A stretch of 63,858 nucleotides of DNA, the filler included, from Conidiobolus incongruus B7586 (lineage: Eukaryota), in assembly GCA_000697335.1 (NCBI GenBank). It is 34 parts of 34 records of this genome, joined end to end, with 100 filler letters (N's around TTAATTAATTAA, not from the genome) between each part and the next. Parts side by side here need not be neighbours in the genome. Positions count along the whole stretch, not along the records: positions 1 to 1,585 come from JNEM01000980.1; positions 1,686 to 2,703 come from JNEM01000981.1; positions 2,804 to 4,441 come from JNEM01000983.1; positions 4,542 to 5,962 come from JNEM01000984.1; positions 6,063 to 7,323 come from JNEM01000985.1; positions 7,424 to 9,015 come from JNEM01000986.1; positions 9,116 to 10,337 come from JNEM01000987.1; positions 10,438 to 11,700 come from JNEM01000990.1; 26 more parts are not named here. One strand, 5' to 3'. This document shows, piece after piece, positions 1-63,858 of the stretch. The first letter of the stretch is position 1; each line of letters begins with the position of its first letter. The translations under genes were made by a program, and so were the position numbers. The notes under the pieces were generated by a model. That model did no database searches. It saw only the letters and a list, made by a program, of their open reading frames with translations, and was not told the origin of the DNA.

Positions 1-1534
1 TTTAATTAATAACTAAAATAATTGTATATATTAGATTACTTGAAACTATAATATATAATTAAGGTATATCATTTGATAATAAATAAATATAATTAGATAT
101 ATTTAGTAAACTATTAGCAAAAATATTAATCTTTAATATTTAATTAAGATAAGTTATAAATTTGTAGGTTTTTGAGATAAAAGGATATATTTAACAATAT
201 TTAACTATATTTTTTTTCTCTTTTTATTATTATTTTATATAATATTTTATGGATATAGTAAATTTTTTTTATTAATATTATTATACCTAAATCCCTCTTT
301 AAAAAAATCTACTTATATATTAATTAACTTTATAAAAAAATAAATCAACTCTTGATATTATTAGAATTACTAGTGTTAGTTAGTCTACTATAGTTAAAGT
401 TATTAAGAATTATAATAAAAATACATTTAAACTTAAACTTAAACTTAAATATATTAAGATTATAAATAAATATGATAAGAAGTATATTTATAGGTTAATT
501 AATACAGGTAAATATAATATTATTATAGAAATATAACAAGAATTATAAAACTATAAAAGATTATTAATTAGCACTGATATTATTATATATATTTTATATT
601 AATATAGATATTACTTATATCTTAAGAAAAAACACCCCTAACTAAAAAAATCCTATTATAAAGCCAAATAAAAGTTTAAATATTACTATTAATATTAAAT
701 TAAAATTAATTAAAATAAAGTTATTTAGTTTAATAAAATAAAAATATATTTTAATAGATCTAATAAAAAAGTTAAATGATTTAGAAAAGATACAAAACTA
801 CTTTATAACTATTATATTAATTTTACCTAAAAATACAATGATAGGTTAATTATTATTTAAGGATATATATTATCTTTAGATATAAGATATCTTTGTAAAG
901 TTAATAAGGGAATTAATATTAGAATGTACTAAAGTATTTTAAATAATAAATTGAAAAAAACTATTGAATAATATAGGTTAAATAAATCTGAAGTTATTTT
1001 CTAATAAAATAATATTTTTTATTATATTATAACTTTTATTACCAAATAGCTTAAAAATAACAAAATAATAGTTATGAAATAGCTTCTTTAATTTTTTAAT
1101 CTTAACTTAATTAAATACTTTTAAAATTAGTTAAAAAAAGTTATTAAAGCTTTTCCCTTAATAAAAAATTTAAATTAGCTTTAATAATATATTTAAAAAG
1201 CATAAAACAAAATTAACCCCTTTTAGTATAAAAAGTTAATTGATTCTATACCCTATAAACTTAAAAAAGTTAAAAAAGTTAAAGGTAGATATAATAAGTT
1301 TCAATTTTTTTTATCACCAAAAACCTATAAATTTATAACTCATCTTAAGTAAAATTTAAAACTTTATATTTTAGCTAATTAATAACTAAATATTATCATT
1401 TAATAATATATATTATTAATAAATATAATAGATTTAATTATTTAATTTAAGTTTATTTTATTAAATATTAATTATGTTATTAGTAAAAATATAAGTATTT
1501 TTGATTTTATAATTTATTTTTATAAGTTAGTATA
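1..1534 (+). mobile_element. Tc1-like DNA transposon, dead copy (transposase relic ~283-1304)
   Basis: Colinear with other copies. Reversing C>T/G>A gives MPKSLS...W(S)DETK...FQQDNA...(SPD)LNPIEHLW...KGGYTKF. Inner inverted repeats at ~149-182 and ~1308-1345. Right end ~1532 followed by TA. Confidence 0.9.
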
Positions 1535-1585
1535 TATTAATTAAAAATTAAATAAAAATAAATCAATTTATGAAATTATTAGAAT

Positions 1586-1685
1586 NNNNNNNNNNNNNNN
1601 NNNNNNNNNNNNNNNNNNNNNNNNNNNNNTTAATTAATTAANNNNNNNNNNNNNNNNNNNNNNNNNNNNNNNNNNNNNNNNNNNN
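1586..1685. other. Artificial contig linker (44 N + TTAATTAATTAA + 44 N); first of 33 identical linkers, last at 60895-60994
   Basis: Identical 100-bp structure at every gap. TTAATTAATTAA places stop codons in all six frames. Contigs from 32145 onward are in decreasing length order. Confidence 0.98.

Positions 1686-1715
<30 letters not shown>
1686..1715. repeat. (AT)n microsatellite
   Basis: About 15 AT units at a contig start; a similar tract lies at ~35505-35529. Confidence 0.9.
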
Positions 1716-1718
<3 letters not shown>

Positions 1719-2803
1719 CGGTAAGTTATAATAAAATATGCAAAGTTTTAATTAATTATATAATAAAATATTCAAATAAAAATTTTTTATATTAATTATA
1801 TTTTTTGATTATTAAATATGGAAATACTGATAAAAATAATAAAATTTGTATTATAATTGAAATTCCAATTTTAGTAGTTATAGTTTAAATTTATTGAAAT
1901 TAACTAGAATTAACTAATAACAAATAATGATTAGCTATATATAGTAATTTTTTGTCAAAATTTCTTTTATCAAATTTTACAAAAATATAAAATAATATTA
2001 TAATTAAAAGGATCCACAAATTTATAAATAATACTTTATTTATATTTAAAAAATCAAAATAGTAAAAATAAATCAATGAATTGAAAAAATAACCATTTAT
2101 AGTAACTTTATTCAATTATTTTTAGTATTTGACCCCATTAAACTTATTTTTATATAATAAAATTCGAATTTTAGTTTTTATTCGCCAAATTTCTAGTTCC
2201 AAAATCTAATCATGACCCAATATTAGTCACTACCTCAGTTGTAAAAAATATTGAACTATGTGATTAGTAATAGTATTGAATATTTCTTGATAAAAAAAGT
2301 ATTATAAAATAGATTGTAGTGCTAGTTTCATATATCAATATATTTAATAGTTCAATAATATAATATTAATTTACCAAAATAATATATGATGAATATATAT
2401 GTAAATAATCTCAATAATAAAAAATTTGTTTATGGCTGTAAAATAGACATTAATAAATCAATAAAAAAAATTATTTCAACTCCTTAGTCAATTATTAATT
2501 GATATTTAAATTTAAATCTATTAATTTTATTGCAAATTAAAACCAAACGGAGATAAATAAAAATAAATCTCCCAATATCAGTTTCAAATATTTTAATATT
2601 AAAATATTTCAAATTTAATTATTTAATTTTTAATTTTTATATTATTGAAAGTTGTATTAAAGTAATATCAATAGTTTTATTAGTAACTATTCATATATAT
2701 ATANNNNNNNNNNNNNNNNNNNNNNNNNNNNNNNNNNNNNNNNNNNNTTAATTAATTAANNNNNNNNNNNNNNNNNNNNNNNNNNNNNNNNNNNNNNNNN
2801 NNN

Positions 2804-4439
2804 ATTTATTATTGGCTTGAAATAAATTAATATATACAAATTTAATAGGAAATTATATTTTTTTAATATATATATATAATAACTTTTTTAATTAAAAAAT
2901 TAACTTTTTCAAAATGATTGTTAAATTTAATTATATTTAAACCAAATAATAATCATCAAAGGTTTTTTATTTTAGTATTAGTAAAACTTAATTATAAACT
3001 CTCTAAAATTATTTAAAATTTATAAGTAGCTTTTAATAATATAATATTATCTGTAAATATAATGGTAAATACTGATATAGTATAGAGGAAGACTTAATAT
3101 AAAAATAGTGTGACACAAAATATAGTATTATAATATGGTTATAGTGTGCAAATATAAATAAAGTTTAATTAAACTTCAAACTGGGATGAGTCATCAATAT
3201 ATTAAGATTTATATTAGCTACTGCTAATATATTAAATATTAATAGGATATAGTCTTAATCATAAAAATATTAAGTATTGAGAGGAAAAAAAACCTAGTTT
3301 ATGAGATAATTCAATACTATTTATATAATTAATCTAGTTATAAAAGTATAAATTAATTATATAATTTATAGTTAATTGAATTATATAAAACTATATATAG
3401 GAATTTAAAGAATTAGTCTCTTAATATTATCTAAATTAACAATTTATTACTAGTTAGATTATTTTAAAGCTAGTAGAGAAATTATTTAAAACTTATTAAA
3501 ATCAAAAAAAACCAACTTTATTTGTTATTATTTTAATTATTAATAGAGTGAAAAAATATACTGAAAATCACTTTTTTATTTTAGCTAAAAAATTATCTAA
3601 GCACTTTAATATTTATTTTATAAGTATTTTAAATATATTAAATTTTAAACTCAAATTAATAAATAAAAATACAAAATAGGTACCTTATAATTTAATTCAA
3701 GCTTAGAAAAAAGCTAGAGTAGTTATTGTTAAACAAAACTTACTAAAATATCACTAAAAGCTTAAATTTTATAATAAATAATTGTAATTGATAAATCTTA
3801 AATCCTTATATATAATCCTTTACTAAAACACAAATCAAAATATTAGATTAAGCTAAATCAACCCCTTATACAAATCCCTTTAAATTAGCATTTTGTTAAT
3901 AAACAAATGTTAATTATTACAATAGATTATAATGTTATATGCTACTTTGATTTAGTTCCTGAAGGAAAATTAATTAATAATACACTTTATATTTTTTTTA
4001 AATAAAAGTATTTTTAATTAATATTCTGAATATAATTTGAGAAGACTTATTATTATATATGATAATTGTACAATATATAAATCTAAAACTGTAAAAAACT
4101 TTCTTATTAAAAATAACTAGAAAAACTACCATATCTAGTATATTCCTTAGATTATAATCTATGTGATTATAATTGCTTTAGGTAATTAAATAACTAGCTT
4201 ACAAGAAAGAAAATTTTTGCAAAAAAATTTAATTGGTTTATAAAACATTATATTTCAGTCTTTAATAAAAAGAAATAATTGTTAAGTATTTAATCTTTAT
4301 CAGAAGTATAACAAAAAGCTATTAAAAATTAAAAAAAACTATTAAATTTATATTATATATTTACTTTTATATATTATATATTAAAATATTTAATTATTTT
4401 TAATCATAAAAAATTCCTATTATTAAAAATACAGAGTAG
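2804..4439 (+). mobile_element. Mariner, dead copy, interrupted by a solo LTR
   Basis: TAG GTA CCT (W>stop, V, P of WVPHNL) at 3677; TAT GAT AAT TGT (HDNC relic) at 4058; right TIR ends 4439 followed by TA. Confidence 0.9.
3052..3426 (-). mobile_element. Solo LTR (375 bp) of the chromovirus family, inserted in a mariner
   Basis: TGTAAA...TTAA[C>T]A; reverse complement matches 8067-8463. 5-bp TSD TTATC at 3047-3051 and 3427-3431. Removing it restores the mariner frame. Confidence 0.9.
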
Positions 4440-6062
4440 TANNNNNNNNNNNNNNNNNNNNNNNNNNNNNNNNNNNNNNNNNNNNTTAATTAATTAANNN
4501 NNNNNNNNNNNNNNNNNNNNNNNNNNNNNNNNNNNNNNNNNAATTATATATTAAAAAATTATATTAAACTATGACTTGAATAGGTTTATATTATATGTAA
4601 GGTTTTTGAATCTTTTATTATATTTTATTTAATATAATTTTTCATAAAATAGAATATTTATTTGTTTCTATCCAATAATATTCAAAATATAATAATATTT
4701 AAATTATAAATGCAATATATTTTAATTAATATTCCAATTATTTCGAAAATTAATTCATTATCTAAAATTTTTTTTATATATAAATTTAAAATATTTTCAA
4801 AGTTTTAAAAATAAAAGTTCAATAGTAATTATTTTATAAAATGTCAAATTTCTATTATTATTTTACCTTGATCTATATAATAACCATTATTTAGTAATAT
4901 AATAAATCTATATTATCTCGTAAAATAAGCCATAAAATTAAAATCGTATATATTTTTAGTAAAAATTTAATTAAGTTCAATTAATTTATTATAAACGATT
5001 CTGTTAATATATGTTATATCTTTTAATAGAATATTTTGAGTTTAATTAACTATTTAGTGATGAATTAAAATTAAAAATATAATTACAAACAGTTATAAAC
5101 TTAATTTATTATTTTTAACTATAATAAAAGAATTTAAACTTATTTTATTAATGTTTTATTTTTCTTATTTTTCATTTAATAGGATATAAAGTCAACTAGA
5201 ATTTTATAATAATCAAGACTAATCTTAATAGAGCTTCTTAAATATATGTTTAGGTTTCTTTTAAATTTTATTAAATGAAAAACTTTATATTTTTAATATT
5301 TTTCCAAAGATATTTAACTATATTTAGGTCAAGAAATAACAAAACAGTTTGTAATGATTATTTTATTAATTTTAAACCATTTGACAATAAAAATTATAAA
5401 ATAGCAAAAGATTTTATATTATTATCAAACTATGTTTAATTTATTTAGATTATATTATATTATAGATTTGAATTCATTTTGTAAAATTTTTTACTATATT
5501 TAAATATTGATTTCTTTAATAATTTTATAAAAACATCATATATTCATAAAAGATAAATACTCTAAAGCTATAATTAATTTAATATAATTTTTTTTAAATA
5601 GCAAAATAACTTTTAAAATAACTTATTATCTTATTTAAAATATTTTACTCTTTTATCAAAATTATTTAATTATTTATTTATTAAATTATATGATTAGATT
5701 AAATAGCTTTAATTATTTTTAATTTAATTTTAATTAAAAAATTTAAACTTTTATTTCAGCTTATAATAAGACTTTTTGGATTATAAATATTTTTTATAAT
5801 ATAGGTGATATTTGTTCTAATATAGAATATATTTAATAATATTGATATTAATTAATATTTTATAAAATCTTATAATTTCTATTATATTTTTATAATAATA
5901 TTATATTTCCTTCTATTTTTTATCTATTCTATCTATATTTTATTATATTTATACATAATTATNNNNNNNNNNNNNNNNNNNNNNNNNNNNNNNNNNNNNN
6001 NNNNNNTTAATTAATTAANNNNNNNNNNNNNNNNNNNNNNNNNNNNNNNNNNNNNNNNNNNN

Positions 6063-7320
6063 TTAGTATTATTATACTTAAATCTCTCTCTAAAAAAATT
6101 TATTTGTATATCAATTAACTTTATAAAGAAAATAAATTAACTTATGATATTATAGAAATTACTAGTGTTAGTTAGTTTATTATAATTAATGTTATTAAGA
6201 ATAACAATAAAAACACATTTAAAATTAATCTTAAGTGTGTTAAAATTATAAATAAACCTGATAAGAAGTATATTCATAGGTTAATTACTATAGTTAAATA
6301 TAATATTATTATAAAAATATAACAAGAATTATAAGACTATAAAAGAATATTAGTTAATATTAATACTATTATATATATTTTATATTAGCATAAACACTAT
6401 TTATATTTTAAGAAATAACACCCTCAACTAAAAAAATCCTATTAAAAGTTAAACAAGAGTATAAATGTTGATATTAATATTAAACTAAAATTAATTAGAG
6501 TAAGGTTATTTAATTTAATAAAATAAAAATATTTTTTAGTTAATCTAATAAAGAAGTTAAATACTTTAAAAAAGATATAGAATTATTTTATAACTATTAT
6601 GTTAATTTTACCAAAAAAATAATAATATATTAAATATTGTTTTGGGATATGTATTATTTTTAAATATAAAGTATCTTTGTAAAGTTAATAAGGGAATTAA
6701 TATTAAAATATACTAAAGTATTTTAAATAATAAATTGAAAAAAACTATTGAATATTATAAGTTAAATAAATTTAATATTATTTTCTAGTAAGATAATACC
6801 TCTTATTATATTATAACTTCTATTATTAAATAGCTTAAAAATAACAAAATAATAATTATAAAGTGGTTTTTTTAATTTCTTAATTTTAACCTAATTAAAC
6901 ACTTTTAGGATCAGTTAAAAAAAGTTATTAAAGCTTTCCCCCTAGCAAAAGATTTAAATTAACTTTATAAATATATTTAAAAAATATAAAACAAGTTTAA
7001 CTTTTCTTAGTATAAGAAGTTAATTAACTTTATACCTTATAAACTTAAAAAATTTAGAAAAGTTAAAGGTAGATATATTAAGTTTTAATTTTTTTTATCA
7101 CCAAAAACTTATAAATTTATTACTTACTTTAAGTAAAATCTAAAGGTTTTGATTTTAACTAATTAATAGCTAAATATCATTATTTAATTATATAAAATAT
7201 TAATAAATATAATAGATTTTAATGATTTAATTTAAGTTTATTTTTATTAGATATTAATTAAGTTATAAGTAAAAATATAAATGTTTTTGATTTTTTAATT
7301 TACTTTTATAGGTTATTATA
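6063..7320 (+). mobile_element. Tc1-like transposon, dead copy
   Basis: Aligns along its length to 275-1534. TTCTAGTAAGATAATACC at ~6782 is the FQQDNA relic. CTAATTAAACACTTTTAGGATCAG at ~6892 is the PIEHLWDQ relic. Confidence 0.9.
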
Positions 7321-7423
7321 TAANNNNNNNNNNNNNNNNNNNNNNNNNNNNNNNNNNNNNNNNNNNNTTAATTAATTAANNNNNNNNNNNNNNNNNNNNN
7401 NNNNNNNNNNNNNNNNNNNNNNN

Positions 7424-8463
7424 TTTAATTTAATAATTACTCTAAAATTTTAAATCAATTTACTTTTAAATATTGTTGAATTTTAATCTAATATTAAATA
7501 TATTAATTCCTTTATTAAATTTAACTTAGAAGAGAATTAAAAAATTATAGAATAATAATACTTAAAGTTATTTAAAAACCCTGTTAAATATAAAGCTAAT
7601 ATGTTTGTATATTTAAAACAATTTACTTTTAAACTTGCCTTATTTAAATCTAGCTTAAATCTTAAATATTTACTATTATATTATAATCCTTATTAAATTT
7701 AATTTATTGATTTAAATTTTAAAAATATTATTTTAGAATTACTTTTAATTTTAAAAATTAACTTTACTTTTTATATATTTAAAATTAAACTATACTTTAA
7801 AAATTTTAATATTTTTCTTATTTAATTAAAATCTTTAAAATTAGATTTAATTATTAATTAAAATAAAAAAGAAAAATACTATGTTAATTATATAATTAAA
7901 TTTAAATTTATTAGGAATAAACTTTATTTTTATATAAAATAAATAGGTTATTTTATTAAAGAAGTTATATAAAAACTTTTAAAATATATTAAGAATATCT
8001 TAACTTATTATACTTATTTGTAAAAATTTAAGGAGTATATTTTTTTCAAAAAACCTATTAGGGAAGTATTAAAAGACTAAATCCTTAAATTCTTATATAT
8101 ATATTTTTTATAAATCAATTAATTATAAATTATATGACTAATTTATATTTTTATAATTAAATTAATTATGTAAATAATATTAAATTTTTATTAAATTAAA
8201 TTCTTCTTTTTCTTTCAATTGTTATTATTTTTTATCTTTTATATTATTTTAAAGATTAAGATTATATTTTATTAATATTATTGGATATTAGCACTTTGTA
8301 ATATAAGTCTTAATATATCAATAACTTATCCCAGTTTGAAGCTTAATTAAACTTTTTTTCATATTTCATATTATATTCCATATTATATTATTATATTCTA
8401 TACCACACTATCTTTAAGTCTATATCTATACTATATTAGTAATCTTTTACTATTATATTTACA
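7424..8463 (+). mobile_element. Ty3/Gypsy chromovirus 3' end: integrase C-terminus, chromodomain relic, PPT and 3' LTR (8067-8463)
   Basis: Colinear with the 15656 copy. Purine tract AGGGAAG at 8060-8066, then LTR T[G>A]TTAA...TTTACA. Confidence 0.85.
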
Positions 8464-10437
8464 AAAGCCTAGCTTATATCTTATTATAGATTTTAAATCC
8501 TTATTAAAAAAGTTTAAAATAAATAAAAAATCATATAATATTAAATATTACTTGTTTAAGTATAAAGGTAAAATAATGTCACTTATTTTAATCTTATTAG
8601 ATATAAATTTACCAAACAGCTAATAATATATTATATTTAATTTTTTTATATTTAAAAAACAAGTTTATATTATTGAATTTTATAATAGTCAATATGGTTT
8701 ATTAATAAAGATTTTAATATTATATTTATATTATAGTTTTAAAAAAATTTGATATCTTATTATATGTTAGATAATAAAAAATTAATAGTTAAATTATAAT
8801 AAATTTAAGAGGTTTGCTAAAGAAAAATAATATCTTTAAATTAAATAATAATGAATACCTAGATTTTGAAAATTAAAGTTATCTATTTTTTTAAAAAATA
8901 AATAATTATATATTTGATTATTATATATTTAATAATTATTAATAAATGGATTAATAAGGAAAATAAATTGCAATATTTTAATAAATAAAAAAATTTGACT
9001 TATTTAAAAAGACTTNNNNNNNNNNNNNNNNNNNNNNNNNNNNNNNNNNNNNNNNNNNNTTAATTAATTAANNNNNNNNNNNNNNNNNNNNNNNNNNNNN
9101 NNNNNNNNNNNNNNNATGTTTTAATTCAGTTTTTTAAAATTAATTAAATATATAAATTTAAAAAATTAATATTAAAACAAAATTGTTAATGATCCTCACT
9201 AATCAATATATTTTATAATATTCTGATTATAATATTTATTTTTAGTATATTTATTTGATATTGAACTCTCTCAAATTTCAGATATTATTAAAATGTATGA
9301 AATATTTCAAACTAATGTAATTAATTTTATATATAACTATTACAAGTAAACTAAAGATTCATATTTCAAAAATATAAATATAGGTTTTAAATATTACTTT
9401 ATGTTTTTATATTTTAAATTCAAAAGAAATCTAGAGTATATTTTTATCTTTATAACTTGTACAAAGAGTTAATCTATTATTTTATTTTTGGATTTCAAAA
9501 TTTAATTATAGTAAACAATAATAATATAATTATAACAGAAAATATATAATGAAATAAAATTATTGAAAAAAAAAAACTGAAATTATTAAAACTTTGATAT
9601 TGAATTTTATAATGAAATTGTTATTTTATATTTCAATTTATATATTGAAATATTAATAAAAAATATATCATTACTAAATTAATTTTCTTTATTCTAATTT
9701 ATAAGAATCTCAAAAAAATTAATAAAATATTAATTAAACTTATATTTGATTCAAAACATAATATTCAAATCATATTTTGAATTTTGTTTAAATAATATAT
9801 TGTCATATACACTGAAAATACTATATTTCAATTTTATAAAAAAATTTTTTGGATTATTTTTCAAATATTGAATATTTTATTATGAAATTATTTCTCATTT
9901 AGAATTAAATTATAAAAATATATTAACACTTGATGAAACACAAAATAATAATGATTTTCTTCAATAGTACAAAAAATAATTTATAGAATAAAATTTTATT
10001 AATAAAAAATTTGTTGATTTAAAATTTATGATTCAAAAATCTAATTAATTGAATAATAATAATATAATTTAATAAATAATAATTTTTATTATAAAAATTT
10101 TTAGTTTTTAATTCTGGTTTATATTAAAAATTTAATTTTTTTTCTTGATAGAATTTTTGATTGTGTTAAATTATTTCAAATAATATCAGAATTATTCATT
10201 TTATATTTCAAATTAATTTTAATTAATAAATTAACTCAAATTTTTAATATAATAATACAAAGAATATAAAAACTTGTAGAGAAATTATAAATTATATTTT
10301 TTTATCTATATTTTTGTTAATATATTATATTATCAAANNNNNNNNNNNNNNNNNNNNNNNNNNNNNNNNNNNNNNNNNNNNTTAATTAATTAANNNNNNN
10401 NNNNNNNNNNNNNNNNNNNNNNNNNNNNNNNNNNNNN

Positions 10438-11700
10438 AATTAAAATATTAACAAATATGTTTATAAAATATTTAGTTAAAATAAACAATAAGGTAATAGT
10501 TAAAGGTAAAGAATTTTAAAATAAATTAATTACTTAAATATTTTTAGTTTCTAATAATTTAATTATTTAAATCTCTTTAGTATATATAGCTTGATTTATA
10601 GAATCATTAGTTTATTAAAATTTTTGTAAATTAAATTAAAATTTATTAATTAATTATGAAAAAAGTATTTTAAAGTTATATTAATATTATTCAAGTTTAA
10701 TTTGTAATTAATAGATTAAAACTATTAAGAATTAAATAAATATTGTTTTTTAAAAAAATACTTATTAATTTTATAATTAATTTAAATTTTTTAATAATAA
10801 TAACCATTTTTATTTATTTTTAAATAAGCTTTAACTTCTTAATTAAAAGTTTTCTTATAAAGCTTTAAAGCAGAAATATTTATTATTTAAGATTTAAGTA
10901 GGTTAAAGTAAGTTTTAAAAGATTAATTTTTAAAATAAAAAGATTTAATTATAAAATAAAAGATGCCATTAATCATAATTACTATATTATAAATGTTAAA
11001 AAACATATTATTAAAATAATCCCTATTAATTAACTAAAGTTTTACTTTAAGATTAAAGTATTATAATAACTTATAGATTTATTTTTCTTTAGTAATATTT
11101 AAAATATTTAAATATATCTTATTAAATTTCTTAATTAATTACATTATAAAAGGTTTGTATTTAAGTTAAGAAAGTTTTTCTCATATTAATTAAACTTAAT
11201 TTTTTAAGTAATATATTTTTTTAAAATTTTTTTCTAACTATTTAAAGGTTTAAATTTTTATAATAAGTTATCCTTTTAAAGATTTTTTAAGATTAAGTTT
11301 GTAATTGGTTAATTATTAAGTGTAAATAGATTTTTCCAAAAAAATTGTTAATTTAAAGATATTCTTTAAATTTTCATTAAAAATTAAAATATATAATTTT
11401 TTATATTTTTAAAATAATTTTCAAGCTTATAAAAGTTTTTAAAACTATTATAAATGGTTAATTTATTTTTAAAAATATTAAGTAAGTGATTTAATATATC
11501 AATAATAATGAAATAATTAGTTTATTAGATTTAAACTTTTTAGGTTATATTTTTCTCAATAATAAATTATTTAATATAAGCTTTTAAAGAGTAAAGTTTT
11601 AGATTTATTTAATAATTAGGCTATTATTATTATTAAAATAATATAAAGGTATTTTTTTAATAATATTATAGTATATAATATTAAATTTAAATAAATTAAA
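10438..11700 (-). mobile_element. Possible hypermutated retrotransposon gag region
   Basis: Same CpG/CpA-stripped texture as the TE copies. Minus strand has faint gag-like (FLNL.QT) and zinc-knuckle-like relics. No second copy here to confirm. Confidence 0.3.
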
Positions 11701-11800
11701 NNNNNNNNNNNNNNNNNNNNNNNNNNNNNNNNNNNNNNNNNNNNTTAATTAATTAANNNNNNNNNNNNNNNNNNNNNNNNNNNNNNNNNNNNNNNNNNNN

Positions 11801-12983
11801 CAAAAATAAATAGTTTAAATTATATATATATAATAATTTTTTTATTAAAACATTAATTTTTTAAATTTAATTGATTAATTTAATTATGTTTAAATCAAAT
11901 AATAATTATCAAAAGTTTTTCATTTTAGTATTAGTAAAACTTAACCATAAATCCTCTAAAATCATTCAAAATTTACAAGTAGCTTTTGGTAATGAAATAT
12001 TATCTAAATTAATAATTTATTGTTGGGTTAATTATTTTAAAGCTAAAAGAGAAACTACCCAAAACTTGCTAAAATTTAAAAGACTAACTTCAATTGTTAC
12101 TTTTCTAATTATTAAAAAAATAAAAAATTATATTAAAGAATATCTTTTTATTTTAGTTAAAAAATTATCAAGGCTTTTTAATATTAGTCACATAAGTATT
12201 TTATATATATTAAAGTTTAAATTAAAATTAATTAATAAAAATGCAAAATAGGTATTTTATAATTTAACTAAAACTCATAAAAAAACTAAAGTAGCTATTG
12301 CTAAATAAAACTTAATAAGGTATAACTAGAAACCAAAGCTTTTACAGTGAACTATTAAAATTGATGAATCTTAAATTTTTTTGTATAATCCTTTACTAAA
12401 GTATAAATCAAAGTGTTGAATTAAGTTAAATTAACCTTTTTTATAAATTCCTTTAAATAAACACTTTATTGATAAAAAAATGTTAATTATTATAATGGAT
12501 TATAATAGCATATACTATTCTTATTTAGCTTTTAAAGGAAAATGAATTAATAGTAAACTCTATTTTTTTAATAAAACTATTTCTAATTGGTATTCTTAAT
12601 ATATTTTGAAAAAACCTATTACTTTACATAATAATTACAAAATATATAAATCTAAAGTTATAAAAAACTCTCTAATTAAAAATAACTGGAAAGAACTACC
12701 ATATCCAATATATTCCCTAAATTATAACCCATATGATTATAACTGTTTTGGGTAATTAAAATACCAGCTTATAAGAAAGAAAATTTCTATAAAAAAATAT
12801 GATTAATTTGTGAAATATTGTATTTTAGTCTTTAATAAAAAAAACTATTTTTTAGATATTAGATTTTTGATAAAAATATGTCAAAAAGTTATTAGAAATA
12901 ATGGAAATTATTAATTTTATAATATATATCTATTAATAAATAAAGTAATAAAAATAATATTTCTTAGTATTAATATTTTATAT
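11801..12983 (+). mobile_element. Mariner, dead copy (listed ORF 11871-12251 is its mutated N-terminal HTH region)
   Basis: ATT GAT GAA TCT TAA (IDESW relic) at 12360; TGG AAA GAA CTA CCA at ~12687. The listed ORF stops at the TGG>TAG of WVP. Confidence 0.9.
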
Positions 12984-13083
12984 NNNNNNNNNNNNNNNNN
13001 NNNNNNNNNNNNNNNNNNNNNNNNNNNTTAATTAATTAANNNNNNNNNNNNNNNNNNNNNNNNNNNNNNNNNNNNNNNNNNNN

Positions 13084-14350
13084 AATAAACATTTTAATAT
13101 ATAAAAAATAAAAATAAATATATAATATTAAATTAATAATTTCTTTTATTTCTAATAACTTTTTGTTATATTTTTAGCAAAGATCTAATATCTAAAAAAT
13201 AATTCTTTTTATTAAGGATTGAAATTTAATATTTCACAAACTAATTAAATTTTCTTATAAAAATTTTCTTTCCTATAAGCTAGTTTTTTAATTACCCAAA
13301 ACAATTATAATTACATAGGTTATAATCTTAAGAATATATTAGATATAGTAGTACTTTCCAGTTATTTTTAATTAAAAAGTTTTTTAAAATTATAAATTTA
13401 TATATTTTACAATTATTATGCAAAATAATAGATTTTTTTAAACTATATTGAAAATATCAATTAGAAATAATTTTATTTTAAAAAGAAATATAAAGTTTAT
13501 TATTAATTGATTTTCCTTGAAGAATTAAGTAAAAATTACATATACTATTATAATCTATTATAACAATTAATATTTATTTATCAATAAAATATTTATTTAA
13601 AGAAATTTATGAAAAGGGTTGATTTGGCTTAATCTAACACATTGATTTATATTTTAGCAAAGGATTATATAAAAAAGACTAAGATTCATTAATTATAATA
13701 ATTTACTATAAAAGCCTTGGTTTCTAGCTATACTTTAATAAGTTTTGTTTAATAATAGCTATTCTAACTTTTTTTAAACTTTAGTTAAATTATAAGATAC
13801 CCATTTTATATTTTTATTAATTAATTTTAATTTAAATTTTAATATATATAAAATACTTATATTACTTATATTAAAGAGATTTGATAATTCTCTAGTTAAA
13901 ATAAAAAGATTCTTTTCAATAAAATTTTTCACTCTATTAATAATTAGAAGAGTAATAATTAAAATTAATCTTTTAGATTTTAATAAGTTTTAAGTAATTT
14001 CTTTGTTAGCTTTAAAATAATTTACCTAGTAATAAATTTTTAATTTAGATAATATTTCATTATCAAAAGCTATTTGTAAATTTTAAATAATTTTAAAGAG
14101 TTTGTGGTTAAGTTTTATTAATACTAAAATAAAAAACTTTTGATAGTTATTATTTAGTTTAAGCATAATTAAATTAAATAACTAATTATAAAAAACAAAT
14201 TTTTTAATCAAAAAAATTATTATATATATATATAATTTAAAATTATTTATTTTCTTATTTGTTTTATATATATTTTTCTATTTAAAATTAATAATATATT
14301 TGAAGAATCAGAAATTAAAAAATTTCCCATTTTTTTAATTTTATGATAAT
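13084..14350 (-). mobile_element. Mariner, dead copy
   Basis: Reverse complement aligns to the family; AAA TGG GTA (KWV) retained at ~13798-13806. Confidence 0.9.
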
Positions 14351-14941
14351 AATAAAAATCAATTATAATAATATTAAAATAATATATAAAATANNNNNNN
14401 NNNNNNNNNNNNNNNNNNNNNNNNNNNNNNNNNNNNNTTAATTAATTAANNNNNNNNNNNNNNNNNNNNNNNNNNNNNNNNNNNNNNNNNNNNAATTAAT
14501 AAATCAATTATATTTGAAATAACTTTTTATTAGATAATATAAAAAATATAGATAATTTAAATAATATATTTTTAATTTTTAATAATTCTATCTAACTGAA
14601 TTTATTTTTTTATAATATATAAAGTTTTGATATTTTATTTAAATAAACTATAAATTTAAAAAAGTTTATTATAATCAGAGAATTGAAAGTTAATATATTT
14701 ATATTATTTTTTGTAATTTTTCTAAAATAATAGGTTATAGAGTTAATTTGCTATTTATATATAGAAAGAATAACTTATCATAAATTTTGTAAATATATTT
14801 TTCAAGTTATTCTATTTATTATAATATAAGATAAATTTTATTTTAATTTAACTATTTTGAAAAGTAATTATTTGGGTTATAATTGAAAAATTAAAAATAA
14901 TACTATAAAATTATTATCTTTTAAAGCTTTATATTATATAA

Positions 14942-15362
14942 TGTTGGGGGTTAGCGCTGACAACAATGGATTTTACGAGCTTAAACAGGGAATCGCCAGT
15001 GGTAAACAATAAATTACCACGGAATTAAGGGAAATTATTGGGGTTCACCAAAGTAGGTGAAAATGATTTGCTATGAATCAGGTTCTTTGAATAAGGTAAA
15101 TATCTCATGCTTGTCACAACTCAACACTTTTGTGAAGGTTACGAGAAAAACTTAGAGACTGTATATTTTTGAAAATCAAGATAAGAAGATATGTTTATTA
15201 GTTTGCTTATGATAATCTTATATTAGGTTCCATTGTTGATTTTTGTGGACATGAATGACTTACAGGCAGAAAGTAATAGGGATCAACTAGTTCATGGGAT
15301 GTGATATCTCCAATGTGACTTCTCAAATCCTGTGGTAATCAGAGTTTCTTGAGTAATTAACA
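14942..15362. mobile_element. GC-richer island, possibly an LTR
   Basis: Sharp compositional boundary, TGTT...AACA ends, no long ORF; no TSD found. Confidence 0.35.
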
Positions 15363-15655
15363 GGATTATTCACTATCAATAATAATAGAAAATTCAATTT
15401 CATAATAGATATTATTATTTAAAATTATATATATTTTAATTTATTTATATATGCTAATAATTTATTTAATTATTAATTTAAAATATTATAATAAATCTAA
15501 ATATTAATTCTTTTATTAATTTAATTAAATAATCATTTATTAATAAATAATATATNNNNNNNNNNNNNNNNNNNNNNNNNNNNNNNNNNNNNNNNNNNNT
15601 TAATTAATTAANNNNNNNNNNNNNNNNNNNNNNNNNNNNNNNNNNNNNNNNNNNN

Positions 15656-16798
15656 ACTTATATTAATTAATTAAATTATAATATTTATATCTATTTATTT
15701 TAATATTTATTCAATATTTTTATTAATAAATCAACTAGTTTGAATTTTATTTTATTAATTATAATAAATACCTTAATTTAATAATTGCTTTAAAACTTTA
15801 AATTAACTTACCTTTAAATATTATTGAGTTCTAATTTAATATTAAGTATATTAATTCTTTTGTTAAATTTAACTTAGAAAAAAATTGAAGGATAATAAAA
15901 CAACAATATTCAAAGCTATTTAGAAATCCTTTTAAATATAAAAATGGTATGTTTATTTATTTAGAATAGTTTGTTCTTAAATTTATCTTATTTAAATTTA
16001 ACTTAAGTCTAAAATATTTATTACTTTATTATAGTCCCTATATGATTTAATTTATTAATTTAAATTTTGAAAATATTATCTTAAAATTATCTTTAACTTT
16101 AAGATTTAACTTTACCTTTTATATATCTAAAATCAAACCTTATCTTAAAGATATTAATATATTTCCTAATCAATTAAAAGCTTTAAAACTAGATCTAATT
16201 ATTAATTAAGATGGAGAAAAAGAATACTATGATAATTATATAATTAAATCTAAATTTATTATGAATAAACTTTACTTATATATAAAATAAATTCGCTATC
16301 TTATTAAAGAAGCTATATAAGAACTTTTATATAATATTAAGAAAGTTTTAACTTATTATACTTATTTATAAAAATCTAAGGAATATGTCTTTTTTTAGAA
16401 ATTTATTAAGGGAGTATTAAAAGGCTAATTTTTTAAATTTTTATATATATTTCTTTATAAATTAGTTAATTATAAATGATATAATTTATTTATACTTTTA
16501 TAGCTAAATTAATTATATAAATAGTATTGAATTATTTAACAAACTAGGTTTTTTTTTCTTTTGATTTTTATTATTTCTTATTTTTTAAATTATTTCTTCA
16601 ATTAAAACTATATTTTATCAATATTATAAGATATTAGCAATACCTAATATAAGTTTTAATATATTAGTAACTTATCCTAATTCAAAGCTTAATTAAACTT
16701 TATTTATATTTTCATACTATATTCTATATTATATTACCATATTTTGTGTTTATATTACCTTTATATTATATCAGTAACTTTTTATTATTATACCTATA
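15656..16798 (+). mobile_element. Ty3/Gypsy chromovirus 3' end with 3' LTR (16415-16798)
   Basis: One frame reads YYSPY (GPY/F relic)...TFYISKIKPYL (FHVS..KPY relic)...DGEKEYY...KLYLYIK*IRYLIKEAI*EL (chromodomain VKW.GY..EEATWEP relic). PPT AAGGGAG precedes the LTR. Confidence 0.88.
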
Positions 16799-16991
16799 TA
16801 ATAAAATAAATCTTAAAATATATTTTATAATATAATTATATTAAAGAACAAATTGAAAAACATTTATTTGGATATAATTATTATTGATAATNNNNNNNNN
16901 NNNNNNNNNNNNNNNNNNNNNNNNNNNNNNNNNNNTTAATTAATTAANNNNNNNNNNNNNNNNNNNNNNNNNNNNNNNNNNNNNNNNNNNN

Positions 16992-18221
16992 AAATAAAGG
17001 GAAATTTTTTAATTTCTGATTTTTCAAACATATTATAGTTTAAAATAAATATATATATATAAAGTTAATATGAAATTATATACTTTTAATATATATATAT
17101 AAAATAATTTTTTTGATTAAAAAATTAACTTTTTAAAATTGGTTATTTAATTTAATCATATTTAATCCAAATAATACTTATCAAAAATCTTTTATTTTAA
17201 TATCAATAAAATTTAACCATAAGCCCTCTAAAATTATTCAAAATTTACAAGCAACTTTTGGTAATAAAATATCATTTAAATCAACAATTTATTGCTAGAT
17301 AAATTATTTTAAGGCTAGGAGAGAAACTATCCAAAACCTACTAAAATCTAGAAGATTAACTTTAATTATCACTCTTTCAATTATTAATAGAGTAAAAAAA
17401 TATATTAAAAAACATCTTTTTATTTTAGCTAAAGAATTATCTAAATATTTTAATATTAGTTTTATAAGTATTATATATATATTAGAGTTTAAACTCAAAT
17501 TAATAAATAAAAATATAAAATAGGTATCTTATAATTTAACTAAAGTTTAAAAAAAGCTAGAGTAGTTATTATTAAACAAAACTTACTAAAATATTTAAGA
17601 AGCTTAAATTTTAACAGTAAATAATTACAATTGATGAATATTAGATCCTTATATATAATTCCTTACTAAAATACAAATCAAAATGCTGGATTAAGTTAAT
17701 TCAACCCTTTTCACAAATCCCTTTAAATAAGTATTTTGTTAATAAGCAAATATTAATCATTATAATAGATTATAATGATATATACTACTTTTATTTAGTT
17801 CCTGAAGGAAAATCAATTAATAGTTAATTTTATATTATTTTTATAAGTAAAATTATTTTTAATTAGTATTCTTAATATAATTTAAGAAGACTTATTATTT
17901 TGCATAATAATTATAAAATATATAAATCAAAAGCAATAAAAAACTTTCTAATTAAAAATAACTAGAAAGAACTACCATATCCAGTATACTCCTTAGATTA
18001 TAACCAATATAATTATAATTGCTTTAGGTAATTAAAAAACCAACTTGTAAAAAAGAAAATTTTTGCAAAAAAATTTAATTAGTTTATGAAATATCAAATT
18101 TCAGTCTTTAATAAAAAGAACTATTTTTTAGATATTAGATCTTTGCTAAAAATATAATAAAAAGTTATTAATAATAAAGGAAACTATTAAATTTATATTA
18201 TATATTTATTTTTATATATTA
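16992..18221 (+). mobile_element. Mariner, dead copy
   Basis: Colinear; second-to-third catalytic Asp spacing of 34 codons can be counted over ~17905-18012. Confidence 0.9.
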
Positions 18222-18321
18222 NNNNNNNNNNNNNNNNNNNNNNNNNNNNNNNNNNNNNNNNNNNNTTAATTAATTAANNNNNNNNNNNNNNNNNNNNNNN
18301 NNNNNNNNNNNNNNNNNNNNN

Positions 18322-19438
18322 GTTATTATCTTTTTTCTTTAAAACTAACTTAGTTATATTTATTATCAATTATTATTAAAGTTGCAAACTTATTAAAATA
18401 ATTACTAAAACTTTAAAATAAATGATTAAAGCTTATATTAATACTATTGAATTAAATAAAGATATTTATATCTACTAACTTTAATATTTATTCAATACCT
18501 GTATTAATAAATTAACTAGTTTTACCTTTTATTTCATTAATTATTATAAACACCTTAATTTAATAATTATTTTAAAACTTTAAATTAATTTATTTTTAAG
18601 TATTATTGAATTTTAGTCTAATATCAAATATATTAATTCCTTTATTAAATTTAACATGGAAGGAAATTAAAGGATAATAGAATAATAATATTTAATATTA
18701 TTTAGAAATCCTTTTAAATATCAAATCAGTAAGTTTATTTACCTAGAATAATTTATTTTTCAATTTATTTTATTTAAATCTTATTTAAATATTTTTTTAA
18801 TCTAAAATACTTACTATTATATTAAAATCCTTTTAATATTTAATTTATTGATTTAAATTTTGAAAATATTATCTTAAAATTATCTGTTATTTTAAGGATC
18901 AACTTTATCTTTGATATATTTAAAATCAAACTTTAATTTAAAAAATCAATACTTTTCTTAATTAATTAAAATTTTTAAAATTAAATCTAATTATTAATTA
19001 AGATAAAAAAAATACTAAATTAATTACATAATTAAATCTAAATTTTTTAAGAATAAACTTTACTTCTGTATAAAATAAATAAGTTATCTTTTTAAAAAAG
19101 CTATATAAAAACCTTTAAAAAATATTAAAAATATCTTAACTAATAATACTTATTTGTAAAAATTTAAGGAATGTGTTTTTTTAAGAGATTTACTAATGGA
19201 GTATTAAGTGATTAATTTTTTAAATTCTTATATGTATTTCTTTATAATTTAATTAACTATAAATTATATAATTAATTTATATTTTTATAAATAAACTAAT
19301 TATATAAATAATAATAAATATTTTTTCCTCTTAATTCTTATTATTTTTTATTTTTTATATAATTTTTAAGATTAAAACTATATTCTATAAATATTATAGG
19401 ATATTAGTATTATTTAATATATATTTTAATATATCAAT
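18322..19438 (+). mobile_element. Ty3/Gypsy chromovirus 3' end, LTR from 19202 (truncated)
   Basis: Colinear with the 15656 and 7424 copies. Confidence 0.85.
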
Positions 19439-19538
19439 NNNNNNNNNNNNNNNNNNNNNNNNNNNNNNNNNNNNNNNNNNNNTTAATTAATTAANNNNNN
19501 NNNNNNNNNNNNNNNNNNNNNNNNNNNNNNNNNNNNNN

Positions 19539-20561
19539 TATTATAATTAAGGCTATTATTAATAATATAAAAAAATCATATAAATTTAAACTTAAGTATA
19601 CCTAGATTATAGATATATTAATTAAGATATATATTTATAAATGAAATAATATAGGTAAATATAATATTATTATAAAAATAAAAATAAATTATAAGTCTGT
19701 ATAGGATTATTAGTTAATATTAATACTATTTTATATGTTTTATATTAGAATAGATATAACTTATATCATAAGAAAAAAACCAAAAATAATAAAAATTATT
19801 ATTATAAAACAAAATTAAATGTTAAAATCATTATTAATATTAAAATTAATTAAAATAAGGATATTAAATATTATAAAACAGAATATATTTTGATAAATTT
19901 GATAAACAATTATATATTAAGAAGTGATAAAAATTACTTTATAATTATTATATTTTAATAAGCCAAAAATATAATATAAATTAATTATAATTAAATATAT
20001 ATATTATCTTTAAATATATAATATTAAAAAATGATCAATAATCAAATTAATAATAAATTATATTAAAATAATCTAAAATATGAATTAAAAGTCATTAAAT
20101 AATATAAATGAAATAAATTAAAAATTATTTTAACAAAATACTGCCTTTTTTTACTATAGCTCATATTATTATAGGTCTGGAAAATAATAAAATATTAATT
20201 ATAAAATAATTTCTTCAATTTCCAAATTATAATTTAACTAAATAACTGTAGAATCAATTAAAAAAATTCATTAAATCTTTCCTTTTAATAAAATATTTTG
20301 ATTAAGTTTAAATATATATTCAAGAAAATAAAAAAAATATTTATCTTATATAATATAAAAAGTTAACTAATTTTATATCCTAAAAATTTATAAATATTAG
20401 AAAAATAAAGAATAAATATATTGAATATTAATTTTTCTATTAATACTAAAATTTTTAAATTTATGAACTATATTAAATATATTTATAACTTTAATATATT
20501 AATTAATATTTAATTAAATTTAACTTTATAAATTCTATTTGAAATAAAAAATAATAATAAA
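19539..20561 (+). mobile_element. Tc1-like transposon, strongly diverged dead copy
   Basis: Recognisably colinear with the other Tc1 copies but more degraded. The 3' flank resembles the 24571 copy. Confidence 0.75.
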
Positions 20562-20720
20562 NNNNNNNNNNNNNNNNNNNNNNNNNNNNNNNNNNNNNNN
20601 NNNNNTTAATTAATTAANNNNNNNNNNNNNNNNNNNNNNNNNNNNNNNNNNNNNNNNNNNNTTATTTTAATTATTTTTTAATATCTATAATATTATTATT
20701 AAGTTTAATAATATCTTTTA

Positions 20721-21927
20721 TTATCTTGAATTTAAAATAATGATAAAATTTTAATTTTGATTTTTTGAATATATTATTAATTTTAAATAAATAAATATAT
20801 ATAAAATAAATAGGATATTATATTTTTTTGATGATATATATATATATCATAATGATTTTAAATAATGATTAACTTTTTAAAATTAGTTTTTTAATTTAAT
20901 TAATTTTAAACCTAATAATAATCATATAAAGTCTTTTATTTTGATATCAGTAAAACTTAATTATAAACCTTTAAAAATTATATAAAATATACAAATAGCT
21001 TTTGATAATGAAATATTATATAAATCAATAATTTATTATTGGGTAAATTACTTTTAAAATGGGAAAAATTTTTCTAAAATCAATTAAAATCTAAAAAACT
21101 AATTTTAACTCAGACTATTTTAATTATTAACTAAGTCAAAAAATATATCAAAAAATACCCTTTTATTTTAGCTAAAGAATTATCTAAAAATTTTGATATT
21201 AGTTTTATAAGTAATATATATATATTAAAGTATAATCTTTAATTAATATATAAATATATTAAATAGGTATTTTATAACTTAACTAAAGCTCAGAAAAAAG
21301 CTAAAATAGTTATTTCTACACAGAAGTTAATAAAATATTTCCAGAAACCTAGACTTTTGCAACAAATAATTATAATTGATGAATCTTAAGTCCATTTATA
21401 TAATCCTTTACCAAGATATAAATCAAAATACTGGATTAAATTAAATTTACCTTTTTTGCAGATTCTTTTAAAAAAATATTTTGTTAATAACTAAATATTA
21501 ATTTTTGCAATGGATTAATTTTATATAATATTATTATTTAGTTCCCAAAGAAAAATCAATTAATAATAAGCTTTATATTGATATTTTAAATAAAGTTTTT
21601 TCAAATTGATATTCTTAATATAAATTAAAAATATCTATTATTTTATTTGATAATTATAAAATATAAAAATCTAAAGTTATAAAAAATCTTCTAATTAAAA
21701 ATAACTGGAAAAAATATCATATCTATTATACTCCCCAAATTGTAATCTATATGATTATAATTACTTTAGGTAATTAAAAAACCAAATTTCAAAAAAGAAA
21801 ATTTTTGCATAAAAATTTAATTAGTTTGTAGAATATTAAATTTCAATCTTTTATAAAAGAAATTATTTTTAGATATTAGATGTTTACTAAATATATAGTA
21901 AAAAAATTATTAATAATAATATAAAAT
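20721..21927 (+). mobile_element. Mariner, dead copy with left TIR
   Basis: TA followed by TTATCTTGAATTTAAAATAATG at 20721; GAT GAA TCT at ~21378; TAC TCC CCA (YSP) at 21729. Confidence 0.9.
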
Positions 21928-22027
21928 NNNNNNNNNNNNNNNNNNNNNNNNNNNNNNNNNNNNNNNNNNNNTTAATTAATTAANNNNNNNNNNNNNNNNN
22001 NNNNNNNNNNNNNNNNNNNNNNNNNNN

Positions 22028-23212
22028 AGTAAGCTTCTAATATTAAAAAATAGATTTTTTTATTAAAGACTGAAATTTAATATTTTACAAACTAATTTAA
22101 TTTGTTTGCAGGAATTTTTTTTCCTGTAAGCTTTTTTTTTAATTGTCTAAAACAATTATAATTATATTGGTTATAATTAAGTGAAAATATTTGATATGAT
22201 TACTCTCTTTATTTTTTTTATATAAAAAATCCTTTGTAGCTTTAATTATATATATTTTATAATTATTATATAAAATAATAGGTGTTTTTAATTTATATTG
22301 AAAACACCATTTAGAAATCATTTTATTTCAAAAGATAATATATAATTTACTAATAATTGATTTTCCTTAAGATATTAAATAGGAAAATTATATATTATAA
22401 TAATTTATTAAAATAATTAATATTTATTTATAATTATAATATTTGTTTATTAAAATTTATAAATAGGATTGATTTAACTTAACATTTTGTTTTATTTTTA
22501 AATTAAGGATTATATAAAAAAAATCTAAGATTAATCAATTATAAGTATTAGATATAAAAACCTTTGTTTTTGGTTATACCTTAATAAATTTAGTTTAGCT
22601 ACAGCTATTTTAGTTTTCTTTTAGGTATTTGTTAAATTATAAGATATCCACTTTATATTTTTATTAATTGATTTAAGTTTAAACTTAAGTAAATATATAA
22701 TATTTATATAATTAATATTAAATTGTTTTAATAGTTCTTTAACAAAAATAAAAGCATATTTCTTAATATATTTTTTACTCTATTAATAAATGAAAAAATA
22801 ATAGTAAAAATTAATCTTTTAAATTTTGATAAACTTTAAATAATGTCTTTTTTAGCTGTAAAATCATAAATCCAGCAATATATGGTAGTTTTAGATAAAG
22901 CATTATTTTTATAAACTGTTTGCAAGTTTTAGATGATTTTAGAGGGTTTATGGTTAAATTTTAAAGATACAAAAATAAAAGCCTTTTAATAATTATAATC
23001 TAATTTAAGCAAGATTAAATTTAAGCATAAATTTTAAAATCAAAATATTTTAATAAAAAAAATAATTAAAATTAAATATATATATATATATAGTTTGAAA
23101 AAATCTTTTTTTATATATTTTATTTATAAAAAATCTTTCAAAATATATAATATATTTAAAAGATCAGAGACTAAAAAATTTGCTATTTTTTTAATTTCTA
23201 TACTAATAACTA
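22028..23212 (-). mobile_element. Mariner, diverged dead copy
   Basis: Reverse complement colinear with the family but with more transversions (distinct subfamily). Confidence 0.85.
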
Positions 23213-23312
23213 NNNNNNNNNNNNNNNNNNNNNNNNNNNNNNNNNNNNNNNNNNNNTTAATTAATTAANNNNNNNNNNNNNNNNNNNNNNNNNNNNNNNN
23301 NNNNNNNNNNNN

Positions 23313-24470
23313 ATATATATTATTAAATAATGATATTTAGCTATTAATTAGTTAAAATATAAACCTTTAAATTTTATTTAAAATAAGTTATTAATTTATA
23401 GGTTTTTAGTGATAAAGAAAATTAAAACTTAATATATTTATCTTTAGCTTTTTTAACTTTTTTAAGTTTGTGGTGTATAAAATCAACTAATTTCTTATAT
23501 TAAGAAATGTTAATCTTATTCTATACTTCTTAAATATATTTTTAAAGTTGATTTAAATTTTTTGTTAGGGGTAAAGCTTTAATAACTTTTTTTAACTAAT
23601 CTTAAAAGTATTTAATTAAATTAAAGTTAAGAAATTAAAGAAGCTACTTTATAATTATTATTTTATTATTTTTAAACTATTTAGTAATAAAAGCTATAAT
23701 ATAACAAGAGGTATTATCTTATTAGAAAATAATATTAGATTTATTTAACTTATATTATTTAATGGTTTTTTTTAATTCATTGTTTAAAATACTTTAGTAT
23801 ATCTTAACATTAATTCCCTAATTAACTTTATAAAGATACCTTACATCTAAAAACAATATATATCCTTAAATAATAATTAACTTATTATTATACTTTTAGG
23901 TAAAATTAATATAATAGTCATAAAATAATTATATATCTTTTTTAAAATATCTAGCTTTTCTATTAAATTTACTAAAGTATATTTTTATTTCATTAAATTA
24001 AATAACCTTATTCAAATTAGTTTTAATTTATTATAAATAGCAATATTTAAATTCTTGCTTAATTTTATAATAAGATTTCTTTAATTAAAGGTATTTTTTT
24101 AAGGTATGAATAGTATCTATATTAATATAAAATATATATAATAATATTAGTGTTAACTAATATTCTTATATAGTTTAATAATTCCTGCTATATTTTTATA
24201 ATAATATTATATTTATTTGTATTAACTAACTTATAAATATATTTCTAATTATATTTATTTATAATTTTAACATGCTTAAGTTTAAGTTTAAATATTTCTT
24301 TATTATTATTTTTAACAATTTTAACTATAGTAAACTAATTAACACTAGTAATTCTAACAATATTATAAGTTGATTTATCTTTTTTATTTAGTTAATTAAT
24401 ACATAAATAAATCTTTTTAAAGAGTGATTTAAACATAATAATAATAATAATAAAAAATTTAATATATCTA
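23313..24470 (-). mobile_element. Tc1-like transposon, dead copy
   Basis: Reverse complement aligns to 250-1410. Confidence 0.9.
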
Positions 24471-24570
24471 NNNNNNNNNNNNNNNNNNNNNNNNNNNNNN
24501 NNNNNNNNNNNNNNTTAATTAATTAANNNNNNNNNNNNNNNNNNNNNNNNNNNNNNNNNNNNNNNNNNNN

Positions 24571-25712
24571 TCTTAAAAAAGTTTATTTATATATTAATTA
24601 ATTTTATAATAAAAATAAATCTATTTATGAAATTTCTAAAATTATTAATATTATATAATCTATTATAATTAAGGTTATTAAAAACAATATTAATAGAATA
24701 TTCAAATTATTACTTAAGTATAATAAGGTTATATATCATTATGATAAAAAATATATTGATAGATTAATTAAAATAAATTAATATTATTATAGAGATATAA
24801 AAAAAATTTTAAGGTTTTAAAAAAAATATTAGCTAATATAAATACTATTATATATTTTTTATATTAAAATAAATATTTCTTATATTATAAAAAACACCCT
24901 TAATTAAGGAAATCCTATTATAAAATTAAACAAAAGTTTCAATATCATTATTAAAATTAAATTAAAACAAATTAAAACAAGCTTATTTAATTTAATAAAA
25001 TAAATATATTTTAATAATTTCAACAAAACATTAGATAATTTACAAAAGATAAAAAAATATTTTATAACTATGATTTTATTAAAACCCATAAATATAATAA
25101 TAGGTTAATTATAATTTAAGGATATATATTATCTTTAGATATAAAATATCTTTATAAAATTAATAAAGGAATTAATCTTAATTTATACTAAAGTATTTTA
25201 AATAATAAATTTAAAATACTATTAAATAACATAAGTTAAATAAATTAAACATTATTTTCTGACATGATAATATATATTTTTAATGGCAAATTTTGTTATT
25301 AAATAGTTTAAAAATAATAAAACAATTATAATAAAATAACCTCCTTAATTTTTTAATTTTAACCTAATTAAATATTTTTAAAATGAATTAAAGAAATCAT
25401 TTAAAGTTTTCCCTTTGACAAAATATTTAAATTAATTTCAAAGTATATCTAAGAATCATAAAATAATATTAGTTTTGTTTAATTTAAAAGCCTAATTAAC
25501 TTTATATCCTATAAACTTAAAATAATTAAAAAACAAAAAATAGATATATTAGAAATTAATTTTTCTATTAATACTAAAACCTACAGATTTATTATTTATT
25601 TTAAATATATTTTTATTCTTAATATATTAATTAATAATCTATTAAATTTAACTTTTATATTATATTGAAAGAAAAAATATATATTAATTAAATAGTGTAA
25701 TATAAGTTTATT
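24571..25712 (+). mobile_element. Tc1-like transposon, diverged dead copy
   Basis: Colinear with the family; KKHP relic AAAAAACACCCT at ~24889-24900. Confidence 0.85.
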
Positions 25713-25812
25713 NNNNNNNNNNNNNNNNNNNNNNNNNNNNNNNNNNNNNNNNNNNNTTAATTAATTAANNNNNNNNNNNNNNNNNNNNNNNNNNNNNNNN
25801 NNNNNNNNNNNN

Positions 25813-26980
25813 AAGATTTTTAGAATTACTAATGTTAGTTAGTTTATTATAGCTAAAGTTATTAAAAATTATAATAAAGATATATCTAAACTTAAATTTA
25901 AGTATATTAAGATTATTGATAAATATAATAAAAGATATATTTATAAGTTAGTTAATATAAGTCAATATAATATTATTGTAACAATATAAAAAAATTACAA
26001 GACTATATATAATATTAATTAATATTAATCCTATTATATATTTTATATTTTAATAGATATCACTTGTATTTTAAGAAAAAACACTTTTAAATAAAAAAGT
26101 CATATTATAAAGCTAAATAAAAGTTTAAATATTACCATTAAAATTGAATTATAACTAATTAGAATAAAGTTATTTAATTTAATAAAACAAAAATATACCT
26201 TTGTAGATCTAATAAAAAAACTAAATATTTCAGAAAAAACAAAGAATTACTTTATAAATATCATGCTATTTTAACCTAAATATATAATGATAGGTTAATT
26301 ATAATTTAAAAAAATATGTTATCTTTTGGTATAAGGTATTTTTATAAAGTTAATAAAGGAATTAAGATTGAGATATATTAAAATATTTTAAACAATAAAT
26401 ATAAAAAAACTATTGAATAATATAGGTTAAATAAATCAAATATTATTTTCCAACAAGATAATACCTTTTATTATACTATTATTTCTATTTCCAAATGGTT
26501 TAAAAATAATAAAATAATATTTATAAAATAGCTTTTTTAATCCTTTAACCTTAATCTAATTAAACATCTTTAGAATTAGTTAAAAAAATAATTAAAACTT
26601 TTTTATCAATAAAAGATTTAAATAAGATTTAAAAAAATATTTAAGAAACTTAAAACAAAATTAGTCTTTTTTAATATAAAAGGTTAATTAACATTATATC
26701 CTATAAATTTAAGGAAATTAGAAAAGCAAAAGATAGATATATTAAGTTTTAATTTTTTTTATAACTAAAACACACAGATTTATAACTTATCATAGGTAAA
26801 ATTTAAATTTGAATATATCAACTAAAAGTTAATATAATTGGATCAATTATATTTAATTATAAATAAATAATATAAGTTTATTATATACTGTATTTTAAAT
26901 TAATTTAATTAAGAATTAACAAAATTATTGATAAGAGTATATATATTTATAATTTTATGACTTATTTTTATAGGCTAATA
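25813..26980 (+). mobile_element. Tc1-like transposon, dead copy (second subfamily)
   Basis: Retains TTC CAA CAA GAT AAT (FQQDN) at 26448-26462. Right terminal repeat TTATGACTTATTTTTATAGGCTAATA at ~26955-26980. Confidence 0.9.
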
Positions 26981-27246
26981 TATATTAATAATTTTTGTCA
27001 TTAATTGCTTAAAAAATTAAAAATATAATCTCTAATATAATATTTTATCTATTATTTAACTTTTATATAAAACAATAAAAAATATCAAAAATTATATTTA
27101 AAAAATAATATTATTAATTGTAAAAGATTTTTAAACTTTATTTTAANNNNNNNNNNNNNNNNNNNNNNNNNNNNNNNNNNNNNNNNNNNNTTAATTAATT
27201 AANNNNNNNNNNNNNNNNNNNNNNNNNNNNNNNNNNNNNNNNNNNN

Positions 27247-28276
27247 AAAGTCTTTTATTTTAATATTAATAAAACTTAACTATAAACTCTCTAAAATTAT
27301 TTAAAATTTATAAATAACTTTTAGTAATAAATTATTATTTCAATCAATAGTTTATTATTAGGTATATAATTTTAAAATTAAATAAAACTTTTTAAAACCT
27401 ATAAAAATCTATAAAATTAATTTTAATTATCACTTTATTAATTATTAATAGAGTGAAAAAATTTATACATAACTATCTTTTTATTTTAATTAAAGAATTA
27501 TCTAAATATTATATTATTAGCTTTATAAGTATTTTATATATATTAAAGTTTAAACTAAAATTAATAAATTAAAAAATAAAATAGATAGCTTATAATTTAA
27601 TTAAAGTTTAAAATAAGTTAAAATAGCTATTGTTAAATATAACTTATTAAAATATTACCTGAAATATTAAATTTTGCAATATATAATCATAGTTGATAAA
27701 TCTTAAATCATTTATATAATCCTCTTTAAAAAATAAATCAAAGTGTTAAATTAAGTTAAATTAACCACTTTTATAAATCTTTTTAAATTAATCTTTTATT
27801 AATAAGCAAATATTAATTATTATAATGAACTATAATAATATATATTACTTTTATTTAGTTTTAAAGGAAAATCAATTAATAATAAGCTTTATATTCTTTT
27901 TTTAAATAAAATTATCTCTAGTTAATATTTTTAATATTATTTAAACAAACTTATTATTTTGCATGAAAATTATAAAATATATAAATCTAAAGTTATTAGA
28001 AATTTTCTGATTAAAAATAACTAAAAAAAACTACCATATCTAGTATATTTTTTGGATTATAATATATATGATTATAATTGCTTTAGGTAATTAAAAAACC
28101 AGCTTACAAGAAAGAAAGTTTTTATAAGAAAATTTCATTAGTTTATAAAATATTAAATTTTAATATTTAATAAAAAATACTTTTTTTAAATATTAGAAGT
28201 TTATTAAAAATATTATTAAAAATTATAAATAATAAAGAAAATTAATAAATCTATATTATATTTTAATTTTTATATA
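27247..28276 (+). mobile_element. Mariner, dead copy
   Basis: Colinear with the 16992 copy. Confidence 0.9.
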
Positions 28277-29580
28277 NNNNNNNNNNNNNNNNNNNNNNNN
28301 NNNNNNNNNNNNNNNNNNNNTTAATTAATTAANNNNNNNNNNNNNNNNNNNNNNNNNNNNNNNNNNNNNNNNNNNNAATCAATCTGAATATATATGGATA
28401 ATATAATATTTTATAAAGTACTTTATTTATTGATTAATAATTATAAATCAGTTTAATATTCTGCTATAAGAAACTTTTATAATAATATAACAGTTGTTAT
28501 TTAATATTTAGGATGATTCCTAAATATTAAAATTATTTATAATTTAAAATCTTAAGATTTTATTACCCTATAAATAAGCTCCCATTATTTTAGAGTTAAA
28601 AATTAAATAATAAATAATTATAATCTCAATTATTATTTATTTTTACAATTTATTTGTTTATTATAATATATAAACTATTGTTTTTTAATGTATTTTACAA
28701 TTTTATTTTATCGTCAAAAATCTGATATTTTGAATTTTGAAATAATCATTAAATTAATGATATTAATTCCCAAAATTATAATTAGTTATTTATTTAATAA
28801 TTATTGGAAAGTGATATTATCTATACATTATCATTATTTTTATATTTTTTTAAGTCAGGAAGGAGTTTTTAAATTAATTTGCTTAGAAGTAATAATATAT
28901 TATTATTTAATCGATATATATATACATAATTAAAATTGATTAAATAATTCATAAAATACTGAAATGCTATGGATATATTTTAATTTAAGAATTACTTAAA
29001 CATTGGAAATCTGATATTGAATTGAAAATTTATTTCCAAATATCAATAGTATTTGATACTAAATATTTCACTAAATACTTTACTAATTATTATATATATA
29101 TTAATTATTATTATTCGAAACTTTTATGACGTAAATTTTCATAGTTAGAATTTGATTATTATATTTATTAATTTTGACAATGAATACTAATTAATTTTAA
29201 GAACTTATATTAATACTAAAATAAACTATATATATTAGTACTTTCTATTCTTTTATATAAACTATATAATGAATTGTATTTTAGAACAGAATAAATTATA
29301 GCCAGAATATTAAATAATTAGATAAAAATCTTAGAATAATTATTTTCAACTTAATATAATAAATACAAAATTTATTTGCATTATATTAATCCATAATTGA
29401 ATTTGTCTCCATTGGAAATATTCCTTTACTAAATATATTTTCACTTTTATTTAATAATAAAAGTTAATAATAAAATTATANNNNNNNNNNNNNNNNNNNN
29501 NNNNNNNNNNNNNNNNNNNNNNNNTTAATTAATTAANNNNNNNNNNNNNNNNNNNNNNNNNNNNNNNNNNNNNNNNNNNN

Positions 29581-29676
29581 ATATAATTTTTTAATAATAA
29601 TTTTAATTACAGGTGTTTTTTCTTAAAATATAAGTAGTATCTATATTAATATAAAATATATATAATAATATTAATA
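29581..29676 (-). mobile_element. Internal fragment of a Tc1-like copy that was the target of a second Tc1 copy
   Basis: Matches internal transposase sequence (compare 30545-30636) and ends abruptly at a TA abutting the terminal repeat of the next copy. Confidence 0.8.
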
Positions 29677-30732
29677 TAATAACTTGTAAAAATAAGTTAT
29701 ACAATCAAAAACACTTATTTTTTTACTAATAACTTAATTAATATACAATAAAATAAACCTAAATTAAATAATTAAACTCTATTATATTTATTAATTATAT
29801 ATATCATTAAATGATAATATTTAGCTATTAATTAGCTAAAATATAAATCCTTAAATTTTACCTAGGGTAAGTTATAAATTTATAGGTTTTTGGTGATAAA
29901 AAAAATTAAAACATAGTATATCTACCTTTAGCTTTTCTAACTTCTTTAAATTTGTAAGGTATAGAATTAATTAACTTCTTACACTAAAAGAAGTTAATTT
30001 TATTCTATGCTTCTTGAATATATTTTTAAAGTTAATTTAAATTTTTTGTTAGGGGGAAAGCTTTAATAACTTTTTTTAACTAATCCTAAAAGTATTTAAA
30101 TAGATTAAAGTTAAAAGTTTGAAAAAGCTACTTTATAACTATTATCTTATTATTTTTAAGCTCTTTGATAATAGAAACTATAATATAACAAAAAGCATCA
30201 TCTTATTAAAAAATAATATTAGATTTATTTAACTTATATTTTTTAATAATGTTTTTCAATTCATTATTTAGAATATTTTAATATATTTTAATATTAATTC
30301 CTCTATTAACTTTATAAAGATACCTTACACTTAAAGATAATATATATTTTTAAACAATAATTAACTTATTATTATATTTTTGGGTAAAATTAACATAATA
30401 GTTACAAAGTAGATCTATATCTTTTCTAAAGCATTTAGCTTTTTTATTAAATCTACTAAAATATATTTTTGTTTTATTAAACTAAATAACCTTATTCTAA
30501 TTAATTTTAGTTTAATATTAATATTGACATTTAAACTCCTATTTAATTTTACAATAGGATTTTTTTAGTTAAAAGTATTTTTTTAAAATCTCAGTAGAAT
30601 CTATATTAATATAAAGTATATATAATAATATTAATGCTAACTAATATTCTTATATAGTTTTATAATTCCTGTTATATTTTTATACTAATACTATATTTAC
30701 TTATATTAACTAACCTATAAACATACTTCTTA
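29677..30732 (-). mobile_element. Tc1-like transposon, dead copy (right end plus most of the transposase)
   Basis: Begins with terminal repeat TAATAACTTGTAAAAATAAGTTATACAATCAAAAACAC. Reverse complement aligns to the family. Confidence 0.9.
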
Positions 30733-30832
30733 NNNNNNNNNNNNNNNNNNNNNNNNNNNNNNNNNNNNNNNNNNNNTTAATTAATTAANNNNNNNNNNNN
30801 NNNNNNNNNNNNNNNNNNNNNNNNNNNNNNNN

Positions 30833-32044
30833 ATAATATTAGTATTAAAATACCTAAATCCCTTTTTAAAAAGATTTACTTATATATTAATTAACTTTAT
30901 AGTAAAGGTAAATTAACTTATAAGATTGCTGGAATTATTAGTGTTAGCTAGTTTACTATAGTTAAAGCTATTAAAAATTATGGTAAAGATATATTTAAAC
31001 TTAAATTTAAGTGTGTTAAGATTATAAATAAATATAATAAAAGGTATATTTATAGGTTAGTTAATATAAGTAAGTGTAATATTATTATAGAAGTATAGAA
31101 AAAAATATAAGACTATATAAGAATATTAGTTAGTACTAATACTATTATACATACTTTATATTATAATAAATATCACTTGTACTTTAAGAAAAAACACCCC
31201 CAATTAAAGAAGTTTTATTGTAAAGCTAAACAAGAGTTTAAATATCACTATTAAAGTTGAATTAAAACTAATAAAAGTAAGGTTATTTAGTTTAATAAAA
31301 CAAAAATATACCTTAATAAATCTAATGGAAAAGCTAAATATTTTAAAAAAAAAACAAAGAATTACTTTATAACCATTATGTTATTTTAACCCAAAAATAT
31401 AATAATAGGTTAATTATAGTTTAGGGATATATATTACCTTTTAATATAAAATATCTTTGTAAAATTGATAGGGAAATTAATATTAAAATATATTAAAATA
31501 TTTTAAATAATAAATTAAAAAAAATTATTAAATAATATAGATTAAATAAATCAGATGTTATTTTCTAACAAGATAAAACTTGTTGTTATATTATTATTTC
31601 TATTACCAAATAGTTTAAAAATAATAAAATAATATTTATAAAGTGGTATTTTTTAATCTTTTAATTTTAATCTAATTAAATACCTTTAGGATTAGTTAAA
31701 AAAATAGTTAAAGCTTTTTTATCAGTAAAAAATTTAAATAAGCTTTAAAAATATATTTAAGAAGCTTAGAATAAAATTAATCTTTTTTAATATAAGAAGT
31801 TAGTTGATTTTATACCTTATAAACTTAAAGAAATTAAGAAAGTAAAAGATAGATATATTAAGTTTTAATTTTCTTTTTATAACTAAAATACACAAATTTA
31901 TAACTCACTTGAGGTAAAATTTAAATTTTAATTTATCAACTAAAAATTAATATAATTGGTTTAAATATACTTAATTATAAATGAATAATATAAGTTTATT
32001 ATATATTTTAATTTAAATTAATTTAATTAAAAATTAATAGAGAT
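30833..32044 (+). mobile_element. Tc1-like transposon, dead copy (second subfamily)
   Basis: ATACCTAAATCC start relic at 30850; AAGAAAAAACACCCCCAA (KKKHPQ) at ~31186. 3' flank shared with the 25813 copy. Confidence 0.9.
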
Positions 32045-35000
32045 NNNNNNNNNNNNNNNNNNNNNNNNNNNNNNNNNNNNNNNNNNNNTTAATTAATTAA
32101 NNNNNNNNNNNNNNNNNNNNNNNNNNNNNNNNNNNNNNNNNNNNTATATATATATTCTATAAGTACAAAAGCTTGAAACTTAATGTTTTACAATACAAAA
32201 TTTGAAAATTTCAAACTGAGTACAATATGTCAGTTATTATTTAATTCTTATTTCAAAATATTATTATGTTAAAATTCAATTTAATAATGAAAGATATTCG
32301 ATTCTATCTATATATTTCATAATGATTAATTTTCCTCATTGAACTCTTTAATAAAATCAAAGACATAAAATTTATGTAATTGATTTCAATAGAAATGGGG
32401 ACCTTAAAGTTTCAAAGTTAAAAAAGTAAAATGCTATAAATAATATATAAAAATGATATTACCTTTATATCATATTAATAAAAATATTATCTATAAACTG
32501 ACCTGGATTCATTTATTCTGGATCATTTTAAAAATATATCATATACTATAAGTGCTAAATAAAATAAAAATATAAAATTTAATATTGTTTTGGATCAATG
32601 GTAAAAAAATATTTAGATATTTTTTATTTAATTAAAAATTATATATTATTGTTGATTATTAACTAATAATATTTGAATTCAAATATTGGAGAAAATTTAA
32701 AAATCACTATATTAAATATAAGTATAAAAATATACAAGATATATTGAATTATAAAAGTTTCATTAGTTTAAAACAAAAAATTAAAATTTTTTAATATTAT
32801 TAACCATTAAAACAAATATATTAAATTAATAGTTCAGTTTACTTTAATAATTACTAATATTTTTTAAAGTTAAAATATAGGCAATATATTTAATATTGAT
32901 TTTTAAATTAATTATAATATAAAAACATAATTTTGATAATTTTGAGAATATTATTATATAAAGAGAATTAATGTTTTCATATCAGATATTTTAATATAAA
33001 TCATTATTCTAATAAAATATCCAATATAATTTTATAATATATTTCAAATACTATATATGTAAACATACTTTATTAATATTTAATTTAATTTTTGCTATAA
33101 ATTTTCCAAATTATTTAAAAGTATATAAATAATCACTTGAGGCAGTGGGTTATTTAATGTTTGAATTTATATTGCGAGTTTTATGAATTTTTTTGCAAAT
33201 AATGGATCAAAATCTTTGCAAAGATTTAGTATTTTAAAATCAATAATCAACTACTAAATTTTAAAAAATATAAGAAATAATTAAACTAATATTTATTGAT
33301 AATAAAAAACCTATTATATACAATTTGAAATAATAATACAATTAATTTTTATTATGACTATAAGGCTTAAATTAGTTTAGAAAAATATTAAATGGATACC
33401 TTATATATTAAATACATTTCAAAAGTTTTAAATTAGAATAAAGAATATAATATTATCATATATATACTCAGAATTATAGTTGAATTAGGTAAATCCTTTT
33501 TTAAATAACATTTGGATCTTTGTATTTATTTTATTATATAAATATCAACCTTAGACATATATTAGATCAAATCAAAAACCCGTCCAAGTTGAAATAAATA
33601 CAATTCATTTATAAAAAATGCCAGAGTTAATAATATTATTATGAATATTAAGGCACCTGGTACTTTTTTACTTTGAAAGGCTGAAAGGATTACACTAGTA
33701 AATTATATTTCTTATTTATGTACCAAATTATAGCTCAATAGACCAAAAAGCAGATTTTATAGCTTTTGAATTTTGCATAATAATTTTATATTTAATAAAG
33801 AAAATAAGGTAAAAAACTGCTAAATTCAAGTGTCAGGGGAAGAATTACTTCATCCAATATATAACGATGACTCTAATCATTGTAATTTTAACTGTGTTGG
33901 TAAAGTAAAATATTGCTAGAAAAGAATTCAACTTAAATCAATTAAAAAAGAGAGAAGCATCAAGTTTTAATGATAAACAACAAAGGAAACATTTCGAATC
34001 TTCAAAAACTTTCTGATGTATAAAATATTTTATATAAAAACAAGGGAGTCATGATTTACTTATATAACATTATATATATTATAATATGTTTAGAATATTG
34101 AAATTAAAAAAGCATATTTATTTAGTTTATAATTAGATAATAAATCAATCATAATTTATGATTGATTAACAAATTTATAAGTAATTTATTGTTAAGAAAG
34201 TATTCATGAATGACATAATAATAATGATATAGGTCAAATAACATTATATTCGCAATTAACGAATATATTTAATTTTATAGTAATGATAGGATGATACCGC
34301 AGTGATATGTAATAAGTAATAAAGAAGTTAGACATTTTCCATATCACAAGAACGAGCTAAAAATTTAAAAACTATTCTGAGTTAACGTATATTGAGTTTT
34401 ATGAATACAACATATTTTAAACATAGGTCTTAATATGAATAAAAATATTAAAAATTGTATATACTATGAGACTTCAATAACTGAGTAGAATAATTTTTAA
34501 TTATTCTATAAAATAATATTTTTTTGTTCCAGATTTTTGATGATGAATTTTGCAAAATTTTTAATTTGAGATATTTGATCTATTTAATTATAAAAATATT
34601 GAAAAAAAACTTGTCATATTGGAATTTGATATTTTTCTCTGAATATATTGCTATCTTATCAATTAACAATTTAATCAAATTATTTATCTTAATATCTATC
34701 AGTTATATTGTTTATACTATAAGATTTTCGAACTTTACGATTGAATCCAATAATTTTGAACATTAAAATTATTATGATAAACTTCTTTTTCCTGTGTTTT
34801 ACCTTAGCTTTTACTATTAAATGTTATTTATTTACATATTCAGCTGTATCCCAAATATCATTTTATGCATTTTGATTCATATAAGATTCTTTTTGATTGA
34901 TAGAATTGATTATCTTTTTGCTTTCTCATAAATAGCTAGTTTATTCATTTTTTATTAATCACTATTTTACTTAAATTAATAATACTATTCCTATTATTCA

Positions 35001-35109
35001 TTATATATATTTAATAATATATATGATTTTAAATCAACTAGAACTATTAGATAAAAAATATTTATATTTTATCAAATTTTAATTTTTGATTACTAAGTCT
35101 TCCTTTGCA

Positions 35110-35565
35110 TTATATTTTATAGCATTAGATCAAAAAGAAATGACAAATTTTTTAAATTCTGATTTTTCAAATATATTGCTAGTTTTGAATAATTAATATA
35201 TATACTTAATAATTATTATTTATTAAAATCTTTCTGATTTAAAATTCAAGGTTAAATTTAATTATATTTAAAATAAATAGTGATTATTAAAAGTTTTTTA
35301 TTTTAATATTATTAAAACTTAACCATAAAATATCTAAAAACATTTTAAATCAACTAATAACTTAAAATAATAGTGTTTTATTTAAATTTACCATTTGTCA
35401 TTAGATTTGCCATTTTAATAGTAAAAAAATTTTATTTAATATTTATTTGAATTTATAATTTCAATTTAAATAAGAAAATAATCTAAGTAATATAATATTT
35501 ATTGTATATATATATATATATATATATATCAAATTTTAAACTTAGATTAATTAATAACAATATAA
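35110..35565 (+). mobile_element. Mariner 5' fragment, degraded
   Basis: AAATAGTGATTATTAAAAGTTTTTTATTTTAATATTATTAAAACTTAACCATAAAAT (~35275-35331) matches the family 5' coding region. Confidence 0.7.
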
Positions 35566-38065
35566 NNNNNNNNNNNNNNNNNNNNNNNNNNNNNNNNNNN
35601 NNNNNNNNNTTAATTAATTAANNNNNNNNNNNNNNNNNNNNNNNNNNNNNNNNNNNNNNNNNNNNTATGAAATAATATTCAAAAGAAATTTTAATTCAAA
35701 ATTAAATAATATTAATTATATATTATAAGTTAATATATGATATAAAAGAATATAATTAATTAATTTTGCAACAAAATACTATTGTATTTAAAAATCTGAA
35801 ATGGATATTATTAATTTATTTGATAGTAATATCTATAAAATAAGTATTTTGCATAAAAATTAATATATTTAGTCATTTATTAGATGAAATGTTCCTAATA
35901 TTTTTAAATCAATTGAGGTTTGTTGTGATCTGATTAACAATATATGAGATCATTTTATATGTTATTTAGTCATTGTAATATATCGAATTTATGATTTTAA
36001 TCACAATATTTGATAAATAGAAACTGAATATATGATCCTATGTTTGTATTTTCAAAATTATAAAATTCTGATAATAAATTTCATATAAATTTTATTAAAT
36101 CAATAAAATAAAACTTGCCAATTTTTTCAAAACCGAATATATTATAGAATCGTTGATAATAAAAAATCTAATGTAGTTATAATGGTTTTTATTATAATTT
36201 TTGATATTAGTATATTATTTTTACTTATATATATAGCTATACGCAATAATATTTGACTAGTTGCAAAATAACGTCAAAAATATAAACGATATATAAAATA
36301 TTAATAAGCTAAATTAATTAGTCCAAGGTGTATATTTGGTCATATATAAGAAAAAGGATATAGATATATTAATAAAAATGGTGTTCAAAAATTGATCTAG
36401 TTATAAATTGTTCAATATATATATATAATTGTGTGGGATTAAAAGATATCATATTGAAATTTTGATATATTTTTTTAATTAATATTAGGAATATTGTATT
36501 CTTATTTTAAAAAAATAAAAACTTGTTTGAAATATTTTATCAGTTTCTGTAATCAATTTGTATCCAATTTGTCTTTCTTATTCTTACAGTATTATTATAA
36601 ATATTATTAATTTTTTTATTATCAATATCTTTTCTATTTGAAATATTCTAAATATAATATTTTGGAACCTCCAACTTGAATTTTTTTAATATATTATAAA
36701 GTCACCATATGTATAATTATATTTTTTTTAAATGTCATTATTTTTTTAATATATGAAATTGAATATCTATATATATTTTATTGTTTAAATTATAATTTAT
36801 TTAAAAAACATTGTTTTTAAATATAATTTTTTATTAATATCTACAGTATGCTAATATAATATAAATAATATATTAAATTATTATAGCAAATTTAAAATAT
36901 CAAAAAAATATAATATAAGTATATCTATAATATATATAATTGGTAATATAACTATACAAAACTTGGTGATTTTTTTGTCAATTTTAATTTATCTCCAATT
37001 GAAAACAATTTTAATAATGAGTTTGAATTTAATTTTGGATAGGGTTATAAATAAAAAATTTTAAAATTATAGATAATATTTTAATTACATTTATTAAATA
37101 TACGAATGATTACACATGACTAGAAAATATTGAAAATTAGAAATATGTATTTTTAATCTTGATAAACTACTTAGGCAGTTAATTCAAAGTATAATATCCA
37201 AAATATAACATTTTCAATAAATATTTATTAAACTATAAGAGGAATTAATTTCATATATGGAGTTAAAATTTTAATGATATATAATTAATTATTTCATCAA
37301 TTCTTTATGGATATATTATCTAATTAGAAAATCCATTTAATTTGATAAGAAAAATTATTTTTAAGTTGAAAAAATATTTATAGTTAATATTTTATTTAAT
37401 TGAGATAATAAATATTATACTATTAATTATTATCTCTTGAATATTAAAATTTTCTAATAAATCTTTATAAATTCTCTTTACTTATCTCATTTCTATTTTT
37501 TTAATATTAATAAGTTTGAGAAGTAAAGTAAATAATGGCTTCAAGATTTAGTAACAATAAATAATTGGCGAGAATAATAATTCTATAAATATTATTTAAT
37601 TATAATAAAGAGTAATTTGTTCATCAAGTAAGTTTGGGTGATTGACATAATAATCATTATACCTAACATACCTATCACTTCTGTGATTAATTATTAAGAT
37701 AATTTCAATTATTGCAATCACTATTTTCGATAGATATACCTATTTAATGTGTGATTAGTTTCATTGTATTGATTATTATCATTATAATCATTACAAGAGA
37801 TTTTTGCTAGTTTTATGACTCAAACATATCGCATTCAATATTTATAATTTAACTTTGGTAATGAATTAATCAATTTTTTAACAATTTAATTTATTATATT
37901 CAATGGAAAAAAGATTGATTAAAAAGATTCAAGTTGTGTGTAATATTCAATCTATTTAAGTATAGCTAATATTATTATTTATATATATTAATTTGATAAT
38001 TTTATAGAAATAAAACGATATATGGTATGTTTATTTAATATAATTATTGACAATTGTTTACATAA

Positions 38066-38438
38066 CTAGCAAAATCCATGGAGGTGGAACTTAATAAAGA
38101 GATAATCAGCACAAATGCCACCATCGCTAATAGGATTAAATTCACCTTGAACTTCCTCGACAATAAGACCATTATGTCCCTTACCATCATGAAAGGCTAA
38201 TAGGGTAGATTCAGTACCTAATATAGAGATTTAATTTTGACATCAGGAAGTTCAATACAACCCTAGGGAGCTTCAACTTCAAAATTTTAATGTCCGCCTA
38301 TATAAATTTCTTCACAAAAGATGTGGGAATCTATAGAATAATTAGAGCTAGACCAACAAGAATGCCACAAAGATAAGCCTGGAATTTATCCCAAGTGACA
38401 ATAGAGATGACAATGATAACTAATATTACAAATTTCAT
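38066..38438 (-). pseudogene. Pseudogene of a small secreted protein
   Basis: MKFVILVIIVISIVT signal-like start; then ...HIFCEEIYIGGH*NFEVEAP*GCIELPDVKIKSLY and GTESTLLAFHDGKGHNGLIVEEVQGEFNPISDGGICADYLFIKFHLHGFC* in different frames; GC-richer island. Confidence 0.65.
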
Positions 38439-38648
38439 TTTTAAACTAATTTTTGCTATGATTGATAGAATAATCATCATGTTTATATAATATCATATTT
38501 AATATCAAGTTTTAGGTTTAAAGGTTTTCTTAAAATATCAATATCTAATTCTATTAAATATAATAATATAAAGTGAGTTAATGTTATAACAGTAAATAAA
38601 GCTAAAAATAAAATATAAAAAAATATAAATATCTTATATTTATTATAA

Positions 38649-38994
38649 TATGAGCATAATAGTAATTAAACCAATATAATATAGAGGAAGGCTTGATATA
38701 AGAGTAATATGACACAGAATATGGCAAGATAATGTGGGATATAGTGTGCAAATATAAACAAAGTTTAATTAAGCTTTAAATTAAGATAAGTTATCAATAT
38801 ATTAAAATTTATATTAGGTAATATTAATATATTATAATATTAATAAAATATAATCTTAATTTTAAAAATAATATAAATATAAAATATAATAAGAATAGAG
38901 AAAAAAAATAAACTTAGTTTATTAAATAATTTATTACTATTTATACAATTAATTTGGCTATAAAAATATAAATTAATCATATAATTTATAGTCA
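38649..38994 (-). mobile_element. LTR of the chromovirus family (truncated by contig end)
   Basis: Matches 3052-3375, e.g. ATAGTGTGCAAATATAAA and AAAGTTTAATTAA. Confidence 0.85.
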
Positions 38995-39421
38995 NNNNNN
39001 NNNNNNNNNNNNNNNNNNNNNNNNNNNNNNNNNNNNNNTTAATTAATTAANNNNNNNNNNNNNNNNNNNNNNNNNNNNNNNNNNNNNNNNNNNNTATTAT
39101 CAAAATTAAATTTAAATAAAATATTATAATGAGTAAGGAGAAATATTATAAATTAGTTAAATATTATAAAAATTAAATTATTGAATTATAGTTTAGGATG
39201 AAGATTGTATTTAACATTAAAGCTTATTATATTAAAGTATTGAAATATTTCAATAATAAATTTATTATTTGAATATTGACTATATTAATATATTAAATTC
39301 GACTTGGTACTTGGTATTGAAAAAAAATTAATATATATTAAATAATTATTAATTTAAAAAAAATGTGAATATGTTGGTTAAATTTAGAATAAAAGTTGGA
39401 TTCTAAAAATAAAATTTGAAT

Positions 39422-40207
39422 TTATTGTTGGTGATGTTTAACATTAATTAAATAAGGCAAGAAATTATAATCATATCGTATACCAGGGTGATATCCAAAG
39501 GCTTCCAATTGATTATAGAGTGCAAGGATAGTCGTGCAGTAGAGACCAAATGGTGCGAACAAATGCCATATACCGTGAAGTGGGATATAAAAGGGCATTA
39601 TACGACGGAAAATCTCCCACTGGCATCCCCAGTTGTCCAAATGCCATACTACCCATCCTGCAAAACAGAATTTGGCTCCAAGTTTGAACACCTCGCGACC
39701 GTCGGAATCAGGTTCTAATTGAGTGTAGATCTTATATCCACGCCATAAAAGATAATATACAACAGCACCGAATACGCCTCTGAAGAAGTGGATTTGGAAT
39801 AAGCCCTTGGAGTATGCAGTAAAGTAGGAGCATAACGTGCATAGGACAGTGATCAATGGACCGACCCATGTGGGCAAGTTGGTATGTTCCGTCTCAAGCA
39901 CAATATAAAACACCAAGAAAGCACCCCACAGCATCGGTAACTCATCCATGGCCTGAGTATAGTCTTTCAAGGTCATATGGAACATAAAGCTTCCTAAGCC
40001 TACTATTGATATAATTCGAATAGCCCACCTTTGCCTCCAATTAATTAAAAAACATTTTCTCAAGGCATACTCTGCCATAATACACATAATAAGGGAGGAG
40101 AAGGAATTATAAAATTCTGCTACGTAATTTGTCACAACGTAATTAGGTTCACACCAGTCTACGGAGCTAGTGATTTCGCCCCAGTAACCACTGTTAGCAA
40201 TATGCAT
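39422..40207 (-). CDS. Alkaline ceramidase (ACER3/YPC1/YDC1 family, CREST superfamily), 261 aa, intronless
   Basis: GYWG..TSSVDWCEPNY...YVAEFYNSFSS, GSFMFHMTL, DELPM and HGIWH motifs; about 7 hydrophobic segments; GC-richer than flanks. Confidence 0.95.
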   Translation of the reverse strand: MHIANSGYWGEITSSVDWCEPNYVVTNYVAEFYNSFSSLIMCIMAEYALRKCFLINWRQRWAIRIISIVGLGSFMFHMTLKDYTQAMDELPMLWGAFLVFYIVLETEHTNLPTWVGPLITVLCTLCSYFTAYSKGLFQIHFFRGVFGAVVYYLLWRGYKIYTQLEPDSDGREVFKLGAKFCFAGWVVWHLDNWGCQWEIFRRIMPFYIPLHGIWHLFAPFGLYCTTILALYNQLEAFGYHPGIRYDYNFLPYLINVKHHQQ

Positions 40208-41635
40208 ATTTTATAAAAAGATTTTAAATATATATATATATTTTATTTTAATAAATAATTCTATTTTTAAATTTTATTATTATTATTATTATTATAAAGT
40301 ATATTATATTTAATTAAATAATTTTAAATTTTGAAAAAAAAATATTAATGTAAATTTGATTATTTATAATCCTTTAAATAATATGAGAAAGATAATCAAA
40401 TCAAGGTTACGGGTAATCAAATATTTCGTTAACCTAAATTAGGCAAATGATGTCATTGGATAAAGAGATAAATGGATGTTGATGTTTTGATATTGTGGAA
40501 CGATTAGGATTCAGTACTCATTAATGATTATTAATTATTTATTTTGTATTGATGTGTTGATTTTTAACTGGTAAAATGAAGGAATTATATCCTATATTAT
40601 CAAACCTAAAAGCCAAGTCTTGTTTTTCTCTATAATAATTGAATGTGGTAATTTTTAAGGTAACCCTACTTAATTATATTTATCCCTTAATAAAAGTAAT
40701 AATAACGACATCTAGTTTTTCCACATTTTTTCTCTATTAACCCTAATGCTAATTAATTATAATATCCACATAATTCCTTTTCGATGAAATATTTGAATAA
40801 CAATAAAATATTATTTTAAGCGTTTCACTGTATCTAACATAATATATTTTAAGTGTATATATATATATATAGGAAATAAATAGCAAATGAATTTTATAAA
40901 AGTGATCAAAATAAATCAACACTTGGATTTCATAAAATTATAAAAATAAGCAAAACATGTGAATTTGTATTGATTGAATTTATTTATTCCCTAAAATCGA
41001 AATTTAATACCAATATTTCCTAATATGGTTTTTAGAACCGATTGAAAGTTTAATGAAATTACTTTTTATAAATATTCAAAATTACAAAGTATAAGTTTAT
41101 ATAAAGATTTTAAATTATGATTATAATTCAAGGTGAACCATTAAATTTCACAATTTCAAAGTTGTTGAAAATATTTAATTTGATAAAGATTATGAAAATT
41201 AATAATTATAATATTATACTGATGTGAACTTTTGAAATTGGAAATGTTTGAACTGGTTATTTATCGGTTAATATAAAATAAACAGATTTTAAAATATGGA
41301 TATTACTATCTTAAAAAATCATTCTATACTTGAAAACTCAACCTATTATACTGTGTAGTTAATTTTTAAAACAATGAATACCTAGATTCAAGTAATATAA
41401 AATAGGTTGTAAATTTATTTATTTTATGATATCTATTAATTATTTATTCTAAAATTTCACTTTAAATATTAGTATCAATTATTAGAATGCAGTTATTGAA
41501 TTAATTAATTAATCAGTTAAATAATATTATCAACATATAAAAAATTTAAATGGGTAAACTTGATCGTTGATTATATAATGCTTCGTAAAAAACCGGTTAC
41601 TATGGTTAAAAATATCAATATTATACTAAGTTAAA

Positions 41636-41840
41636 TGTCACAGATTGATAACAACTCTCAGAATTCCCATAAATCACAACGCGACTCACTCCTCTATAAA
41701 TAGTTAGACAATATAATTCTATACACAGGAGAAGTGGACTCTAGTATAGTCAGTCTATTGATCAATCTTTTTTGGTTTAGCTTCCTCTGCACCCTGACTC
41801 TGCTTAATTAGTCCAATAAATCTACTGACCATCTAGTACA
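41636..41840 (+). mobile_element. Putative solo LTR, 205 bp
   Basis: TGT...ACA termini; TTAAA on both sides (41631-35, 41841-45); internal TATAAATA and AATAAA; GC-richer island. The TSD is low-complexity. Confidence 0.6.
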
Positions 41841-43900
41841 TTAAATTTGGATTAAGTAAAATATTTGATTCAAAATTATTATAAAATAGTTTTCAAACTA
41901 TTATTAAGATTATTATCAAGTACCTTTTTTCTATTTTGATTATAACTCTAGTTTAATATTATAATTTTAATTTGCATATTAATTAATTAATTAATTGTAA
42001 TTACTATAACTGAGAAAATGAACAATGAAAATTCATTTAATATTGCTATAATGTTGAGATTAATTTTAAACAGACATATAAAACTTCTAGAAAGAAAAAA
42101 TTATTAAATGTGATAAGTATTACATACAATTGGTTAGTAAATTATTCTCATATTAAATTTGATATATCAGGAATATTTATTAATTTAAGACTTTAATATA
42201 TTTTAAATACAGTTATAATCTGAAAATGACAATTATATCAATAACCAGATAAAGATAGATTTAATATTTTAAAATTCTTATATTATATTTTAATATAAAA
42301 ATATAATTATTGATAATTCCAAAAACATTTACTTTATATATATATTCAAGATTATTTAANNNNNNNNNNNNNNNNNNNNNNNNNNNNNNNNNNNNNNNNN
42401 NNNTTAATTAATTAANNNNNNNNNNNNNNNNNNNNNNNNNNNNNNNNNNNNNNNNNNNNATTTTATAAATTTTGATAATTTAAATTTTTTAAAATTCTTT
42501 TAGCGAATTATATAAATATTCATATTTAAATATTAGAGTAAAAATTAATAGCACAAGTTTATTTTCTTGAGTAATAGTTAATTGAAAAAATTTACATTAG
42601 TAATAATAATATAAAAAATAAATGATATATACATAATAGATAATTTAAATACTTATCATTTATTTAATATTTTGGTTATAGAAATATTAATTATACATAA
42701 ATTATATACAATAGAGAATATGCCTTTCAAGTATCTTTGTAAAAGACAATAATCTAATAACTCGTATTCAATTACTTTGTGTATGGGTTATGAACAATTC
42801 AGTTCATATTAGGTTTTTGGGTATATATAAAACAATAAAGGAATATAAGATGAGTCAAATTTTTATGATGTTGTATCATGTTAAACTTGCTACAAAACTT
42901 TGCCAATTGCCACACAGAGTATGTGACAGGTTGTACTAAAATTGAATTTATTAGTGCTATACTAGGCCCTTTAGCTAATCTCTGATTATAGTTAAATCTT
43001 TTTGGAATATTGATTCATCCTGTTATGGGCAACTATTTGAAGTATTTTTCAAGTTATTCATTAATATAATATTATTCAGTTTAATATGGAACTTCATTTA
43101 GTTATTGAAACTAATTAATGATAATATTGATTGATTGTTATACTCGAATCAATAATAAACTTGTGAATCATAAATACTACACTCCTTTAAAGTTAATATT
43201 TTATTTTTGTTATAATATCTATTAATATTAAATGGATATTATATTAAACTTAATAGCATTTAAATATAGCACTAAGACTATAAAATACCAATTAAATGTA
43301 ATTTATATTAAAATTGCAAATATGATATTTATAAAAAATCAATTTAACTCTAATTGTTACGGATATTTTGTTTTATTTGGTTTGTTTGATAATCTGTTTT
43401 TTGACATGCCTGAATAAAGTAATTTCAATAAATCTTAATGTAAATCTTATTATAATTAATATATACATATTAATAATTTATAAATTTAATTTTTAAAAAA
43501 ATATATATATATTTAAAAATTTTATTATTAATAACTATAAATTATATTTCCACAAAGTTTACTATATTATTACCTAAATAAAATATTTTGAAATAATATA
43601 TTAGTTCAAATGTTAACATTATTCAGTTAAACATAAAAATTTAAATGGATTCTCTTAGGTTTAACCTGACTTGAATTTTATGGTAATTTAAGCCTATTGG
43701 ATCTTGAATTAATTGGGATAAATCAAGATATTCACCCATATTTAATTGTCATAATTCACTTTGGATGGATATATAAATACTTCAAATGGAACTCAATACC
43801 CTCAATTTAATTCCCTTCTCTCTTTTTTCAACTTGATGATTTTGATATAATTTTAATTGAAATATTATTTAAATTGTTATTATCTTAATTGTATTATTCG

Positions 43901-44170
43901 ATGCCAACTCAAATGAATCAGCAAGCAAAAAAGTATTATCACGCTAAAAAGAACTCAATACCCAGTCCAATCGATACCTCAGTCGGGAAGGGAATCTTGC
44001 CGGATAATATTTCCCCAACAACACCTAGACCAAGTTTGAGCGAGCAATGCCAATTTCCATGTGATCGCAAATCTATTCACTCGCAATTCACCTGCAAATC
44101 TAACGGCTCTTTCAGAAGTAAATTTTTCAAACGATTCATTAGAAAGATTAAATATGGCTTATTATTCTAA
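43901..44170 (+). CDS. Hypothetical small basic Ser/Pro-rich protein, 89 aa from the first ATG
   Basis: GC-richer ORF with many CpGs; TATATAAATA at ~43770; CT-rich leader at 43811-43830; AATAAA downstream. ATG at 43901 preferred over the TTG at 43889. Confidence 0.65.
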   Translation: MPTQMNQQAKKYYHAKKNSIPSPIDTSVGKGILPDNISPTTPRPSLSEQCQFPCDRKSIHSQFTCKSNGSFRSKFFKRFIRKIKYGLLF

Positions 44171-45970
44171 AATCCAATTCAACGATTACTTTTAAAACTT
44201 TTGGGAATAGTTGAATACTTGGTAACAATTAACTCTATTTAAAAAATAATAATTGACTCATGTCATTCCTTTTTTTCTCCATCTTAATATTTGTAAATAA
44301 ATATAAAAGTCTTTGAATAATCTTGTTAACTACTTTCGTACTTGTTTTACCTTTAATATCTATTACCTCCTCTTTCATTTTAACACTATTATAATTATAA
44401 TGGTGTGATTCTTTATATTTTATTCAATTATTTAACACGCTCTCTCCTTGAATTTCACTTGATTCCAAATAATTCTCTGAATCATGACTTTTATGGTAAA
44501 TTCAAATATCTATTAATCTATAAAATTTTAGCTAATTTAAAATTATTTCGCAATAAACCTACAATTTGATTCAATCATTGAAAAAATTGTACCAATTGAA
44601 TCCCTGTTGGAGCTTTTAATCAGGCTGTAGATTGTCATACTCAACAATTACTCAAATTGTTTTGATTTAGTAAAAATTTGAGTTCCACATTGATTTTTTT
44701 TGTTTAATCTTGTTCAATTTTATCATCGGATACTCTAGAGATTTTGTTAAATATGTCATTGGAGCAGACAGTCAAAATATACTCATTTCTAAGCCCCCAT
44801 AATTAGTTGATCATTATTTAAATTTCAATATATTTGAAAAAAATTAAAAATAAGATAATAAAATACTAAAGATTGGAAAATTAAAATGATTTAATATATT
44901 TTATATATTATATATATTACAAATTACACCCTTATAAGAATAATTAATATGCTTTTTTTTAAATCATAGTTATTATATATAATTTAATTTCAAAATATAA
45001 TAATTTTATAATAAACAGAATTAATATTTTATTACCAATTACTTGTTAAATTCAAAAAATAACTATCTTGAATTTTAAATAATCAACAGTATATAAAAAT
45101 ATTCTTTTGTGGCTATAACATTTTAGCGAAAATCTCAAAAGTGATCAAGCAATTCTTTGATTGATTAATAATTAAAAATAGTGAATTTAAAGATAAAAAA
45201 TCAAGATAAAAAAATTTTTCACATTAAATTATTATTGCAAAGAAAATTTTATAATATAAAAATGGTGGAAAAATAAGATCATATGTTAATATTAAAAATA
45301 TTATATTTTGATAATTAATTATTTCAATTTAAAATCAATACTTAACTATTATGTCATCTGTTTTATTAATCATTATTGTGAGATAAATTTATTAATAAAG
45401 AATTTGATTCAATAGGTATCTAAGTATAATGACAATTTTTTTCTAATTATGTGTATTTATTATATAAACTTTAATATTTCAAATATTAATAAAAGTGAAC
45501 CACCTAATAATTTTATGATAATTATTTTAGTTATTTATTATATTCATTTGATTATTTTTATTAATTTAAATTTGATTTATTAAATATATTAATATAAATA
45601 AAAAAATATTATCAAATTTTGAAAAATANNNNNNNNNNNNNNNNNNNNNNNNNNNNNNNNNNNNNNNNNNNNTTAATTAATTAANNNNNNNNNNNNNNNN
45701 NNNNNNNNNNNNNNNNNNNNNNNNNNNNTATATTTATATTTTAAAAATTACATTATTAGAATTTTTTATTTATCCTTAATAAGTGTTGGAAAACTCATTT
45801 ATTAAGAATATAATATTAAATAATAAATATTAAATATTAAATAAAATCAATCAATATAAAAAAATTTTATTAAAATTATTTCAAAATTAAAATTAAACAA
45901 TTAAATTAATATATAATATTTTTATATAATATAAAATTTTTTTTCTCCGAAAAATAAATTAATTATTAAA

Positions 45971-46384
45971 TTAAATAATATTAGTTAAAATTGAATATGG
46001 AGAAGGATTGTTATATTCACTGAATCCACTGTTGAAAAGTGCCTCAAATAAATCGTTCACCGGATTCACAATACTTGCAACTAATCCAGTATTCTTATAA
46101 TCAGTGGTAAGTATTCCTCCTGTGATTTCTTTAGCTATTTGACCAATTGCTCCTCCAACTAATTGAGTGATTGGCTGAATTGGACGATTGGGTAGATAAG
46201 TAAATCCATTCTTGGTTTTTGGTGCAAAAGGCATTGATCTTTTGGCCAGATCAAGATTACCACTGATTACATTGGATAATGATTGATCAACATCGTCCAA
46301 TATAGGAGCAACTGAATTGAGATTTAAGGGAGCAGATATCATAGGTTGAACAAGACATAAAGTAACTAGGTTAAAGAGTTGCAT
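45971..46384 (-). CDS. Small secreted protein, 137 aa; signal peptide, acidic pro-region and dibasic KR site
   Basis: GC-richer ORF; hydrophobic N-terminus ending ISA-P; KR at residues 48-49; TATAAATA ~75-85 bp upstream on the minus strand. Confidence 0.8.
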   Translation of the reverse strand: MQLFNLVTLCLVQPMISAPLNLNSVAPILDDVDQSLSNVISGNLDLAKRSMPFAPKTKNGFTYLPNRPIQPITQLVGGAIGQIAKEITGGILTTDYKNTGLVASIVNPVNDLFEALFNSGFSEYNNPSPYSILTNII

Positions 46385-49300
46385 CTTAGTCAGATTATAT
46401 TAAATTTAAATTAATTAGAGTGAAATCCGTTGAATGATTCAAGCCTGCTATCAGTACATATATTTATATAAAATTCCAGATTTCAAGTAATGTTAAATTC
46501 ATGCATTTAATGATAAGGTACCCTCTAAATTTTATAATCTTGTGAATCGTACATGAAATATTTTTCCATATTTTATATATATTTAGTTAAATATTTTAAA
46601 TTATAATTATGAATAAGTTTATAAATATTTAAAAATAAATATTTGAATTAAAAGATAGTTAATTATAAACATGATGTAAAATGAGTTAATATTTTTAAAA
46701 CATTGACAGTTTATTTTTTGATAAAGGAATTGTGGTAAATCAAATCATCTCGGATCTATCAATTTTAAAATACATTAAATATTTTAATAAAAATTTCTCT
46801 AATAATATGAAAACATTAAAAACATACGGCTTATATTTATTGATTTCCTCATTCAAATACCAATATTTAGGAATAACAATGAATTGTGTTATTGAAATGC
46901 ATTATAATTACCAACTACAATATATTTCATAGGGAGTTCTATTTTTATCTTTTCTATTTGAAAATTACAGTGCATTAAATATACTAATATTTTTAAATTT
47001 AAGGTTTAAGTGTAAAAAACAGTTGATATCATTTTAAAATGATTGGATAATAGAAATGTTGTGTGTTGGTTTAGATTATTTATATTAGTTTTGATTTTAT
47101 AATAATAATTTAGAATAGGTTTCAATGTTTGATCGATTTAATCGAATATTATCAAAAATATATATTAAAATGTTGAAACTTGAGTACTAATATATTCAAC
47201 ACCGTAATTTTTTAAATTTGAACCACTTATTGTATTCGGGAATATATTCTGAGACATAAGAAATTTCCGACAGCAGTACAAAAATTAAATTTTCCTAAAT
47301 TGTTGGATAGATTTTGAGGGAAAAGAATTTAGAATATTTAACTCATCAAACGTTAAAATATGATATGTTTATTTATAAATATTACTGATCCATTAGATTG
47401 GAAAATCATTAAAACTATGCATTTTTTCGGAGAAAAAAAATATTATAAATAAAAACAAAAGATATTATTCAATAAAAGTATAGATTGAGTTTAAATAATA
47501 TTTTTTGATATATCATATATTTAATATATGGGATATGTAATGAATTAAAATTCACAAATCTAATATATAAAGTAATTGGAAAATATTTAGAATAGTAAAC
47601 TTAGAAGAATTCAATTTGAACAATATTAATAAAAATTAAAATTGATAAAGCAAGTTAATTATTTATCATTTAGTTTTGAAAATAACAAAATTAATTTTCA
47701 TCATTTATTTTTATTCATTGTACCTTGAGAGTAGTTATTTAAAAATATAATATTATAAGCCATAAATTTATTAAAATGATTTAAATTTGAATTTAGACTA
47801 TAAATATCTTTTTAGATAAGTGATTGTGAATAAGATAATAATTTATTTTGAACTAAACAAAATTACCAATAGATTTGATTTGTATTTTAAATTTTTTAGT
47901 TTAAATATAACCTATTGATTGTTTTCCTATTTTGTTTGCTTTTAAATAAAGAAATAATGAACTTAAATAGCCAACTGCAATAAGTTAATATGATTATTTC
48001 TCACAAATATCATGATAACATACAAACCAATTATATATAGCATTATAATATAAAAACTTTGAATCTGAAAGTTTATGATATTATATTTTGCCTATTAAAT
48101 TATAAATATAATATTATTAAAGATAAATAAGCTTTATGTATTTATATTATATAAATAGATTAAAATCTTTTAAAAACTATCATTTTAGCTTAACCACTTT
48201 AATGATCTAAGGTAGTTAGATAACTCAATGATAAAATTACTGATAAATTACTAATGCTCATCAATACCCTTTAGCAAAAATATTGGAAAAAGGGTTGGCT
48301 AATATTATATGAAACTAAAATTAGATATTGAACTTATAATATGAATCTTATCAAACTTAGTGGATTGTTTATAGATTGGTAATATAGATATAATATAAAA
48401 AATGATTTAATTAAAATAATTATCATAATATTTTATTATTTATAATTATTAAGATAATTTTTTTTATAAAATTTAAAAAAAATAATAATATTAAATTAGG
48501 ATATAATTCTTAACTATATTGATATTTAATTTTCTATTTATTCATATTAACTTACAAAAATAAGATATAAAATTAAAAATATAAATATTTTTTTTAATAT
48601 TTTAATCAAATTTAATTTAAATAAACTTATATTAAACTATATATTTAAAATATATTTTTTATTTATAATAAAATATATAGAGTTAAATTTAATTAATTAT
48701 TAATTGATATATTAAAACTAAAAGTATAGCTAAGATANNNNNNNNNNNNNNNNNNNNNNNNNNNNNNNNNNNNNNNNNNNNTTAATTAATTAANNNNNNN
48801 NNNNNNNNNNNNNNNNNNNNNNNNNNNNNNNNNNNNNATTATATTGATATATTTATAAAAATTATTTTCACAATATAAATAATTAAATCAATTATAAATA
48901 AATATTAATAACTTTTTAAAATTTATTTTATTATTAATCTCTATTATTATATTATTGATATTTTTAAATTAAGTCAAAATTTAAAAACTAGTATTTAAAT
49001 AATATATAATATATCGGTAATTGTATTGATATAATAATTATTATATTAATTTAAATATAATCTATACTTTTGAAAATATAGATATTGTATTTTTTTATTT
49101 GATTTGATTCGAATTTTTTAATAATATAATATATTCATAAAAGTTAATAATGTATTGAAAAAGCTTGAAAAATGTTTCAGAGAGAATTATAATAATTTAA
49201 AAAATAATGATGACACTAATCACTATAGTTCATATATATTATATATTTTTGATGTTTCACTATAATTTATCATCGTTAATAAAATTGATTTATATCATAG

Positions 49301-50055
49301 TTAGAGTTCATAATAATTTAAATTTATCAAAGGGTTTATAATAAAATTAATTGAATATGAAAGTAATATCAAGATAAATTATTATAATAAAATTAAATAA
49401 TTATTTTATATAATATTAAAACTAATTAATAATATTTTAATACTTAATATTAGCTTCAAACCATTTAATAACAACTTTCAAATTGATAATCCTCATATAA
49501 CTAAAAAGTATTTAAATACCAAATCTCGATAAAATTATCAAAAAGAATATTCAATTTAAATAAAAGCATAAATTATTTTCTCAAATTAATTCAAATATGA
49601 ATTATAAACTCACTAATAATTAGTTTGGATTAATTTTTAGTTAATTTATTTTAGTTTATAAATAAAGTTTATTAAATTACGTAATTTTGATGAGATTTAT
49701 TTGTAAAAACCAATTTATCATTGAGAGTTTTATAACTCGAATATATTGATGGAATGCTGGAATGTGCCTATACATACAGTAAGTTTAAACTATACTTATG
49801 ATAATGCATGTTTAAACAATTTTCAATGGATAAAATGTTTTTAATAAATCATTAGACTAATAAAATTAATTGGAATTATTCAAACTTTAAATTAAGTTTC
49901 AAAATTTATTATCACATTAAAATTAATAAATTTTAAGTTTCAAAAATTTTGAATAAAATTTATATATATAAACCATTGATTGTTTAAGTCATTAATAGAT
50001 TTTTTTATTATATTAGAAATTTAAAAGTTGATATATTACGATAAACACTTAATTT

Positions 50056-50589
50056 ATGACAATGTTTTCTAGATCATCACTTAAAGAAACGCCTGAACCC
50101 AAGATGTCTTTGGAGCAAATCAATACACTGAACAATTTTTTCAATCGGTTATATATGAATAAAGAGTTGAAAGGGTTATTAGAGTCGTCAAATATTCAAA
50201 AAATGAATGAATACAAAACTAAATATGTCACTAAATTTATTATAAATATGGTGATGATAGTATTCCTAATGAGCTGTCTATTTATTCTGACTGAATATTT
50301 GACTTTTCAATTGAATAACTCGAGCTTTCACTGGTTCGCAGTGCTCATCGTAATCATTACTGCTACACTAATAGGCACTCAGCTTTGGATAAGGATGAAG
50401 CGAATGAAACTGATCGATAATTGGGAGAATCTTCAAGAGCTTTCAAGCAGCCAGATCATCGAGGAAAAACAGATAGATACCTGTAATATTGATATACAAC
50501 CTCATCAATCGAGCTATCAACCATTGAAAATACCTAGTCAATTTATTCTAACCAAAAATAATTTTGGAAATTATCAAAAATTAAATTAA
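50056..50589 (+). CDS. Hypothetical two-TM membrane protein, 177 aa
   Basis: GC-richer ORF with CpGs retained; hydrophobic segments FIINMVMIVFLMSCLFIL and WFAVLIVIITATLIGTQLWI; TATA-like element at ~49961; AATAAA downstream. Confidence 0.75.
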   Translation: MTMFSRSSLKETPEPKMSLEQINTLNNFFNRLYMNKELKGLLESSNIQKMNEYKTKYVTKFIINMVMIVFLMSCLFILTEYLTFQLNNSSFHWFAVLIVIITATLIGTQLWIRMKRMKLIDNWENLQELSSSQIIEEKQIDTCNIDIQPHQSSYQPLKIPSQFILTKNNFGNYQKLN

Positions 50590-52539
50590 TTTTACCTTCA
50601 TTTTTATAGAAAATTAATGTTCACAAATAAAACTTATCTATAATTTATTATAATAGTATCTCTACAATCTATTTCACATATTTCAAGTGATTATAAAAGG
50701 TAATAATATTCTTAATAAATCCTAATTAAGTTAATTTCAGTTGAAAAACAATTATTTTATATACTTTCATACTTGTTGTAACATAATATGATTTTATCTA
50801 ATTTAATCATATATAACCAATAATCGGAAATATATATATATATATATTTAAGATTTCAAACAATTTACTTTTTTTGAAAAAAATAATAAGAAAAAAAATT
50901 TTCTTTCATGGAAAATAAGAATTTGTTACAAATTTTCCTTATTTGCAGATTTTTACTTTTGATTTGTAATAGATATTAGAAAATTAAATATATTTTACTA
51001 AATTATCTTACATAATCTTTAATTATTAATGACTTTTCAATACTTTTAATATTATAAACTAATATATTTTACTCATGATCATCAATTAAGTCATAAGAAT
51101 AAATATTTTAATTTTATATTAATTAGACCCATAACTTTATCTCTTTTTTTTTAAAAAAGGGGAATTTATAAGGATAAATTAAGTAAAAATTAATTTTAAT
51201 TTTATAAAATAATTAAAATAAAAAAAATGATTAAATATTTTTAAAATAAATGATTAATTAATATTCTATATTTTTTTATTTTATTTTCAATTAATAATTT
51301 AAATTAAAAATATTATAAGTATTTATCATAATAAAAAAATTTAATATTTATTCCTGATAATAAATATTAATGGAATTTATAATAATAATAATAACAATAA
51401 TACTAATCCAGTATAATAATCCAATTTTATTTTAAAAACTAGTGGATAAAATAAAAAACAAATTCATTTTGATAAAAAGATTAAAAAAATTAACTAATAA
51501 CAATATTTTTATAAATTTCAGTGAATTGATTTTTAAAAGTTATTTTTCTAATTTAAGAAAGTATATTCTAATATATCAATTATATATATTATGGTTTACT
51601 AATATTTAAATGAAAATATGATGAAATTTAATTAATATTAAAAATTAAATTTAATTTTGATATTAATTTAAGTAATAATATTTGTTATAGTGAATATTTT
51701 TATAAATTAATACTATTGGAATATTAAATATATAAAAATAAAATATCAATATCAGATATTATTTCATTAATATATATAGTTATTATAAAAAGTTTTACAA
51801 TAATANNNNNNNNNNNNNNNNNNNNNNNNNNNNNNNNNNNNNNNNNNNNTTAATTAATTAANNNNNNNNNNNNNNNNNNNNNNNNNNNNNNNNNNNNNNN
51901 NNNNNAAAATATATAAAAGTAATATTTTTCAAAATCTATATATTGATATATAATTATTATTGTAAATAAATATTGTTATAAAAACTTATTGATAAATTTG
52001 ATTATATTAAAATTAATGAATAAAATTGAAAGTTCTTATTATATTTTTAAATTTTAATCATAATTTATTAAAATCATTGAAAATTTGGAAAAATCTAATA
52101 AAAATATTATTTTATATAAAGCTATAATTAATTGCAAAATATTTTAATTTAAAGATATAATGGATATTATTTAAAATAAATTTAAATTTAAAAGATTAAA
52201 TTTAATAACTATATTTTATTCATTTAATAAGAAGTTATATTAAAATAAATTTTATTTTTTAATATAAGAAATATTAAAGTATTTTGAATATATTAAAGCT
52301 TAAACTTTGTTTAATTAATGAAAATATAAAAGAAATATCTCATGATTTTAATAATAACTTAAAAAATAAAATAATAATTGTTGAATTGAACTTATTCAAA
52401 TATAAGAGAGCATAAAAACTTTTATTTTTGATTATTATAGTTGATGAGCTTCAAATTCTTTTATTTGATACTTTATTTACAAAATAAAACAAAATGGTAT
52501 AAATAGCTAATATACCTATTTTATGCATTCAATTAAATC

Positions 52540-52950
52540 AATTTTATAATAAATTATAGTTTTTTATAGTTTTTTATTTAGTTTTTATAGGTAAAATAAA
52601 TAATTATAAATATTTCTTTATATACAATCGTTTAATAGCTAGTATTCAAATTTTGATTTAAAAATGGTTTTTTATTAAAATATTATAAGATAGAGTTAAA
52701 GCTATAAATGATAATAAATTAAAAGGATTAGAAAGAATTATTATATCTATATATTCATCGGATTTTAACCCATATAACTAAAATTGCTTTATATAAGTAA
52801 AACATCTCTGATAAAAAAATAGATTCCTATAAATAAATTTACTTAATTTATGACTTTAAATTTCAGTCATTAATAAAAAGAATTGTTTTTTAAATATCAA
52901 AAGTTTATTGATTTTATTTAATTAATTTATTTCTATATATCATATATTGA
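52540..52950 (+). mobile_element. Mariner 3' fragment, older and diverged
   Basis: TATTCATCGGATTTTAACCCATAT (YS[P]DFNP) at ~52752, and TTTCAGTCATTAATAAAAAGAATTGTTTTT at 52861 match the family 3' end. Confidence 0.7.
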
Positions 52951-53419
52951 ACACTATATTTAATTTTTATTTTGAAATTTTATAATTATTTAATTTATAA
53001 AATTATATCTAAAATACTTATAATAATAATTTAAGACTTAAGTGTTATTAAAAATAAAAGTGAAATTATATTATTTAATATATATAGAATTAATAAACCA
53101 ATTTTTAAAAAATATAAATATCAAATTTATATTTGGATTATTTTATAAATTTTAAGAAAATTTATTAATAAGAATCAGTAAATATAAATTAATTTATTAA
53201 AACGAAAGAAATTTTGTAATTTATTAGAATATTATTTAAATGGTATAGAATATATCAATGATTCATTATACTATGTGTAAATATTATAAAAATATTGGGT
53301 AATTCTATTTAAATTAAAATTAAATATTTATATCAATTAAAATATAGTCTGATTCTAATTCTCTGTCATTAAAAATATAAATTATCACTTGAGTCTCATT
53401 TGTTTGGATATAAATTTGA

Positions 53420-54866
53420 AATAATTCTGGCTTAGATTAGGTAATAGAGTGTTTTCAGGTTCATTACTTTATTATTAAACAAGATAGTTTTTAATTTATT
53501 ATATAAATATATATTATTTTTATCAAGGTCATGAAATTTTTTTATTTAAAACAATGATATTGAAATCATTAAAACAGAACCACATGTTCTTTAATCTATT
53601 TTTAATGAAATATTGACTTGATGACTTAACAATGATAGAATATCTGAAAACATTATAAATACTATAATATAATATATTTTGAATCTTATATCAATTTTTA
53701 CTTAATATATTAAAAACAATGCTCAAAAAGGCTTGTAATTCTGTTCTCACACTTGAATGAATTCTGTATTTAGATCTAGGAAAAAGGAAATGCTTAATGT
53801 ATTAATTACATTTATAAAATGAAGAAAATGTATTAATATTTTAAATAAGGATATTTTGTATTTATAATTATTTGGATTAAAATAGCTGGAGCTTAAATTT
53901 AATCAATTTATTTTATTATTGAATAAGATATATTAACAGTTATTATTATTATACCTGATCAAAATATATACATTATTGAATGTGTTGGTAATTATGAGGA
54001 GTTGAAATATTAACTTAACCTTGAGAGAAATGAAAGGGGATCAAATATCATTCAAAGTATTTTTCAAGTCAACAAACTCATTTCAAGTTAAATACATAAG
54101 ATACAAAATTGGAAATTGAAAAGCGCAGTGATTTAATAAACTTTGATACTATCAAAATAAACTAAATTATCATAATTAATCTCAGTAAAATATTTAGTAT
54201 ATTTTTAAACTAATTTGAAATAAAAGTTATGGATTAAAGGGGAGTATATTATATAAAACAGGAATCATAATTGTTAACTTGATTTATTTCTTAATTGATT
54301 AAAGATTGAACCAGAGTTCAAAAATTAACAAAACAATGTAAAAATATAAATGAATAAAAAATGGAGTAGATTGATGATGATATATTTAATATGTTAATTT
54401 AAATAATATTTATTTGCTCATTCAAATAACAATGTATAATTTGTACATAATACATGTTTAAATACTTTAGTGTGAATCAGTAATGTGCAATAACAATTGC
54501 ATCAATTCTACAGGTTGTAATGTTAACAAATTTGCATGGACAGGTGTATTTAAACAAATTATACAGTATATTACTTGAGCAACTTGGGTTTCATTAGCCA
54601 CTGATATTAATTAACCTACTCCTCATTTGTATGATTATGGTTTTTTGAATAATTGGCCAATTTACAGAATTGAAGTATTTCAAATTAATTGATTACTCTA
54701 CCAAAACTCACTATCAAATTCCAATTTCATTGCTTTGCATAGCAATTGGGTTCATCTGCAAACTTAAAGCATCTGAATTGCATAAAACTCAAGTTTAAGC
54801 ATTTTGGAATAATTGAATCAATACATCGGTCACAACTTCAAAGTTATTATATCGAGTTTTTATTAA
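53420..54866 (+). mobile_element. Highly degraded non-LTR retrotransposon (L1/Tx1-like ORF2) relic
   Basis: Ordered motif relics: SGLD (53426), ITLLLNK (53463), L.NND.KII-like (~53545-53570), DAQKAYDSV-like AATGCTCAAAAAGGCTTGTAATTCTGTT (53718), LERNE[G]G[L]NI (54020). Many frameshifts and deletions. Confidence 0.5.
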
Positions 54867-56057
54867 NNNNNNNNNNNNNNNNNNNNNNNNNNNNNNNNNN
54901 NNNNNNNNNNTTAATTAATTAANNNNNNNNNNNNNNNNNNNNNNNNNNNNNNNNNNNNNNNNNNNNAATATTTATGATATTAAAAATTATATAATTTTAA
55001 AATTTTCAAATTAAATCTATTAATTCATATAAACTTAATAAATAATCTTCATATCAATAGCTATTATAAGGACTAAAAAGAATATTAAGTAATTAATTAG
55101 TAATTTGTGTTTTGTTTAACAGATAAACCATATTTATAACCCCATATCAGATGAAATTTTTGATTAATGGAATTAATATAACAGATAATAAAATACTTAT
55201 TATTGTAAATATATTGTATAATATTATATAACTATTTCCATGGAATTTTAAAAATATATTTAATTTTTCTTTTATAAAGATTAAATTCATATACTCAAAT
55301 AATATTTGATTGGTATTAATTTATTAATTTATAAAAAAAAAATTTTTAGAACATAAGTTATATTTTGATTATATTACAATATAATCTGGGATTTGAAAAA
55401 ATATTATCAAATATAATAATGATGGCATATTATAGTTTCAATATTTTTATATTATTTTAATTATATCTTCAACGAATTTATTTTATGAATGTATACTTGG
55501 GTTGATGGTTTGTATAGATATTTCGTTTTAGACCTATTTAGTAAAATAGCACACAACGTTAAATAATATTTTTAATAATTAAAATATTTGACAGATTGGT
55601 AATTATAACAATGAGTATTTTTTATTTTCTATATTTGGTATTAAAAATATTCAAACTATATAATTTCATTTACTTATTTAAGTTTAAATAATTAATATCA
55701 TATATTTTAATGAGCTTTTGAATTTATCAGATAAGCCCTATATTTGGATAGAAAACGTGGTAATTGTATAAATAAAATCATTATATAATATTTTTTAATT
55801 ATAAAATTAATGATTTGTTACTAATATATATTGAACAAATATGACTAAATTATATTTCAAAATTTTGTATCCTTATGAAATCATATTCAATGAAAATTAA
55901 TAACGTATATGTATCATGTCCCATAAAGAGAAATAAGCCAATCCACATTGTGTGAATGTAATTTGGACATTCATTAATCATTTAACTTTCGTAATCCTCC
56001 AGTTCAATTGACTACTTTTATATTGATAATTCTATTGCTTGAATAAATATAATCGCT

Positions 56058-56558
56058 ATGACTTCAATTTCTCCTTATTGTCCCGTTTATGCTCCTTTCT
56101 TTGGTACTATGGGATGTGCCGCTGCTATTATCTTCAGTTGTTTCGGCGCTGCCTACGGTACTGCCAAGTCTGGTGTTGGTTTAGCTGCCATGGGTGTTCT
56201 CCGCCCTGATATGGTTTTACGTGCCATTTTACCAGTAATTATGGCTGGGATTATTGCTATTTACGGTCTTGTAGTCTCTGTCCTAGTCAGTTCTAATCTC
56301 CGTCCCCAAATGTCATTATACACTGGTTTCATCCAACTTGCTGCTGGTTTATCCGTTGGTCTTTCTGGTTTAGGAGCTGGCTTTGCTATCGGTATTGTTG
56401 GTGATTCAGGTGTTCGTGCTATTGCTCAGCAACCTCGTCTCTTTGTAGGTATGGTTCTTATTCTTATTTTTGCTGAAGTTTTAGGTTTATACGGTCTCAT
56501 CGTTGGACTTATCCTTAACACTAAAGCAGACGCTGGAAATATTTGTGATGCTCAATAA
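56058..56558 (+). CDS. VMA3: V-type H+-ATPase V0 16 kDa proteolipid subunit c, 166 aa, intronless
   Basis: [60 protein letters not shown] with the proton-binding Glu in TM4. Confidence 0.97.
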
Positions 56559-58018
56559 GTCATTCCTCAAATATAACTTCTCACTCTTTACTTTAAGATT
56601 TTGATTGGTAAGATTTTCCCTTGTGACATTTTATTTAGTGTCAATCCAGTTAATCTTATTTCTACAGTATCCTTTTTATCAAAATAATATCATTCATCTT
56701 ATTCAATCCTAATTATTATTTGATCGTAATTTTATTTTTTTCACTTTTGTTTCTTTCCCAGTCACTTTCTGAATTCTCAATTTGGCCAACAAACAATCAT
56801 GAGTTTCTTTGCTTTCATCTCATCTTAAATTTTAAATTTTTAATATTTCATCTAGTTAAATTATCATTCTTTGAATTTTCATTTTATATTGAATTTTTAT
56901 ATTTATATTTTGGCTGAAAATTATTTGATTTATTTTTTACAATCATAATATTAAACATATTATATTAATGTTTATAAGCATTAATTTATATTTAAATCAT
57001 ATTGACAATTTATAATTTCGGAATTATATTATTTGACTTTCATTATATTTATTTTATCTTTTCATTCTGCTTCATAAAAGATATTAATTTATATATCATA
57101 TATATTTTCTAGCTAGATATATATTACATCGATAGCCTTAATATTATAACATAATATTTACAGTAATATTAATTCTATTTATTACATATATTCTCTAATA
57201 TACTTATTTGTGACTTAATAAAAATATTCAATATTTCCTCTAACTTATATTCTACTTAATATATTTTTTAAATCTTTATTCAATATAGTTTATATTGATA
57301 ATTATTATAATAAATGATATATTGGTTTGATTCTATTGTATGATTACATATCAATTGATTCCATGGATCATATTTCAATTATATCATATCTATAACCTAT
57401 CTATATATTGTACATATATTTCTTTTCAGTATATTATTAAAAAATTCCTAATATAAATTTCACTTATTTATCAATTTAAACTGAGCTATATTCAATTATA
57501 TACATGATTGTATCTATAACATTTTTACCATTTATTATATTGATTTTGTTTTTTAATATAATAATTCCATTTAATTTGTTTAGATAAATCAATATCAGAA
57601 TAATTAATTTTATTCATATTTAATTTTTTGATAAAAAATATAAATTAATTTTTGAGCATTTTTTCCTCACTAATATTGAATTTAATATATTTTTATTTAA
57701 TGACTTTATAAATAAAGATAATATTATATTTATGTTATAATATATTAAGTGATATTTATAAGCTAATTTTTGAATAATTTGATATTTAATTTGATAAAAA
57801 AATATTTCATTTGATATATTTTGATTTTATTATTATATAAAAAATAAAATATATAATTCATATTTTTATTATAATTTATAATTATAATATTATTATAATA
57901 TTTATATATATATATAATNNNNNNNNNNNNNNNNNNNNNNNNNNNNNNNNNNNNNNNNNNNNTTAATTAATTAANNNNNNNNNNNNNNNNNNNNNNNNNN
58001 NNNNNNNNNNNNNNNNNN

Positions 58019-60855
58019 AAAAACAAATATATATATATTTTAATTAATAACTAAAACAAGTTTATATATTAGATTAGCTCAAATTATAATATATATTTAA
58101 GGTATATAATTTGATAATAAATTAATATATTTAGATATATTTAGTAAACTATTTGCAAAAATATTAACCCTTAACATATAATAAAATTTAGTCATAAATT
58201 TGCAAGTTTTTGAGATAAGGGGATATATTTAACAATATATAACCAAATCATTTTTTTTATTATTTTATATATTACTCTGTATTTTTAATAATAGGAATTT
58301 TTTGAAATTAAAAATAAATAAATATTTTAATAAATAATATACAAAAATATATTTATAATATAAATTTAATAGATTTTTTTATTATTAATAACTTTTTGCT
58401 ATAGTTTTGATAAGGATCTAATATCTAAAAAACAGTTCTTTTTATTATAGACTGAAATTTGATATTTCACAAATTAATTAAATTTGCTTATAAAATTTTT
58501 TTTCTTTTAAGTTGGTTTTTTAATTACCCAAAGCAATTATAATCACATGGGTTATAATCTAGGGAGTATACTAAAAATTGTAGTTTTTTCCAGTTATTTT
58601 TAATTAGAAAGTTTTTTATAACTTTAGAATTATATATTTTGTAATTATTATGTAAAATAATAGGTCTTTTCAAATTATATTGAGAATACCAATTAAAAAT
58701 ACTTTTATTTAAAAAATTAAGTTAAAGTTTATTATTAATTCATTTTCCTTTAGGAACTAAATAAAAGTAATATATACAATTATAATCCATTGCAATAATT
58801 AACATTTGCTTATTAATAAAGTGCTTATTTAAAGGGATTTATAGAGAGGGTTGATTTAGCTTAATCTAGCACCTTGATTTGTGTTTTACTAAAGAATTAT
58901 ATATAAGGATTTAAGATTTATCAATTATAGTTATTTACTATAAAAATTTATGCTTCTTCTAATATTTGAGTAAGTTTTATTTAACAATAATTACTCTAGC
59001 TTTTTTCTAAGCTTTAGTTAAATTATAAAGTACCTATTTTGTATTTTTATATATTAATTTCAGTTTAAACTTTAATATATATAAAATACTTATAAGACTA
59101 ATATTAAAGTGCTTAGATAATTCTCTTGCTAAAATAAAAAGGTGCTTTTCAATATATTTTTCACTCTATTAACAATTGAAAATATAATAATTAAAGTGAG
59201 TTTTCTAGATTTTGATAGGTTTTAGATAGTTTCTTTTCTAACCTTTAAGTGATTTACCTAGCAATAAATTGTTGATTTAAATAATACTTTAATATTAAAA
59301 GCTACTTGTAAATTTTAAATAATTTTAGATAGCTTATGGTTAAGTTTTACTAATACTAAAATAAAAGACTTTTAATAATTACTATTTAGTTTATAAATAA
59401 TTAAATTAAAGAACTAAATTTAAAAAGTTAGTTTTTTAATCAAAAAAATTATTATATATATACTAAAAATATATAATTTCTTATTAACTTTTTATATATT
59501 TATTCATTTCAAATTCATAATATGTTTGAAAAATCATAAACTAAAAAGTTTCCCATTACTTTAAATTCAAGGTAATAATATTTTACAGATATATTAAATT
59601 TTCTTTATTAGTATTATTATGCTTAAATCACTGTTTAAAGAAAATTACTTATATATTAATCAACTTTATAGAAAAGGTAAATGAACTTATAATATTGCTA
59701 GAATTACTAGAGTTAACTAATTTACTATATCTAAGATTATTAAGAATAACAATATGAACATATTTAAACTAAACTTAAATATATTAAAATTATATATAAA
59801 TATAAGGAGTATACCTATAAGTTAGTTAGTACAAGTAAGTGTAATATTGTTATAAAAATATAACATGAATTATAAGACTATATAAGGATAATAGTTAGTA
59901 TTAATACTATTATATATATTATATATTAATATAGATAGTATTTATATTTTAAGGAAAAACATCCTTAAATATAAAAATCCCATTATAAAGTTACATAGGG
60001 TTTTAAATATTACTATTGATATTGAATTAAAATTAATTAAAATAATGTTATTTAATATAATAAAAATATATTTTAGTGGATTTGATAAAAAAAATAGATG
60101 GTTTAAAAAAAATACAAAACTATTTTATAATTATTATATTTATTCTATTCAAAGGTATAATAATAGGTTAATTATTATTTAGGGATATATATTATTTTTA
60201 AATATAAGATATTTTTATAATATTAAAATGATAATTAGGATTAAGAAATAATAAAATATTTTAAAAATTAAATTAAAATAATTATTAAATTATATAAGTT
60301 AAAGAGGTTTAATATTATTTGGTAATCAAATAATACCTTTTGTTATATTATAGTTTTTATTACCAAATAACTTAAAAATAATAAAATAATAGTTATAAAG
60401 TAACTTTTTAAACTTTTTAACCATAACCTAATTAAATATCTTTAGGATTAGTTAAAAAAAGCTATTAAAGTTTTTCTGCTAGTAAAAGCTTTAAATTAAC
60501 TTTTAAAATATATTTAGGAAGTATAGAACAAAATTAAACCTTCTTGGTATAAGAAGTTAGTTGATTCTATACCCTATAAACTTAAAAAAAATTAGAAAGG
60601 TAAAGATAGATATATTAGGTTTTAATTTTTTTTATCATCAAAAACTTATCAATTTATAACTTATTTTAGATAAAATTTAAGAGTTTATATTTTAGCCAAT
60701 TAAAAATTAAAAAATATCATTTAATGATATATATTACCAAGAAATATAATACCTTTTAAGTATTTAATTTAAATATATTTAGTAAATATTAATCAAGTTA
60801 TTAGTAAATATATAAATGTTTTTAATTATATGACTCATTTATATAAGTTAATATA
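58019..60855 (+). mobile_element. Tc1-like transposon, dead copy interrupted by a full-length mariner
   Basis: 58040-58271 matches 1-241. The Tc1 sequence resumes at 59576, with ATG intact at 59619 and right terminal repeat at ~60815-60853. Confidence 0.9.
58272..59575 (-). mobile_element. Full-length (1304 bp) mariner DD34D element, dead, with TIRs and TA target duplication
   Basis: Left end TTACTCTGTATTTTTAATAATAGGAATTTT; reverse complement of right end TTACCTTGAATTTAAAGTAATGGGAAACTT. TA at 58270-71 and 59576-77. Minus strand reads TAC TCC CTA GAT TAT AAC CCA TGT GAT (YS[P]DYNPCD) at ~58542-58568. Confidence 0.93.
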
Positions 60856-61197
60856 ATATTAAATCAAGGTATTCTATTTGATAAAAATATAATANNNNNN
60901 NNNNNNNNNNNNNNNNNNNNNNNNNNNNNNNNNNNNNNTTAATTAATTAANNNNNNNNNNNNNNNNNNNNNNNNNNNNNNNNNNNNNNNNNNNNAATAAT
61001 TTTTAAATAACTAATGAATTTTAGCATAATTTTAGTTTTAAATATATATGTTTTATATTTTTAATATTAATATTCAAAATTGAAATTATATATATATATA
61101 ATTAAGTTCATTATAATTTATTATTTAAAAGAAACTTTATAATAATTGATCAACTTAATTTTAATTTATTAACAAATAATTTATAAACTATATTTAG

Positions 61198-61476
61198 TGT
61201 TGAGTATACGATTTTCAAGGCAATGAATGTTCCTATTAAAAGATGAGATACGATAAGGATAATGAGTAATTGAGTTAATTATAAAACCACCTTATATAGT
61301 GGAATAAGATTGGTGAAGCAAAATGTTTTTTGTTTGGTGTATATATTACAATAGTTAATATTATTGTAAATCTTTATTTTTATTGAATAAAGGATGACTT
61401 CCAATGATACAAATGCTAAAATCAATTTTTACCATGTCGAAAACTTTGGTAGGGTAAATAGTGGAAGTTTACAACA
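61198..61476. mobile_element. Solo LTR, 279 bp (unrelated family, copia-like termini)
   Basis: TGTTG...CAACA termini; perfect 5-bp TSD TTTAG at 61193-61197 and 61477-61481; GC-richer than flanks. Confidence 0.8.
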
Positions 61477-62059
61477 TTTAGCATTAATTTATAATAAAAT
61501 TAAGTTATTTTAAAATAAATATTGATGCTATTGTTTTATTTAAAATAGAATTAATCAAATATAAAGGAATTGATTTTGAATTAATAGATATTAATGTGAA
61601 ATAAGAAATTTAAATATTATATGATTATTAATTTCAAATCCGAATGCATAATTTTTAATAAATTATAATTTATAGGTTATAAACTTAAAATTTTATTTAA
61701 TATATACTATATTTAATTTGAAAATTGTTATTAAAATAGATCAATGCAAACTTATGTATAGTCATATAATAGAACCTCATATAAATTTAGAATCAAATTT
61801 CAATTTAATGGTTTAAATTAATTATAGTATATAATAAATTACTTAAAAGTTATTAATCTATACTTATTTAATAATTCATAGTTAATCTTCAATAAATTAT
61901 TTAGGATTTTATTAAATAATTCAAAATATATTATTTTTTCTATAATAAATTAGATTCAATTTTTTAATTAAAAATTAATAAAATTTATTAAATTATTATT
62001 ATTTCTTTTTAAATTAATTTTAAAATGAATATTAAGTATTTAATTTTATTTAAATATCT

Positions 62060-62260
62060 TGCAGTTCTCTTGCGGCGACAATATGCCAAAATTACTAGTA
62101 AATAATTGACTCAAAAATTTTAACATTAAATTCACATTTTACATGAAATTCAAATCATGCAATTGGAATTTGAAATGGCCTTTCTTATATAAAATAATAT
62201 GTTGATATGGATGAAACAGGGTTATATAGTGACTATGGAATTGAAAGATAGTATTAATTT
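62060..62260 (+). mobile_element. pogo/Tigger/Fot1-like transposase relic
   Basis: GAT ATG GAT GAA ACA GGG TTA TAT (DMDETGLY) at 62204-62227, preceded by AATAATTGACTCAAAAATTTT (S.GWL.NF-like, CENP-B HTH relic) at 62101. Confidence 0.5.
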
Positions 62261-63858
62261 TGGTATAACAGTCATTTTATAATTTGAATATTTAACTAAT
62301 TTCCATTAATTATACAACTTATGAATATAATAAAATTTCTTATATCAATAATAGTTATAATAGCATTTTAAATAATATTACCTATTTTAAAGTTATTTTT
62401 AAAAATATAAAATATAGTTTTATATTTTGCTTCAAAATTATTTTACTTAACTATACTACCTAAACAAAACAAACTTAATATTTTATAATTTGATTAAATA
62501 TGAAAATTTTAAAACTTTTTTTTATAATTTTAATTTAATTGAAACCGAGTTTTATTTCTAAATTTTAATAAAATTAAAAAATTAATTTAAATAAATAAAT
62601 AATGAAAAATTATTAAATGAAAATTTCGAGAATATATAATTTATATTTGTGTTAATATATATATTGAGTATTATAGTTTAGTATTTTATTATTAATTATA
62701 CCTACATTATAATTATTAAAATAACATATGCAATAGAATAATAGTAATAGCAATAATAATAATAATAATAATAAATCTTATCAAGTCAATATAAATATCT
62801 AATTGATGTTAATGATTATTTTTATACTGAATTGATGCAGTTTTTAAATTTTTTAATAAAATGCATTCTAAATATAACACTATATTTCCATTAAGCAAAT
62901 ATCACTACAGTTGATTGCTTTATCAACAAAATAAAATCTTTTTTCTAATTTGACCACATTATAATATATGTAATGGTGGATACAATTTTAATTATTTAGC
63001 GCTTTCAAATTATAATTAATAAAGTTAATATATAAAGTGTATTGGTTATTTGCCAAATTTTATTATTCTAGTATAAGTATTTTACCCAAATTATTTTACG
63101 CCATTCATTTTTCAATAGTTTTTTGTATTAAATATTTCAATGTTTGAAGAAAGACAATCAGTAGATTTATTTATGCCATTAATTATTATTATTTTGGATA
63201 ATTTTCGTTTTCAAATATAGTTTTAACACTTAATTGCATAAATGAAATTAGTAAATTTATGAGCTGCAATATTAATAATTGATTTTATTCAAGTGATATA
63301 TATATTTATCCCAATTTAATAATAACTCCATTAACTGTTATTAATATTGAAGATAATTATAAGCCAAACTTCAAAAGTTCTATTATATCCAAATTTCAAC
63401 GCTTCAAATACAATTCACCATTGATCATTTAAAGCAAAATCTCAAATTAAACAATATCAATTTTTATTCTTCTCAGACTTCAAGAGTGATGTAACTACAT
63501 TCATTATTAATTGAATTAAACATACAATTGACAACTCGAGATAGTCTTAAACAGTTTCGATAACTTAGCAATATTTTAATATTACATCTCCAAGGTGAAT
63601 AATCTAAAACTATGCAATGTTCAATATATTTATAATGTACATATGATTTTATATCAGCTAATATTTTTTTTCAATTATCAAAAGATAAAATAAAAATTTA
63701 AAATTAATAAATATAAAAAAATTTTTCTTAGCATATTAATTAAAAATTAAAATAGTTTTTTGTTATAAATTTAATTAAAAATTTAATAAAAAATTAATAA
63801 AATTATAATTATGATTTATATTGATTTATTAATAATACTTGAGAATAATATATATATA

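What the first reader, a model, noticed from the sequence alone, without database searches (positions are those of the whole stretch)
1..32044. RIP-like repeat hypermutation in an apparently non-Dikarya fungus
Seen: about 20 copies of three unrelated TE families stay colinear with few indels, yet differ overwhelmingly by C/T and G/A changes, with different sites hit in each copy. The Tc1 FQQDNA codons read TTCCAACAAGATAATACC (26448), TTCTAGTAAGATAATACC (~6782) and TTCTAATAAAATAATATT (999). Trp TGG becomes TAG, TGA or TAA; Gln CAA becomes TAA. CpG is essentially absent and CpA/TpG is strongly depleted, while CpT/ApG and C runs survive best. Single-copy genes in the same window keep abundant CpG and CpA. 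Established: this pattern defines repeat-induced point mutation, characterised in filamentous ascomycetes (RID/DIM-2 dependent), with RIP-like signatures also in some basidiomycetes. Inference: VMA3 ([18 protein letters not shown]) looks zygomycete-like, so this may be a homology-dependent mutagenic defence in a lineage where it is not established, possibly with different enzymes.
Basis: partly seen in the sequence, partly recalled or inferred. Interest (0 to 1): 0.9.

Follow-up and report, generated by a model that had tools for sequence, protein, structure and literature searches.

The report
RIP-like transposon mutagenesis in zygomycete fungus
Dead transposon copies in a likely zygomycete fungus carry a heavy load of C-to-T changes that its unique DNA lacks, likely from a repeat-targeting defence resembling the repeat-induced point mutation known mainly from sac fungi.

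Summary
The pattern is real. The window is 34 separate contigs holding 20 alignable copies of a Tc1, a mariner-like and a probable Ty3 family. Against an intact Tc1 relative, 1331 of 1857 traceable C/G positions changed by transition, versus 35 of 2009 A/T positions. CpG is gone (0 of 101), CpA 87% changed, CpT 56-71%, CpC about half. GC-matched unique DNA keeps CpA (o/e 1.09 versus 0.64), so general AT bias and CpG-only decay fail. Young and old copies keep the same share of CpA (29/219, 13/95): the damage comes early, then largely stops. VMA3 groups with Basidiobolus and Entomophthorales; Dikarya is rejected (p 0.004). It works like RIP. Membership is unproven: enzymes, pairing and sexual timing were untestable, no strand-coordinated clusters were found, and lightly mutated copies may be hidden by assembly. 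RIP in Entomophthorales was suggested in print from indices only, and a kingdom-wide screen scored 8 of 8 Zoopagomycota negative. This scan noted a like pattern before in two other early-diverging fungal genomes (unchecked here).

The parts
1..1585 (+). Family A (Tc1) copy, near complete; long inverted repeats at about 14-225 and 1264-1479; youngest class
   Evidence: tblastn to P0158 E 7e-35; inverted arms 67% alike; 155 of 216 traceable C/G changed by transition, 4 of 233 A/T changed
6063..7323 (+). Family A (Tc1) copy
19539..20561 (+). Family A (Tc1) copy, old (10% transversions at conserved codon positions)
23313..24470 (-). Family A (Tc1) copy, young
24571..25712 (+). Family A (Tc1) copy, other subfamily
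   Evidence: 28 shared derived transversions with 19539-20561
25813..27146 (+). Family A (Tc1) copy with the FQQDN motif at 26448
29581..30732 (-). Family A (Tc1) copy, young
30833..32044 (+). Family A (Tc1) copy, young
   Evidence: 141 of 216 C/G transitions, 1 transversion
4757..5960 (-). Old Tc1 relic, 66-70% like family A; has regained a few CpG
14594..14920 (-). Short Tc1 relic beside unmutated unique DNA
58019..60894 (.). Family A copy (58039-58316 and 59575-60894, +) interrupted by a family B copy (58270-59597, -)
   Evidence: self-BLAST
3423..4441 (+). Family B (mariner-like) copy abutting a family C piece
11801..12983 (+). Family B (mariner-like) copy
   Evidence: weak Pfam HTH_48, E 0.033, below cut-off
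13084..14393 (-). Family B copy
16992..18221 (+). Family B copy; its core was laid on the runs
   Evidence: weak Pfam Transposase_1, E 0.036, below cut-off; 11,382 contigs of run X1 lie on 951 bases
20662..21927 (+). Family B copy
22028..23212 (-). Family B copy, old
27247..28276 (+). Family B copy
35196..35540 (+). Old family B relic at the end of a mostly unique contig
51906..52984 (+). Old family B relic (63% alike) next to unique DNA; 2 CpG
7424..8470 (+). Family C copy: probable 3' end of a chromodomain-bearing Ty3 element (by eye, motif recalled; no database hit)
   Evidence: no hit
15656..16770 (+). Family C copy
18322..19438 (+). Family C copy
3052..3439 (-). Family C terminal piece (probable LTR)
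38674..38994 (-). Family C terminal piece (probable LTR) beside unique, gene-like DNA; as mutated as the others
   Evidence: 22 of 43 C/G transitions, 0 transversions
10438..11700 (.). Unassigned contig with the same signature (0 CpG, CpA o/e 0.51); no partner in the window
56058..56558 (+). VMA3, V-ATPase c subunit, intronless; taxonomic marker and unmutated control (16 CpG)
39422..40198 (-). Ceramidase gene; unmutated control (22 CpG, GC4 0.35)

Best explanation
The transposon copies carry a repeat-restricted C-to-T load on both strands that was likely laid down early, by an active repeat-targeting mutator of the RIP kind, likely driven by a cytosine methyltransferase, in a likely Entomophthoromycotina fungus. 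Shown: the changes run C to T; rates rank CpG >= CpA > CpT > CpC with no 5' preference; copies are hit largely independently; unique DNA is spared; about 1.2 hits per site are present at the youngest ages seen. Inferred: new copies are recognised as repeats; a DIM-2/DNMT1-like or RID-like enzyme methylates or deaminates their cytosines over several rounds; the process fades once copies drop to about 80% identity; thereafter they decay at the genome's ordinary AT-biased rate. Whether recognition is by DNA pairing in a sexual or resting-spore stage, or by chromatin or small RNA in mitosis, is open (my split of the 0.68: about 0.3 and 0.38).
For: Polarity: 221 of 333 codons aligned to intact P0158 are explained by its residue plus only C>T/G>A; reverse polarity explains 74, no change 57. 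Size: four youngest Tc1 copies show 574 transitions and 10 transversions at 826 C/G positions, 10 and 5 at 893 A/T positions, about 100-fold. Context: CpA 422/483, CpT 287/407, CpC 250/482, CpG kept 0/101; 5' base 0.48-0.53. Plateau: CpA kept 29/219 in four young and 13/95 in two copies about ten times older; a clock predicts none left. The age slope alone (6.0 +- 2.1) predicts equilibrium GC 0.11 (0.09-0.15), like the AT-rich unique DNA (0.10-0.13 blocks; 0.175 overall), so the intercept 1.2 +- 0.08 is an extra component. Run-wide: 158 of 182 variable places in run X1 are transitions. Both DNA transposons and the probable retroelement are hit. Host: clade with Basidiobolus and Entomophthorales 96/85; Dikarya rejected.
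Against: No strand-coordinated clusters: same-strand correlation at most 0.022; strand heterogeneity p 0.015 (A), 0.15 (B), 0.85 (C). Load does rise with age (Spearman 0.65, p 0.005, 17 copies). Only copies diverged enough to assemble as 1-kb contigs are visible. At the 22 listed T>C/A>G places 76-96% of summed depth in X1 keeps the C or G, more than the assembled copies do; depth sums favour shared words and 164 rows were cut, but a pool of lightly mutated copies is not excluded. The order CpG >= CpA > CpT > CpC also fits methylation preferences (recalled). The codon-anchored set dropped 112 of 333 codons and selects against transversions; CpT is inflated by misassigned residues (16 of 49 sites never keep the C; stricter sets 0.56-0.66). 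The age proxy includes some pre-insertion divergence. The plateau test rests on one family. Placement rests on one 166-residue gene; Mucoromycota is not rejected (p 0.10). No enzyme was seen.
Confidence: 0.68

Rival explanations
1. Passive deamination of dense all-context 5-methylcytosine: copies are silenced by methylation, mutate spontaneously, and the methylation fades as CpG and homology are lost. No dedicated mutator.
For: CpG is fastest (about 4.5 hits per strand, range 2.2 upward, versus 2.1 at CpA). Mutations are spatially independent. Load rises with age. 5mC sits on repeats in Rhizopus (PMC12019607, passages); Dim-2 is reported in early-diverging fungi (PMC7862722, passages).
Against: About 100-fold excess over other changes, in non-CpG contexts, exceeds the roughly tenfold effect usually quoted for methyl-CpG (recalled). 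CpA plateau at 13%. Early-diverging fungi are described as having near-undetectable 5mC (PMC13297926, passage).
Confidence: 0.2
2. The TE contigs belong to another organism in the sample, such as a Pezizomycotina contaminant with ordinary RIP.
For: No contig joins a TE copy to VMA3 or the ceramidase. All four holder runs are one sample.
Against: The same runs hold the VMA3 contig (0.72-0.94 of words) and 11,382-14,313 contigs of family B. B and C pieces sit in contigs whose unique parts have the same composition as the gene contigs. CpG loss is total and CpT/CpC loss heavy, unlike the CpA-dominated RIP described in PMC2621366 (Background).
Confidence: 0.05
3. A cytidine deaminase (APOBEC/AID-like) edits single-stranded transposition intermediates.
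For: Would give an early burst and a plateau.
Against: Both strands are hit about equally in every copy; cut-and-paste elements are hit as hard as the probable retroelement; the preference is for the 3' base, none for the 5' base, whereas such deaminases read the 5' base (recalled).
Confidence: 0.05
4. General GC-to-AT mutation bias acting on dead, unselected TE copies.
For: Unique non-coding DNA is very AT-rich (GC 0.175); the slow age-dependent part of the load fits this bias.
Against: GC-matched unique DNA keeps CpA and CpG. If all C-to-T change were clock-like, equilibrium GC would be 0.017. C>A is not raised.
Confidence: 0.02

Closest known systems
Repeat-induced point mutation (RIP) of Neurospora crassa and other Pezizomycotina (RID, DIM-2)
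   Same: C:G to T:A on both strands, confined to repeats, CpA strongly hit, positive composite RIP index (0.44 versus -0.49 in GC-matched unique DNA), copies stalled near 70-86% identity.
   Different: Host outside Dikarya; CpG at least as fast as CpA and CpT/CpC heavily hit; no strand-coordinated clusters seen; pairing, timing and enzymes untested.
Dim2-dependent mitotic C-to-T mutator of Zymoseptoria tritici (PMC8016269; abstract and section 11 read)
   Same: Repeat-restricted, transitions far above background, CpA targeted.
   Different: There over 98% of transitions are at CpA and CpG is spared; here CpG is wholly lost and CpT, CpC are hit too.
RIP-index signal in Zoophthora radicans and other Entomophthorales (PMC11105155; passages read)
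   Same: Likely the same subphylum; suggests C-to-T defence outside Dikarya; methyltransferases with RID-like domain layout reported there.
   Different: That evidence is a dinucleotide index over windows with stated caveats; here copies are aligned, polarised with an intact relative, and split by context and age.
RIP-like signatures in Basidiomycota (Microbotryum; cited in PMC2621366 and PMC13297926, sections read)
   Same: [quoted passage not shown]
   Different: Those are Dikarya and CpG-centred (TpCpG, recalled); here there is no 5' preference and strong non-CpG loss.

Membership tests
RIP | C:G to T:A transitions far above other changes | tested here: met
   About 100-fold in four young Tc1 copies; polarity fixed with P0158
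RIP | Confined to repeated DNA | tested here: met
   TE versus GC-matched unique DNA and ORFs; sharp edge at 14920/14944
RIP | 3' dinucleotide preference, usually CpA | tested here: met
   CpA 87% > CpT > CpC; CpG at least as high, so the preference is broader than in Neurospora
RIP | Many mutations per event, clustered on one strand (recalled feature) | tested here: inconclusive
   No clear clusters; copies near saturation would blur them
RIP | Needs partners over about 80% identity and 400 bp (PMC2621366) | tested here: inconclusive
   Plateau of CpA loss and copies at 70-86% identity fit; no length test possible on contig ends; assembly bias
RIP | Acts between mating and meiosis by pairwise homology recognition | not testable with these tools
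   Needs progeny sequencing
RIP | Depends on RID/Masc1 or DIM-2 | not testable with these tools
   No genome held
Passive methyl-CpG decay | Excess confined to CpG | tested here: not met
   CpA 422/483, CpT 287/407, CpC 250/482
Plant-type CHG maintenance | Symmetric CHG preferred | tested here: not met
   CAG 0.62 and CTG 0.54 like other contexts; no coupling of the two strands, p 0.75
Tc1 (family A) | HTH_Tnp_Tc3_2 plus DDE_3 transposase with inverted ends | tested here: met
   Through the intact relative P0158; inverted arms
mariner (family B) | HTH_48 and Transposase_1 domains | tested here: inconclusive
   Both hit below cut-off, E about 0.03; no intact relative found
Chromodomain Ty3 (family C) | Integrase end with chromodomain, then LTR | tested here: inconclusive
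   Motif seen by eye in codon columns (motif recalled); no Pfam or PDB hit
Entomophthoromycotina host | Groups with Basidiobolus and Entomophthorales | tested here: inconclusive
   VMA3 96/85, SH 93; Dikarya rejected, Mucoromycota not; one gene

The most novel reading that the evidence does not exclude
Zoopagomycota possess true homology-sensing RIP, acting in zygospores or resting spores with a broad CpG/CpA-first enzyme. RIP would then either predate the split of terrestrial fungi or have arisen twice, and it would help explain this genome's extreme AT content.
Probability: 0.3. Interest if true: 0.9.

Novelty: new variant of a known kind. Interest (0 to 1): 0.72.

Why it matters
RIP is treated as an ascomycete, at most Dikarya, trait. 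A 1,239-genome screen found its signature only in ascomycetes and scored 8 of 8 Zoopagomycota 'no_rip' (PMC12543289: abstract, sections 8 and 9, supplement file 12 rows). Alignment-level evidence of a front-loaded, repeat-restricted mutator outside Dikarya bears on when RIP arose, whether it needs RID, and whether a mitotic form exists. It also suggests that k-mer screens miss it in very AT-rich genomes whose repeats barely assemble. It is testable by long reads, a methylome and progeny sequencing.

Tried and rejected
No whole genome is held, so no search for RID, DIM-2, DNMT1, DNMT5 or deaminases. The run-wide check covers family B only; nothing was laid on family A. No RNA holder was listed. 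The one metagenome scan, with P0038, returned 80 loci at 62-76% identity and not its own contig; none was used. Cluster look-ups gave no organism names. No intact relative of family B (0 of 7986 candidates). Family C: no hit in Pfam or PDB. Rfam and ARAGORN: nothing. The repeat finder gave only AT-rich chance pairs. A copies-only reconstruction underestimates the load (CpA 0.61, CpT 0.49, CpC 0.36) because fully mutated sites vanish; it was replaced by the codon-anchored count. One search had a double-counted denominator and was redone. Depth versus number of C/G targets (rho -0.42) cannot decide whether intact copies exist. A library artefact such as bisulfite or damage was rejected: genes in the same runs keep their cytosines. 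The ceramidase was useless for placement (36 hits; one at 81%, one short at 48%, the rest 24-39%). Bewick 2019 and Gladyshev 2017 were not held. Supplement files 13-19 of PMC12543289 and three oversize tables were not searched; they may list Rid1/Dim2 presence in Zoopagomycota.
Full report
WHAT THE WINDOW IS. It is a composite of 34 contigs of 1.0-3.4 kb separated by N spacers; no whole genome is held. Self-BLAST gives three families: A, 9 copies; B, 8; C, 3, plus older relics and terminal pieces. A profile of two A copies found an intact 338-residue protein, P0158 (E 6.5e-29), with HTH_Tnp_Tc3_2 and DDE_3: A is Tc1. B has two sub-threshold mariner hits. C looks by eye like a chromodomain Ty3 end; that motif is recalled and no database confirmed it.

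OBSERVATION. The three quoted motifs are present. In raw pairwise counts transitions are 60-71% of differences; the closest pairs reach 138:25 and 110:22. TE copies have 1 CpG in 24.6 kb, CpA o/e 0.64 (0.60-0.68) and composite RIP index 0.44. Unique non-ORF blocks of like GC have CpG 0.46, CpA 1.09 (1.04-1.13), index -0.49; fourfold sites of four ORFs keep GC 0.19-0.35.

POLARITY AND SIZE. 221 of 333 codons aligned to P0158 are explained by its residue plus only C>T/G>A, against 74 for the reverse and 57 for no change; 112 were dropped from later counts. At forced positions in nine copies, 1331 of 1857 C/G changed by transition and 53 by transversion; of 2009 A/T, 35 and 50. In the four youngest copies C-to-T hits exceed T-to-C or C transversions about 100-fold.

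CONTEXT. CpA 422 of 483, CpT 287 of 407 (0.56-0.66 in stricter sets), CpC 250 of 482; at 12 forced CpG sites 0 of 101 keep CG, 80 read TA. A two-step model puts CpG near 4.5 hits per strand (2.2 upward) against 2.1 for CpA. There is no 5' preference and no CHG symmetry. The copies-only estimate for A and B gives the same order at lower values.

TIMING. Hits per site rise with transversion age (slope 6.0 +- 2.1) from an intercept of 1.2 +- 0.08. The slope alone predicts equilibrium GC 0.11, like the AT-rich unique DNA; all change on a clock would predict 0.017. CpA survival is 29 of 219 in young and 13 of 95 in two old copies, and the survivors in old copies are ordinary sites, kept in 0-3 other copies. 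This is the best evidence for an early, self-limiting process. Against it: the test rests on one family; the age proxy holds some pre-insertion divergence; only diverged copies assemble; and no one-strand clusters are seen.

RUN-WIDE CHECK. Four runs of one sample hold the VMA3 contig. Three were laid on 951 bases of family B: 11,382, 11,534 and 14,313 contigs; 158 of 182, 165 of 190 and 172 of 198 variable places are transitions. This sample may be the window's source, so it is not independent support. Summed depth keeps the C or G at 76-96% at the 22 listed T>C/A>G places, so lightly mutated copies may exist.

HOST. VMA3 is 85% and 82% like Basidiobolus, 79% Neoconidiobolus. A 54-protein tree puts it with Basidiobolus and Entomophthorales at 96/85. 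On 28 proteins, AU tests reject Pezizomycotina (p 0.00095), Basidiomycota (0.0044) and Dikarya (0.0045), but not Mucoromycota (0.10) or Basidiobolus (0.42). No contig links VMA3 to a TE; B and C pieces do sit in contigs with the same unique-DNA composition.

MECHANISM. Most likely an active, methyltransferase-linked mutator that targets repeats soon after insertion and fades as they diverge (0.68; pairing-based about 0.3, chromatin- or RNA-guided mitotic about 0.38). Passive decay of all-context 5mC is the main rival (0.2). Contaminant RIP (0.05), deaminase editing (0.05) and general bias (0.02) fit poorly. The mutation pattern is shown; recognition, enzyme and life-cycle stage are inferred.

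WHAT IS KNOWN. RIP's defining features are from PMC2621366 (Background read) and PMC13297926 (passages and section 2.1). [quoted passage not shown] PMC12543289 (abstract, passages, sections 8-9, supplement rows) finds the signature only in ascomycetes and scores 8 of 8 Zoopagomycota and the 22 Mucoromycota rows shown as no_rip. PMC8016269 (abstract, section 11) shows a mitotic Dim2-linked CpA mutator. PMC7862722, PMC12019607 and bioRxiv 2023.01.30.526367 were read in passages. Seven searches listed no alignment-based report of RIP-like mutation in Zoopagomycota; most hits were seen as listings only, and subscription journals are not covered. Earlier notes of this scan report a CpG/CpA-focused mariner relic in a Dimargaritales fungus and CpG-to-TpA decay of LTRs in another early-diverging fungus; I did not check them.

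VERDICT. Observation confirmed with corrections; interpretation partly supported. It works like RIP; no RIP feature tested here failed, but the defining ones (pairing, sexual timing, RID/DIM-2) were untestable. New variant of a known kind; interest 0.72. Most novel reading, true RIP in Zoopagomycota: probability 0.3, interest 0.9.

Noticed in passing
window 1-63858: The window is 34 contigs joined by N44-TTAATTAATTAA-N44 spacers; adjacency across spacers means nothing.
   Followed up: yes
window 14944-15380: A GC 0.34 stretch with intact CpG and CpA directly beside a Tc1 relic; no long ORF, no Rfam hit. Unexplained; shows no spreading of the mutation here.
   Followed up: partly
P0158 cluster: An intact Tc1 transposase in 14 unnamed Logan/JGI records explains 221 of 333 family A codons, so the ancestral enzyme was about two-thirds like it; its host is unknown, horizontal transfer possible.
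   Followed up: no
window 39422-40198: Intronless ceramidase with no close named fungal hit: 81% to one unnamed metagenome protein, 24-34% over most of the length to the rest, many of them animal.
   Followed up: partly
window 58019-60894 and 2804-4441: Family B sits inside a family A copy and abuts a family C piece; the nested B copy has the lowest load of its family (0.28-0.33).
   Followed up: partly
window 4757-5960 and 51906-52984: The oldest relics carry 3 and 2 CpG again and CpA o/e 0.76 and 0.96, as expected if targeting stops and ordinary mutation resumes.
   Followed up: partly
window 9116-10337: Contig with 0 CpG, 0 GpC, CpC o/e 0.61 but CpA 1.31: a different compositional oddity, unexplained.
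   Followed up: no
window 45974-46399 (-): 142-residue ORF with a signal-peptide-like start and no Pfam hit.
   Followed up: no
runs X5-X7: Added for the same species label as X1 yet hold next to none of the VMA3 contig's words; X5 has no family B contig laid. A label mismatch is possible.
   Followed up: no
family A and B alignments: A/T swaps are the commonest other change (156 and 183 singletons versus 149 and 137 T>C).
   Followed up: no
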